Part shown: positions 1 through 44,962 of the stretch, piece after piece
Layout of the letters: the number at the start of each line of letters is the position of its first letter
Numbering within the stretch: position 1 is the first letter of the stretch
Assembly: GCA_964529535.1 (NCBI GenBank)
Contig: CAZGXC010000004.1
Location: 1 to 44,962 of the forward strand
Reading direction: 5' to 3'
Origin: an uncultured Hyphomicrobiales bacterium
GTDB lineage: Bacteria > Bacteroidota > Ignavibacteria > Kapaibacteriales > UBA2268
DNA length: 44,962 nt
Notes under the pieces: generated by a model
Database searches by the model: none
The model's input: only the letters and a program-made list of their open reading frames with translations
Told to the model about the DNA's origin: nothing
Program-made: the position numbers and the translations under genes

Positions 1-1334
1 CAGCATCATTTACATGGACAGCAGCAGGTAGTAAGACAGTAACACTTACAGTAACAAGCAACGAATGTGTAAAAGCATTTACTCACTCAGTAAGTGTAGC
101 AGTTCCTCAGGTTCTACCTACAATAACAGGAATAAATGCAACTTATACACACTGCGAAGGTTCAGATTTAACAATCCAAGCAACAGTAACAGGCACAGCT
201 CCTATAACTTATGCATGGGAAGTAAAAGCACCGAATACTACCGCATGGACATCCGTTGATGGTCAAACTTCTGCAACATTGAATATAGCAAGCGTTACAG
301 CAGCAATGAATGGCAATCAATATAGATTGAAAGCTACAAATGGTGCTGGCACAGCTACTTCAACAGAGGCTCACCTTGTGGTTAATACTGCCATTTCTAC
401 AGTATCAATTAACACTTCAACAGGAACGAATAATCTACCAGCAAACGGAAGCTCAATTACACTTACAGCAACAGTAACAGGTGGAACAGCGCCTTATACG
501 TATGAATGGTATCAAGGCGAGAATCTAATATCAGGTGCAAATGGAAATAGCATTACTGTTGTTAATATAGGAACATACAGAGTAAAAGTAACAGACCAAT
601 ATTGTAGTATGTCTTCAGGAAAAGAGGCATCAACAACTATTACTGGCGCTATTTTGACACCACTTACTCATATCAGCGTAACGACTGGTAGAAGACGCCT
701 AACCGTAAGACCAACACTTGCAGATGGTGAAACAGCATTGATACTAATAAAGCCAAATGATACTGAATCAACTTATAACCCAAGTATTTCAGACGTAAAT
801 GTTGTAATATCAGGCGCAAGCGATGATTATAATTTAGCTTCAACTATCGGAGATGGCTACAAAGTAGTAGGTTACTTAACAGCAAGTACACCGCTAACAA
901 GTATAACGAACTTGGTAGGCAGAACTCAATACGAAACCAGAGCTTACAAAGTAACAGTTGTCAATGGATTAGTAACAGGAATTAGTAATGGTCTTTCAAA
1001 AATAACAAGAACATTATTAAAAGAGAATGAATTCGATAGCGAAGGAAATGCAGAATTACAAGCTAACTCATTTAGCGTATGTAGAGTAATGCCGAACCCA
1101 GCTAAGAATGAAATCAAATATTGCATTAACACACAAGAAGATAACGTATACGAAATCGAACTCGTTAATGAAGCAGGAGCAATTGTATTTAGCGCTACTC
1201 AGTCGCTAAAAGCAGGCGAAAACCCATTGACGTTAAATCTATATCAAAATGGAATCTTAAATTCTGGTGCTTACATGTTAAGAGTCAGAAACCAATACGA
1301 AGCTCTTACTCAAAAGGTAATTGTAATTCGCTAA
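1..1334 (+). CDS. Cell-surface protein, 5'-truncated by the window edge; Ig-like (SprB-repeat-like) domains plus a T9SS C-terminal sorting domain
   Basis: Frame 3 is open from nt 3 (ASFTWTAAGSKTVTLTVTSNECV...) with no stop before the ORF-track start at 279, which is a TTG. The CDS therefore enters from upstream. Two Ig-like repeats carry the signature C.G..L.I.A.V.G(G)TAP(I/Y)TY.W. The last ~86 aa (nt ~1074-1331: VMPNPAKNEI...YMLRVRN...KVIVIR) look like a type-A Por/T9SS sorting domain. Confidence 0.8.
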   Translation, partial: ASFTWTAAGSKTVTLTVTSNECVKAFTHSVSVAVPQVLPTITGINATYTHCEGSDLTIQATVTGTAPITYAWEVKAPNTTAWTSVDGQTSATLNIASVTAAMNGNQYRLKATNGAGTATSTEAHLVVNTAISTVSINTSTGTNNLPANGSSITLTATVTGGTAPYTYEWYQGENLISGANGNSITVVNIGTYRVKVTDQYCSMSSGKEASTTITGAILTPLTHISVTTGRRRLTVRPTLADGETALILIKPNDTESTYNPSISDVNVVISGASDDYNLASTIGDGYKVVGYLTASTPLTSITNLVGRTQYETRAYKVTVVNGLVTGISNGLSKITRTLLKENEFDSEGNAELQANSFSVCRVMPNPAKNEIKYCINTQEDNVYEIELVNEAGAIVFSATQSLKAGENPLTLNLYQNGILNSGAYMLRVRNQYEALTQKVIVIR

Positions 1335-1375
1335 GACTCCCCAAGATTTAGAAAATCATATTTTTTAAATACAGA

Positions 1376-1410
1376 CTGTCCCCGCTTGAAAAAGCGGGGA
1401 CAGTTTTTTT
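1376..1410 (+). terminator. Rho-independent terminator
   Basis: Perfect 12-bp stem CTGTCCCCGCTT (1376-1387) / AAGCGGGGACAG (1392-1403), GAAA loop, then T7 (1404-1410). It lies 40 nt after the stop at 1334. Confidence 0.85.
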
Positions 1411-1500
1411 ATATTCAAATAGAGACAATAAGATTTTATCTTGTCTAATAAAATGATTATTTTTGTATTCTTCTTGTCTCAATTAAGTAAATAATAATCA

Positions 1501-2166
1501 ATGAGAAAAATAATATTAGCAGTAATTTTAGTAATAATAGGGATTGGCATAATAGGATGCTCAAGCACTAAACAAGAACAGATAGAGAAAAAAGTAGTGG
1601 TGCAGAAGCCCATTCCGGAGCCGGATAGGTATGCCGTGATATATTTTGAAATATATGACAGGAGCGAGTGCAACAGCCCTGTGCTTGGTCTAATAGATGA
1701 TGGAGAGTTCTTTTTTGTGATAGAGAACTCGAGCAACACGCGGGAGAAGATTATTTTGCCGGTAAATTATAGTTCCCAATTCAAGCGCGACAAGGGCTTT
1801 ATCAGGACACCGCTGAAGTGGAATAATAAATCTGAATTACTCGTTATCAGCTTGATGGACGATAATGGCATCGATAAAAGCATCTCAAATTTGATAACCA
1901 AAGCCGAAAGCATCGGAGGCATGCTATTGATGACGGAGAAGGGCTTTTTCCTCTTCAAAACAGCCTTGGAGTATTATTCTGGGAAGCCCTGGGATCAATA
2001 TATAAACAAGGATATCCTTGGTCTCGGCAAGACTGAACCCTGCGGAAATGCTACCTATCGCATACCTACGACGCCGCCCAAATCCATAAACGAAGCTAAG
2101 TACATTAATATAATGGACGGGGATAAGCTGAAAATGAAGATAAAAATCTATTTTTCAGAAAAATAG
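1501..2166 (+). CDS. Hypothetical lipoprotein
   Basis: ATG start. The N-terminus MRKIILAVILVIIGIGIIGCSS has a hydrophobic core followed by a lipobox-like IIGC. No family recognised. Confidence 0.55.
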   Translation: MRKIILAVILVIIGIGIIGCSSTKQEQIEKKVVVQKPIPEPDRYAVIYFEIYDRSECNSPVLGLIDDGEFFFVIENSSNTREKIILPVNYSSQFKRDKGFIRTPLKWNNKSELLVISLMDDNGIDKSISNLITKAESIGGMLLMTEKGFFLFKTALEYYSGKPWDQYINKDILGLGKTEPCGNATYRIPTTPPKSINEAKYINIMDGDKLKMKIKIYFSEK

Positions 2167-2277
2167 AGTAATAATTTGAGAAAAAATAATTATATTAGTA
2201 GTCTGAAAAACACAAACTAAGGGTAGCTATATAGCTGAATTTACACGAATTTTTTACGAAATTCAATTAATAACACG

Positions 2278-3219
2278 ATGAACAAAATAATAGCAAAAAT
2301 AATTGCGCTTGTAGTCCTTAGCTTTGCGAGTCTATATTCGCAGACCTACAACCCATATTCATTCCTTAGAACTAATACCAGCGCACGCGCTGGGGCATTG
2401 GCTGGGGCTACAGTTTCCATCCCTGGCGATGGAGGCTTGACGTTTGCGAATCCAGCGCTAATCCCTACTGTCGCGGATAATAGCTTTAGCACCACGTATT
2501 TAAAGCATATTTCGGATATAAATTCCGGCAATATAGTATATATCAAAAAGGTGGAGGATATTGGCAAATTTTCGGCAAATGCTGCCTTTATATCTTATGG
2601 CTCATTCATTGCGCGCGATAAAAACAATAATCAATCCGCAAATTTCAATCCTATGGATTTAGCCCTTTCTGTCGGCTATGGTAATATGCTCGACAGCAAC
2701 TTATATTACGGAGCATCTGTAAAATTCATATATTCAAGTATATATCAGACATCAACGAGCGCAGCGGCATTCGATTTCGGATTGTTTTATGCTATACCGG
2801 ATATCAATACAAATATCGGTATTTCCGTGCTAAATGCTGGCTTCCAGCTAAGCAAGATAAACGGATATTCCGAGAGCCTGCCATTGGATGTGCGCATTGG
2901 ATTTAATCATAAATTGGTTGGTCTGCCGCTATTGGCAAATTTTTCATTTCATCATTTAGCGGATAAGACAGATTCATTCATCGATAGATTTATGAACTTT
3001 TCCTTAGGCGGAGAGTTCTATTTGGGCGAAAGCGTTATGCTTCGCATCGGCTATGATAATTATATCCGCAAATACACAGCACCGGAAAGCTCGAAGGGGA
3101 TTTCTGGGCTGTCATTCGGCGCAGGAATCAAGTTCAAACCTCTAACGCTCGATTATGGTTTCTCGAGGGTTGGATTGGGCGCAAACCTGCACAGAATCGG
3201 GGTAAATTTCCAGATATAA
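2278..3219 (+). CDS. PorV/PorQ-family outer-membrane beta-barrel (PorQ-like size)
   Basis: Signal peptide, then ...FLRTNTSARAGALAGATVS...FANPALIP, the ARA-x-ALGGA...NPA signature region of PorV/PorQ-type barrels. Alternating beta-strand pattern throughout. Ends in an aromatic-rich strand (GVNFQI). Confidence 0.6.
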   Translation: MNKIIAKIIALVVLSFASLYSQTYNPYSFLRTNTSARAGALAGATVSIPGDGGLTFANPALIPTVADNSFSTTYLKHISDINSGNIVYIKKVEDIGKFSANAAFISYGSFIARDKNNNQSANFNPMDLALSVGYGNMLDSNLYYGASVKFIYSSIYQTSTSAAAFDFGLFYAIPDINTNIGISVLNAGFQLSKINGYSESLPLDVRIGFNHKLVGLPLLANFSFHHLADKTDSFIDRFMNFSLGGEFYLGESVMLRIGYDNYIRKYTAPESSKGISGLSFGAGIKFKPLTLDYGFSRVGLGANLHRIGVNFQI

Positions 3220-3263
3220 CTATTTCAAATAGAAACAAAGACAATAAATAATATTAAAATATA

Positions 3264-3707
3264 ATGGATTATAAAAATATGAAAAAGAACATTATCCTTG
3301 GGATAATAATGGCTCTAATGATAGCCATGGGATACGAAAGTGCTTCAGCACAGCAAGCGCAGGCAAACACTCAAGCTACGCAACAAGATGTCATCATCAC
3401 TCCTTCTATGCCAATAGCATACGTAGTATTTGCAATAAATGCACTGAATACTATACAGATTCAGGGAAATGAAGTAAATTTATTCATCAGCGCAAAGGAA
3501 ATATTAGAGAAGGAAGTCAATCGTTGTGCCGAGCTGAAGATGAAAAATTCGGACATAACAAAGTTTGATATTGCAGCAACAAAAGCGCAGAATATCGTTG
3601 ATTTCTTGCAAAGAGCAAAGCTAACAGGGGCAGAAGCTGGTCTATACAAAGGCTTCATAGATGCTTTAATCGACGCAGCGAGAGAAGCAGGAAAAAAGAA
3701 AAAATAG
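3264..3707 (+). CDS. Hypothetical secreted, mainly helical small protein
   Basis: Signal-peptide-like KKNIILGIIMALMIAMGYESASAQ, with a Lys-rich C-terminus. The start could instead be the internal Met at 3279. No family recognised. Confidence 0.5.
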   Translation: MDYKNMKKNIILGIIMALMIAMGYESASAQQAQANTQATQQDVIITPSMPIAYVVFAINALNTIQIQGNEVNLFISAKEILEKEVNRCAELKMKNSDITKFDIAATKAQNIVDFLQRAKLTGAEAGLYKGFIDALIDAAREAGKKKK

Positions 3708-3749
3708 TATTTTAGAGAATAATTGTATCCTTCAAATAGAAGGGAGAGC

Positions 3750-3776
3750 AAAGACCTGCCCGGAAAGCAGGTCTTT
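3750..3776 (+). terminator. Hairpin, possible terminator
   Basis: 10-bp stem AAAGACCTGC (3750-3759) / GCAGGTCTTT (3767-3776) with a 7-nt loop, 43 nt after the stop at 3707. There is no clear T-tract, so the call is only moderate. Confidence 0.4.
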
Positions 3777-3858
3777 CGCAATTCATAATTCATAATGTAT
3801 AGCGGATGGATTATTGAACAAGACACTTAATCACAAATATAAATAATTATAAACAATA

Positions 3859-4230
3859 ATGAAACATACACTTAAAAATATAGAAAAGGTTAACCTGTTT
3901 TTGATAAAAGCGGATTGGGGCGATGGATTTGCCTCTACGATAAAGATCGCTGATTTGCGGGCAAATTGCCCGTGTGCCATTTGCAAAGTAGAAGCTCCGA
4001 AGGAGATCTCTGGCTTTGAATTGCCTAAAGTAAAATTCGGCGAATATGACTTAAAAAAGATGGAATTAGCCGGCAGCTACGGGCTTAAGCCAAAATGGGG
4101 CGACAGGCACGATTCTGGGTATTTCTCTTGGGAATTATTGAGAACTCTTTTTGAAGAAAAAGCATTAGGCGAAGAGGAAATAGAACGATTATTGAAGGGC
4201 GCAGAAACGCCAAAGCTAAAAAAAGACTAA
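3859..4230 (+). CDS. DUF971 (gamma-butyrobetaine hydroxylase-like N-terminal) family protein
   Basis: ADLRANCPCAIC... and ...GSYGLKPKWGDRHDSGYFSWELLRTL match the two conserved blocks I associate with DUF971 (LR..CPCA.C and W.DGH.SG.Y.W..LR). Confidence 0.7.
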   Translation: MKHTLKNIEKVNLFLIKADWGDGFASTIKIADLRANCPCAICKVEAPKEISGFELPKVKFGEYDLKKMELAGSYGLKPKWGDRHDSGYFSWELLRTLFEEKALGEEEIERLLKGAETPKLKKD

Positions 4231-4485
4231 TAATATATAATTCAAATGTATTTTCTCCCACAGCTGAAGCAGTGGGTTGAAAATACTATCAACCCCGTCC
4301 TTCAGGGCGGGGGCGAGTAATGCAGAATTTATAATGAGATAAATAATAAAATAAATAATCTCCGGTGATAGACTTATTAGGAGGAATTACGTAAACATAA
4401 TAATGTTGCTCAATAATGTTTTTAAGCATAAAATCTGCTCAAAAATACTTATTTTTGTAGTCCTTTATTTATATAAATAGAAAAT

Positions 4486-5241
4486 ATGGCAAAGAATAGA
4501 ATAATCAGGCTGTCCATTATCTCATTATCATTATTAATAATGGTAACAATATTTGGGGGTTGTGCCTCCTCTAAAATAGAAACACCCACCACAGCCGAGG
4601 GCGTATTTAATGCAGCCCTAATGCAATTCAAAGATGAGAATTGGCAGGAGGCTCAGCGCCTCTTCGATATTATCAAACTTCAATATCCGGCAACGGTTTT
4701 TGCCGATGATGCGCAATTTTACTTAGCGGAAATCAATTTTAAGCGCAAAGAATACATCTTGGCAGCTTTTAATTACAACAATGTTCGCAGAATATATAAT
4801 CGAAGCGAGTATTCAAAAGAAGCTTTATACAAGACGGGGCTATCGTATTACATGATGTCGCCAACTTATGATAGAGACCAAGAAAACACACTGAAAGCGA
4901 TACAGGTGTTCTCTGAATTTATGGCAATCTATCCAGGCGATACCTTGGCGACAGAAGCGGAGAGCAAGATAATCGATCTGCGCAATAAGCTTGGCGAGAA
5001 GGAATTTCAAAGTGGCGAGATCTATCGCAAGTTAGAAAATTTAAAATCCGCATTATTCTATTATAATTCTGTTATAGATAACTATGCCGACACCGAGGCA
5101 GCAGAAGCAGCCTTCATCGCAAAGATGGAAGTGCTGAAAGAAATAAAAAAATCCCAAGAATTGAAATCCACTCAGGAAGTGTTTGAAAAGACCTATCCCA
5201 ATACGCGCTTCGCAAAGGAATATGAGGCTATAAAGAAATAG
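4486..5241 (+). CDS. bamD: Outer membrane protein assembly factor BamD (TPR lipoprotein)
   Basis: Lipobox TIFGGCASS. TPR-like helices with BamD-typical blocks (FNAALMQFKDENWQEAQRLFD...YPATVFADDAQFYLAEINFKRKEY...AIYPGDTLATEAESKIIDLRNKL). Size is ~250 aa. Confidence 0.75.
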   Translation: MAKNRIIRLSIISLSLLIMVTIFGGCASSKIETPTTAEGVFNAALMQFKDENWQEAQRLFDIIKLQYPATVFADDAQFYLAEINFKRKEYILAAFNYNNVRRIYNRSEYSKEALYKTGLSYYMMSPTYDRDQENTLKAIQVFSEFMAIYPGDTLATEAESKIIDLRNKLGEKEFQSGEIYRKLENLKSALFYYNSVIDNYADTEAAEAAFIAKMEVLKEIKKSQELKSTQEVFEKTYPNTRFAKEYEAIKK

Positions 5242-5322
5242 GAATTTTATAATATTATAAAATATTCGTAAATTTGTAATCCATTAAAATTAAAGAGATA
5301 ATTAAATAAAACAATAAATAAA

Positions 5323-6723
5323 ATGGCAGAAAAACAGCAAACCCTAAAGCAACAGGTTTCATTCCAAGGCATTGGACTGCACACAGGAAAACCTGCGAAA
5401 ATTACATTCCATCCAGCTCCTGCGAATTATGGATATAAATTCGTGAGAACTGACCTAAAAGAACCAGTGGAAATCCCTGCGCTCGTCGATTATGTAGTGG
5501 ATCTATCGCGCGGCACAACCCTCGGAATTGGAGAGGTAAAAGTGCATACCGTAGAGCATGTATTAGCATCTTTGGTAGGGCTCGAAATAGATAACTGTCG
5601 CATAGAACTCGATGGACCAGAGCCACCAATCGGAGATGGCTCCTCTATTCAATACGTAGAAGTGCTTCAAGGCGGTGGAATCGAAAGACTTGACGAAGAT
5701 AGATATTATTTGGTAATAGACGAGAACGTCCGCTTCAACAACGAAGAAAAAGGCGTGGAAATCGTAGCTTTGCCTCTAGACGATTATCGTTTGACTGTCC
5801 TTGTAGATTATCATAATCCTGCTCTCGGTAGTCAGCATTCTGGTTTATTCGATCTAAAGAAAGAGTTTGTGAAGGATTTCGCTCCAGCACGCACATTTTG
5901 CTTCCTAACTGAAGTAGAGTCTTTAATTAACCAAGGCTTGATTCAGGGTGGCAACATCGATAACGCAATCGTTATCGTTGATAAAGATATGAATCCAGAG
6001 GAATTGCAAAATCTAAAAACGCAATTAAAACTTGAAAAAGCTCCAGAACTTGGGAACAATGGTATATTAAATAATACTGAGCTTCGCTTCAAGAATGAAC
6101 CAGCTCGCCATAAATTGCTCGATTTGCTCGGCGATTTAGCTTTAGCCGGCACTAGAATTAAAGCACAAGTCTTAGCGGCGCGCCCAGGGCACGCATCAAA
6201 CGTAGAATTTGCGAAGCTAATCAGAGCTTTATACCTTAAAAAGCAACCAATCAAAAACTTCAAGGGTGATAAATCCAAAGGCGTTGTCCTTGATATTTAT
6301 GACTTACTTAAAATTATGCCGCACCGCTACCCATTCTTATTAGTAGATAAGGTAGTGGAATATGACGCTGAAGGACAAAGCATCGTCGGAATCAAAAACG
6401 TTACGATGAACGAGCCACACTTCCCAGGGCACTTCCCAGAGAAGCCAATAATGCCGGGCGTCCTAATATTAGAAGCATTAGCGCAGACAGGCTGCTTGCT
6501 ATTGCTAAATTCATTAGATGATTTCAGCGATAAATTAGTCCTCTTTATGGGAGTAAAGAATGCGAAATTCCGCAAACCAGTAATCCCAGGCGACCAAATG
6601 GTAATGGAAGTAAAGATGACGGGCAAGAAATTCAATACTTTTATGTTCTCCGCAGTAGCAAACGTAAACGGTGTGCCTGCTGCAGAATGCGATTTCCAAG
6701 CTGCATTAGTAAATAGAGACTAA
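5323..6723 (+). CDS. lpxC: Bifunctional UDP-3-O-acyl-GlcNAc deacetylase / 3-hydroxyacyl-ACP dehydratase (LpxC-FabZ fusion)
   Basis: The N-terminal half is LpxC-like (QQTLKQQVSFQGIGLHTGKP...HTVEHVLASL...HASNVEF). The C-terminal ~150 aa is FabZ-like (LPHRYPFLLVDKV...NEPHFPGHFPEKPIMPGVLILEALAQ). This fusion is typical of the FCB group. Confidence 0.95.
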   Translation: MAEKQQTLKQQVSFQGIGLHTGKPAKITFHPAPANYGYKFVRTDLKEPVEIPALVDYVVDLSRGTTLGIGEVKVHTVEHVLASLVGLEIDNCRIELDGPEPPIGDGSSIQYVEVLQGGGIERLDEDRYYLVIDENVRFNNEEKGVEIVALPLDDYRLTVLVDYHNPALGSQHSGLFDLKKEFVKDFAPARTFCFLTEVESLINQGLIQGGNIDNAIVIVDKDMNPEELQNLKTQLKLEKAPELGNNGILNNTELRFKNEPARHKLLDLLGDLALAGTRIKAQVLAARPGHASNVEFAKLIRALYLKKQPIKNFKGDKSKGVVLDIYDLLKIMPHRYPFLLVDKVVEYDAEGQSIVGIKNVTMNEPHFPGHFPEKPIMPGVLILEALAQTGCLLLLNSLDDFSDKLVLFMGVKNAKFRKPVIPGDQMVMEVKMTGKKFNTFMFSAVANVNGVPAAECDFQAALVNRD

Positions 6724-6731
6724 ATAATAAA

Positions 6732-7514
6732 ATGAGCACGCAAATACACCCAACAGCCATTGTAGCAAAAGATGCTAAATTAGGCGAAAATGTGAAAATA
6801 GGGGCTTTCTCCATTATCGAAAGCGACGTAGAAATTGGAGATAATACAGAGATACAAAGCTCCGTAAAAATAGCAGATGGTGCGAGAATCGGCAGGGATT
6901 GCCGATTCTTCTCCCATGCTGTAATTGCTACTGAACCACAAGACTTAAAGTATGCAAATGAAAAAACTTACGTGATAATAGGCGATAATACTACAGTCCG
7001 AGAATTTGCTACGATTAACCGCGCTACCGATGCTACATATAAGACAGAAGTGGGCAGCAATTGCTTAGTGATGACTTATGCGCATATAGCACATGATTGC
7101 AAAGTGGGGAACAACGTCCGCATAACAAACTCCGTGCAGATGGCTGGGCATGTAGAAATAGACGATTTTGCGATAATTAGCGGAGCTGCTGCGATTCATC
7201 AGTTTTGCAAGGTTGGCTCTTATGCAATGGTTGGCGCAGCCGTCAAGATAGTAAAAGATGTTCCACCATATTCAATGGTTGGAGAAAACCCAGCAAAAGT
7301 AGATGGATTAAATAAAATTGGTTTGCGCCGCAATGGCTTCTCTAATGAAGTGATCAAGCAGATTGAAGAGTTTTACCATTTGCTATTCCGCTCGGGATTC
7401 AATACCAGCGACGGAGTGGCTGAGTATAAACGTAGATTCGCTAATATCCCACAAGAAATTCAACTCTGTATTGATTTTATTGAGAAATCAGACAGGGGAA
7501 TTTATAGGATGTAG
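6732..7514 (+). CDS. lpxA: Acyl-ACP--UDP-N-acetylglucosamine O-acyltransferase LpxA
   Basis: IHPTAIV..DAKLGENVKIGAFSII hexapeptide repeats. The C-terminal helical domain has GLNKIGLRRNGFS and an FI.KSDRGI ending. It starts 8 nt after lpxC-fabZ. Confidence 0.9.
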   Translation: MSTQIHPTAIVAKDAKLGENVKIGAFSIIESDVEIGDNTEIQSSVKIADGARIGRDCRFFSHAVIATEPQDLKYANEKTYVIIGDNTTVREFATINRATDATYKTEVGSNCLVMTYAHIAHDCKVGNNVRITNSVQMAGHVEIDDFAIISGAAAIHQFCKVGSYAMVGAAVKIVKDVPPYSMVGENPAKVDGLNKIGLRRNGFSNEVIKQIEEFYHLLFRSGFNTSDGVAEYKRRFANIPQEIQLCIDFIEKSDRGIYRM

Positions 7515-7598
7515 AGCCTTGTTTTTTTCTTTTCTGTGTTATAAAAAATAAAGCACAAACTGAAGCACAGAATCTCAAGAAGATATTCCTAATAAAAA

Positions 7599-7633
7599 AT
7601 CAAGCGTAATTTGCAAAACAGATTACGCTTGAT
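7599..7633. terminator. Bidirectional intrinsic terminator between convergent lpxA and the OmpA-family gene
   Basis: Perfect 12-bp stem ATCAAGCGTAAT (7599-7610) / ATTACGCTTGAT (7622-7633). It is flanked by A6 on the left, which reads as T6 after the stem on the minus strand, and by TTGT on the right. Confidence 0.7.
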
Positions 7634-7662
7634 TTGTAATAAGAGAAATTGAAAGCTTATTG

Positions 7663-9132
7663 CTATTTAATTTTTATTTCCACGCGTCTATTTGTAGCTC
7701 TGGCTTCATCGCTAGTTCCTTTTACTAAAGGTTTAGTTTTTCCATAACCTTTTGTTTCAATTCGTTTAGTAGCTACGCCATTATTTACCAACCAAGCTTT
7801 CACAGCATCGGCTCTATCTTTCGACAGTTTATTGTTGAAGTCATCGGAGCCAACGTCGTCAGTATGTCCTTCGAGGACTGTATTGATATTTGGGTTTGAT
7901 TGTAAATAAGCCAACAGGTTTTCCAAATCTGGTATAGATTCATCGTTTAATGTGGATTTGTTAAAATCAAATGCCACTAATAGTCGTGTTGAATTTCTTG
8001 ATAAGATAATATCTTTTTTGAGTTCAGTGCCTTTGGCATTTGTTGGGATCTCAAATCTCTCTGAATAGAAGAAGTGATCAGGGGAACTTGCCGTTACGGA
8101 GTAAGTTCTTCCGGGTTGAAGAGCAACGTAATAATCACCATTTTCGTCGTCGCTATTGAATGTAGCAATTTTCTTGTTCGTTTTTAAATCTGTAATGGTA
8201 ACTTGAGCATTGATAGGATCTTTGCTTTCCGAGTCCAATACTTTACCGGTTACGAAGATAACAGGATCGGATTCATGTGGATTTGGTATAGCGTGATAAA
8301 TATCAAGTCCGCCTTCGCCACCGCCTCTATTTGATGAGAAATAAGCTACATTTGTATTTTGAATTGGGACGTAGAATAATTCATCGGCTGCTGAATTAAT
8401 GGGCTCGCCTGCGTTTTTTGGAGAGGAGAAATTACCATTATTCACTTTGGAAAAGTAAATATCGAAACCACCCAGAGAATTTGAGCGATTTGAAGCAAAT
8501 GTGAATGTTTTGTTATCTTGCCCAATTATCGGTGCCATTTCGTCGGCATTGGTATTAATGGTAGATCCAGCATTCTTGGCTCGTGTCCAACCTTCTCTGG
8601 TTTTTGTAGCCATATAAATATCAGAGCCTCCGTTGCCGCCCGGTCTGTCACTTGCGAAATAAAGGGTTTGCCCATCGGCAGAAAGGCTTGGTTGTGAATC
8701 CCAATATTCGGAATTTACGAGGGGGCCGAGGTTTACTACGTCAACCCATTTGCCCTTTTCTTTACGCGCACTGTATAGATCTGTTCTTCCTTCGCCCTTA
8801 GCATCGTGTTCGTAAGCAGCGAAAATCATATAGTTGCCATCAGGGGTTAGTGTAACGCTTCCTGTTTGTGTAGCGTTATTTAGATCTCCTTTGCACAAAC
8901 CATAAATGGATAGCTCACCGTTTGATTCTCTACGAACTTCGTAGACTTGCTGCTTGCCCTTTTTATCGCTTGTAATATACATTTTGCGATTGTTATTCAC
9001 GAGCGCCGGTGCGAAATCATCAGATGAAGAGTTAATATCCAATGATTTAATTTCAATTTGAGCATTAAGTAAATCAAAATTTACCAATATTGCTACTATT
9101 GCTATTGTCAATATTTTAATAGTATTTTTCAT
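7663..9132 (-). CDS. OmpA-family protein with TolB-like (PD40) repeats, a carboxypeptidase-regulatory-like domain and a C-terminal OmpA/MotB peptidoglycan-binding domain
   Basis: Signal peptide. Repeated ...FAS(D/N)R.GG.GG.DIY... blocks (PD40-like). C-terminal LEGHTDDVGSDDFNNKLSKDRADAVKAWLV...NRRVEIKIK is OmpA_C-like. AGGAG lies 8 nt upstream of the ATG. Confidence 0.9.
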   Translation of the reverse strand: MKNTIKILTIAIVAILVNFDLLNAQIEIKSLDINSSSDDFAPALVNNNRKMYITSDKKGKQQVYEVRRESNGELSIYGLCKGDLNNATQTGSVTLTPDGNYMIFAAYEHDAKGEGRTDLYSARKEKGKWVDVVNLGPLVNSEYWDSQPSLSADGQTLYFASDRPGGNGGSDIYMATKTREGWTRAKNAGSTINTNADEMAPIIGQDNKTFTFASNRSNSLGGFDIYFSKVNNGNFSSPKNAGEPINSAADELFYVPIQNTNVAYFSSNRGGGEGGLDIYHAIPNPHESDPVIFVTGKVLDSESKDPINAQVTITDLKTNKKIATFNSDDENGDYYVALQPGRTYSVTASSPDHFFYSERFEIPTNAKGTELKKDIILSRNSTRLLVAFDFNKSTLNDESIPDLENLLAYLQSNPNINTVLEGHTDDVGSDDFNNKLSKDRADAVKAWLVNNGVATKRIETKGYGKTKPLVKGTSDEARATNRRVEIKIK

Positions 9133-9150
9133 TATTATTTTCTCCTCATC

Positions 9151-9917
9151 TTAAAAGTTATACCATAAAGCTATAAGAAATTGGACGTTGTGTAAGTTTC
9201 TATCTGTCATTTCCCAATCATAAGGAATAGTAGTCCCCATTATGTAGCTTTGTCCACTAGAATTTTTCCAAAGAGGATCGAGGAAGAACTGGAAGCGCGC
9301 CTGAGGCACGAGGCTTAAATTCTTGTTGATTTTGAAATCATATCCCGCACCAACTTCAAGTGCAAATCTGTTTTTAATAAAATGGTCGATATCAGGATTT
9401 AGATTGCAAGTAACAGTGCTGGGATTCGTAAATAGTAATGAATTATATGGTTGGTTAGCAAGTTGTTGGACAGAAACGAGATTATTAGCTGGAACTGAAG
9501 AATTTAAGGATTGTATCATAATCTCTTCAGTCGGAGTGCCGGTTAAAAAATCTGCATCGCAGAAGTTTCGTTAAATCTGTAATCTCCAACTAATGCAAAA
9601 TGTCCAGCAAAACCCGTCCCGCTGGTAGATAAGTCAACGATTGTGCTACGTCTTAATATGACGTTCGGGGGCAAGACTTGGTGAGTGTAAGTATTGAGCT
9701 GAGAGAAAAGGCTGAAATTTACCCCACCCTCGATACCGATTTTGAATTTGCATTCTCCATCGCCGTAGTTTGAATAACTGGTGCTACCGTCGGCATTGGA
9801 ATTCGTAATAATTCCATCTCGTGGTCGCAGAACGTCTTCGGCAATAAGCTGAACAGTTGAAACTGTTATAAAGCCTGTAGCAAAGAGCGTAAATAATAAT
9901 AAGTACTTCTTTAGCAT
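9151..9917 (-). pseudogene. Small outer-membrane beta-barrel protein gene split by a frameshift in a T6 homopolymer (minus strand)
   Basis: ORF 9543-9917 carries the signal peptide (MLKKYLLLFTLFATGF...) and stops at ...SAMQIF-TAA. ORF 9151-9519 ends in an OMP-type terminus (...FLIALWYNF). The downstream frame is open back to 9570 and overlaps the upstream stop. Adding one T to the run at 9545-9550 (A6 on plus) fuses them as ...MQIFLTGTPTEEIMIQSLNSS..., about 255 aa. Confidence 0.6.
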
Positions 9918-10191
9918 AACTGCTCCTTAAATATAACAATTGTAAATTTACTAATAATATGTTTACAAATTAAATAAAAAATATAAAAAAAACAAGAAAA
10001 AATTAAATAGTGCATGATTTTTTTTTCGATATTAATCTTGATAAAAAATTATTATAAGTGGAGCGAGAAAAAATATGTTAGCTTTACCCAATAGAGAAGC
10101 ATATTTACTCTTTAGATTTAGGTAATTGGCTAATCTTTGAGTAAGCTTGTAGGCGCGATTGTTTGGTAATCATACATAAAATAGATATTTT

Positions 10192-10221
10192 TGTAACCTT
10201 CAATCAAATTACTGTGTCTAT
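10192..10221 (+). promoter_or_regulatory. Candidate ECF-sigma-type promoter upstream of the ECF sigma gene (possible autoregulation)
   Basis: TGTAACCTT (10192-10200), a 16-nt spacer, then TCTA (10217-10220), about 47 nt upstream of the ATG at 10267. It has the same architecture as the site at 12509-12537 and resembles the general ECF pattern: an AAC-containing -35, a ~16-nt spacer and a TC-initiated -10. Confidence 0.4.
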
Positions 10222-10266
10222 AACATTGAATAAACAACTAACTTATAAATAGATAAATATTGGTAA

Positions 10267-10842
10267 ATGCTTTTTAAAAAAGGAAATATTGCTCCCGCTA
10301 CAAAGGAAATGGATATAGAATCCGCTTCCCGCGAGCTTGCGCTCGGCTCAGTCGAAGCCTTTAATTTCCTTTACGAACGATACCACAAAAAGCTTTATTG
10401 GTTCTGCCTGCGGATGCTCGGCGATAGCGAAGCTGCCAAAGACGCATACCAGGACGCATTTATCAAAGTCTATGACAAGAGGAAGGAGTTCCGTGGCGAG
10501 AACTTTTCAGCGTGGCTTTTTACGATTGGTCGCAATATTTGCCTGAACGTGATCCGCGCTCGCAAGGAATACTCAGAGCTTGAAGAGGATGCGCAAATCA
10601 CCGACCACGTCCGAGAGTCTGATATAGGGATGAAGGATTTCATCAATCAATCTCTAATGAAATTACCCGTAGTGTATCGAGAAGTCTTGATCTTGCGGGA
10701 ATACGAAGATTGCTCCTATCAAGAAATAGCAGATATTTTAAATATCGACCTCTCGAACGCAAAAGTGAGAGTGCACCGAGCCAGAGCTTTGATGCGGAAA
10801 ATATTAACCCCTATTGCTAAAGAATATTATAGCGATAGATGA
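10267..10842 (+). CDS. RNA polymerase ECF-type sigma-70 factor
   Basis: Region 2 (FNFLYERYHKKLYWFCLRMLGDSEAAKDAYQDAFIKVY...FSAWLFTIGRNICLNVIRARK) and region 4 (LPVVYREVLILREYEDCSYQEIADILNIDLSNAKVRVHRARALMRK). Confidence 0.9.
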   Translation: MLFKKGNIAPATKEMDIESASRELALGSVEAFNFLYERYHKKLYWFCLRMLGDSEAAKDAYQDAFIKVYDKRKEFRGENFSAWLFTIGRNICLNVIRARKEYSELEEDAQITDHVRESDIGMKDFINQSLMKLPVVYREVLILREYEDCSYQEIADILNIDLSNAKVRVHRARALMRKILTPIAKEYYSDR

Positions 10843-10896
10843 TTAATAACCTTAGTAGATAAGAAAAAAGATAATTAATAAATAACATAGATACAA

Positions 10897-12369
10897 ATGG
10901 ATTACGAAGATTTAATATCGAAATACTTAGACGGCGAGCTAAGCCCAAGCGAAGACGAGGTGCTTCGCTCGGAAATTGCTCAAAACCCTGATTTAAAGAT
11001 GGATTTTGATGACTCTATTTTTGTGCATTATGCACTGAAAGAAGATGCAGAAAGCCTGAAAGTCCCAGAAGATTTAAAGATAAATACGCAGGACCTCGTC
11101 CTAATGAAAATAGTCGGGGATAGACCGAATATTATCAAAATGGATAATAGAATCAGTGCATTCCGCCAGTTCGCTGCAAGCGTAGCGGCTGTAATTCTAT
11201 TGGGATTCGCTAACATCAATGATTATTCAATGTTCAGGCATTTGAGTGAGTTATATACTTACCAGACGAATCAGATCAATCAGCAAATTGAATCGGAGCA
11301 AGCGATAGAAGCTAATGCAAATGCTGGAAAAGCACGCAAAAACAATAGTCGAAAAAATAATATTCGCGAGAATAAAACCACTAATAATTACAGTAATAAT
11401 TTTGGGCTTTCATCAAGAAAGATAGAAAATAAAACGCAAATAGAAGAAAGCAATAGTAATGCTGAAATCGAAGAAGTCGCTACTACATCAATCTTAATGA
11501 ATAGTAATTCCAGCAACAAGATAGAGATCCAGCAGCCAACAATTGCCGCTCCAATAGCAATGAATGTTATTGATAAACTCAAATCAAGTGAAGTATCTCC
11601 TGTTTTAGCCAAAAAAGCAGTAGCCAATACAGATGCTAAATCACAAGAAATGAGTAGATTACTTGCTGGGAATATTCAAAATAATGTGAGTGGTATTAAC
11701 GCACAAAGCTCGCACATTTCATTTGACAACAGTAATTATGCAAAGAATAATATCCGCTATATTGACGCAAACAACTGGACAAACAACAACAGATTCAATA
11801 ATACTTTAAATTCAGATCCTTTAGTCAATTTAGAAATCAACTCATATTATTCAAGCAATTCAATAAGCAACACCCTAAAAGACCCAGATACTAAACTCTC
11901 CATGGGATTCTCATACAGCATAGGATATGGCATAGATCAGAAGCATAAATTTGGCGTCGAAGTAGGAAGCATTAATCAAAGGTATACAGTGGTGGAAATG
12001 CTGCAAGTGCCGGTAACTGTTTATACAAATGATCCATCAGGTAGTGCGACTGCCCCGGGTCCAACGGTATTGATGCCATACGAAAGAAATAATTCTCTAA
12101 ATTATATTTGGGGTAGCGCATTTTATGAATACAATTTGCTGAATTATAATGATTTCGTCCTCGATGGCAGAATAAACATCGGGGCAAATAGCCTTGGATT
12201 AATGAATGTTTCGCGCCTTACAGCATCTTATCATTTGCTAAATACCGTGAAGTTCAGCGTTGGTTTGGATAATCGTATGTTTTACATCAATGATTTCTCG
12301 ATTTCAGGCACTCCTCGTAAATTGATCAACTCATTTGGCTTGGTGTATGGAATCCAGTTGTCTATTTAA
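10897..12369 (+). CDS. Putative anti-sigma factor: N-terminal anti-sigma domain, one TM helix, long N/S/Q-rich linker, C-terminal beta-barrel-like domain
   Basis: It sits immediately downstream of the ECF sigma gene. The N-terminus ISKYLDGELSPSEDEVLRSEIAQNPDL is anti-sigma (zf-HC2-like) but lacks the His/Cys ligands. The TM segment is ~aa 89-105 (FRQFAASVAAVILLGFA). aa ~120-330 are low-complexity Asn/Ser/Gln-rich. aa ~334-490 show an alternating amphipathic pattern (LSMGFSYSIGYGI, KFGVEVGS, YIWGSAFYEYNL, VKFSVGLDNRMFYI, FGLVYGIQLSI). Confidence 0.6.
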   Translation: MDYEDLISKYLDGELSPSEDEVLRSEIAQNPDLKMDFDDSIFVHYALKEDAESLKVPEDLKINTQDLVLMKIVGDRPNIIKMDNRISAFRQFAASVAAVILLGFANINDYSMFRHLSELYTYQTNQINQQIESEQAIEANANAGKARKNNSRKNNIRENKTTNNYSNNFGLSSRKIENKTQIEESNSNAEIEEVATTSILMNSNSSNKIEIQQPTIAAPIAMNVIDKLKSSEVSPVLAKKAVANTDAKSQEMSRLLAGNIQNNVSGINAQSSHISFDNSNYAKNNIRYIDANNWTNNNRFNNTLNSDPLVNLEINSYYSSNSISNTLKDPDTKLSMGFSYSIGYGIDQKHKFGVEVGSINQRYTVVEMLQVPVTVYTNDPSGSATAPGPTVLMPYERNNSLNYIWGSAFYEYNLLNYNDFVLDGRINIGANSLGLMNVSRLTASYHLLNTVKFSVGLDNRMFYINDFSISGTPRKLINSFGLVYGIQLSI

Positions 12370-12508
12370 CAAAAAATTAAGCAAAAATTCAAAATAGTGC
12401 ATTTATTTCCCAAAAATTCCTTATATTTGAAATTCTGAAAAATTTAGTAATATGCAAAGTAGAAGAAAAGTAGCAATAACAGTAATAACAATGATGAAAG
12501 GCAATGGA

Positions 12509-12538
12509 TGAAACCTTGTTTCGCACTTGAAAATCGAG
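12509..12538 (+). promoter_or_regulatory. Candidate ECF-sigma-type promoter upstream of the TonB-dependent receptor operon
   Basis: TGAAACCTT (12509-12517), a 16-nt spacer, then TCGA (12534-12537), about 156 nt upstream of the ATG at 12693. It matches the 10192-10220 site at 11 fixed positions with identical spacing. Confidence 0.4.
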
Positions 12539-12575
12539 CAAATTTAATCCCAACCATATAATCATCGACTTAATG

Positions 12576-12605
12576 CTTATCCAAAAAAACAATAATTTGG
12601 ATAAG
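12576..12605 (+). promoter_or_regulatory. Leader hairpin in the 5' region of the TonB-dependent receptor gene
   Basis: Perfect 10-bp stem CTTATCCAAA (12576-12585) / TTTGGATAAG (12596-12605) with a 10-nt loop. It is followed by a weaker GTAT.GC...GC..ATAC hairpin and ATTTTTA (~12607-12635). It lies between the candidate promoter and the ATG at 12693. Confidence 0.4.
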
Positions 12606-12692
12606 GTATTGCTATTTATAGCGGATACATTTTTAAGAAATAAACATAATTTATTAAACATAAATATTAATATTAATACAAAAGGAGCATTT

Positions 12693-15600
12693 ATGCGAAA
12701 ACTATTATTAGTTTTATTCCTTGGGTTGCTAATGTTACCAATCGCAGCACAAGCTGCTAACTATGGCAATTTAAGAGGAAGAATCGTAGATGTAGGCGAA
12801 GACCCAAAGCAGGGCGCTTATATCTCGGTAGTAGGAACTAAATTGGGCGCTATCTCTAAGAAAGATGGTAAATTCAATGTAGTTGCTATTCCGGTGGGTA
12901 GTTATGAACTCCTAATTTCTTATCTCGAGTCAGAGACTCGCGTAAACTTTTCAATCTCGGCAGACGAGAATAAAGATTTAGGCGACATCGTTATCTCCCT
13001 AAAAGGTGATACTGTATTCGTAGATGGAAATAAAATGGGAGCAGTCGATAAGACTAAAATTGGCGATGGTATCAGCATCTCCAAAGACCAAATTACCTCT
13101 ACCACAAAGACGGACATCGCTTCATTAGTCGGTTCTAAAGTCGGCGTGCAGAATACTGGCGACGGTTTCTCTATTCGTGGTTCTAGAAATAGTGAGACAT
13201 CACTAAGATTAGACGGCGTCGAGATCTCTAATCCATTAAACGGTGGATACGGAGCCGGCGGAACATCTTATTACCCAATGCCTTCTACGCTTAATATCGC
13301 AGAAGTCCAGGTAATAACAGGTGGATTCTCCGCTGAATACGGCGAGGCAATGGGCGGCGTGGTAAACCAATCAATGGTTTATGGTAATAACAAAAGATAC
13401 GACGGAGCTTTCCAATGGAGAAGCAATATCGGAGCTTTATATGGCTCTACTAAAAACTCATTAGGTCTAGAAGAAAGAGACGGAATATTAAGAGCATATA
13501 ACGCTGGCGATGGCTATCAATTAAAGCCAGCTTCGAATAACTACTTTGATTTTGCAATCAATGGTCCAATGCCATTTACTGGCGGAGACATCGTATTCTC
13601 ATTAAGTACAACATATAATACTACAAGCGGTAACTCTTCTTATGGAATAAAAGATCCATTAGGACAAGACGTATCTAACCGCGATCATAATAACAGCTGG
13701 GTAAAGAGAATTGACTTCAGAAGCCAGATTAACATGATCAAAGACGTTGAGATCTCCCTCGGAGCATCTTATGGTATTACAAGCATCGAAAGCAATGATT
13801 GGAACTGGAGCTTATCTACAATGAAAGGTCAAGGAACTAACTTGAATTTAGATGGCGGTATCGCTAATAACTTCATCGGCGTTTCTGAGAACTTAGCAAA
13901 GCAAAACGTTGTCAATATTAAAGTAATGAACTTCTTAGCAAGAGTAAAGCAAATTTTCCAAAATGCTAGCTTTTATCAGTTAACATTATCATATAACCAA
14001 AATGATGATGATAATTCAAGAAGAATCAACATGGACGGTCCAAGCTTCTTCACTGGTTTCGATGTATTAAAGCCACAAAACTTATACATGATCCAAGAAA
14101 CAGGCGGACAAAAAATCCCAGTAAAATCAGAATTAGTAGATCAATACTTAGATCATTATGCTAAATTTACTAACATGAGACAATCAGCAGATGGATACTA
14201 TAATGCAGATATGCCAATTATTAATCCATTCACTGGATACTATGAAGGTGGCGAAGGCTCTAATACCAACAACCCTTATGGATGGTACACAAGTGGCTTC
14301 GTAAAACACGGATCTGACGGCGGTTTACAATTCAGAAGAACATTATACTATCAAGCAGATGGTTTCTATGATATTTCAATAGATGATGATAAAGTAACTC
14401 ACAATATCAAAACAGGATTTGAAGTAAGAAAATATGAAGTGCATAGACACTCCAACTCAGCACCTTGGAACGAGTTAAGCGGTTTCGACGTATTCTCTGA
14501 CCAATGGGGCGGCAATTTGTATATTCCACCAGTGGACGTAACAAATCCAGCCAACACTCCAAACTTCAAATATGCAAAAGAACATACAAGCAAGCCATTC
14601 TCTCCATTTAGAGGAAGCGTTTATGTCCAAGATCAAATTAGATATAAAAATATCGTATTTACTCCTGGCTTAAGATTAGACTACTTCAACGCAAATGGTG
14701 ATTATAGAACTAACATGAGCAAATATACAAGAATTTATGAACGCCAATACTTCGCTCCAACAGATGCAAACTTCTACGTGAGCCCAAGAATCTTCGTTAC
14801 ATATCCATTGACAGAAGCATCAAAAATCGATTTGTCTTATGGTTTATTCTTGAAAACTCCTGAATTACAGTATCTATATGATAGATTTAACGCTTGGACA
14901 ATCAGCTCTGGTCAAGTAATTGGTAACCCAAATATGAAACCACAGAGATCAAGCCAATATCAAGTATCTTATGAAAACTACTTGACTGAAGACCTGAACT
15001 TAAATATCACAGCATATTATAAAGATATTTACAATCAATTAGGCGTAACTTACGTAATGGCTACTCCAATACCTTTCTACGTATACAGCACAACTGAATA
15101 CGGTAGCAGCAAAGGATTAGAGTTCTCTTTAACTAAAATGCCAACAGACAATATTTATGCTTCATTGAATTACTCAATAGCAATGAATAAGGGAACTTCC
15201 GCTGGACCAACAAGTAATATGAGCAGACCTACTGACCCATATACTGATAAGTTAGCATTCCCATTAGCAGAATTTAACATGAACAATGACGTGCGCCATA
15301 CAGTAAATGCATCATTAGCATTTATGTGGGGCAATAATGATGGACCAGAATTATTCGGAATCCAACCATTAGAAAACGCAAGCATTAACTTCGACGCAGT
15401 TTATCGCACTGGATATCCATACACAAGATTCAAACGCTCTGGCGAGCCAATTTCAGACTTCAACGAAGTTCGCCAACCAGACTTCTGGAGATTAGATATG
15501 AGATTATCAAAGAGATTCATTTTAGCTGATTGGTTCGGCGATGCAATGGGCAAAACAGCTATCGAAGTATTCGTAAACGTTTATAACATATTAAACAGAA

Positions 15601-15920
15601 GAGTGCCAACATCACTCAACGGAATCACTGGCGATCCAGACGATAACGGAAGAAGCTACTATCTAAAAGTAACAGATCTATATCAAACTACTTTATATGA
15701 TAAAGCAAATCCAGCGCAAGCAAATACATTCTCTGTAGTGCAATACGATGGATATGGAGACAGATTATACACTCCACAAGCAGACTTTAACAAAGATGGA
15801 TTAGTAACATCTGACGAACAATTCCAAGCATATAGAAATTATCTATTGGATATGGGACAAATGAGAGGCAATTATCAGGCTCCTAGAACAGTGAATTTTG
15901 GTATTAAAATTAATTTCTAA
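12693..15920 (+). CDS. TonB-dependent receptor, SusC-like architecture (carboxypeptidase-regulatory-like domain + plug + beta-barrel)
   Basis: Start moved from the ORF-track 12573 to ATG 12693. That ATG is preceded by AAAGGAG (12681-12687) and yields the signal peptide MRKLLLVLFLGLLMLPIAAQA. N-terminal GRIVD...FNVVAIPVGSYELLISY (CarboxypepD_reg-like). Plug-like block GDGFSIRGSRNSETSLRLDGVEISNP...VITGGFSAEYGEAMGGVVN. Ends ...RTVNFGIKINF (terminal Phe). Confidence 0.85.
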   Translation: MRKLLLVLFLGLLMLPIAAQAANYGNLRGRIVDVGEDPKQGAYISVVGTKLGAISKKDGKFNVVAIPVGSYELLISYLESETRVNFSISADENKDLGDIVISLKGDTVFVDGNKMGAVDKTKIGDGISISKDQITSTTKTDIASLVGSKVGVQNTGDGFSIRGSRNSETSLRLDGVEISNPLNGGYGAGGTSYYPMPSTLNIAEVQVITGGFSAEYGEAMGGVVNQSMVYGNNKRYDGAFQWRSNIGALYGSTKNSLGLEERDGILRAYNAGDGYQLKPASNNYFDFAINGPMPFTGGDIVFSLSTTYNTTSGNSSYGIKDPLGQDVSNRDHNNSWVKRIDFRSQINMIKDVEISLGASYGITSIESNDWNWSLSTMKGQGTNLNLDGGIANNFIGVSENLAKQNVVNIKVMNFLARVKQIFQNASFYQLTLSYNQNDDDNSRRINMDGPSFFTGFDVLKPQNLYMIQETGGQKIPVKSELVDQYLDHYAKFTNMRQSADGYYNADMPIINPFTGYYEGGEGSNTNNPYGWYTSGFVKHGSDGGLQFRRTLYYQADGFYDISIDDDKVTHNIKTGFEVRKYEVHRHSNSAPWNELSGFDVFSDQWGGNLYIPPVDVTNPANTPNFKYAKEHTSKPFSPFRGSVYVQDQIRYKNIVFTPGLRLDYFNANGDYRTNMSKYTRIYERQYFAPTDANFYVSPRIFVTYPLTEASKIDLSYGLFLKTPELQYLYDRFNAWTISSGQVIGNPNMKPQRSSQYQVSYENYLTEDLNLNITAYYKDIYNQLGVTYVMATPIPFYVYSTTEYGSSKGLEFSLTKMPTDNIYASLNYSIAMNKGTSAGPTSNMSRPTDPYTDKLAFPLAEFNMNNDVRHTVNASLAFMWGNNDGPELFGIQPLENASINFDAVYRTGYPYTRFKRSGEPISDFNEVRQPDFWRLDMRLSKRFILADWFGDAMGKTAIEVFVNVYNILNRRVPTSLNGITGDPDDNGRSYYLKVTDLYQTTLYDKANPAQANTFSVVQYDGYGDRLYTPQADFNKDGLVTSDEQFQAYRNYLLDMGQMRGNYQAPRTVNFGIKINF

Positions 15921-15957
15921 TAAATTGAGTAATTTAATTAAATAAATAGAGGCTTTT

Positions 15958-18900
15958 ATGCAAAACAAAATAAAGCTGTTAGTTGTTGGTGCAATCCTTA
16001 TGTTCTCGTGGGCATTAGCAGGATCTTTATATGCTCTGCCACAGAACTATAAAAAAACAGATGATACCGAACAATTACAAGCAGAATCAAAAAGAATACA
16101 GCAATTGTATGACGTCCGCAAAAACACGGTAAGTAATATACAATTCTATACATCAAATTATGGAATATTCGGATTTGACGTAGCCCGAAGCCGTGGCGCT
16201 GGCTACTGGCCCCGTGGCTCCTTAAATCAATATATTTTCGCTGGTGGTATCTGGTTCGGTGCGCAGAAATTGCACCCAGATTCAACTGGTCAGTTAGCTC
16301 CGAAAAAATATGTATCTTTAACATACAATCCAAACTCAGCACAATCTTGGATGGTGCCGGGCAGAATCTTCGATTATAATGGCAACGAGCAACTCCTTGC
16401 CAATGAAGACGACGTATGGTTATACAGAACATATATTTCTACAGAATTTAACCGCTCTACTGGTAAACCATACAATGCTGAAGAAAAATATGCTTGGCCA
16501 ATATGGGATACTGAATCAAAAGATTCTGGTTACGTGTTGAAATATGATAGATATTTTGGTAAATTCGTAAACAACCCAGCAGATAGAAATACTGACAAAT
16601 ACAAAAAAGGTCCAGCTTTCGTATCAGAAGAAGATATTTTCGCTTCATTCAAAGATACAGACTTAAATAAATATCAAATCGGTGCTGGTAAAGCAAGAGA
16701 AGATGGATATCCATTGAAAATGCAATACGAGCAAATGATTTACTCTTGGGGCTTCGGTGAATATAAAGACTTTATCTTTATCAAATATGATATAATCAGT
16801 ATGTCCAAAGATACACTCCGCAATTGCTGGATGGCTCCTATCATGGACGTAGATATTGCACGCTCTCCTTATACAGATGCGGGTGCACAAAATGATAGAG
16901 TGAAATATTACAAACCAAAAGATTGGGAAGACCAACCAGATAAAAAAAGCGTTCAAGATACATTGAACTTAGCGTTCCAATGGACAATGAATAACCAAGG
17001 CGAAGACGGAAAAGGCTTCGGTTACTTGGGATACGACTTCTTGGAATCTCCATCTGTCCATAAAGCAGTAGGCGAAGTAGAAGTAATTGAAAACGATAAA
17101 AAAGTAATGAAAAATTGGATGTGGAGCACTTTCCACGAAGTAAAGAAAGGGCAATACTTACCAAATTCAAACCAAAGAGCAGAGAACGATACAATTATCG
17201 GTATTACTAAATTAGTATATGATAAAGCACTTGAAGGCTTCGTAAGAAAAGATAAAAGATATTATGAAACTATCGAGCAATTAGGTTTGGTGTCGTTCAG
17301 AAACTGGAACATTTCAGAAGATAAGCACACAGCAGATGAGCAGTATAACTTCCTTTCTGATATCGGTCCTAACGGCTATTACAGAGATGGCGATACTGGT
17401 CCTGGTGATAAGAGATTTATGATGGCGACTGGACCATTCTCAATGCTTCCAAAAGATACAGTGCGCGTAGTGGTAGGTATTATCTTAGCATTACCAGCTG
17501 TTCAACGCGAAGCAGACGGTTCAGAGGAAGACGTTGCGAATCTAAAGAGACGCGATATGTTCGCTCAGAAAGTATATGATAACCACTTTAGAGCACCAGC
17601 TCCACCAGAAAATACACGTTTCTTGGGATACAAATCATATAACAATGCAATAGAAGTATATTGGGATTCAACTGCCGAAATGTCTTATGATCCAGAAGAA
17701 AGAGGATTAGACTTCATGGGCTATACCCTATATAGAGCAAGAGACCCACTATTAGATACATTTAACGTAAATAAAGTACAAGCAGACGATAAATATGCAA
17801 AAGGTAGAGGACCATTCGGCTGGAAACGCGTAGAATCTTGGCAAATGCCTTCTCCTTATATTCAAACAGGAATTATGCCAACACCTGGTGATAATAAAAT
17901 ATACCCAAGTATTGATGATTTCGAAATCGTAGGCCTTGGTTTCGAGGGTGATAAAATGGACACAATGTCTATCACTATCATGAAGAGACCAATGGGATTC
18001 GTTACGATATCTGCAAAAGATAGAGCTACAATGAATGATACAGCAAAATATGCTACACCTACTATTCACGGTTTCTATCCCGATACAAATAATCCAAATC
18101 CATGGGTTAAGTATTTAATGAAATTCTGGGATAACAACTTAAAGGATGTTCAGCTTGATCCATTAAAATCATATAAAGCGCAATATCCTAACAACGTGTT
18201 CTTGGATAACATTCTAATGGCAAAAGTAGTTCTTAATCAAGCCTTGGTAAGCTACAACCCATTGTTCTATGTAGAAGAAACAGTTCCTGCTTATGGCTAT
18301 ATGCAAGAAAAGCTAAAAGATCAACAAGGTAAAGACTCTTTGGGAGCACTTACTCGAATTGACCTGACTCCTGAAAACATGAAGGATGAAGCTCTTCAAA
18401 AGAAATTAGTTAGCCAATACAGAGCGAATCCAGAAGATGGATATTATATATTCTTATATAACACATTTAGACCAATCGAGATAAATGGTAATGTAAAATA
18501 TTATCTAACAAGAATGAAACCTCTATGGAATACTAAACCAGAGAGCTGGGCTAATATTTTCAAAAACGAAGAATGGCTAAGATACGCAAAAGGAAAATTC
18601 ATTGAGTTCATGCAAAAAGGTATGGTAAATGATGTCATTATCAATGATAGCTTAGTTTATGATGCCGGACGTGCAGCAGTGATTGAACCATATATGACTA
18701 AGATTACAAACGGTAGAAAATACTATGATTTCGCTGACGATGGCAATAATAACAAAGTAGTTGAAACAAGTGATAACTCTGCATTAACAGAGAGAATACT
18801 AAACAATATCGATTACTACTACAAACTCGAAGCATACGATGAGGGTGATTACTTACAACCAACAGAATCTAAGAAAAATGACGGTTCTAAGGGCAGAAGT

Positions 18901-20904
18901 AACAACATCTTGGCTTATGCAAAAGCAGGTAGACCAGACGATAACGTTGAAATTGAAATCACTAAAGTTGACTTTGAATTAATGGGCGGATTGAGAAACT
19001 TCAAATTCTTCACAATTGACCCTGACAGATTGAACCAAAAATTAGCTGGTAAATCATTGAAATTAAAATTAGAGCCATATTCATATATTTCTAAGGTTTC
19101 TGTCCCAGGAAAAACTGGTAAGCAATCAGAATCAAAGGATATAGCTTTCTATCAAACAAAATTCACATTAACTGATTCAGCTACAAATGAAGTGTTATTC
19201 AATTCTGTAATTAGATACACAGATGGACAAACAGATTCATATATGAATTTATTAACAGAGAATGGTTTTACAGTCTTAATGAGCGATACAGTATTAGACA
19301 AAGTATCAAACGTTATGAGCGAGTTCGGAAAACCAGAAAATACTGACAAATTCATCAAACGCGGTTCATACACAACTGGTAGATTTAACGTCCCTGGTTA
19401 CTCAGAATCATACGCTTTCACAAACGGATATGAAAACATCTTTGGATTCTCATTTGATTATGGATTCGAGCAACACGGTGGTGTAATTAGATCTCACAGC
19501 ATCGAAAAAGTAAACAATAAAAACGCTTCTACAATAGTATCTACTTTGAAAAATAGAAGCTTAACTCACGATCCAAATAAATTCGGTGACCAATGGGATT
19601 ACGCAGGAACTCAAATTACTGACGTAAGAGCAAGCTTAAATAATTATCAAAGCGCTCCAATGTATATGGCATTCCCTAAAGGCGTTGGATTCTTACCAGC
19701 AAAGAGTGGTGTGCCTAAACAATATAACTTAGGACCAGCGGATTACCAAATTACATTCAAAGAAGGTGGACGCGAAAACATCACTGTTTCATATAACAAT
19801 TCAGAGCCAGAAACAAGCACTGAAGTAACATTCGATGTTCCATACCTTACATACGAAGTTAAGAACGTATATAATGTAGATATCCAATATCCTAATTCTA
19901 AAGAAACAGTAAAATACGGATTCAATTACGAACCAATGGTATTACCTGAGACAATGAACTGGGAACCATTCACTGGAGTAGTTTCTTCAGTAAATGACAA
20001 GGGAGAAGAAGTATTGACTACAAGAAAAGTAGACATGGCGAAAGCATTCCCACACCCAAGCAATCTAAAGAGCGACGCTACTAATTTTATGGGTAAATTT
20101 AACACATTCGCAGTAGCTTACGTAAACTCTAGAAACAAAGCACTTGGTAGACCACAAGACTACAAGAACACAATCGCAGTAGAAAAAGGCAAATCATATA
20201 TCAATGATGCTCCAAATATAATTGGTAAGCAAAACAGATATTACATGTCTGCTACAAATGGCGATGCTACAATTGACTTTGTAAACGTATTGGATATAAG
20301 CGGTGCATTCTTCTTCTTAGATTATGCTCAAATGGGTAGATTCATCAAAAAAGCAGAAGAATTCCACTGGGAAGTTCCTAACGCAGATCAGAAACAATAT
20401 GGCGAAGACTTCAAAGCAGGCGATCAATTACTTGCTAAAGTTCGCGGTGGTGTATTCGGTCTTCCAATGGCGGGAGCAGAAGTTCACGCAAAAGTGAAAC
20501 CAATAGTTTCTGATAACTATACAGCAAGCCAATTAAGCAGAGTGAAAGTAGTGCCAAATCCATATTATATTTCGCACGAAGCACAGAAATCTGCTTACGA
20601 TACTAAGCTTTACTTCACAAAGTTACCAAAAGAATGCAATATAGACATATTCACAATCAATGGTGATTTAGTAAGATCAATTAAGCACGCACCAACTGAA
20701 AAAGACGACGACTTTAACTCTGGAGAAAGCCACACTGAATTCAGTAGCTACAAATTTGCAATGGAACCTTGGGACTTATACAGCTCAAACAACCAAAGAG
20801 TGCAGAGCCAGACGTTTATAGCATTAATTACGACTCCAAACGGAGAAAAACAAACAGTAAGATTCTCAGTATTAGTTGGTAGCACTAGATTGGTAACTGA
20901 CTAA
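15958..20904 (+). CDS. Large (1648 aa) secreted protein of unknown function with a T9SS-type / FlgD-Ig-like C-terminal sorting domain
   Basis: The signal peptide has no lipobox Cys (LVVGAILMFSWALAGSLYALPQ). The last ~125 aa (nt ~20527-20901: VKVVPNPYYIS...CNIDIFTINGDLVRSIKH...EPWDLYSSNNQRVQSQTFIALI...) fit the PNP(F/Y)...I.I(F/Y)...G.LV(R/K)....WD pattern of T9SS CTDs. The rest matches no family I recognise. Confidence 0.75.
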   Translation: MQNKIKLLVVGAILMFSWALAGSLYALPQNYKKTDDTEQLQAESKRIQQLYDVRKNTVSNIQFYTSNYGIFGFDVARSRGAGYWPRGSLNQYIFAGGIWFGAQKLHPDSTGQLAPKKYVSLTYNPNSAQSWMVPGRIFDYNGNEQLLANEDDVWLYRTYISTEFNRSTGKPYNAEEKYAWPIWDTESKDSGYVLKYDRYFGKFVNNPADRNTDKYKKGPAFVSEEDIFASFKDTDLNKYQIGAGKAREDGYPLKMQYEQMIYSWGFGEYKDFIFIKYDIISMSKDTLRNCWMAPIMDVDIARSPYTDAGAQNDRVKYYKPKDWEDQPDKKSVQDTLNLAFQWTMNNQGEDGKGFGYLGYDFLESPSVHKAVGEVEVIENDKKVMKNWMWSTFHEVKKGQYLPNSNQRAENDTIIGITKLVYDKALEGFVRKDKRYYETIEQLGLVSFRNWNISEDKHTADEQYNFLSDIGPNGYYRDGDTGPGDKRFMMATGPFSMLPKDTVRVVVGIILALPAVQREADGSEEDVANLKRRDMFAQKVYDNHFRAPAPPENTRFLGYKSYNNAIEVYWDSTAEMSYDPEERGLDFMGYTLYRARDPLLDTFNVNKVQADDKYAKGRGPFGWKRVESWQMPSPYIQTGIMPTPGDNKIYPSIDDFEIVGLGFEGDKMDTMSITIMKRPMGFVTISAKDRATMNDTAKYATPTIHGFYPDTNNPNPWVKYLMKFWDNNLKDVQLDPLKSYKAQYPNNVFLDNILMAKVVLNQALVSYNPLFYVEETVPAYGYMQEKLKDQQGKDSLGALTRIDLTPENMKDEALQKKLVSQYRANPEDGYYIFLYNTFRPIEINGNVKYYLTRMKPLWNTKPESWANIFKNEEWLRYAKGKFIEFMQKGMVNDVIINDSLVYDAGRAAVIEPYMTKITNGRKYYDFADDGNNNKVVETSDNSALTERILNNIDYYYKLEAYDEGDYLQPTESKKNDGSKGRSNNILAYAKAGRPDDNVEIEITKVDFELMGGLRNFKFFTIDPDRLNQKLAGKSLKLKLEPYSYISKVSVPGKTGKQSESKDIAFYQTKFTLTDSATNEVLFNSVIRYTDGQTDSYMNLLTENGFTVLMSDTVLDKVSNVMSEFGKPENTDKFIKRGSYTTGRFNVPGYSESYAFTNGYENIFGFSFDYGFEQHGGVIRSHSIEKVNNKNASTIVSTLKNRSLTHDPNKFGDQWDYAGTQITDVRASLNNYQSAPMYMAFPKGVGFLPAKSGVPKQYNLGPADYQITFKEGGRENITVSYNNSEPETSTEVTFDVPYLTYEVKNVYNVDIQYPNSKETVKYGFNYEPMVLPETMNWEPFTGVVSSVNDKGEEVLTTRKVDMAKAFPHPSNLKSDATNFMGKFNTFAVAYVNSRNKALGRPQDYKNTIAVEKGKSYINDAPNIIGKQNRYYMSATNGDATIDFVNVLDISGAFFFLDYAQMGRFIKKAEEFHWEVPNADQKQYGEDFKAGDQLLAKVRGGVFGLPMAGAEVHAKVKPIVSDNYTASQLSRVKVVPNPYYISHEAQKSAYDTKLYFTKLPKECNIDIFTINGDLVRSIKHAPTEKDDDFNSGESHTEFSSYKFAMEPWDLYSSNNQRVQSQTFIALITTPNGEKQTVRFSVLVGSTRLVTD

Positions 20905-20922
20905 TTAAATAATAAATCCGTT

Positions 20923-20944
20923 CAGCTGCCCAAAAGGGCAGCTG
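20923..20944 (+). terminator. GC-rich hairpin after the 1648-aa gene (weak terminator or processing site)
   Basis: 9-bp stem CAGCTGCCC (20923-20931) / GGGCAGCTG (20936-20944) with an AAAA loop. No T-tract follows, and the next gene starts 41 nt later with its own GGAG. Confidence 0.35.
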
Positions 20945-20984
20945 GGCTGATATAATTTAATAATAAAATGGAGATTATTTAAAT

Positions 20985-22034
20985 ATGAAACAATTTATTC
21001 ATATCATTATAATTGGAATTGCTCTAACATTTGCATCAATTAGTATTCAAGCAGAAGACACAAAAGGTTTAGATAATACCGTTGGATCTTCAAAGGGTGA
21101 ATACAAGAAAGTTGGTGCTGCAGGCTCGCAATTCTTGAAAATTCCAGTAGGAGCGAGAGGTGCAGCAATGTCTGCAAACGTCGCTGCCGTTAATGACATT
21201 TCAGCTATCTGGTGGAATCCCGCTGGATTAGCATCGGTGAAGACTACTGGTGGTTATTTCGCTAACACATGGCTTTTTGCAGATTTTAACCAAATGTTCG
21301 CGGCAATCTCATTGCCTATTTCAAGTGATTTCACAGTAGCAGCTTCGCTAAATTCATTCACCTCTGGAAACATTGAATTTACAAGCTTGCACCAAGACCA
21401 AGGTAACAAGCACTATTATCAAGTGTCTGATATGTCCGCTGCATTATCTGTAGCTGGAAATCTAACAGAAGATTTCGCTTTCGGAGTGAATATGAAATAT
21501 ATATATAATTCATTCTCTTCTCTTGAAAGCAGTGCATTTGCATTCGACGTAGGAACTCTTTACAACACAGGGTTATACGGTATTAAAATTGCATTCGCAT
21601 TATCAAATCTTGGAACAGATTTACAATATAGAGGACAAGATTTAGCTACATTAGCACCACTCTTAAAAGATATGGGTCTTGCTCCAATCGATGCAGAATT
21701 TAAAGCTGGATCATACACAATGCCGCTTGTATTTAGAGCTGGTTTAGCTTCAGAGGTCTTTAAAAATGAAGATCACGCAGTTACTGCAGCATTTGACTTT
21801 ATTACTGCTTCTGACGTTCAAGAGCAATTCGCTATCGGCGCAGAATATACGTTTAAAGACTTAATCGCAATTAGAGGCGGATACCAAATTAACCATGACC
21901 AATATGGTCTATCCGGTGGTATCGGATTTAAATATGAAATGGGTGGCGGACTTCACGCTGCTGCTGACTATTCTATCAATCCTACAAAAAGCTTAGGATT
22001 AGTAAATAGATTAAGCATTAGATTCGGATTCTAA
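20985..22034 (+). CDS. PorV/PorQ-family outer-membrane beta-barrel (PorV-like)
   Basis: Signal peptide. GAAGSQFLKIPVGARGAAMSANVAAVNDISAIWWNPAGLA matches the conserved N-terminal PorV/LptO block. Alternating beta pattern. Ends ...RLSIRFGF. GGAG lies 10 nt upstream. Confidence 0.7.
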   Translation: MKQFIHIIIIGIALTFASISIQAEDTKGLDNTVGSSKGEYKKVGAAGSQFLKIPVGARGAAMSANVAAVNDISAIWWNPAGLASVKTTGGYFANTWLFADFNQMFAAISLPISSDFTVAASLNSFTSGNIEFTSLHQDQGNKHYYQVSDMSAALSVAGNLTEDFAFGVNMKYIYNSFSSLESSAFAFDVGTLYNTGLYGIKIAFALSNLGTDLQYRGQDLATLAPLLKDMGLAPIDAEFKAGSYTMPLVFRAGLASEVFKNEDHAVTAAFDFITASDVQEQFAIGAEYTFKDLIAIRGGYQINHDQYGLSGGIGFKYEMGGGLHAAADYSINPTKSLGLVNRLSIRFGF

Positions 22035-22058
22035 TAATTTCATTATTTTTTCGTAAAT

Positions 22059-22095
22059 TGCCGTCGAGTATTTGTATGCTCGACGGCATTTTTTT
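22059..22095 (+). terminator. Rho-independent terminator
   Basis: Perfect 10-bp stem TGCCGTCGAG (22059-22068) / CTCGACGGCA (22079-22088) followed by T7 (22089-22095). Confidence 0.85.
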
Positions 22096-22116
22096 AATTA
22101 TAAACATAGTAATTAT

Positions 22117-23481
22117 ATGAAATATAAAAAGATTAGCTTAATAATTATTAGCCTTATCATTTCTGCGATTGGAATAAAAGCAGATGATTTCGGATTTAAA
22201 TATGAATTATTAAAGCTACAAAATAGCGGAGATTCAACTGAAATATTATTTAATTTCTCTTTTCCTCAAAATAAAGTAGAATTTGCGAAGCAAGGCGAAT
22301 ATTATGTCTCTAATTTAGAACTAATGTTATACCTGAAAAGTAATTCCGATACCATAAGTAAGCTATGGGAAATGTCGACGCAAGCAATAAACCCAGCAGA
22401 AAAAATGAACTTAATGTTTATTGGATCAAAAAAAATCACTGCTAAAAATGGGGAATATTCTGGCGAGATATGGCTAACTGATAAAAATGCCAATAAAACG
22501 AGTAAGTTTGAGATTAAAACATTGTCTATTCCAAGAGGGAAAAAGAATCATATCAGCGATGTGGTATTAGCCATCGATATTAAGAGAAAAGAAGAAATAG
22601 CAGGCGGGATTAATCCAGATTTCGATAGAAATGGATATTATATTCTGCCAAATACAAATGATGAAATTCAGGGAACAAAGCCAGAAATTATAGCATATAA
22701 TGAAATATATAATATACAAAATATTTCGGCATTAACATTTCAATATAATATATTAAATGGTGCGAAATCAAAGGTAATGACGGAAGCAATCAAGATAAGT
22801 AGCGATACAAGTGTTTATGCAAAATTCAATTTAGATACATTGCCAAGCGGCTTATACTACGTCGAAGCTCTTTTGCAAAATGATAAAAATCAAACAATAG
22901 AGAAAAGACAGAAGAAAATATACCTAATCAACCCTAAGCAAAAACCAAGTATTAATGTATATTTTAGTGAAGATGAAGCTTTTGAGAAAAGCGAATTTTC
23001 TACATTCAGTGAAGAAAAATGCGAAGAAGAATATAAGTATATTAATCTGATTGCTTCGAAAAATGAAAAAGAGCTATGGAAAGACATTACTGACCTAAAA
23101 GCAAAGCAAAAGTTCTATTTTAGATTTTGGGAGAACAGACGCACGGATCATAGTAGCTTAGTTAATCCAGCAAGGGAAAACTTTAAGGATAGGATAATTG
23201 AGGCGAGGAAATATTATAAAGAATTAAACAATGATGACCTATCGGATAGAGAAAAAATATATATTAAATACGGCAAGCCGATAGAAGTCCAGACAAATAC
23301 AGCCCAAGATGGGAATAGAGCATACCAAAGCTTTTTCTATTCTGATTTATACGGTGGGGCGCATTTTTACTTTGTTGATTATAAAGGCAATGGCGTGTAT
23401 ATGCTAGTGCATAGCACGATGACGGGCGAAATTCAGAACTATGATTGGGAAACACGCTTCTTAAAAGATTATAAACAATGA
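22117..23481 (+). CDS. GWxTD-domain-like protein (motif degenerate)
   Basis: Start moved to ATG 22117 (MKYKKISLIIISLIISAIGIKA signal or anchor), because the ORF-track start at 22072 lies inside the terminator stem. The C-terminal block FWENRRTDHSSLVNPARENFKDRIIEARKYY...DDLSDREKIYIKYGKPIEV...FYFVDYKGNGVYMLVHS follows the GWxTD-domain layout (FW..rDp...N...f..Ri..A...f...GWxTDRG..YI.YG.P......F.F.D..G.G.Y.L.HS). DLSD replaces GWxTD. Confidence 0.6.
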   Translation: MKYKKISLIIISLIISAIGIKADDFGFKYELLKLQNSGDSTEILFNFSFPQNKVEFAKQGEYYVSNLELMLYLKSNSDTISKLWEMSTQAINPAEKMNLMFIGSKKITAKNGEYSGEIWLTDKNANKTSKFEIKTLSIPRGKKNHISDVVLAIDIKRKEEIAGGINPDFDRNGYYILPNTNDEIQGTKPEIIAYNEIYNIQNISALTFQYNILNGAKSKVMTEAIKISSDTSVYAKFNLDTLPSGLYYVEALLQNDKNQTIEKRQKKIYLINPKQKPSINVYFSEDEAFEKSEFSTFSEEKCEEEYKYINLIASKNEKELWKDITDLKAKQKFYFRFWENRRTDHSSLVNPARENFKDRIIEARKYYKELNNDDLSDREKIYIKYGKPIEVQTNTAQDGNRAYQSFFYSDLYGGAHFYFVDYKGNGVYMLVHSTMTGEIQNYDWETRFLKDYKQ

Positions 23482-24386
23482 ACCTAAAATATAAATATTC
23501 AATCACATATTTCATTGCGATTATTGCCGGGAAATTACTTCGCTTATTTCCTCTGAAATTCAATGTAATTGCATCAAAGCTCTTTATCCGCTTAGTTTAT
23601 CCATTGTTAAATAGCCGGAAAAAAGTAGCGATTAATAACCTAAAAGCAGCATTCCCAGATTATGACGATGAGCAAATAAAGAAAATCGCCTATAAATCAA
23701 TAGAAAGTCTTGGCATAACATTTATGGAGCTGTTTTACTTGCCCAAAATGAGTCGCGAAGAAGTCATGAAATATGTAAAATTTGAAAATCCTGAGCTACT
23801 AATAAACTTATATAAAGAAGGTAGAGGATTGTTGCTATTATCCGCTCATTATGGTAATTGGGAATTTATGGCATTTGCCGGCGCCTATCATTTAAATATT
23901 GATATGCTGATACCTGTGAAGCTTCTAAAAAACTGGTTCGTGGATAGAATGGTAAATAAAATAAGAACTGCAAATGGGAATAAAATTGTAAATATGGACC
24001 GCGCTGCCTTCGAAATGCTAAAGCAATTGAAATCAGGGAAAGCAGTTGCCCTTCTGGCGGATCAATCTGCACAGGAAGATACAGATGTTTTCGTTAGTTT
24101 ATTCAATAGACCCACCCTTACATATAAAGCTCCTGCGGAATTAGCATTGAAATATAATATCCCTTTGACTATTAATTTCTGCGAGAGGCAAGATGATGGT
24201 TCGTATATAATAAAGTCTGAAGAAGTGAAGCACGACGACCTCGAATTAAATCGAGACGCTATTTTAGAATTAACGCAAAGGCACGTCTCTATGCTCGAAA
24301 AGCAGTTAATTAAGAATCCAGAACAGTGGGCGTGGGCGCACAAAAGATGGAAGCATCAGCCAAAAAATGAAATGCCAAACAGATAA
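23478..24386 (+). CDS. Lipid A biosynthesis late acyltransferase family protein (LpxL/HtrB-like)
   Basis: LLLSAHYGNWEFMA (the H.GNWE catalytic block) and VALLADQSAQEDTDVFVSLFNRPTLTYKAPAELALKYNIPL. The start overlaps the previous stop (ATGA at 23478-23481). Confidence 0.8.
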   Translation: MNLKYKYSITYFIAIIAGKLLRLFPLKFNVIASKLFIRLVYPLLNSRKKVAINNLKAAFPDYDDEQIKKIAYKSIESLGITFMELFYLPKMSREEVMKYVKFENPELLINLYKEGRGLLLLSAHYGNWEFMAFAGAYHLNIDMLIPVKLLKNWFVDRMVNKIRTANGNKIVNMDRAAFEMLKQLKSGKAVALLADQSAQEDTDVFVSLFNRPTLTYKAPAELALKYNIPLTINFCERQDDGSYIIKSEEVKHDDLELNRDAILELTQRHVSMLEKQLIKNPEQWAWAHKRWKHQPKNEMPNR

Positions 24387-24397
24387 GAGCAGATCAA

Positions 24398-25420
24398 ATG
24401 AAAGATATAATACACGATGAAGTAAAAAATATAATAGTGATACAAACGGCGTTTATCGGAGATACTGCCTTAGCTTTGTTCTTCTGTTACAACATTAAAA
24501 TTCTGTTCCCAAATGCTAAAATCACCTTTATTAGCACCCCTGTAGCGGCATCTCTAATTAGATCATGCACCATCATTGATGATTGCATCGCCTTTGATAA
24601 AAGGAAAGAATACAAGAAAATAAGAGATGTAAAGAAATTCGCAGAGAAAATCAATGAATTAAAGCCCGATATAGTCTTCTCTCTTCATAGATCATTGCGG
24701 ACATCTATATTAGTGAAGAATATTAATTCAAAGAAGAAAATTGGATTTTCCAATGCCGCAATGTCCTCCGTTTATGACATTAAATGCTCATATTATAATT
24801 ATCAGCACGAAACCCAAAAGAACAACCAATTGCTGAAGCCATTTGGATACACTGAAAGTGACGAATATCCAATATTGAATTTCAATGGGGAGAGTGAAAT
24901 CGACGGAGCTGACCAGAGTAAAGAATTAATATATTTGTCGCCGGGTTCGGTCTGGGAAACAAAACAGTGGATACCCGAATATTTCAATAAAGTAGCTAAA
25001 GAATTAGAAAACTTAGGATATCAAGTCGTGATTGGAGGAAGCGACAAAGAAATTGACTTGTGTAGCTTTGTGGCGAATGGCACCAATGCGATTAACATTG
25101 CTGGAAAGTTGAAATTAAACGAGACAATCAACGTCATCAAAAAGTGCAAATTAGTAGTCTGCAATGATAGCGCTGCTACGCACATGGCAGGTTTGGCGGG
25201 TATAAAGTGCCTCAGTATTTATGGAGCAACATCGGAGATTTTCGGTTTCTATCCAATTTCGCATGGGGCTAAGACGATAAAAAATGAGCAGATTAATTGC
25301 TCGCCATGTGCCATACACGGAGAAAGAAAATGCCCCTTGGGACACTTCAAATGTATGAGAGGCTTAGCACCAGAGACGGTAATGGAGCGAATAGCCGAAA
25401 TGTTAAAAGAAACGAATTAA
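24398..25420 (+). CDS. Glycosyltransferase family 9 protein (LPS heptosyltransferase-like)
   Basis: IIVIQTAFIGDTALAL..., LSPGSVWETKQWIPEYF, LVVCNDSAATHMAGLAG, and a C-terminal Cys-rich CSPCAIHGERKCPLGHFKCM. Starts 11 nt after the acyltransferase gene. Confidence 0.85.
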   Translation: MKDIIHDEVKNIIVIQTAFIGDTALALFFCYNIKILFPNAKITFISTPVAASLIRSCTIIDDCIAFDKRKEYKKIRDVKKFAEKINELKPDIVFSLHRSLRTSILVKNINSKKKIGFSNAAMSSVYDIKCSYYNYQHETQKNNQLLKPFGYTESDEYPILNFNGESEIDGADQSKELIYLSPGSVWETKQWIPEYFNKVAKELENLGYQVVIGGSDKEIDLCSFVANGTNAINIAGKLKLNETINVIKKCKLVVCNDSAATHMAGLAGIKCLSIYGATSEIFGFYPISHGAKTIKNEQINCSPCAIHGERKCPLGHFKCMRGLAPETVMERIAEMLKETN

Positions 25421-25447
25421 TAATAATCATCTATTAAATTCAAATCA

Positions 25448-26191
25448 CTACTTCGATTTCTCTTCTTTTTTTGGAATACCCGTTATAAAAATTCTGGCAA
25501 ATTCATATTTGGGATGATTGAATTTTAAAGTAATTGCCCCGCGGAATAACTGATTATCTGAAGGAATATACTTAATATGGACAGTTGTTTTCCCACCTGC
25601 GGGAATAGTGGTATTATTTTGTAAATCATAAGTAATAGAAGAATCCGAAGGACGCGATTCCTCCATAACAATGCTCGAATCAGTCGTGTTTATTAATTCA
25701 ATAAATTGTGTTTGCTCTACTCCCTTTTCAGAATTTTGAAATATAAGAAATTCCTTCGGGCTAATAGCTATTGGATAGACCACATAAGCCTGCAAGAATA
25801 AATAAATATTTCCCATTTCCTCAATGTTAGTCTCAATATCGATGCTTTTGCTTATGTGCCCCTTGAATCCACGCGTATTAAGCGTAAGGTGTAATATTGT
25901 TGAATCTTTTGGTGGGATTTTATAGTTCTCGAGATTCGCAGTAGTGCAACCACAGCCGGGTTTCACGTGTTTAATAAGAAGAGTATCAGTTCCATTATTA
26001 AGGATAGGAATTTTAGTAGATAAAATCTCCATATCGGGAGTAATCCTTCCCCAATCAAATATCAATTCTTCCGATACATTCTTAAATTGGATTTCCGGAG
26101 CCGCGAAAAGATTAATATTAAAGCAAATTGCAAAAATGCCGACATATAGGTAGCAATAAGGTTTACAAGCTATTGGGAGTAAATAATTCAT
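25448..26191 (-). CDS. DUF1573 domain-containing protein
   Basis: FDWGRITPDMEILSTKIPILNNGTDTLLIKHVKPGCGCTTANL is the characteristic F.FG.I......F.N.G...L.I..V...CGCT block. A second Ig-like half follows. Confidence 0.8.
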   Translation of the reverse strand: MNYLLPIACKPYCYLYVGIFAICFNINLFAAPEIQFKNVSEELIFDWGRITPDMEILSTKIPILNNGTDTLLIKHVKPGCGCTTANLENYKIPPKDSTILHLTLNTRGFKGHISKSIDIETNIEEMGNIYLFLQAYVVYPIAISPKEFLIFQNSEKGVEQTQFIELINTTDSSIVMEESRPSDSSITYDLQNNTTIPAGGKTTVHIKYIPSDNQLFRGAITLKFNHPKYEFARIFITGIPKKEEKSK

Positions 26192-26287
26192 AATAATAAA
26201 CGGTTAAAATCGTTAATGTGTTTAAGAAAAGTTGCTTCTAATTTGAAGTAGCATTAAGGTATAACGATAATTAAGACGGAAAATTTT

Positions 26288-26953
26288 ATGGTAGATTCAT
26301 TTGAAAAGAAAAGAATAAAAGTAGTGATCGCAGATGATCACGAAATGGTCAGGTCTGGAATAAAAAAAATGCTGTCAAAATCGCCAGATATTGATTTCTT
26401 GGCAGAAGCAAGAAATGGCAGAGAAGCTATTCACGTGGTAGAGATTTATGAACCCGATATTCTAATTACAGATATTATAATGCCAGGGATGACAGGCATT
26501 GAGGCGGTTAGACAATTAAGAGAAACAAACAAAGAATTAAAGATAATAATGCTTTCAGCATTAGAAGAATACAACTACATCGAAGAAGCAATAAGCGCAG
26601 GAGCCGATGCCTATTTGTCTAAAATAGTCTCTTCGAAAGAATTATTGGAAGCGATTGGCAGAGTTATTGATGGTGAAAGGGTGTTTAGTTCTTCTATAAT
26701 TAATATTATTGAAGATAAATACAGGGAATATGATATTGACAAGGAAGAGCTGATCTCTATTACTCGCAGAGAGCAAGATATATTAAACCAGATAGCACTA
26801 GGAAAGACCAATCAAGTAATCGCAGAGGAGTTGTTTATCTCTAAGCGAACAGTGGAAGTGCATAGAGCAAATATTTTGCAGAAATTGGGCATCAGTAACG
26901 CTGCAGAATTAATGAGATATGCCGTAATGAGCAGATTTAACACATATAATTAA
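26288..26953 (+). CDS. Response regulator transcription factor, NarL/FixJ (LuxR-type HTH) family; no cognate kinase in the window
   Basis: Receiver domain (KVVIADDHEMVRSGIKKML...PDILITDIIMPGMTGIEAVRQLRE...KIIMLSA) and LuxR HTH (ITRREQDILNQIALGKTNQVIAEELFISKRTVEVHRANILQKLG). Confidence 0.9.
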   Translation: MVDSFEKKRIKVVIADDHEMVRSGIKKMLSKSPDIDFLAEARNGREAIHVVEIYEPDILITDIIMPGMTGIEAVRQLRETNKELKIIMLSALEEYNYIEEAISAGADAYLSKIVSSKELLEAIGRVIDGERVFSSSIINIIEDKYREYDIDKEELISITRREQDILNQIALGKTNQVIAEELFISKRTVEVHRANILQKLGISNAAELMRYAVMSRFNTYN

Positions 26954-27177
26954 ATCAAAGATGAATGGATATTTCAGAACAAATTAAGATAACATATTAT
27001 AAACTCACTGTATTAAAAGTATGATTTTGTAATAATGAATTATTTTTTAGGTAAATTACGTAATACTACTTATTGTTTCTTGCAAAATAAGCTATATTTT
27101 TGCATCCAGTAAAGTCGGCTACGATTTACTCTTAAAATTAAAATAGACAAGATTATAAATTAAATAAATAAATAGAT

Positions 27178-28323
27178 ATGAAAAAATTATTAACAACATT
27201 GGTTTTAGTAGCTTCATTAGCACTAAATGTAAATGCACAACAAACAAAAAACGTTGGAATTGGAACAACAACTCCTAATGCTTCTGCAATCCTTGATTTG
27301 GATGTAAGTGCAGCAGATTTTGGAACTAAATTGGGATTATTAGTCCCAAGAATGACGGCAGCTCAAAGAGATGGCATCGCAAACCCTGCGGAAGGCTTAT
27401 TGGTTTATGTAACCGATGCAACTCCAGCCGGATTCTACTATCGCAGTGGTTCAGCATGGGTTTCTGTCTCTGGTTTAAGAGGTTCAGGAGTTGCGAATCA
27501 AATAGCTTTTTTCTCTGATGCAAGTACAATTAGCACTAATGCTAATTTGGTATATGATGCTTCAGGCAATTTAGTCATTACTAATGGAAATATTGACTTA
27601 TTGTCAATTGCTTCAGGCGCAGCTAAAGAAGTTCATTTCCACGCTGGAAACGCAAGTGTAAATTACGTTGCAGTAAAAGCACCTGCTACATTGGCAGGAA
27701 ATATTGATTTTACTTTGCCAGGCAATGCTGGAGCTACAGGACAAGTTCTTACTAAAACAGCAAATGGAACTGAATGGCAAGCCTCTAATAGCGGTGCTAT
27801 CCCAGCTGGTGCAATGATGCCTTACGCTGGAGCAACTGCACCCGAAGGTTGGTTATTATGCGATGGTCAAGAAGTAAGTAAAACAGATAACTCTGCTTTG
27901 TATGCTGCCATAGGAGATGCTTATGGTTCTCCTTCAGATCAAGCTAATTTCAAGCTACCAAACATGCAAGGAACAATGCCTATCGGTGCAAATGGAGGAA
28001 CCTATACTCTTGGAGCTACAGGCGGGAGCGCTACAACTACTTTAACAACTGATAATTTGCCAGCTCATACTCACCAGTTGGTGGGCGTGCATGTAGGACC
28101 AGGTGCTGCTCCAAGTAATTACAACGCGGCGAATATTAATAATAAGGCAGCACTTTTTGCCAATGAAACTAGTGCGTCATCTATGTTAAATATTTTGACT
28201 CCATATACAACAGATGACAAAGAGAGACCCCTCGCGCCAGAATCAATAAAGAATACAGGTGGAGGTCAGGCAGTAAATACAATGCCTCCATATACAGTAG
28301 TAAACTACATAATCAAAAAGTAA
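27178..28323 (+). CDS. Secreted phage-tail-collar (tail-fibre-like, MdpB-like) domain protein
   Basis: Signal peptide MKKLLTTLVLVASLALNVNAQ. N-terminal NVGIGTTTPNASAILDL...LLVPRMTAAQRDGIANPAEGLLVYVTD block, common in Bacteroidota fibre-like proteins. Collar block IPAGAMMPYAGATAPEGWLLCDGQEVSKTDNSALYAAIGDAYG...FKLPNMQG..PIG...GGS...LT..NLPAHTH and C-terminal GGGQAVNTMPPYTVVNYIIK. Confidence 0.8.
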   Translation: MKKLLTTLVLVASLALNVNAQQTKNVGIGTTTPNASAILDLDVSAADFGTKLGLLVPRMTAAQRDGIANPAEGLLVYVTDATPAGFYYRSGSAWVSVSGLRGSGVANQIAFFSDASTISTNANLVYDASGNLVITNGNIDLLSIASGAAKEVHFHAGNASVNYVAVKAPATLAGNIDFTLPGNAGATGQVLTKTANGTEWQASNSGAIPAGAMMPYAGATAPEGWLLCDGQEVSKTDNSALYAAIGDAYGSPSDQANFKLPNMQGTMPIGANGGTYTLGATGGSATTTLTTDNLPAHTHQLVGVHVGPGAAPSNYNAANINNKAALFANETSASSMLNILTPYTTDDKERPLAPESIKNTGGGQAVNTMPPYTVVNYIIKK

Positions 28324-28391
28324 TAATCGCAATATTAGATTGGGTTGGGCTAAACAGAACTAAGTTGTAGAATATATTAAAAAAATTAACG

Positions 28392-31300
28392 ATGAATAAA
28401 ATTAGATTAAATATAGATAAAAGGGTATGGTGCCTAATACTTGCACTCACGATGTTCAGCGCGAGTATGACATCCTACTCACAAACGGTACCGCTTGTCA
28501 ATATTAAAGGCGGAGCAAAAGTTAGCTTTGCAAATGGCTCTAATGTATTAATTAGAGGCTCGCTAAGCAATGGAACAAATGCTACGTTAAGTTTAAATGG
28601 GACCATCGGCATCTATGGGAATTGGATCAACAACGGAACCCAAACAGCGTCAGCTACATCTCGAATAGAGTTTATTGGTGGCGATAACGCTGAAATTTCA
28701 GGTACCGGTGGTAGCACCCAATTTTATAGTATCTTGGTTAATAAAGATACGCGCCAGGTTGTGCTTTCTCTGAATACAGCACCTGCTACAAGCACTCCAG
28801 CTGGATTTGTGGAACTTCGCAAAGGTAGCTTTAAGGTAATAGGTGAATACACATATACCAATTCCTTCCTTGCGAAAGTTGATGGCATCTTATCTATACC
28901 TGGAACAGCTGAATTTTGGCTTGAAAACCCAAATGCAGTGGTCGAGGGGCAATTAGCTGATTTAATTTTAAATGGCAAGTTGAAAATTACAGATGGCACA
29001 TTTAATGCATCGCAAGCATTGCTATCCACAGTTACAGAGCAAGGAACAGAGTTAGAAATTGAAGATGGAACATTGAATGTAGGGCAAAGACTCTCATTGA
29101 ATAATGCTTCGACTACTACTCCTCTAAAATTTACTCAAACAGGTGGAACAATCAATGTAGCAACTGCAGGTGTTCAAACTAATACGAATTCAATTTTTGA
29201 ATTCATTAGCCCAGAAGCAGTCGTTAATATTAGCGGTGGCGAAATTGTATTGAAAAATGAAAATAGCACTGCTAACGTAATAGATTACAACTTCGCAGTA
29301 AATAACGCTACCGTAACCGGTGGCACTCTGAAAATAGATGCAGCAGCCGCAAGTCAAACATTTAGCATTAAATCTGCAATTCCAATAGGGAATTTATTGA
29401 TGACTGGCACAAATAATCCTGTAGTTCAACTATCAGGCAATAACTTATCTGTATTAAAAGATGTTACTATCGCTGGTGCTGGAGAAGATAGAGTGAAGCT
29501 AAATGGTTTCGATCTAAGCTTAGGCGGTGATTGGAATCATAATATCGCACAAGCAAATGGACTTAACCAAGGCACTAACAATGTAATATTTACTGGTAAT
29601 AAAGTCCAGAAGATTACTGCAACTACTATTGATCCGGTTTTCACGACTTTAATCAATAATAAAACTGGCGAAAAAATTGTAATGCACAAACCGATGAGCA
29701 TTACAAGTAAATTGAAATTGGTCGGAACAACTGCAATAATTGATATGCAGTCTAACAATCTTACGATTGATGCAAGTGCGAAAATATTTGCAGATGTATC
29801 TGAAACGAATGAAAGCGTTACAGCATTCAATTCATCAAAATATATAATAAATTCAGGATCAAATACCGACCCGCTTCTCGGAGCTAAGTTAATTAGAAAA
29901 TTGCCAGCGCTTGAATTAGGTAGCATAGCAAATATTGCTTTCCCGATAGGAACACCAAACGCGTATTCCCCTGTGCAAATAGATCTATTCCAAACTTCAA
30001 CTACATTAGCTACTGACGCAAATATAGGCGTAAAAGTTGTGCCATTGGAGCACCCAGGCGTTGAAGTAAGCAATAAATCTCTAAAAAAATATTGGAATGT
30101 ATCTACTAGTGGTATAACATTAACAAATGATAAAGCTGAAATAAGATGCTTTTATGATGCAAATGACGCTGTGGGCGGAGGTAGCGAAGGTTACTACCGT
30201 GTAGCAAAATATACTCCAGAATGGAATACACCAGCAGCTTATTGGCAAAGCGAGCCAGGAAGAGATTCTAATTATGTAGATTTTGGTTTGCATTATTTAG
30301 TATCTAAAGGATTGAATAATATCGATGGTGATTGGACTGCTGCCGAGCAAAAAGCAATCTCTGGATATTATTATTCAAGACAGAACGGCGATTACAACGA
30401 TCCAAACACCTGGTCGAAAATCGCTTTTGGTGGAGACGCTGCACCAACAGCTCCTAATAAGTTGAGTGACAGAGTTTATATACAAGAGAATGTGGTAACA
30501 GTTACAGAAAATACACCTGCGGCTAAGTTAATTGCTGTGCAGACCGGAAAAGATGGACGCGGAGATGGAGTATTGAAAATACAAAATAACTTCGTCGTGG
30601 TTGGTGATACATTCAAATTAGAAGCAAAAGCAAAATTATACATTGGGTCAGAAGAGGGAATTAGTGAATCCGGAGCAACTGGAAACGTCCAAACTCAAAA
30701 CAGATTCTTTAGCAAAGACGCTCATTATTTCTATTACGGTGATTTAGCACAAATAACTGGAACGGGAATCCCAACGCAAGTAGCAAAACTTACTATTGAT
30801 AAAACTGCTACTGCAAAAGTTACTTTGAGCAGAAACATACTTATTTCTGATGAATTCCATTTAATAAATGGTATCTTCGATATGTCCTCCTCTACGCTTG
30901 ATGGATTAACTGTTGACAGAAAATTTAAAATGGATGATGGTGAGTTTATCGTTAATTCGGCATTCCCAATTAATTATACTGCTCCTACATTCACAAATGG
31001 ACAAATTACTTTCGATGGAACTGGAAATATAACTATTCCATCATCTGCTTCTGAAACTCCTATCGCTCAATACTATAACCTAAAAATAAGTAGTGCGAGC
31101 AGATCTGGTAATATCACTTTATCCAGAGATGGAGAAATTAAAATTGCACACAACTTAGATATTTCAAGTCTAAAATTTGCAGATAATAGATATAGATTCT
31201 TCACAGATGGATCAACAGTTCGATTCAATAGCACAATAGCTGAGCAAAGTATTCAATTTGCTCCAAACTCTCCAGCAGATGAAAATTGCTACTTGAATTA

Positions 31301-34300
31301 TTATAACTTGATTATTGATGGTGCTAATACTGTTAAGATTACAGGAACAACTTCATCAACGGGCTTAAATATTCTCAATAAGCTGACTATAAACAATGCA
31401 GCTGCTACATTTAATGCAAATGGATTTGGTATTAATATACATGGCGATTGGGTAAATACAGCTGGAACCTTTGTGCAAGGAACAGGAACTGTAAAATTCG
31501 TTTCAGACGTTGCCTCTATAGCTACAAATATTAAGAGCAGAAGCATGACTGATAATCCATTTAATAATGTAATTGTAAGCGGACCAGGAACTGTGAAGCT
31601 AAATAACGATATTTTAATTAATGGTAACCTAACATTTGAACAAGATGTCGTTTTAAGTGCTCTAAGCCATAATGTAAATATTAAAGGTGATTGGAAAAAC
31701 ACAAGCGGAATATTTGATATCGGAACTTCAAACGTGATATTTAGTGGGACAAATCCGCAAAATATAGAAAAAACAACAGGAAATGCAACTTTTAATAAGC
31801 TAACTATTCAAAATCTAAATAATGTATATGCTGCCAACGTTGGAAGCGATACATCTGGAGTTATTATAAATAACGAATTAGCACTTAATAGCGGTAATCT
31901 TGTATCGCACGTAGGAAATAAATATAAATATGTGCAGATAAACAATCTTATCACAAGATCAGGTGGCGGTTTCGTAGATGGTGAATTAAGAAAGAAAATA
32001 TCAGCTGGTGCTGTAACAAAAGTATTTGAAGTAGGATATAATACATCTTATACACCAGTTACTTTTGATGTAACTGGAACAGCCGGTTCCGCTGGCTTCG
32101 TTGGAGTGATAAGTGATACTATCAACGCTTCATCTAATATTATTAGATGGAATGCAAATAGCCCAACTGCTATTATTCCTGCTAATTCTAAAATTGAACC
32201 AACAGGACATATTGCAAGAAGATATGGAATTACAATTCCAGTAGGTTCTTCATTCAATCTATCTAATACAAGATCATATAGCGCGAAAGTGGAATTCGTT
32301 CCCGGAGACGTAAAAGGAACAGTTAATCCACAACAATTTACTATGTCTGTGCTGACCAATCCTAATATACCAACTTGGGTATATCCTTTCTCTTATGAAT
32401 ATTTGGTCCGTCCAGTAATTACTGAGAAAACAACTACTTCTACTAAAATGCAAGCTCTGAAAGATTTCGGAAGTATTATAGTAGGTGTTCCATCTATGAT
32501 TACATACTATTCAAGACAAACAGGTAATTGGAATGATCCACAAAGCTGGTCTCTTGAGCAGTATGGCGGAACAGCAGCTCCTGGCTATCCCGGCCAAACT
32601 GAAGTGTATAGAGCGTATATCGGAAACGGGCATACAATTACAATGGGTAGTAATATCACAGTAAATGCTTCATCTGCATCTGGTATTACAGAAAATTCTG
32701 CTGTGATTGTTGATAGTGCTAACGGCGCTGGAACTTTGCTTATGGGAGGATACGTAATAAATGGAACTGGTGAGTTTAGATTGTTGAAATATTCTACTCT
32801 AAGTATTGGTAGCTCCGCTGGTATCATGTTAGCTGGTAATAATACAGGAAACGTGCAAACTACAACAAGAAATTATAACTATGGAAATCATAACAGAGGT
32901 ATTTTCATATATACCGGGGCGGGCAATAGCTCAACAGGAAATGGATTGCCAAGTTCAGTGCCAAATAGTGCTACTCCAGATACATTGTCGAAGCTTATTA
33001 TAGATAAAACAAGTGGAATCCTTACGCAATGGGGAGTTGCCGGAGGCAAAAATGTCCTTCGTGTCTTTGATGAATTAAGGATAATAAAAGGTAATTTTAA
33101 ACTTTCCGATATAGCTGATGCTGCTTTAGTCCTTTATGGAGATATGACATTAGATTTAAATGCAACATTTACTCCTAATTCAAGAACAGTATGGTTCAGA
33201 GGAGAGAAACAACAATATATACAAGCTGGTGCATACAATCAACCTATTGCATTTGATAGGATTGAAATTGATAAGGTAATGAATGCCGGAAATATTACAT
33301 TAAAGGGAAATACAAATATCAACGTAACTACATTGAATTTTAGCAGTATAAATAAAGTTTTAATAGATGCTAATACTCATTCTTCTGTGGCAAATCCAAT
33401 TTATGTTTTTGCTGGAACTGTTACAGGTGCAGGACAAATTACAGAGACAACATCTGGTGGATGGGTATTGGGCGATATGAGAAGAAATGTGGCTGCTGGT
33501 GCTGCCACTGTGAAATTTGAAACTGGAACTCCTTTGTATTATGCTCCTTTTGAATTGTCTTTTGCTAATGGTACCGGTAGCACTGCAGGTGTATTGTCCG
33601 GGGCGAGTATTACTGGAGAGCATCCAATGCTGGGAACAGGGCCTCTTGTAAATTATCCCGTATCAAGAGAAAGACAATTAACAGTATATTGGAAACTTAA
33701 GCGACCGGTTGGCTCAGGCTTTGTTAGAGGCAATAGAGCTTATACTCTAAGAACTTATTCGCATTCATCGCATGCTGTAAAGACGGATTGTATTGGTTGT
33801 GCGGATCTATCATTTTACAGAGGGGGGAGTATAAATAATAATTATGCTAATAATCAGTGGCAGGGCTTGTTCAATAATAATTCCAGGACTAATTCTGATA
33901 CTGAGGGTTTTGACTGCAGTGATACAAGATGGCTTACCACTGAAGAGTATAATATACCTGCCAACATGAGGTTTACCTATGGTGGATCTTCATGCACAGA
34001 TGATGAAAATATTTTAGATAGAATTACGGTTAATTCAGTTGGCTCAGATATACCTTTTGGCTCTCTTACGATTGATGGCTCAAATGGTGATGTCCTCCTC
34101 GCTGATTTTGTTGCAGGGAATAGAAATACTCTTAAATATTATTCATTCTATTCAATAAAAGATGGAGATTGGTCTGACCCTACTACATGGTCAACAGAAG
34201 GTTATAATGGAACAGTAAATGCAGCAGCAACTGATTATTCTGCGGGTGATATTCGTCCTGTCCCTGCTCGTCAATATGATGTGGCTTACATTGGTAATGG

Positions 34301-37300
34301 AAAGAAAGTAAGAGCTGATGTGTTAATAGGTACTAATCTATTAACTCCTACATCTTTATTGGGTACATGTGTGAAGGTGGAAAATACAGGAACACTTGAT
34401 TTGGGAACTACTTCTCTTAGAGGTAATCAATTTACTGCAGATCCAGGCTCAACATTGATTATAGGTGCTAATGATGGACTTAATAGAAATCAATATTTGG
34501 GCAACGTGCAATTATATTACAATTCGCCAATAGCAGTTGCAGATAGTGTTAATATTGTTTATTCTCCACGAGGTAGGACTGTAAATAGACATCAAATACC
34601 TATTGCTAATTATGATGCAACAAGCAGCTATATAACATCTGTAAGATTTTATTCAGCAACAGTGTCTAATATCTTAACATATACTTCTGGTGATAGATAT
34701 AGATTAGGTTCATACGCATGTATTCTTATGCCAGCAAGTCTGAATGTTAACTCTGGTTCTACCTACAGCGTAACAATTACTGCAAATGATAGTAGAAGAC
34801 GAACTTATAGTGTCTCATATTTGACGTATGCTGGAGCGTGGGTGGAGATAGCTACGGTTACTGATGTATGGAATTCAACAAGTTCTTCTAAAACATTAAA
34901 CTTTACAATCCCTGCAGATTTAGAAACAGGCACAACACTGCTTAGAGTCCAAACGCTTAATAATAGAACTTCCGCAGGTGAAGCTGAATTATATACTATA
35001 CACGTAACTAAACCAGATTATGTAGCTAATCAGGTGCCAGGAACAGCTTTGCCATCAGTGCTAAAGAGCCTTACAATGACGACGGATAATGAACCAGCGG
35101 CGTCTCAGACCTTTACATTAAATAAAAGCCTGACGATAGTGGATTATCTCAAATTTGATAAGGGAAATTTTGTCAATGGAGCGAATACTCTTAATGTAGC
35201 TGGCGATATAATCAGTAATAATGCAAATACATTTAATGCTGTCGGTGGGCAGGTCAATTTAATAGACGTTCAGAATTGTGATATAAAGGGTAATGCGTCT
35301 ATAACATTTGATAAGATTAATCTCCGCAAAAAAGACGCAATAATTAACTTAAATACTGACGTTAATATTATAAGTGAATGGAGAGTAGATACATTGAACT
35401 CCGTTAACTTGGCAGATAGTAGAACATTAAAATTTGAAGCAAACGCAGGCATCTATGGCTATCCAGGCAATAATAAAGCAATGATAAAAGTAAGTGGTTC
35501 AGAAAATACTGGAAAGATGATAAAAACATTCTCATCCAATCTAGCGACTGGCAATCGTGGCTTCGAATTCCCATTTGGTATTGATACTACTTATAACCCA
35601 GCAAACATTAGAATGACAGGCGCTTACGCAGCTAATAACTCGCTTACAGTTCAGTTGTTTAATAGGAAGCATCCTGCAGCCTTAAACGGAGACATATTAA
35701 AGAAGTATTGGAAATTAGAGACACAAGGAATTAGCAACATAACAGCTTCCTCATTAGGTTTCGGCTATAGGAGTGCTGATACAAGTGGCGATATGAAAAA
35801 GTATATACCAGCAAGATATGCTTCAGGTGCATGGGAAATTGACTTAGGGACAAATCCAATAGGCAAGCCGGATACAATAAACATTACCAATGAATCAGGC
35901 GTTTCAGGCGAATGGACTACTGGTATTCCTACTACATATTTCACAAATAGAATATTCTATTCAAGGAATACTGGCAGCTGGGACGTGAAAAGTAACTGGT
36001 CAACGGATGCAACACTAAAACATACAGGTAAATCAGCCGCCTACTATCCTGGTGAATTATATGAAAACGACGTAGTCAATATTGATGGTCATACAATAAC
36101 ACTTAATGATCCAAAATTATTAATACTTGATTCAATCAGAATTGGCGGGACTAATAATAATACCGTTGCTGGAAGGTTGCTGTTTGGAAATGTAGCTAAC
36201 AATCAGATGTTTTTACGCTCAGTATTTTTAGATGCAGATAATGGCGAAATAGCATCAGAGAATGCAAATTCAGGATTAGATACAATGATATTGAGCAGTC
36301 TGTTTGTCAACAAATCTACAGGAACTGGCTTCAATGGAGCATCTAATTTACCATCGAAAGTAATATTAAAATTCGCAGGTGAAGGCAATAGCACTATTTC
36401 AGGCGAAGGAAATTATACATCTATTGGCGATATAATTCAGAAAAAAGGTGGCGGATTTAGTGACACATTGAAAATCGAATCTAATAGCTTTGCATTAGCA
36501 ACTGAAAGCAAATTAACGGGAGCAATTACCCCTGAATCAGGAATAATTCGCAATCAATCAGATAAAGATTTGTATTTATCAGCTACAGGTGTAGATGTAA
36601 ATATGGGATTAAATTCAGGGATTGATTGTAAGAAACAAACTACATACACAAGGTCAAGCTTAATAACAAACACTAATACGACTATCAATGTTGATGGCGG
36701 AAACTTGAGTGTAGGAACTGCTGCGAATGGGCATATGCTCTATAAAACAGGAACAACAGTAACATTAACAGACGGGAAAATAGAAGTAGCCGGTGCATTT
36801 GCCCGCTTTAACGAAAATGCTTCCGTGGATTTAACGATAGCAAATAAAAATACAAACAACTTTATCGTCAATTCAATTGGCAACACATCAACAGATAAAA
36901 TAGGCTTTGATTTAAGCAACTCAGCCTCTTCAATTAGCATGTCAGATGGTAGAATACTTGTAGCTAACGGCGGTGGGACTACCAGCACTCCATTCGATTT
37001 AAGAATTAACGCAATGGGAGGTTCTGGTTTAACAGGCGGACTTATCATAAGTGGTGTCGAAGATAAAACGCCAGCTGGCACGAATATTAAAATAGGTGGC
37101 TCTACACCTCTATATGACTTAGCTTTCATTAATGGTGTGGATAATGTTAGAATATCTACGAGCATCTTAGAGCAAACCATGAAGATAAAGAATAATTGGA
37201 CAATTACAGATAGACATGACTTCAATTTAAATGGAAATACCATCAGTCTTGGTGGTAACCTTACTAACAATGGAGGATTTACAGCTGTTCCAGCTGGTGC

Positions 37301-40300
37301 TACAACTGGTGCATGGCAATTAGAGCTTGACGGGGCAGGTGACCAGACTATAAGCGATAATAGCGAAAATGGATTAAATATCCATAACTTTAGAGTGAAT
37401 AAACCCACAGGAGACGTTATATTAGGAGCAGATACAAAACTGTGGGTTCGTAGCACCCTTGAATTCTCAACAGATAATAATGCGATTATCAAAACTGGTG
37501 TTACCGATATGAGCAAATATGTAATAGTTGCTCCAAAAGAAGGCGTGAATAGCGTAGCCACGGTGATTAGAGCAGGAAAAGGTCACGTAGATGGATATAT
37601 GGGATCATGGATACCAGCAACTGCCTCATCGGTTAAGTTTGATATTGGTGGTTCAACAAATGCAATCTACAGACCTGTAGAATTCCAGACAGTAGGAGCG
37701 AACACTGGCGGTATCGTAATGGCTAAATATAATAATACTGCTCATACGACCCTTCCGTCTATCGCAAGCTCTAAATTAGACAAATACTGGACAGTTATAC
37801 CTCACACAGATCCGACTAAAGCATTTAGCTTAGCTGAAGGACAAAGCTATAACTTAGCTGTAAATTATGATAATACAGAATTAACAGCTGGAACAAACGA
37901 GCTTGAGTTAGAACAAATAATGAGAACTCCAAGCATCGCTTTGAATGCTATTGGAACTTGGGCTTCGCTAAATACAAATGAAAAAAGAGCTAATTATTCT
38001 AAATCATTTGCTAATACAAACTTCGGTGACGTAATATTAGGAATACCATTAGGAATAACATATTATAGTATCAATAGTGGCGACTGGAATAACCCTACAA
38101 ACTGGTCTACAACTGGCTACGATGGAACATCAGCAGCAGATTATCCTCGTTTAGCGACAGATTTCGTAAAAATCGGTAACGGTAAGAAAATTGTAGTGCC
38201 TTCAACTTTAACAGATTTAAGGGTAAATTCAGTAGTAGTCGAGAAGTACAATAATGTCCCCGGCGCATTGCAGATTAATGGAAAATTCAATGGAATATCC
38301 GGAAGATCATTTGTTCTTTCAGATGATTGCACAATCGGAGTTCAGCATATGCACGGAATTAATTCACTAATGGAAGGATCTCGCGGGGCAATTATCACAA
38401 ATTCGAGAACATTTGGCACAAGCCGCTACATCTACAATAGTAGTGAGGGTGCTCAAATAACAGGTAATGCAATCCCTAATACAATCAAGACTTTAATACT
38501 TAACAATTCAACAGCTGGTAACAATTCATTGTTCCTCCATAATTCAGACATAAGTGGAGAGTTGGCAATTCAAGATACATTAGCTATCGAACAAGGCTTA
38601 TTTAATACATCAGATAGAAATATCAGAATCGCAAAAGCCGTTCAGATTGGTAAACAAACCAATGAAGGTGTGCTTGAAGCTGGAACATCATCATTTATTT
38701 TCCAAGATGGTGCAGATAAGTATATAGACATAGCGAATCTTGGCGGTATTAGATTCTATCGTATAGATTTAAACAATACTAAACTGCATGCGAATAGAAC
38801 AATTGAAGCAGAAGGAGCATTGCAACACGTATATGTTAAGAATAAGTTGAATTTTGCTGGAACAAGTGCCTTATTCATTCTCGGAGACGCTGTTAACTTA
38901 ACAGTCGAATCCTCTGATCCACAGGCAATTACAGGTTTTGATGGCAATAAATTCGTTCAAACATCTGTTACATCCGGCAGCTTAATAAGAGAAGTAAAAA
39001 ATAACTCTATTTATACATTCCCAATAGGCTCACTCGAAAACTCAGTTCTACAATATGCAAAAGCAGATCTTACATTAGCTAATACAGGCAATAGCGGTAG
39101 AATTGGTCTTAGAACTTCATGGGGCCAAAACTCAAATAACGCACACAAATATTTAAGTGTAAATGCAAATGCTGGCTATATGAAGAGATATTGGGCAGTC
39201 GATAGCGTAACTATGCAAATCAATGGCAATCTAAAGTTCTACTACAACGAAGGAGAATTTACAACAAATTCTACAGAAGATGATATGAAGAGAATTGTAA
39301 GATGGAGACCAGCTAAAGAAAGAGCGGAAGGTGCTTGGTCATTCCCTGTAACTATTGCTAATTTAGATAAAGCTGCCAATACATTTGGCACAGGCATTAG
39401 TTTTGACTATACAGGATTCACTGGCGACTGGACTTTAGGAAATGACAGAACATTCAGAAGAATATTCTATAGCCGCCAAGACGGAAACTGGAATAGTCCT
39501 GATAGCTGGACATTTAGTGATACACACAGCGGAGATATTGCAGGCATAGGGCTATTCCCTAACTCAGCAGGAGACTCGGTAGTAATAGGTGGTTCAAAGA
39601 TCATTACATTAAACATTAACAATCCATTTGCAAATATAATGGACGTGGGTATCCAATTAGGAAACACTGCCGAAAACGCTGGCATACTTAAAATTACTAA
39701 CGAAAATATATTAAATGGTACGTATTTTAACTTTATTCCTGGATCATCATTATATATTGGTTCTGCGAATGGTATTTCAGCGGAAGGAACAAATTCTGGA
39801 AATATTCAAACTACAAATAGAATATTTGACCAAGCAGGAAATTATTACTACTCAGGAACAAGTAATCAATCATTAGGAAATGGATTACCTAATACAGTAG
39901 CCGGATTAGGAATAGCAAATACAGGAACCGAGAATAACAATACCGTAACTTTTGATAGAAACATAAGTATTGGGAAGCTATTCACAGTCATTTCAGGAAC
40001 TGCTGACATCGTAGACCACACTGTTACAACAACAGCGACTGATGCCACTATGTCAATGTCTGATGGTGCATTGCTTAGAATTGGCGCAAGTAATACGCCA
40101 AATACAGCATTAACAGGCTTTAAAAATTACCTATTACACAATAATAGCACGATAGAGTTCTATGGAACTAATCAGGATATTTCAAATGTTCCTCTTAAAT
40201 TCTATGATCCAAATAATGCAGACGAGACTTTACAAGGATATGGTAACGTGTTGATGAGCAACGGAACAAGCTATATTGGTAACAAAATTCTTCTGAGAGG

Positions 40301-40436
40301 TAATTATACTATTAATAATGCATCAACAGGTATTACTATTCATGATGGAACTGATGCAGTAAGAGTCCTGAAAAATGTGACTATTAACGGCTCGCTGATG
40401 AATAAGGGCATAATTGATGTAGGAAATTGCGAATAA
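28392..40436 (+). CDS. Giant (4014 aa) secreted protein, predicted beta-helix/beta-sandwich adhesin-like, built from six divergent super-repeats
   Basis: Uninterrupted 12-kb ORF. Signal-peptide-like N-terminus (VWCLILALTMFSASMTSYSQ). Repeated rung-like motifs recur throughout: GDW.N.G.F..GT..V.F.G...Q.I; [FY]..[LI].[IV] 'FNKLTIQN/FYSILVNK/YYNLKISS'; GN[VI]QT..R.F....Y.Y.G. No T9SS CTD by eye. Confidence 0.9.
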   Translation: MNKIRLNIDKRVWCLILALTMFSASMTSYSQTVPLVNIKGGAKVSFANGSNVLIRGSLSNGTNATLSLNGTIGIYGNWINNGTQTASATSRIEFIGGDNAEISGTGGSTQFYSILVNKDTRQVVLSLNTAPATSTPAGFVELRKGSFKVIGEYTYTNSFLAKVDGILSIPGTAEFWLENPNAVVEGQLADLILNGKLKITDGTFNASQALLSTVTEQGTELEIEDGTLNVGQRLSLNNASTTTPLKFTQTGGTINVATAGVQTNTNSIFEFISPEAVVNISGGEIVLKNENSTANVIDYNFAVNNATVTGGTLKIDAAAASQTFSIKSAIPIGNLLMTGTNNPVVQLSGNNLSVLKDVTIAGAGEDRVKLNGFDLSLGGDWNHNIAQANGLNQGTNNVIFTGNKVQKITATTIDPVFTTLINNKTGEKIVMHKPMSITSKLKLVGTTAIIDMQSNNLTIDASAKIFADVSETNESVTAFNSSKYIINSGSNTDPLLGAKLIRKLPALELGSIANIAFPIGTPNAYSPVQIDLFQTSTTLATDANIGVKVVPLEHPGVEVSNKSLKKYWNVSTSGITLTNDKAEIRCFYDANDAVGGGSEGYYRVAKYTPEWNTPAAYWQSEPGRDSNYVDFGLHYLVSKGLNNIDGDWTAAEQKAISGYYYSRQNGDYNDPNTWSKIAFGGDAAPTAPNKLSDRVYIQENVVTVTENTPAAKLIAVQTGKDGRGDGVLKIQNNFVVVGDTFKLEAKAKLYIGSEEGISESGATGNVQTQNRFFSKDAHYFYYGDLAQITGTGIPTQVAKLTIDKTATAKVTLSRNILISDEFHLINGIFDMSSSTLDGLTVDRKFKMDDGEFIVNSAFPINYTAPTFTNGQITFDGTGNITIPSSASETPIAQYYNLKISSASRSGNITLSRDGEIKIAHNLDISSLKFADNRYRFFTDGSTVRFNSTIAEQSIQFAPNSPADENCYLNYYNLIIDGANTVKITGTTSSTGLNILNKLTINNAAATFNANGFGINIHGDWVNTAGTFVQGTGTVKFVSDVASIATNIKSRSMTDNPFNNVIVSGPGTVKLNNDILINGNLTFEQDVVLSALSHNVNIKGDWKNTSGIFDIGTSNVIFSGTNPQNIEKTTGNATFNKLTIQNLNNVYAANVGSDTSGVIINNELALNSGNLVSHVGNKYKYVQINNLITRSGGGFVDGELRKKISAGAVTKVFEVGYNTSYTPVTFDVTGTAGSAGFVGVISDTINASSNIIRWNANSPTAIIPANSKIEPTGHIARRYGITIPVGSSFNLSNTRSYSAKVEFVPGDVKGTVNPQQFTMSVLTNPNIPTWVYPFSYEYLVRPVITEKTTTSTKMQALKDFGSIIVGVPSMITYYSRQTGNWNDPQSWSLEQYGGTAAPGYPGQTEVYRAYIGNGHTITMGSNITVNASSASGITENSAVIVDSANGAGTLLMGGYVINGTGEFRLLKYSTLSIGSSAGIMLAGNNTGNVQTTTRNYNYGNHNRGIFIYTGAGNSSTGNGLPSSVPNSATPDTLSKLIIDKTSGILTQWGVAGGKNVLRVFDELRIIKGNFKLSDIADAALVLYGDMTLDLNATFTPNSRTVWFRGEKQQYIQAGAYNQPIAFDRIEIDKVMNAGNITLKGNTNINVTTLNFSSINKVLIDANTHSSVANPIYVFAGTVTGAGQITETTSGGWVLGDMRRNVAAGAATVKFETGTPLYYAPFELSFANGTGSTAGVLSGASITGEHPMLGTGPLVNYPVSRERQLTVYWKLKRPVGSGFVRGNRAYTLRTYSHSSHAVKTDCIGCADLSFYRGGSINNNYANNQWQGLFNNNSRTNSDTEGFDCSDTRWLTTEEYNIPANMRFTYGGSSCTDDENILDRITVNSVGSDIPFGSLTIDGSNGDVLLADFVAGNRNTLKYYSFYSIKDGDWSDPTTWSTEGYNGTVNAAATDYSAGDIRPVPARQYDVAYIGNGKKVRADVLIGTNLLTPTSLLGTCVKVENTGTLDLGTTSLRGNQFTADPGSTLIIGANDGLNRNQYLGNVQLYYNSPIAVADSVNIVYSPRGRTVNRHQIPIANYDATSSYITSVRFYSATVSNILTYTSGDRYRLGSYACILMPASLNVNSGSTYSVTITANDSRRRTYSVSYLTYAGAWVEIATVTDVWNSTSSSKTLNFTIPADLETGTTLLRVQTLNNRTSAGEAELYTIHVTKPDYVANQVPGTALPSVLKSLTMTTDNEPAASQTFTLNKSLTIVDYLKFDKGNFVNGANTLNVAGDIISNNANTFNAVGGQVNLIDVQNCDIKGNASITFDKINLRKKDAIINLNTDVNIISEWRVDTLNSVNLADSRTLKFEANAGIYGYPGNNKAMIKVSGSENTGKMIKTFSSNLATGNRGFEFPFGIDTTYNPANIRMTGAYAANNSLTVQLFNRKHPAALNGDILKKYWKLETQGISNITASSLGFGYRSADTSGDMKKYIPARYASGAWEIDLGTNPIGKPDTINITNESGVSGEWTTGIPTTYFTNRIFYSRNTGSWDVKSNWSTDATLKHTGKSAAYYPGELYENDVVNIDGHTITLNDPKLLILDSIRIGGTNNNTVAGRLLFGNVANNQMFLRSVFLDADNGEIASENANSGLDTMILSSLFVNKSTGTGFNGASNLPSKVILKFAGEGNSTISGEGNYTSIGDIIQKKGGGFSDTLKIESNSFALATESKLTGAITPESGIIRNQSDKDLYLSATGVDVNMGLNSGIDCKKQTTYTRSSLITNTNTTINVDGGNLSVGTAANGHMLYKTGTTVTLTDGKIEVAGAFARFNENASVDLTIANKNTNNFIVNSIGNTSTDKIGFDLSNSASSISMSDGRILVANGGGTTSTPFDLRINAMGGSGLTGGLIISGVEDKTPAGTNIKIGGSTPLYDLAFINGVDNVRISTSILEQTMKIKNNWTITDRHDFNLNGNTISLGGNLTNNGGFTAVPAGATTGAWQLELDGAGDQTISDNSENGLNIHNFRVNKPTGDVILGADTKLWVRSTLEFSTDNNAIIKTGVTDMSKYVIVAPKEGVNSVATVIRAGKGHVDGYMGSWIPATASSVKFDIGGSTNAIYRPVEFQTVGANTGGIVMAKYNNTAHTTLPSIASSKLDKYWTVIPHTDPTKAFSLAEGQSYNLAVNYDNTELTAGTNELELEQIMRTPSIALNAIGTWASLNTNEKRANYSKSFANTNFGDVILGIPLGITYYSINSGDWNNPTNWSTTGYDGTSAADYPRLATDFVKIGNGKKIVVPSTLTDLRVNSVVVEKYNNVPGALQINGKFNGISGRSFVLSDDCTIGVQHMHGINSLMEGSRGAIITNSRTFGTSRYIYNSSEGAQITGNAIPNTIKTLILNNSTAGNNSLFLHNSDISGELAIQDTLAIEQGLFNTSDRNIRIAKAVQIGKQTNEGVLEAGTSSFIFQDGADKYIDIANLGGIRFYRIDLNNTKLHANRTIEAEGALQHVYVKNKLNFAGTSALFILGDAVNLTVESSDPQAITGFDGNKFVQTSVTSGSLIREVKNNSIYTFPIGSLENSVLQYAKADLTLANTGNSGRIGLRTSWGQNSNNAHKYLSVNANAGYMKRYWAVDSVTMQINGNLKFYYNEGEFTTNSTEDDMKRIVRWRPAKERAEGAWSFPVTIANLDKAANTFGTGISFDYTGFTGDWTLGNDRTFRRIFYSRQDGNWNSPDSWTFSDTHSGDIAGIGLFPNSAGDSVVIGGSKIITLNINNPFANIMDVGIQLGNTAENAGILKITNENILNGTYFNFIPGSSLYIGSANGISAEGTNSGNIQTTNRIFDQAGNYYYSGTSNQSLGNGLPNTVAGLGIANTGTENNNTVTFDRNISIGKLFTVISGTADIVDHTVTTTATDATMSMSDGALLRIGASNTPNTALTGFKNYLLHNNSTIEFYGTNQDISNVPLKFYDPNNADETLQGYGNVLMSNGTSYIGNKILLRGNYTINNASTGITIHDGTDAVRVLKNVTINGSLMNKGIIDVGNCE
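30369..39512 (+). repeat. Protein-level super-repeats inside the giant ORF, anchored by six [FY]YS-x3-G-x-[WY]-x2-[PK]-x2-W-[ST] motifs
   Basis: Anchors: YYSRQNGDYNDPNTWS 30369-30416 (aa 660); YYSRQTGNWNDPQSWS 32505-32552 (aa 1372); FYSIKDGDWSDPTTWS 34146-34193 (aa 1919); FYSRNTGSWDVKSNWS 35955-36002 (aa 2522); YYSINSGDWNNPTNWS 38061-38108 (aa 3224); FYSRQDGNWNSPDSWT 39465-39512 (aa 3692). Each is preceded by a ~150-aa unit containing P.G....Y.P...[KR]YW......G[DE]WT.G, and most are followed by ...GN[VI]QT..R.F....Y.Y.G...G.G[LI]P. The repeats are divergent; I saw no nucleotide-level identity. Confidence 0.8.
34611..35025 (+). other. GEVED-like domain inserted in one super-repeat of the giant protein
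   Basis: ...YAGAWVEIATVTDVWNSTSSSKTLNFTIPADLETGTTLLRVQTLNNRTSAGEAELYTIHV resembles the layout I associate with the GEVED domain (W.D.N.dg.F........F.IP.....G.T.(M/L)RV..........GE.EDY.v.V). It is present only once in the protein. Confidence 0.4.
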
Positions 40437-40519
40437 ATAATAAATAGAAATAGATTAAGTAAATAAATTTTTTTTAAAAATATAATAAACAATTTTATAA
40501 TTTTATTGGAGATAAACCA

Positions 40520-42670
40520 ATGACAATCAGAACAACTAAAAGTCTCCTTATTGGAGCAATTGCAAGCTTAGGCTTAGCATTGGGCACAGCCGACGCGCTA
40601 GCTCAAACAACAGATGCTACTGGTGTATTTAACACTAGCGAAAGTAGTAGCTACGTAGTTCCTTCTTCAACATCAACTGCGGGTGGTGGCGTTATTCGTA
40701 TGAGAAGTAAAACCGGAGCAATTACAGGGAAATACGGTGCCACTGCAACTAATAGATTTCCAGGAACAGTTATCTGGATGTGTACACAAACAATAACGCC
40801 ACCGGCAGAGGGTGGCACATTGTTCGTTACTGATATGAAGACAGATGGCTCCGGGGATAAGACATTTACTGGAAAATACGATGTTTCTGGAACATATCAG
40901 CCAGGAGATGTAGCAACTGGTAAGCGTGTATACACTGGAACAACATTTACATTTTCAGGAACTTCTTCAGGAACTTCCCAGATTATTCCTTCAGAAAACA
41001 CTAATAATGGTGGTGGATTTGATAATGTAGAATTATCTGGAAGCCAAGCAAAAACGACAGGTAGCTGTGTAGCGGCAGGAACAGCTGGATTAAGTATCAA
41101 TACTTTGACGCAAGCTGGAGGAGCATTTACAAACCAGACTAATTTAGCATTGGGTGCTAATACTCATTCAGTAGATAATATGGTTAATGCATCTACTGAT
41201 TGCGGTATTGAATTAGCTAAAAATGGAATATTAAATATTAAGGATTTAACTAATACTACTGGTAAACTGAAACTTAACGAACAAGCAACAGTCAATTTGT
41301 CTGGAACATTCATACGCACTGCTGGCGAAATGGATTTTGCCTGTGCCTCTACTTTTAATTACACAGGTACCGGTGCACAAACTATCGTAGCTACTGATGC
41401 GCTAGCAACTAATGGTTTCGCTTCATACGGTAACCTTGGTATTTCTGGGGGTGCTAAAACAGCTGGTGGCGACTTCTCTGTTTGTGGTAACTTCGCTGGT
41501 AATGCGAATTTGGATAATGATGAGCATACAATGACAATGTTAAACGGAAATCAAAACAGAATTTCTTACGGAGATCCTTCTACTGGTATCTATGAAGTAA
41601 CTGGTAAGATCAAATATGAGAATATAGATGCTAATAAAGAATTAACATTTAACAACAAAGGAACTCAAATTATATTTGAAGCAGCACCAAAGACATTCAC
41701 ATTAGACGTAAGAAGTGCAACTGCACCAGTTAAAGCAGGTGCTGACAACTTTAAGACAGATAGAGATATTAACAGAAGAATTAATGTAGCATATACTCTT
41801 AATGGAACACCTGGTAATCTAAGTAATGGTAAAATATCTTCATTTAAAACACTATGGACTGCAGCAGACGTAACAAACATTGCTGGATCAGTAGATTATA
41901 CAAAACTAAAAATAGCTGAATTATACTCGACTACAAAAGAAAGCAAGAAATTAGTTCGCTTCGGTGCTAGCACTACAGTAAGTGCGTCAGATAGAACAAT
42001 CACTTATGCTGGCGGAGCTTCTGGAGCTGAAGGTTTAGCATTGGTTGCAGCAACAGCTCCAAGCGATCCAGTAACTGTAGAGGAAAACAAGATGTTATTC
42101 AATGGATCAGACATCGTGTTATCAACAAAAATACAAAAAATCACATCTATTGTTCATGGTCGTTGGTCAAACCCATTGACTTGGGATGAAGGTCACGAGC
42201 CTTACGCTTACGAAGACGTAGATATCAAAACATCTGTATGGGTTGGTGATGATCGCGCATTGTTCGGAACTGAATCTCAATATGCATACGCAGTGAACGA
42301 GAGAGCTACTGGAGCACCTGGTGTAGCACCAAGTGCAGCTGCTAACTCTATAACAATCTTGGATATTCAAGATGCAGGTCTTTATATCTCTAATCAAGAT
42401 GGTGATATGTATAAAACAAATGGAAGTGAAGTAGTATTTGCAACAGTAATGCAAGGAAATATTAAATCAGGTATCTTTAACAAAAACGCAAGAACAACAG
42501 ATTCTGATATTAATCCAATGCTTAATACTGCTAGGGTAAATGGTATCTTTATTTCTGCTGTAGTAGGCGGAGACACTCCTACATATACTCCAGTATTGGG
42601 AGCATCTCAGTTTGATAACCAAGGATTTATGCATAATGCTGGTATCATTGAAGTTGGTACTTGTCAATAA
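40520..42670 (+). CDS. Secreted 716-aa paralogue of the giant protein (beta-helix + beta-sandwich + G-x-W-x2-P-x2-W unit), with the same C-terminal motif
   Basis: GGAG lies 9 nt upstream. Signal peptide LLIGAIASLGLALGTADALAQ. Contains HGRWSNPLTW (42155-42184, aa 546). Ends FMHNAGIIEVGTCQ (42626-42667), compared with LMNKGIIDVGNCE in the giant. Confidence 0.85.
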   Translation: MTIRTTKSLLIGAIASLGLALGTADALAQTTDATGVFNTSESSSYVVPSSTSTAGGGVIRMRSKTGAITGKYGATATNRFPGTVIWMCTQTITPPAEGGTLFVTDMKTDGSGDKTFTGKYDVSGTYQPGDVATGKRVYTGTTFTFSGTSSGTSQIIPSENTNNGGGFDNVELSGSQAKTTGSCVAAGTAGLSINTLTQAGGAFTNQTNLALGANTHSVDNMVNASTDCGIELAKNGILNIKDLTNTTGKLKLNEQATVNLSGTFIRTAGEMDFACASTFNYTGTGAQTIVATDALATNGFASYGNLGISGGAKTAGGDFSVCGNFAGNANLDNDEHTMTMLNGNQNRISYGDPSTGIYEVTGKIKYENIDANKELTFNNKGTQIIFEAAPKTFTLDVRSATAPVKAGADNFKTDRDINRRINVAYTLNGTPGNLSNGKISSFKTLWTAADVTNIAGSVDYTKLKIAELYSTTKESKKLVRFGASTTVSASDRTITYAGGASGAEGLALVAATAPSDPVTVEENKMLFNGSDIVLSTKIQKITSIVHGRWSNPLTWDEGHEPYAYEDVDIKTSVWVGDDRALFGTESQYAYAVNERATGAPGVAPSAAANSITILDIQDAGLYISNQDGDMYKTNGSEVVFATVMQGNIKSGIFNKNARTTDSDINPMLNTARVNGIFISAVVGGDTPTYTPVLGASQFDNQGFMHNAGIIEVGTCQ

Positions 42671-42746
42671 TAAAATCAATAACAGTATTCGCACTATGAG
42701 ATATTTAACGATAAACATAGTATAGTTAATACAAACAATCTTATAC

Positions 42747-42775
42747 AGTCCCGCCTACGAATGGTGGGCGGGACT
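42747..42775 (+). terminator. Strong GC hairpin after the 716-aa gene (probable terminator, no T-tract)
   Basis: AGTCCCGCC (42747-42755) / GGCGGGACT (42767-42775), extendable by three more pairs. It lies 77 nt after the stop, and the next gene starts 116 nt further on. Confidence 0.5.
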
Positions 42776-42890
42776 AATAAGATATAAGTTAATCTTATCA
42801 TGAGTTTAATCAAACTGATTAAGTAAATGATAGAATTAAAAAAGCCAAAAAAATGGTGTATATTTTAATAACCTAAAGATTGTTAAAGAA

Positions 42891-44951
42891 ATGGAAATAA
42901 AATTTAGACATATTGTAGCGGTATTCGTCCTACTCAGCATAGGTAGCTTTTTAGCTTATGCACAGGAAGCTTCGTTTAACAACACAGGCGGCAAACTCAC
43001 AAACGAAGGGACAATAAGGGTTAATATAGGGCAGGTGAAAGGTTTGCCTGATTCACTTGGTGGCAGGATAGAGTTCACGAGCAAGGATGGTGGGCACGTC
43101 CAAGCCATACCCAATATAAAATATTGGCAATTAGTTCTTAAGGGTAAAGGATATCGAAAAATCCGCAAAGAAAATTCTTCATCACACCTAATTGTGGGCG
43201 ATAGCTTGATAATGATAGATTCTACAAAAATTGAATTGTATGAAGCGGATATTTACGCAAAAAACTCAGTAGAGAACACTACGAAAGTTTATGGCTCTAA
43301 GGAAGTCCGCTTGAATAGCGAGGTGAAAGCTCAGGATATGATAGGCAATGGGCGGGGTAGCTTTGATCATTTAAATATCGATAATCCCCATGGAGTAAAT
43401 GTCATCAAAGGTGGATTTACCGTTGATAGCTCGCTTACCCTTACCAGAGGGAAATTGAATAATACTACACAAAACTTCAATATGCGAGATTCATCTTTGA
43501 TTACTCGATACGAAGGTGGCGCATTAGCCGAAAAGCCTAATTTCGAAGGAACTATAGACGTAAGCTATAAAGGCGCGGGAAAATCTATTCAGACAGGCGG
43601 AGAATTACCATTAGAAAAGGATAAATTGCAGAACTTGAGAGTAGAAAATGCCGGCGGAATCGTGCTGACACACGATGTGCAGGTCAATAGAAGCCTATAC
43701 GTCGGAGCGAGAATTGCAACAGAATTTGATGAAGAGAAGAGATATGTTTTGACTTATACACCAGCAATTAATCCAGATTTCTCCATGTCTCCGCAAGCCG
43801 AGATAGACGGAACTTTCCGCAGAACCTTCATCAGCTATAAAGAAAATATGCTCATGAACAATAGATTTACTTGGGCATTGTTTAAAACAGATGGCGATGC
43901 AGGCGGAGTAAAGACATTAAACTTCAGAGTGAAGCCAAAAACATTTTTCGCATTGCCTGAGGGGAATGTTCAAAAAGTAGAAAGAAGTTTCGAAATATGG
44001 GCAGAAAAATCAACTACGCAAAGCGATACAACTACAGCAATCCCAAATGTAGATATAGGTTATGGCTGGAGAAGCGAAGATGGTGATGAGCAGGTTGATG
44101 AAAGCAAGGGCTTAGATATTCCGACATTAAAATTAAAAAGATGGAATGGCGGAGATTGGAACAGTATAATGTCTTCAACAGTTCCAGAAAAGAGTCCAGA
44201 TGGCAAATGGTATTTCGCCAGTGCATCTAATATTGATTTACTTGGTAAGTTTGTCATCGGGTCAGATAAGGGTGGAAACATAAACTTAGCAGCAAAAGTT
44301 TTCTTGGAAGGACCATATTATGATTCACTAATGAAGACAGAGTTGGTTAAATTTAATCTTTTGCCTCGCACTCCGGATGATGTTTATCCGTATAATTTAG
44401 ATAAGAACAGAGCTAAAGTAAAGGCAACAATAGCTAAATTGGATAGTATAGTGGATTGGATAGTGATGGAATTTAAACCAGAAACAGGTGAATCTCAATA
44501 CGCATCATTACTCTTGAAGAATGATGGAACAATATTGTCTCCACACGGCGATACTGTTCTAAATCTAACAGCTCTCGGAATAGATTCCGGCGTATATTTC
44601 ATAGGTGTTTTGCACAGAAATCACTTACCAGTGTATACAATGAAAACAATGAAAATGCGTCAAGAATATAATGGGCAAATTGCCGACTTTACGAAACCAG
44701 CCACGGTATACGGTAAAGAAGGTTCGCTTAGACCGCTTGACATTAAGGGAGGATTTATTCTCTATGGCATGGTCGCCGGCGACGTTAATGGAGATAATAA
44801 GATAGACGAGACAGATTATAAACTAACATGGGAAAATAGAGACATGCAATTTATTCGGACGCAATATGATATTAATATGTCGGGCTACGTAAATACCAGA
44901 GATATCAATTTCCCTTGGAACAATCGTAATAGATCAGCAAATATTCCATAA
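42891..44951 (+). CDS. Secreted 686-aa paralogue (beta-helix + beta-sandwich) with a C-terminal dockerin-like double EF-hand module
   Basis: Signal peptide IVAVFVLLSIGSFLAYAQ. NIKYWQLVLKG and FDHLNIDNPHG rung motifs. Beta-sandwich with VERSFEIWAE...GYGWRSEDGD...RWNGGDW. LEGPYY...VDWIVMEF...GVLHRNHLPVYT block. Two Ca-loop-like segments, DVNGDNKIDETD (44781-44816) and DINMSGYVNTRD (44868-44903). Confidence 0.85.
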   Translation: MEIKFRHIVAVFVLLSIGSFLAYAQEASFNNTGGKLTNEGTIRVNIGQVKGLPDSLGGRIEFTSKDGGHVQAIPNIKYWQLVLKGKGYRKIRKENSSSHLIVGDSLIMIDSTKIELYEADIYAKNSVENTTKVYGSKEVRLNSEVKAQDMIGNGRGSFDHLNIDNPHGVNVIKGGFTVDSSLTLTRGKLNNTTQNFNMRDSSLITRYEGGALAEKPNFEGTIDVSYKGAGKSIQTGGELPLEKDKLQNLRVENAGGIVLTHDVQVNRSLYVGARIATEFDEEKRYVLTYTPAINPDFSMSPQAEIDGTFRRTFISYKENMLMNNRFTWALFKTDGDAGGVKTLNFRVKPKTFFALPEGNVQKVERSFEIWAEKSTTQSDTTTAIPNVDIGYGWRSEDGDEQVDESKGLDIPTLKLKRWNGGDWNSIMSSTVPEKSPDGKWYFASASNIDLLGKFVIGSDKGGNINLAAKVFLEGPYYDSLMKTELVKFNLLPRTPDDVYPYNLDKNRAKVKATIAKLDSIVDWIVMEFKPETGESQYASLLLKNDGTILSPHGDTVLNLTALGIDSGVYFIGVLHRNHLPVYTMKTMKMRQEYNGQIADFTKPATVYGKEGSLRPLDIKGGFILYGMVAGDVNGDNKIDETDYKLTWENRDMQFIRTQYDINMSGYVNTRDINFPWNNRNRSANIP

Positions 44952-44962
44952 ACGAAGTAAAT

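Follow-up and report, generated by a model that had tools for sequence, protein, structure and literature searches.

A conserved triad of a TonB-dependent receptor, a large protein with a T9SS-like sorting domain and a PorV-family barrel in an outer-membrane gene cluster

Gene layout and promoter motifs

Eight consecutive plus-strand genes, from an ECF sigma factor to a GT9 glycosyltransferase, lie in the window (the whole 44,962-nt stretch of DNA that was analysed). An ORF check recovered all eight in the order given by the initial annotation, and the gaps it listed (54, 323, 37, 80, 82, -4 and 11 nt) were matched exactly, given two start choices: ORF analysis offers 12573 or 12693 for the receptor and 22072 or 22117 for the GWxTD protein, and the ATG codons at 12693 and 22117 define these gaps. 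The chosen receptor start has AAGGAG 6 nt upstream and opens a signal peptide (MRKLLL...). The region can be described as three adjacent units: a putatively autoregulated ECF sigma/anti-sigma pair; a predicted outer-membrane module of three genes, encoding a SusC-type-NTE TonB-dependent receptor, a 1648-aa protein referred to here as BIG, and a PorV-family barrel; and a probable GWxTD-LpxL-GT9 unit. The central unit, hereafter the triad, is the point of interest. Because the arrangement is kept across 80 species-level Ignavibacteria/Kapabacteria genomes it far exceeds chance, and the eight-gene order is retained in most loci of this group. Elsewhere the window holds a BamD gene (4486-5241, outside the cluster), LpxC-FabZ and LpxA genes, and the T9SS parts PorQ-like gene, PorE-like gene and canonical CTD cargo.

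Table 1 Features of the cluster, in window coordinates
Feature	Position	Strand	Assignment or remark
ECF-type promoter motif TGTAAC-N17-TGTCT	10192..10219	+	sole match in window
ECF sigma factor, 191 aa	10267..10842	+	Sigma70_r2 8e-18, r4_2 7e-16
Anti-sigma-like membrane protein, 490 aa	10897..12369	+	weak zf-HC2; alignment and strand pattern
TATATTTG, Bacteroidota primary-sigma -7 type box	12422..12429	+	in 323-nt gap 5' of receptor
TonB-dependent receptor, 1075 aa	12693..15920	+	CarboxypepD_reg, Plug
BIG, 1648 aa	15958..20904	+	secreted, mostly beta, undescribed family
BIG N-terminal conserved domain, aa 45-604	16090..17769	+	hhalign to other triads' middle proteins
BIG C-terminal domain, ~aa 1525-1641	20530..20880	+	divergent type-A-like T9SS sorting domain
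PorV-family 14-strand-type barrel, 349 aa	20985..22034	+	NF033709; end ...SIRFGF
Intrinsic-terminator-like hairpin	22059..22098	+	between PorV-like and GWxTD genes
GWxTD-domain protein, 454 aa	22117..23481	+	TIGR04514; signal peptide (MKYKK...)
LpxL/HtrB-family lipid A late acyltransferase	23478..24386	+	PF03279 (Lip_A_acyltrans) 1.4e-46
GT9 (heptosyltransferase-family) glycosyltransferase	24398..25420	+	PF01075 4.5e-31

The sigma factor scored 103.6 bits against TIGR02937 in the profile search (cut-off 42.9). The ECF-type motif lies 48 nt 5' of its start; of 60 related loci, 57 carry TGTAAC-N15-19-TGTCT within 200 nt 5' of the sigma gene, and the motif did not recur ahead of the other cluster genes in those 60. 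The anti-sigma-like protein comprises an N-terminal zf-HC2-like region (19.8 bits, under the cut-off, and seen in 12 of 26 orthologues), a single hydrophobic helix at about aa 92-110 and, beyond an extended low-complexity linker, a conserved C-terminal domain (about 170 aa) that in the alignment has eight amphipathic strands and an OMP-like ...YGxQFxF ending. Judged by this pattern, the domain looks like a small outer-membrane barrel; searches of Pfam and PDB gave no match to it. The pattern TAnnTTTG occurs within 200 nt past the anti-sigma stop in 48 of 60 loci, mostly at 25-100 nt, compared with 20% in shuffled controls and 17% in coding controls, and the receptor operon thus appears to have its own conserved housekeeping-type promoter box. 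All genes had initially been placed under envelope-stress control. From the distribution of the two motifs, the ECF type before sigma only and the housekeeping type before the receptor operon, such control of the whole cluster is therefore unsupported.

Of the 62 loci with upstream flank, about 60 have the sigma/anti-sigma pair beside the triad, which the pair may regulate. As in FecI/FecR/FecA, ECF sigma and membrane anti-sigma genes adjoin the gene of a TonB-dependent receptor, and the sigma factor is apparently autoregulated. Unlike that system, the locus has no FecR domain in the anti-sigma-like protein, which instead terminates in the barrel-like domain, no STN signalling domain detected in the receptor, and no ECF-type promoter before the receptor gene.

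The receptor, BIG and the barrel

Following its signal peptide, the receptor has a CarboxypepD_reg N-terminal extension, a TonB-box-like TxxVxVxA motif, a Plug domain and a barrel with a ...GIKINF end; PF00593 was detected in 11 of 27 orthologues. Its original description as a SusC-like barrel holds for this architecture but not for family membership, as the receptor had no match to SusC/RagA family models. Receptors of related triads match the Oar-type barrel model PF25183, and that of the window does not.

BIG has a leader of the signal-peptidase-I type and lacks a lipobox Cys, in agreement with its initial description as a non-lipoprotein. It had no match in Pfam, NCBIfam or PDB sequences, nor to the PorU and PorZ models. 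The family numbers 422 homologues, most of them full-length, with 36-66% identity along most or all of the length, and BIG is apparently single-copy per locus in 80 genomes, as counted at locus level and not genome-wide. A 23-sequence alignment contains about 150 invariant residues, with no invariant Cys/His pair outside the C-terminal domain (CTD). AlphaFold2 models (aa 1-1150, pLDDT 81.7; aa 900-1648, pLDDT 80.0) form a long chain of beta-sandwich domains, whose remote fold neighbours, all of low probability, include the S-layer/adhesin proteins SbsB and MpAFP. The N-terminal conserved domain aligned with the Zixibacteria and Calditrichia-type middle proteins at hhalign probabilities of 98.3% and 98.5%, respectively. 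All triad middle proteins share this domain. An exhaustive search yielded 874 representative clusters with it at E<=1e-3, and T9SS cargo proteins that stand alone, about 510-590 aa long, contain it as well. Its fold similarity is weak and limited to beta-sandwich-containing GH94/GH116 enzymes (TM 0.14-0.23). BIG was matched to no characterised enzyme family and is not a lipoprotein, in keeping with the initial view of the protein.

The CTD of BIG has the pattern VVPNPY...LP..C.I.IFT..GDLV...H...W.L... and had been called a T9SS-type sorting domain. The standard models PF18962 and TIGR04183 miss it, none of 23 family members giving a match even at E 0.1, but the assignment is upheld by hhalign against 14 canonical CTDs (probability 97.1%, E 7e-11) and by a Foldseek match to PorZ 5m11 (probability 1.0), PorZ being the sole confident PDB fold match of the C-terminal half of BIG. 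All triad middle proteins keep the domain, with BLASTP E values against BIG between 2e-8 and 9e-15. On sequence comparison, we assign it as homologous to canonical T9SS type-A CTDs and as a distinct subclass with an insertion after PNPY.

The third protein of the triad deserves its designation as PorV-like: it scored 170 bits against NF033709 (cut-off 90), under both the PorV and the PorQ equivalog cut-offs, and its profile matches F. johnsoniae PorV 6h3i_F at 4.9e-16. It is clearly distinct from the product of the window's PorQ-like gene (23% identity).

Synteny of the triad and of the downstream genes

Among 80 Ignavibacteria/Kapabacteria species loci, the order receptor-BIG-PorV-like was found in each with sufficient flank. 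The receptor gene is 5' of BIG in 78, the remaining two beginning inside BIG, and the PorV-like gene is 3' of BIG in 74, the remaining six stopping at a contig end; genes outside this block vary among loci. Homologous triads in the same order are present in Zixibacteria (L087), WOR-3 (L088), KSB1 (L091), Calditrichia-type contigs (L086, L092), L093 and Ignavibacteriales (L089, L090), and the order is kept in at least five FCB-group lineages. Triad receptors from the other phyla are homologues of the one in the window, with 26-31% identity and E values as low as 4e-41. The unit of transporter, T9SS-tagged partner and PorV-like barrel that had been proposed from this one genome is therefore conserved well beyond it, in the 80 loci and across other FCB phyla. 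Three of these homologous triads (L089-L091) are situated in peptidase/transporter loci, flanked by an RpiR regulator, M20/S51/M14 peptidases, a CTD-bearing S51 peptidase and DcuC-type transporters; these are PUL-like nutrient loci.

Of about 65 loci with flank, 60 have GWxTD-LpxL-GT9 after the triad; the three genes are missing from 5 loci whose downstream flank extends at least 6 kb, and in one subgroup GT9 is absent 3' of LpxL. The GWxTD protein scored 46.6 bits against TIGR04514 (cut-off 28), and its homologues carry PF20094. GT9 scored 111.9 bits against TIGR02195, under the cut-off. The reported 4-nt overlap of the GWxTD and LpxL genes is present in the sequence as ATGA at 23478-23481, and overlapping or abutting ends of these two genes are common in related loci. 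The strong terminator-like hairpin preceding the GWxTD gene has a 13-bp stem with 7 GC pairs (22059-22088) and is followed by a T7 run; similar hairpins occupy this junction in 33 of 60 other loci, and none was found at the GWxTD-LpxL or LpxL-GT9 junctions of those 60. Outside Ignavibacteria/Kapabacteria, LpxL and GT9 were absent near all triads seen. In two other lineages a GWxTD protein gene again lies 3' of the triad, and a GWxTD link to the triad is therefore plausible, while the LPS-tailoring link looks lineage-specific. Of the earlier idea that the LPS genes belong to one unit with the triad, the usual adjacency and the GWxTD recurrence remain, but the hairpin, the five loci without these genes and the other phyla without LpxL and GT9 argue against it.

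Proposed role of the triad and rival explanations

We propose, at roughly even credence, that the triad is a SusCD-like uptake complex with a T9SS-delivered surface partner kept by a cognate PorV paralogue. Sec would carry BIG across the inner membrane, and its variant sorting domain would direct it to the type IX translocon. The cognate paralogue next door, not the general PorV, would take up the CTD, and because the CTD would stay uncleaved, the barrel would keep BIG on the surface, comparable to PorZ-PorQ, PorU-PorV and type-B CTD/SprF. Surface BIG would then be the substrate-capturing partner of the adjacent TonB-dependent transporter, the role of SusD/RagB in Bacteroidia.

ECF sigma/anti-sigma pairs flank some Bacteroides PULs. 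The triad is like SusC/SusD (RagA/RagB) in that a receptor with a CarboxypepD_reg-type extension and Plug is followed by the gene of a large surface partner, and in that some paralogous triads lie in PUL-like loci that also encode secreted hydrolases, regulators and inner-membrane transporters. It differs in that BIG is no lipoprotein, lacks a SusD-like TPR fold and bears a T9SS sorting domain, in the PorV-family barrel as constant third gene, and in the lack of a SusC/RagA model match, FecR and a detected STN. The substrate context consists of the paralogous triads in peptide-utilisation loci and the weak resemblance of the BIG N-domain to sugar-enzyme beta-sandwiches; the cluster itself gives no substrate hint, because it has no peptidase, glycosidase or inner-membrane transporter. 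Counting against uptake are the CTD missed by standard HMMs, the receptor without a SusC/RagA match and the weak N-domain fold similarity, and the strong conservation and apparent single copy of BIG would suit a housekeeping role in the envelope no less than a nutrient-specific binding protein.

That a retained CTD can be bound by a dedicated barrel is a published principle (PMC10202324, PMC10994853): PorZ is a cargo with its CTD retained and PorQ-bound, a review suggests that cognate PorV-like barrels shield CTDs from cleavage (both PMC10202324), and T9SS substrates are anchored by alternative carrier proteins (PMC10994853). As in PorZ-PorQ, PorU-PorV and type-B CTD with PorP/SprF, a CTD-protein gene here adjoins a PorV-family/FadL-like barrel gene, and the CTD fold matches PorZ. 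Unlike in those pairs, BIG is not a known T9SS component, its CTD is a type-A-like subclass, the barrel is below the PorV/PorQ equivalog cut-offs, and a TonB-dependent receptor invariably accompanies the pair. BamG-BamH, parts of the Bacteroidota BAM complex, similarly have a 14-strand FadL-like barrel that grips a large surface-exposed protein via extracellular loops; however, BamH is a lipoprotein, BamG is BamA-bound, and neither a CTD nor a TonB-dependent receptor is involved (PMC12578637).

It is unlikely, in our estimation, that BIG is an adhesin, S-layer-like coat or sheath component on the PorV-like barrel, with the receptor unrelated or serving Oar-like export. Strict receptor-BIG adjacency across phyla points to a joint function, and full-length conservation is rare in adhesins and coat proteins, whereas BIG has its many invariant residues. 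The beta-sandwich chain with SbsB and MpAFP as remote neighbours would suit such a role, as would the N-domain in many stand-alone T9SS cargo proteins with no visible transporter link and the PF25183 matches of related receptors, which the window receptor does not share. Oar of Myxococcus xanthus is a TonB-dependent transporter required for PopC secretion; it resembles the receptor in CarboxypepD_reg, Plug and large barrel but has no T9SS partner or PorV-like neighbour.

The triad might also be a lineage-specific component of T9SS secretion and attachment, with BIG docked on the main PorV as a PorU/PorZ-like surface protein and GWxTD-LpxL-GT9 supplying or modifying the LPS that receives the cargo. 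The adjacency of porU and porV known in Bacteroidia is a precedent, and the PorZ fold match, the high conservation of BIG in apparently single copy per locus, the usual presence of the downstream genes and the PorQ-like, PorE-like, BamD, LpxC-FabZ and LpxA genes of the window would all be in keeping with it. We nevertheless regard it as improbable: paralogous triads in peptidase/transporter loci with their own regulators are unexpected for core machinery, BIG matches neither PorU nor PorZ models and lacks an invariant Cys/His pair outside the CTD, the receptor has a TonB-box-like motif and Plug, and the LPS genes are set apart by the hairpin and missing from the triads of other phyla. A single co-expressed unit of all eight genes, combining transporter, partner, shuttle and LPS tailoring under ECF envelope-stress control, is very unlikely despite the order kept in most Ignavibacteria/Kapabacteria loci, the short gaps, the GWxTD/LpxL translational coupling and the adjoining sigma/anti-sigma pair, given the ECF motif before sigma only, the separate housekeeping-type box, the hairpin, the loci without the downstream genes or GT9, and the absence of sigma, LpxL and GT9 from the triads of other phyla.

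Within the limited literature covered, the triad is seemingly undescribed. If the same genome is without a canonical PorV, the barrel would be a general shuttle and not a dedicated one. Under the uptake reading that we prefer, the PorV-like barrel probably keeps BIG at the cell surface, in the place that a SusD lipoprotein has in other Bacteroidota.

Conservation of the receptor, BIG and PorV-like genes

The initial annotation had proposed a gene-neighbourhood conservation analysis, and the order TonB-dependent receptor, BIG (the 1648-aa protein encoded in the window), PorV-like barrel proved to be kept both in related loci of the class (Ignavibacteria/Kapabacteria) and in other phyla. Scanning one genome per GTDB species, we found relatives in 204 stretches and retrieved 80 loci, at which genes were counted by tblastn with the eight window proteins as queries. 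The receptor gene stands directly 5′ of BIG at 78/80 loci, the remaining two beginning inside BIG, and the PorV-like gene directly 3′ at 74/80, the other six stopping at a contig end. A sigma and anti-sigma pair lies upstream in 60 of the 80, and GWxTD, LpxL and GT9 genes were counted downstream in 60, 58 and 47 loci, respectively; these three are missing entirely from five loci whose downstream flank is 6 kb or longer, and one Kapaibacterium subgroup carries unrelated genes in place of GT9. Because the genes outside the block vary between loci, we attribute the persistence of the block to selection and not to general synteny. A ~650-aa protein with a canonical T9SS C-terminal sorting domain (CTD) is encoded between anti-sigma and receptor at 39 loci (e.g. 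L003:4822-6768); the window lineage is without it and has only a spacer there. We rejected an equation of this protein, absent from the window, with FlgD_ig/CTD proteins of other phyla, the match being weak and lying in the C-terminal region. Many MAGs with this Ignavibacteria/Kapabacteria-type cluster (L007, L009, L011, L012, L015, L018 and others) bear a title of 'uncultured Hyphomicrobiales', 'Chloroflexota', 'Desulfobulbaceae' or 'Chloroherpeton'; for such carriers these names look wrong, or the bins look contaminated.

All eight plus-strand ORFs of the cluster are present in the window, whose source is an AT-rich (GC ~37%) organism of the Ignavibacteria/Kapabacteria branch of Bacteroidota. 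The receptor most likely starts at the ATG at 12693, where AAGGAG lies 6 nt 5′ and a signal peptide (MRKLLL...) follows, and GWxTD most likely at the ATG at 22117. With these starts, the gaps previously reported (54, 323, 37, 80 and 82 nt, a 4-nt overlap and an 11-nt gap) are reproduced exactly, and the overlap between the GWxTD and LpxL genes is seen in the sequence as ATGA. The genes for a T9SS cargo, a PorQ-like and a PorE-like protein upstream of the cluster indicate that the organism has a T9SS. Beyond the cluster, a LuxR-type response regulator also precedes the 4014-aa ORF.

Positions of genes and signals in the window
Feature	Position	Strand	Remark
Canonical Por_Secre_tail T9SS cargo with SprB repeat	279-1334		
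PorQ-like barrel	2278-3219		NF033711 207 bits, cut-off 220
BamD	4486-5241		just 5′ of LpxC-FabZ
LpxC-FabZ fusion	5323-6723		single 466-aa ORF; LpxA next
PorE-like PD40/CarboxypepD_reg/OmpA protein	7663-9132	-	N-terminal part of model missing
ECF-type promoter, TGTAAC-N15-19-TGTCT	10192-10219		~50 nt 5′ of sigma; sole match in window
Sigma	10267-10842	+	
Anti-sigma	10897-12369	+	C-terminal domain ~11800-12366
Spacer, 323 nt	12370-12692		
TAnnTTTG box	12422-12429		
TonB-dependent receptor	12693-15920	+	
BIG	15958-20904	+	N-domain aa 45-604; CTD aa ~1525-1641
PorV-like barrel	20985-22034	+	
Hairpin with T7 tail	22059-22098		hairpin itself 22059-22088; 13-bp stem; between PorV-like and GWxTD
GWxTD	22117-23481	+	
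LpxL	23478-24386	+	
GT9	24398-25420	+	
Phage tail collar domain protein, 381 aa	27178-28323	+	5′ of 4014-aa ORF
ORF, 4014 aa	28392-40436	+	no Pfam/NCBIfam match; no recognisable CTD at end
ORF, 716 aa	40520-42670	+	no Pfam/NCBIfam match
ORF, 686 aa	42891-44951	+	no Pfam/NCBIfam match

Homologues of the PorV-like barrel (1145 at E<1e-10) were traced to their contigs, the named sources being Calditrichia, Zixibacteria, WOR-3, KSB1, Chlorobi and Ignavibacteriales, and the order receptor, middle protein, PorV-like was found repeatedly on contigs outside the class. The receptors of these triads are all mutually homologous, as are the barrels, and all middle proteins share both the N-domain of BIG (hhalign 98.3 and 98.5%) and its special CTD (BLASTP against BIG, E 2e-8 to 9e-15). 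On the Calditrichaeota contig, where three ORFs share the middle position, two of them (665 and 212 aa) have matches in the middle-protein family. The triads of L089-L091 sit in a nutrient-utilisation locus, with an RpiR regulator, M20, S51 and M14 peptidases, a CTD-bearing S51 peptidase and DcuC-type transporters as neighbours, and on L086, L088 and L093 the triad is followed by CTD-bearing proteins that include M6 and S8 peptidases.

Triads on contigs of other lineages (protein lengths in aa)
Contig	Source	Receptor	Middle protein	PorV-like	Remark
L086	Calditrichia-type		1073	338	receptor cut by contig start
L087	Zixibacteria	1006	1099	330	
L088	WOR-3	1004	1076	323	one extra gene inserted
L089, L090, L091	Ignavibacteriales, unassigned, KSB1	818-837	637-925	331-333	peptidase loci
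L092	Calditrichaeota	822	132 + 665 + 212	338	middle in three ORFs
L093	unassigned	991	1059	329	

BIG, the receptor and the PorV-like barrel

Profile searches bore out the gene calls of the initial annotation for most of the cluster and failed for BIG, which has no Pfam or NCBIfam match at E≤0.01, T9SS sorting-domain models included. A profile of 23 family members found no match in a PDB sequence search, and the CTD models PF18962 and TIGR04183 matched none of the 23 even at E≤0.1. Given the empty Pfam, NCBIfam and PDB sequence searches, and with the PorU and PorZ models unmatched, we rejected the idea that BIG could be a known enzyme or a component of the T9SS. The 422 homologues are mostly full-length and 33-66% identical (1466-1838 aa among the matches listed), and all are called "hypothetical" at source; the nearest is 66% identical, and the named matches are Ignavibacteria or Kapabacteria MAGs. 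The 23-sequence alignment holds ~150 invariant residues and, outside the CTD, no invariant Cys/His pair.

The sorting domain assigned earlier to BIG stands on homology, although the standard models do not recognise it. Comparison by hhalign of 22 BIG-family C-termini with 14 Por_Secre_tail CTDs drawn from the same loci gave a probability of 97.1% (E 7e-11, 86 columns), BLASTP linked the family to canonical CTDs at E 8e-6 and 5e-4, and the Sec signal peptide is of the signal-peptidase-I type, with no lipobox cysteine. Standard HMMs miss this CTD because of a ~9-residue insertion after PNPY. AlphaFold2, run on two overlapping pieces, gave confident models of both aa 1-1150 (pLDDT 81.7, pTM 0.65) and aa 900-1648 (pLDDT 80.0, pTM 0.76), each of them mostly beta. 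The one confident PDB fold match, for the aa 900-1648 model, was PorZ of the P. gingivalis T9SS (5m11; probability 1.0, 141 columns), by which the beta-sandwich fold of a CTD is recognised in a region modelled partly at low confidence and with a disordered insertion. The aa 1-1150 model retrieved GH94/GH116-type enzymes at low TM (0.14-0.23); at such values, and with a model mostly of beta-strand, we did not accept a glycosidase, and we read the region as a large beta-sandwich and no more. An exhaustive search with the N-domain found 874 representative clusters at E≤1e-3, many of them stand-alone proteins of ~510-590 aa; among those listed (P0302-P0397), identity to the window domain is 36-54%. 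Two more distant stand-alone proteins, on L082 (12419-13990, minus strand) and L084, end in a canonical CTD. The N-domain is therefore a module in its own right, unannotated and present in T9SS cargo.

The receptor has the SusC/RagA-type architecture of a CarboxypepD_reg N-terminal extension, a Plug and a TonB-dependent barrel (PF00593 in 11/27 orthologues), and its profile matches the N-terminal regions of PhuR and SusC in the PDB; the SusC/RagA family model is absent from its NCBIfam matches. There is no SusD-like lipoprotein 3′ of it, the gene in that place being BIG, without lipobox or SusD domain. The PorV-like barrel belongs to the PorV/PorQ family (NF033709, 170.3 bits against a cut-off of 90), and its profile matches F. 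johnsoniae PorV (6h3i_F, 4.9e-16); it scores under the equivalog cut-offs for PorV (NF033710, 71.4 against 250) and PorQ (NF033711, 72.1 against 220).

We propose, with about an even chance of being right, that BIG leaves through Sec and then the T9SS and is held by a cognate PorV paralogue as the substrate-capturing partner of the receptor. The paralogue would take over the subclass CTD of BIG at the translocon and leave it uncleaved, the PorV-like barrel would keep BIG on the surface, and surface BIG would serve the adjacent TonB-dependent receptor in the functional manner of SusD/RagB. Homologies, synteny and motifs are what we observe; surface retention, complex formation, direction of transport and substrate we infer. 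Precedents for BIG held by a PorV-like barrel are PorZ, whose CTD is retained and which PorQ holds in place, and PorU-PorV, which likewise keep CTDs, cognate PorV-like barrels having been suggested to shield CTDs from cleavage (PMC10202324); the type-B substrates, anchored by alternative carriers where type-A substrates are carried by PorV (PMC10994853); and the Bacteroidota BAM complex, in which a surface protein is held by a FadL-like barrel (PMC12578637). An alternative is that BIG is a structural surface protein and the receptor unrelated to it or Oar-like. The Oar-type barrel PF25183 is matched by triad receptors of other phyla and gave no match (E≤0.01) in the window receptor or its 27 class orthologues, and we consider this alternative unlikely.

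Neighbouring genes and probable transcription units

The GWxTD protein scores 46.6 bits with TIGR04514 (cut-off 28), and its homologues are precomputed as PF20094; its profile had no match in the PDB, and we found no mention of the name in the literature. Elsewhere, two GWxTD genes lie in tandem directly behind lon and an HSP20 gene (L082:5188-7547, L084:6958-9263), a setting that hints more at a part in protein quality control than in LPS; on Calditrichia-type contigs and L093, a TPR-GWxTD fusion closes the triad cluster on its downstream side, without LpxL. GWxTD near the triad thus recurs in three lineages, and with these contexts we rejected GWxTD as a generally LPS-linked family. LpxL, of the LpxL/HtrB family of lipid A late acyltransferases (PF03279, 159.5 bits against 22.3; NCBIfam equivalogs all under cut-off, best 159.7 against 248), and GT9, of the heptosyltransferase family (PF01075, 108.5 bits against 22; TIGR02195 111.9, under 134.6), accompany GWxTD in Ignavibacteria/Kapabacteria only. 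Since LpxC-FabZ and LpxA are also in the window, both are most simply housekeeping LPS genes. Lipid A genes flank the cluster on both sides in the window. The alternative that BIG is a lineage-specific T9SS attachment component linked to LPS appears to us improbable, and we retain capture for the receptor as the preferred role.

The sigma factor consists of r2 and r4 and belongs to the ECF family (TIGR02937, 103.6 bits against 42.9). The N-terminal zf-HC2 domain of the anti-sigma (PF13490) scores 19.8 bits, under the gathering value of 22.2, and is found in 12/26 orthologues at E≤0.1; adjacency to sigma and a single membrane helix both fit the zf-HC2 family. From this inner-membrane helix, a low-complexity linker of 200-250 aa leads to a conserved C-terminal domain of ~170 aa with eight alternating-hydrophobic strands and the end ...IYGxQFxF (anti-sigma alignment A7). 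The domain had no Pfam or PDB match, and hhalign gave no similarity to approximate OmpA and OmpX sequences. The strand pattern and end motif raise the idea that it might be a barrel; were this to sit within the outer membrane, a single chain would cross both membranes.

The ECF-type promoter motif precedes sigma in 57/60 related loci and was not found before the receptor or other cluster genes in the window or related loci. In 48/60 loci, mostly 25-100 nt past the anti-sigma stop, there is a TAnnTTTG box, in most cases TATATTTG, which is the -7 element in primary-sigma promoters of Bacteroidota; among controls, 20% of the shuffled and 17% of the coding sequences have one. The claim that the whole cluster is under ECF control was therefore not upheld, the ECF motif standing before sigma only and the receptor operon having its own box. 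The hairpin at the PorV-like/GWxTD junction recurs in 33/60 other loci; elsewhere, terminator-like hairpins were seen at 0/59 GWxTD/LpxL, 0/48 LpxL/GT9 and 4/79 receptor/BIG junctions. In species only distantly related to one another, hairpins after the PorV-like gene have a common stem, (A)TTGCCGT...ACGGCAA(T) (loci L011, L012, L014-L019, L029, L039, L042, L048, L050-L052, L064, L065, L068 and L080). Plain intrinsic terminators do not usually agree in this way, and the stem may be a conserved RNA or protein-binding element; Rfam gave no riboswitch or other known RNA in the gaps of the window. The GWxTD, LpxL and GT9 genes are tightly coupled to one another. As judged from these signals, the most economical reading would be three units: an ECF promoter with sigma and anti-sigma; a housekeeping-type promoter with the CTD protein where present, receptor, BIG, PorV-like barrel and terminator; and GWxTD-LpxL-GT9. 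Read-through from the ECF promoter into later genes is possible, and the single eight-gene ECF-controlled unit of the initial annotation is, with promoter motifs and hairpins so placed, quite improbable.

A proposed capture cassette outside Bacteroidia

Nutrient capture in Bacteroidia is explained by SusCD-type transporters; to our knowledge, little is known of the partners of TonB transporters in Ignavibacteria, Kapabacteria, Calditrichota, Zixibacteria, WOR-3 and KSB1. The receptor, T9SS CTD, PorV-family barrel and ECF pair are of known kinds, and their combination, the N-domain family of BIG and its CTD subclass are absent from Pfam, NCBIfam and the PDB. In the literature, our coverage of which is incomplete so that an earlier description is possible, we found no account of the three, and no use of "PorV-like" there concerns the receptor/BIG/PorV-like triad. 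Tentatively, as a conjecture that we think somewhat likelier to fail than to hold, FCB bacteria outside Bacteroidia may build TonB transporter complexes without SusD lipoproteins, the partner being a T9SS cargo whose CTD subclass is read and kept by a cognate PorV paralogue. Such a 'CTD-carrier code' would run to many paralogous cassettes per lineage; Ignavibacteria/Kapabacteria would have one universal cassette, wired also to an ECF anti-sigma reaching from the cytoplasm to an outer-membrane barrel, and GWxTD would be a further recurrent component.

Further leads are the GWxTD protein, for its recurrence, and the anti-sigma, for what looks like an outer-membrane barrel. If the proposal holds, two protein families that domain libraries now miss, the BIG N-domain and the variant CTD, would be defined, and several hundred representative 'hypothetical' clusters from environmental genomes would be better annotated. 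It would also provide a testable case for cognate PorV-like barrels deciding between cleavage and retention of CTDs, and the cassette would join two major envelope systems of Bacteroidota that are usually handled separately.

Follow-up and report, generated by a model that had tools for sequence, protein, structure and literature searches.

Several described systems resemble, in part, the protein treated here. Autotransporter adhesins (Ag43, EspP, Hap, Hbp) carry a long right-handed beta-helix together with decorating domains. SprB of Flavobacterium johnsoniae, a giant adhesin for gliding, is a repetitive surface protein of several thousand residues whose operon also encodes accessory envelope proteins. 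In CEMIP and TMEM2, which degrade hyaluronan, a G8 domain stands before the beta-helix, and in the proteins that join G8 to a parallel beta-helix (PKHD1, CEMIP, TMEM2 and bacterial ones) a unit of the W...W / P..G..V.I type precedes the right-handed helix. How does a 4014-aa protein from an uncultured bacterium, encoded in a window of 44,962 nt (the whole stretch of DNA analysed, to which all positions refer), compare with them?

Like the autotransporter adhesins, which give its best PDB fold matches, the giant protein is predicted to combine long right-handed beta-helices with decorating domains, but it has no C-terminal beta-barrel, PATR repeat or autochaperone domain; moreover, its organisms belong to the FCB group and proteins related to it use T9SS. 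With SprB it shares a length of several thousand residues, a repetitive build, the superphylum and an operon with accessory envelope proteins, while SprB repeats (PF13573), a type B C-terminal domain and a recognised SprF/PorP-like neighbour are missing, and, unlike in SprB, the repeats are large, differ in length and keep fixed positions. As in the G8 proteins, a W...W unit comes before a putative helix, but it recurs six times internally instead of standing once at the start. The best explanation as a whole, to which we give a probability of about 0.6, is that the giant is an all-beta protein of seven segments, exported by Sec and anciently duplicated, which heads an operon and most likely serves as a cell-surface fibre or adhesin; its export, surface location and role we infer.

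Gene model and module architecture

An ORF of 4014 aa had been placed here in an earlier note made from the letters alone, and this was borne out: a single BLASTP HSP with the relative P0012 (3997 aa) covers aa 1-4014 at 50% identity. The beginning of the protein reads as follows.

28392..40436, + strand: giant ORF, 4014 aa, ATG start (ORF list and translation)
28392..28481, + strand: probable Sec signal peptide, about aa 1-30, MNKIRLNIDKRVWCLILALTMFSASMTSYSQ (read by eye from the sequence)
28482..29750, + strand: helix segment 0, aa 31-453, without a head (rung motif; BLASTP similarity to the M1 rungs, E 1.3e-4)

On inspection, the signal-peptide region has a basic N-terminus and then a hydrophobic core. 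T, N, G and S are abundant in the protein, and there are only 13 Cys. Could such an ORF of 12 kb be an assembly artefact, made of collapsed or chimeric repeats or of several fused genes? Its length and repeat content had raised this worry, in favour of which nothing was found. As the earlier note had also reported, no DNA-level repeat able to mislead an assembler is present: nothing extends past a 47-nt anchor-coding stretch, where identity is 62-74%, and Tandem Repeats Finder gave nothing relevant on the gene. GC content is uniform along the gene. Orthologues with the same length and module order come from over 30 assemblies made independently, one of them a closed genome, and one relative occurs at an identical 4099 aa in more than 10 separate assemblies. 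An artefact was rejected on the lack of a DNA repeat and on the collinear orthologues across independent assemblies; we consider it extremely improbable, and a real gene is supported.

The protein had been described as six super-repeats, each marked by an anchor. The regular expression [FY]YS...G.[WY]..[PK]..W[ST] indeed matches at aa 660, 1372, 1919, 2522, 3224 and 3692 and nowhere else in the giant, with the claimed spacings of 712, 547, 603, 702 and 468 aa; it had 0 matches in 2000 shuffles of the giant and is absent from the 716-aa and 686-aa proteins encoded downstream. Each anchor is the start of a head of about 200 aa, for which the HMM domains begin at aa 657, 1368, 1916, 2518, 3220 and 3688. 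The heads were delimited by the regular expression, alignment and the head HMM, and for module 4 also by module BLASTP.

30354..30977, + strand: head of module 1, anchor aa 660 (nt 30369-30416)
32490..33131, + strand: head of module 2, anchor aa 1372 (nt 32505-32552)
34131..34520, + strand: head of module 3, truncated, anchor aa 1919 (nt 34146-34193)
35940..36560, + strand: head of module 4, anchor aa 2522 (nt 35955-36002)
38046..38660, + strand: head of module 5, anchor aa 3224 (nt 38061-38108)
39450..40070, + strand: head of module 6, anchor aa 3692 (nt 39465-39512)

The motif GN[VI]QT..R, which was said to follow each anchor, is clear in modules 1, 2 and 6, but it is altered in module 5 (GAIITNSR), truncated in module 3 and absent from module 4, the head of which is the most degenerate of the six. 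The head of module 5 was modelled by AlphaFold with pLDDT mostly 85-96. In the alignment a unit of about 190 aa stands before all six anchors and ends in GDWT.G or FG..I.G.P, in agreement with the earlier note, and its HMM finds exactly six copies in the giant (E 8e-41 to 1.6e-32).

29751..30356, + strand: beta-sandwich S0, aa 454-655 (sandwich HMM, E 8e-41)
31887..32495, + strand: beta-sandwich S1, aa 1166-1368 (sandwich HMM, E 2.6e-39)
33447..34130, + strand: beta-sandwich S2, aa 1686-1913, with a Cys-containing insert (sandwich HMM, E 2e-35; alignments)
35397..35936, + strand: beta-sandwich S3, aa 2336-2515 (sandwich HMM, E 2.3e-34)
37464..38048, + strand: beta-sandwich S4, aa 3025-3219 (sandwich HMM, E 2.2e-34; AlphaFold)
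38874..39455, + strand: beta-sandwich S5, aa 3495-3688 (sandwich HMM, E 1.6e-32; AlphaFold model)

The two units modelled by AlphaFold are beta-sandwiches, S4 having about 11 strands (model residues 1-190). A Pfam scan of the six gave nothing under E 0.01 and no match to a CBM family, and the sandwich is an undescribed family without a Pfam model.

How similar are the modules to each other? Self-BLAST of the whole protein returned the identity match alone. Pairwise BLASTP between anchor-delimited modules gave E 7e-30 for M1-M6 (36% over 204 aa) and 2e-20 for M1-M2 (30% over 300 aa), followed by M2-M6 (9e-17), M1-M5 (1.5e-11), M2-M5 (5e-11) and M3-M5 (1.6e-10); M4 is the weakest, with E 1e-6 to 2e-5. 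The six divergent copies are there, but the protein is better described as seven putative beta-helix segments with six sandwich-plus-head junctions between them: the first 659 aa form a module without a head, and the final module has no sandwich. Rungs of the GDW.N.G.F type, which the earlier note had seen behind every anchor, are present at aa 379 (in helix segment 0, as G[DN]W.N..G), 1018 and 1099, but they are confined to the N-terminal segment and M1. Module 3 contains an additional insert.

34866..34964, + strand: degenerate GEVED-like insert in module 3, aa 2159-2191 (Pfam GEVED, 14.1 bits, E 0.084)

This score is below the 24.4-bit cut-off of GEVED (PF20009). Since the equivalent insert reaches 58.9 bits in the relative P0008 (same position, aa 2159-2235, E 9e-16) and 90.8 bits in P0016 (also in module 3, aa 2446-2523, E 1e-25), the GEVED domain of the giant looks decayed.

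Family and age of the duplication

An exact look-up of the 4014-aa sequence found no database record. The family was collected by an exhaustive search with the head profile, which matched 3699 proteins (clusters); about 33 of these clusters are giants of 3474-5352 aa with 6-8 heads in a common module order. They are collinear with the 4014-aa protein at 27-50% identity, and full-length collinear orthologues include P0018 (38%), P0019 (37%), P0025 (34%) and P0026 (31%). The heads of P0012 start at 653, 1357, 1893, 2504, 3206 and 3672, a placement near-identical to that in the giant. Invariant columns of the orthologue alignment are mainly G, W, P and N. Family members such as P0012, P0157 (MGE5481005.1) and the orthologue of Ca. 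Kapaibacterium sp. Ch6 (CP058732) share with the giant the positions, the C-terminal motif and the downstream genes; nothing essential differs, some relatives having an intact GEVED domain. In databases the giants are labelled 'hypothetical' or 'GEVED domain-containing', the latter for MGE5481005.1. The 30 related genome loci all come from MAGs, most of them labelled Kapabacteria, Ignavibacteria or Chlorobiota, with one complete Ca. Kapaibacterium genome (closed, 2.66 Mb). The giant thus belongs to an unnamed, uncharacterised family restricted to Kapabacteria, Ignavibacteria and close relatives, the labels of some loci being inferred ones.

Was the module multiplied recently or long ago? The earlier note had argued for an ancient duplication, and the position analysis of 12 six-module proteins agrees with it: for 72 of 72 heads the nearest head is the one at the same position in another protein. 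The neighbour-joining tree of heads shows five of these six classes as monophyletic groups; the exception is M6, whose heads formed no clade, perhaps due to the midpoint root lying among them. The order M1 to M6 is held in 21 further giants, and some relatives have one or two additional modules between M5 and M6. A recent repeat expansion was rejected on the grounds that heads cluster by position, that orthologues are collinear and that there is no DNA repeat. In the best explanation, a head-helix-sandwich module multiplied long ago, and its six positional copies have been passed down ever since in Kapabacteria, Ignavibacteria and allied lineages, each one a fixed unit with its own conservation.

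Single-module T9SS cargo proteins (P0007, P0095, P0105) share the head of the giant (profile E down to 1e-40), as well as the GN[VI]QT..R.Y motif and the G.v.G.lrk...F.vG...Y.P sandwich. They have one or two modules in about 1000 aa and end in the T9SS C-terminal domain PF18962, whereas the giant has seven segments and no PF18962. This domain was found in 16 of the 17 single-module relatives scanned.

Operon and C-terminal motif

A conserved operon begins with the giant. The surroundings of the giant gene and its own 3' end are listed below.

27178..28323, + strand: 381-aa protein, phage tail collar domain (Pfam Collar, E 1.4e-20)
40380..40433, + strand: conserved extreme C-terminal motif of the giant, ...NGSLMNKGIIDVGNCE (end comparison of about 33 giants)
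40520..42670, + strand: 716-aa protein, next gene after the giant, ends ...NAGIIEVGTCQ (C-terminal motif, synteny)
42891..44951, + strand: 686-aa protein, third gene, best conserved of the operon (synteny at 33-68% identity, AlphaFold)

Of 30 related loci, 21 extend far enough past the giant, and in every one of them it is followed by homologues of the 716-aa and 686-aa proteins. The genes after the 686-aa homologue usually encode a protein of about 440 aa whose tail is T9SS-like and a member of the OmpA family, and sometimes the operon includes a WD40 protein. The exact 686-aa protein is on record, and the contig L033 carries the operon past the end of the window; the identical downstream contig is present in Logan run SRR25638277. 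The 381-aa collar gene ends 68 nt upstream of the giant; in L003 and L027 a homologue likewise precedes the giant, and L002 and L031 have proteins similar at the N-terminus only. Its place in the unit is uncertain. A sigma-70 promoter scan was uninformative (63 promoter-like sites vs 72.6 expected), and a scan for + strand terminators between the operon genes found none. No Omp85-family/TpsB gene was found among the neighbours scanned, and no PorP/SprF family member was recognised among the downstream operon proteins.

The 716-aa and 686-aa proteins had been taken for paralogues of the modules. They are so in part: the 716-aa protein has helix rungs and the C-terminal motif in common with the giant, and in some orthologues of the 686-aa protein there is a match to the latter half of the head, but the sandwich HMM matches neither. 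In the 686-aa protein (AlphaFold model, pLDDT 79) a beta-helix is combined with two beta-sandwiches and a dockerin-like tail, for which the Dockerin_1 match is weak (E 0.0065); Foldseek with this model gave no match at E<=0.001.

The giant ends in ...NKGIIDVGNCE, and the consensus of the giants is N.GvIEIG. The pattern N.G.[IVL][EDQ][IVL]G with 0-3 further residues ends nearly all of the approximately 33 giants, the few exceptions being divergent variants, and it is also found at the end of the 716-aa protein in most loci. Pfam/NCBIfam searches of the giant found no T9SS C-terminal domain (PF18962/TIGR04183, E<=1), no type B domain (CHU_C/TIGR04131) or SprB repeats, and no beta-barrel, TPS domain, haemagglutinin repeat, lipobox or sortase signal. 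A CTD profile built from the operon protein of about 440 aa matches single-module relatives; it has no match in the orthologues of about 4,000 aa and a non-significant one (E 0.29) in the 6436-aa P0065. Among the genes of the window there are also ones for a T9SS cargo protein, a weak PorV-like protein and a PorE-like protein.

Predicted fold and function

Structure prediction with a fold search, a check proposed in the earlier note, was run on aa 3030-3900, and the AlphaFold model is all-beta (pLDDT 84). All long-alignment fold matches are parallel beta-helix proteins, and all are weak. The best in the PDB are Ag43 (E 2e-3), EspP, EspC, Hbp, PL6 lyases and phage tailspikes; in the viral library, phage 'parallel beta-helix repeat' proteins are matched with E down to 3e-5. 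TM-scores are low (0.1-0.16) because the model is multi-domain. When the PDB was searched by sequence, none of three profiles (two-module segment, head, sandwich) gave a meaningful match. We take the seven segments to be putative right-handed parallel beta-helices, the fold matches being weak and generic to the beta-helix class.

Is the head related to the G8 domain? In the whole giant G8 (PF10162, gathering score 22.9 bits) has no match at E<=1, and among ten head segments it matches one, short of significance (E 0.053). The head profile, for its part, matches P0095, P0007, P0094, P0102 and P0105 at E<=1e-6, and Pfam G8 lies within the head regions of these five relatives at 21-29 bits, two of them above the cut-off; 12 of the 17 relatives scanned have no G8 match. 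This suggests a relationship to G8, which is borderline.

In the preferred reading, the giant would be exported via Sec and would probably be a fibre or adhesin at the cell surface. If its segments stack coaxially, the approximately 2780 helix residues, at about 22 residues and 4.8 A per rung, would make a fibre of roughly 50-60 nm. All helix segments but the first would begin with a G8-related head opening in the G-x-W-x5-W anchor, all but the last would then carry a sandwich of about 190 aa, and one would contain the decayed GEVED. The operon partners, including the OmpA-family peptidoglycan-binding protein, may assist in positioning the giant on the outer membrane or in anchoring it there. 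PF18962 of the single-module relatives, the T9SS-related genes of the window and the composition rich in T, N, G and S speak for an extracellular context. One may go further and suppose, tentatively, that the giant and the 716-aa protein share an undescribed C-terminal tag for export or attachment, and that the operon (giant, 716-aa, 686-aa, approximately 440-aa and OmpA-family proteins) builds a composite surface fibre, a counterpart of SprB/SprF made from unrelated parts. The tag would be the last beta-helix rungs ending in N-x-G-x-IEIG, and beta-helix termini might stack end to end to form the fibre; the 686-aa protein has a mature N-terminus (LDNTGGKI.N.GTIRV) similar to the C-terminus of the giants.

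What else could the giant be? A T9SS cargo with a new C-terminal signal, acting as a SprB-like gliding adhesin with the downstream genes as dedicated attachment partners, is possible though unlikely. The conserved C-terminal rungs with their IEIG motif, which the 716-aa protein also has, would then stand in for the usual C-terminal domain. The motif is conserved at the end of nearly all giants and of the 716-aa neighbour in most loci, the single-module relatives are type A T9SS cargo, and both the operon (a protein whose tail is T9SS-like, a member of the OmpA family) and the T9SS-related genes of the window fit this reading. Against it, the giant lacks PF18962, a CHU_C/type B domain and SprB repeats, and the operon contains no recognised PorP/SprF-like gene. 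The match of its C-terminal region to each 716-aa protein is weak alone (E 7e-4 to 1), and the motif may be merely the final beta-helix rung because N.G.I.I-type rungs are common throughout these proteins. We think it rather improbable that the giant is a multi-enzyme array which degrades or remodels extracellular glycans, with helices as lyases, hydrolases or depolymerases and sandwiches as carbohydrate-binding modules. PL6 alginate lyases, phage tailspike depolymerases and pectate-lyase-like phage proteins are among the fold matches, and the G8 domain, matched inside heads of relatives, occurs in the hyaluronan-degrading CEMIP and TMEM2; but these fold matches are weak and generic to the class, no Pfam/NCBIfam lyase or hydrolase family is found in the giant or two orthologues, the invariant columns are mostly G, W, P and N, and for the sandwiches no CBM match was obtained.

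A type V secretion protein, that is an autotransporter passenger or a HecA/FHA-type two-partner-secretion adhesin, is highly improbable. In its favour, autotransporter passengers (Ag43, EspP, EspC, Hbp) head the PDB fold matches, and one 686-aa homologue carries the JGI label 'adhesin HecA-like repeat protein'. Against these stand the lack of any detected autotransporter beta-barrel, PATR repeat, TPS domain or haemagglutinin repeat, a C-terminus that reads by sequence as helix rungs and not as a barrel, and an operon without a TpsB/Omp85 gene. The earlier note had likened the G-x-W...W start to autotransporter-associated repeats; this did not hold, as there is no PATR (PF12951) or autotransporter match, and it is G8 that matches inside the heads of relatives. 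Membership of the autotransporter, TPS and SprB groups was rejected on the absence of their defining domains from the giant in Pfam/NCBIfam.

Kapabacteria and Ignavibacteria are widespread and have few cultured representatives. The gene of about 12 kb and its operon are conserved across these lineages (giant 27-50%, 686-aa partner 33-68% identity), and therefore they are among the largest conserved investments in these small genomes. The head alone is found in about 3700 protein clusters, and like the sandwich it is, in effect, without a Pfam model. The giant is also an unusually clean case of repeats that turned non-interchangeable, and thus the fixed order of its six ancient modules points to position-specific roles. 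If the C-terminal motif is truly a sorting or docking signal, surface display in the FCB group would extend past the type A and type B T9SS domains.

Internal modules of the giant protein and their age

The giant protein is encoded by a single reading frame of 4014 aa without interruption:
28392-40436, + strand: giant ORF

The anchor expression, [FY]YS-x3-G-x-[WY]-x2-[PK]-x2-W-[ST], matches it at aa 660, 1372, 1919, 2522, 3224 and 3692 and nowhere else, and the pattern appeared in none of 2000 shuffles of the sequence; these are the same six anchors as in the earlier note. The protein was then split at the anchors and the pieces (modules M1-M6) were compared pairwise. The similarity is significant (M1-M6 7e-30, M1-M2 2e-20, M2-M6 9e-17, M1-M5 1.5e-11, M2-M5 5e-11, M3-M5 1.6e-10), with M4 the most divergent. 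The alignment also placed a second repeat unit directly 5' of each anchor, and an HMM of this beta-sandwich unit found exactly six copies (E 8e-41 to 1.6e-32):
aa 454-655: S0
aa 1166-1368: S1
aa 1686-1913: S2
aa 2336-2515: S3
aa 3025-3219: S4
aa 3495-3688: S5

Both results bear out the divergent internal super-repeats proposed earlier. The lack of a nucleotide-level repeat also holds: likeness at the DNA level is confined to the 47 nt encoding the anchor (62-74% identity), and no relevant tandem repeats were found. Two finer claims held only in part. The GN[VI]QT..R motif said to follow each anchor is missing from M4 and truncated in M3, and the "GDW.N.G.F" rungs are present in the N-terminal segment and M1 but not elsewhere. 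From the N-terminus, the order is a signal peptide (aa 1-30, judged by eye), helix segment 0, S0, five units M1 to M5 that each consist of head, helix and sandwich, the head of M6, a final stretch of helix and a conserved C-terminus. In that direction the lengths of the seven helix segments are 423, 510, 317, 422, 509, 275 and 326 aa.

How old are the duplications? A profile made from the six heads (the ~200-aa domains opened by the anchors) and four homologous pieces was searched exhaustively and hit 3699 proteins at E<=1e-3. Among them the giants form about 33 clusters at 50% identity, with 3474-5352 aa and 6-8 heads, whose positions nearly match those in the window's protein. The window's giant aligns in a single piece with P0012 (50%), P0018 (38%), P0019 (37%), P0025 (34%) and P0026 (31%). 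A neighbour-joining tree with midpoint root was built for 72 heads from 12 six-module proteins. For all 72 the nearest neighbour is the same-position head of another protein, and of the six positional classes all but M6 are monophyletic; the M6 heads form no clade, perhaps because the midpoint root lies inside their class. The M1 to M6 order is conserved in 21 more giants. Since heads group by position and the order is kept, the modules must have been duplicated before the family radiated, and one copy can no longer stand in for another. This module phylogeny, proposed in the earlier note and run here on heads, agrees with the ancient six-fold duplication claimed there. The giant is an anciently modular beta protein with a fixed module order.

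An assembly artefact is ruled out for practical purposes, since this architecture recurs in more than 30 independent assemblies, a closed genome among them; one relative was recovered more than ten times at 4099 aa. Public databases list family members under the names "hypothetical" or "GEVED domain-containing" protein and no others. Some giants (4075-5352 aa; P0008, P0009-P0011, P0013, P0014, P0020, P0023, P0024, P0030, P0032-P0034, P0036) make up a subfamily in which M5 and M6 are separated by one or two further modules; the heads of these modules share only ~30% identity with any of the six classes and so make a seventh positional class. In locus L001 (9561-20856) an orthologue with ~30% identity, collinear over aa 372-4011, is split into at least 7 reading-frame pieces (at least 6 frame changes) and lies among numerous toxin-antitoxin genes. 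Either the gene is a pseudogene or the assembly is error-prone and rich in frameshifts.

Fold class and the head domain

No match above threshold was found for the giant in a Pfam and NCBIfam scan. The GEVED insert in M3 scores 14.1 bits, against 59-91 bits in orthologues, and appears to be decayed. For aa 3030-3900 (S4, M5 and the M6 head), AlphaFold2 with 11 orthologous rows gave an all-beta model with a mean pLDDT of 84; it shows two strand-rich sandwich regions with short, regularly spaced strands between them. Foldseek gave no strong match for this model. The long alignments are all to right-handed parallel beta-helix proteins: Ag43 (E 2e-3), EspP, EspC, Hbp, PL6 alginate lyases and phage tailspikes in the PDB, and phage "parallel beta-helix repeat" proteins (E 3e-5 to 3e-4) in the viral library. 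The TM-scores of 0.1-0.16 are low, which a multi-domain query would lead one to expect. With matches of this kind, a right-handed parallel beta-helix is taken as the likely fold class.

The anchor had been likened to the start of autotransporter-associated repeats. No such repeat matches the giant, and the pattern of the G8 domain (PF10162) fits better; membership in type V secretion was rejected. G8 domains open with a W...W / P..G..V.I pattern and run into parallel beta-helices, a start that fits the giant's anchor. In five relatives with a single module, G8 matches fall within the head, two of them (P0095, 29.2 bits; P0007, 24.2 bits) above the Pfam cut-off of 22.9 bits. Among ten segments from the window's own heads, the only match has E 0.053. 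The head is classed here as working like G8 and probably related to it, at most a putative member of that family.

The conserved operon and its neighbours

The locus survey, with one genome per species, gave 30 loci, all from MAGs. They are mostly labelled Ca. Kapabacteria/Kapaibacterium, Ignavibacteria/Ignavibacteriota or Chlorobiota, with about 10 records labelled otherwise or uninformatively (Chloroflexota, Hyphomicrobiales, Bacteroidota, plain "bacterium"). The operon contigs L011, L013, L015, L016, L018, L024 and L029 bear the title "Chloroflexota bacterium" or that of an "uncultured Hyphomicrobiales bacterium"; these titles look like mis-binning or mislabelling of MAGs. The family is lineage-restricted and uncharacterised, and the giant heads a conserved operon of envelope-type proteins. 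In all loci that reach far enough downstream, it is followed by homologues of the 716-aa and 686-aa proteins and a protein of ~430-450 aa, then in about half of loci a WD40 protein, and then an OmpA-family protein. The window stops 11 nt past the 686-aa gene (42891-44951). On Logan contig L033, which has the exact 686-aa protein, the genes that come next encode a 442-aa protein, a member of the OmpA family, a response regulator and a histidine kinase of the CHASE/PAS type. Response regulator and CHASE/PAS/HisKA sensor kinase lie behind the operon at L033 5514-8111 (own lineage) and L003 20553-22601 (closest relative), and may be a regulatory link to it. Upstream of the giant lie:
4486-7514 and 23478-25420, + strand: envelope biogenesis genes (BamD (YfiO), LpxC-FabZ fusion, LpxA, lipid A acyltransferase, GT9 heptosyltransferase)
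10267-10842: ECF sigma factor
10897-12369: zf-HC2 anti-sigma-like protein
12573-15920: SusC-like TonB-dependent receptor
15958-20904, + strand: 1648-aa ORF with no Pfam match, directly after the receptor
26288-26953, + strand: LuxR-type response regulator
27178-28323, + strand: 381-aa phage tail collar protein (weak Gp10_C match), 68 nt 5' of the giant

Homologues of the collar protein and/or the LuxR regulator precede the giant in L003, L027, L031 and L002, not in most loci.

The 716-aa and 686-aa proteins, earlier regarded as paralogues, are relatives in building style and not full module paralogues. The former has rungs in common with M6 (E 1.7e-5) and one anchor-like G.W....W at aa 547, and some orthologues of the latter align with the head profile in its second half; the sandwich HMM matches neither. 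The 686-aa model (pLDDT 79) has four parts, a beta-helix (~aa 40-290), a sandwich (~aa 300-460), a second, Ig-like sandwich (~aa 520-630) and a tail that carries a dockerin-like motif and is poorly modelled. A Foldseek search with this model produced nothing significant. The mature N-terminus of the 686-aa protein (aa ~27-50, F/LDNTGGK..N.GTIRV..GQVK) is nearly invariant in orthologues (our alignment A4) and resembles the giants' C-terminal N.a.I.N.G.IEIG rung, and the 686-aa proteins have a C-terminal [FY].[IW]NNR motif in common.

Possible secretion and role

Three genes of the window bear on type IX secretion (T9SS):
279-1334, + strand: 351-aa T9SS cargo protein with PF18962 sorting domain and a near-threshold SprB repeat match
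2278-3219, + strand: 313-aa PorV-like protein (weak PorV match, E 2e-4, under cut-off)
7663-9132, - strand: 489-aa protein with PD40 beta-propeller repeats, CarboxypepD_reg and C-terminal OmpA, the domain set of the T9SS component PorE

With these genes, the lineage very probably has a T9SS. In related loci the giant operon has WD40 and OmpA-family proteins as separate genes. Of 17 single-module relatives scanned, 16 carry PF18962. In the ~440-aa operon protein, the final ~95 residues resemble a T9SS C-terminal domain, and a profile made from them hits the C-termini of many relatives with one module, among them the PF18962-bearing P0007.

How, then, would the giant be exported? Export by Sec, then a surface location and a role as fibre or adhesin, are suggested by four points: the N-terminus looks like a signal sequence, the likely fold class is the beta-helix, relatives with one module are T9SS cargo, and the operon encodes envelope proteins. 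One main alternative is a multi-enzyme glycan-degrading array. The other is that the giant is T9SS cargo whose C-terminal signal is of a new kind; PF18962 is absent from the giants by both the Pfam/NCBIfam scan and the C-terminal-domain profile. Nearly all giants end in N.G.[IVL][EDQ][IVL]G plus 0-3 residues (here NKGIIDVGNCE), and the ~110 residues before it (LLIRGNL...daL.V.gnviN) are also well conserved. The 716-aa protein ends in NAGIIEVGTCQ; no other ORF in the window ends in this way, and the giants' C-terminal profile matches the final ~18 residues, exactly C-terminal, in 17 of 20 of its orthologues. The common motif may be a mere terminal rung, or it could be a docking or sorting element.

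The class of giant, beta-helical surface proteins was already known. What is new here is the fixed set of six sandwich-and-head junctions, with a sandwich domain that has no model, together with the C-terminal motif common to the giant and the 716-aa protein and the conserved operon.
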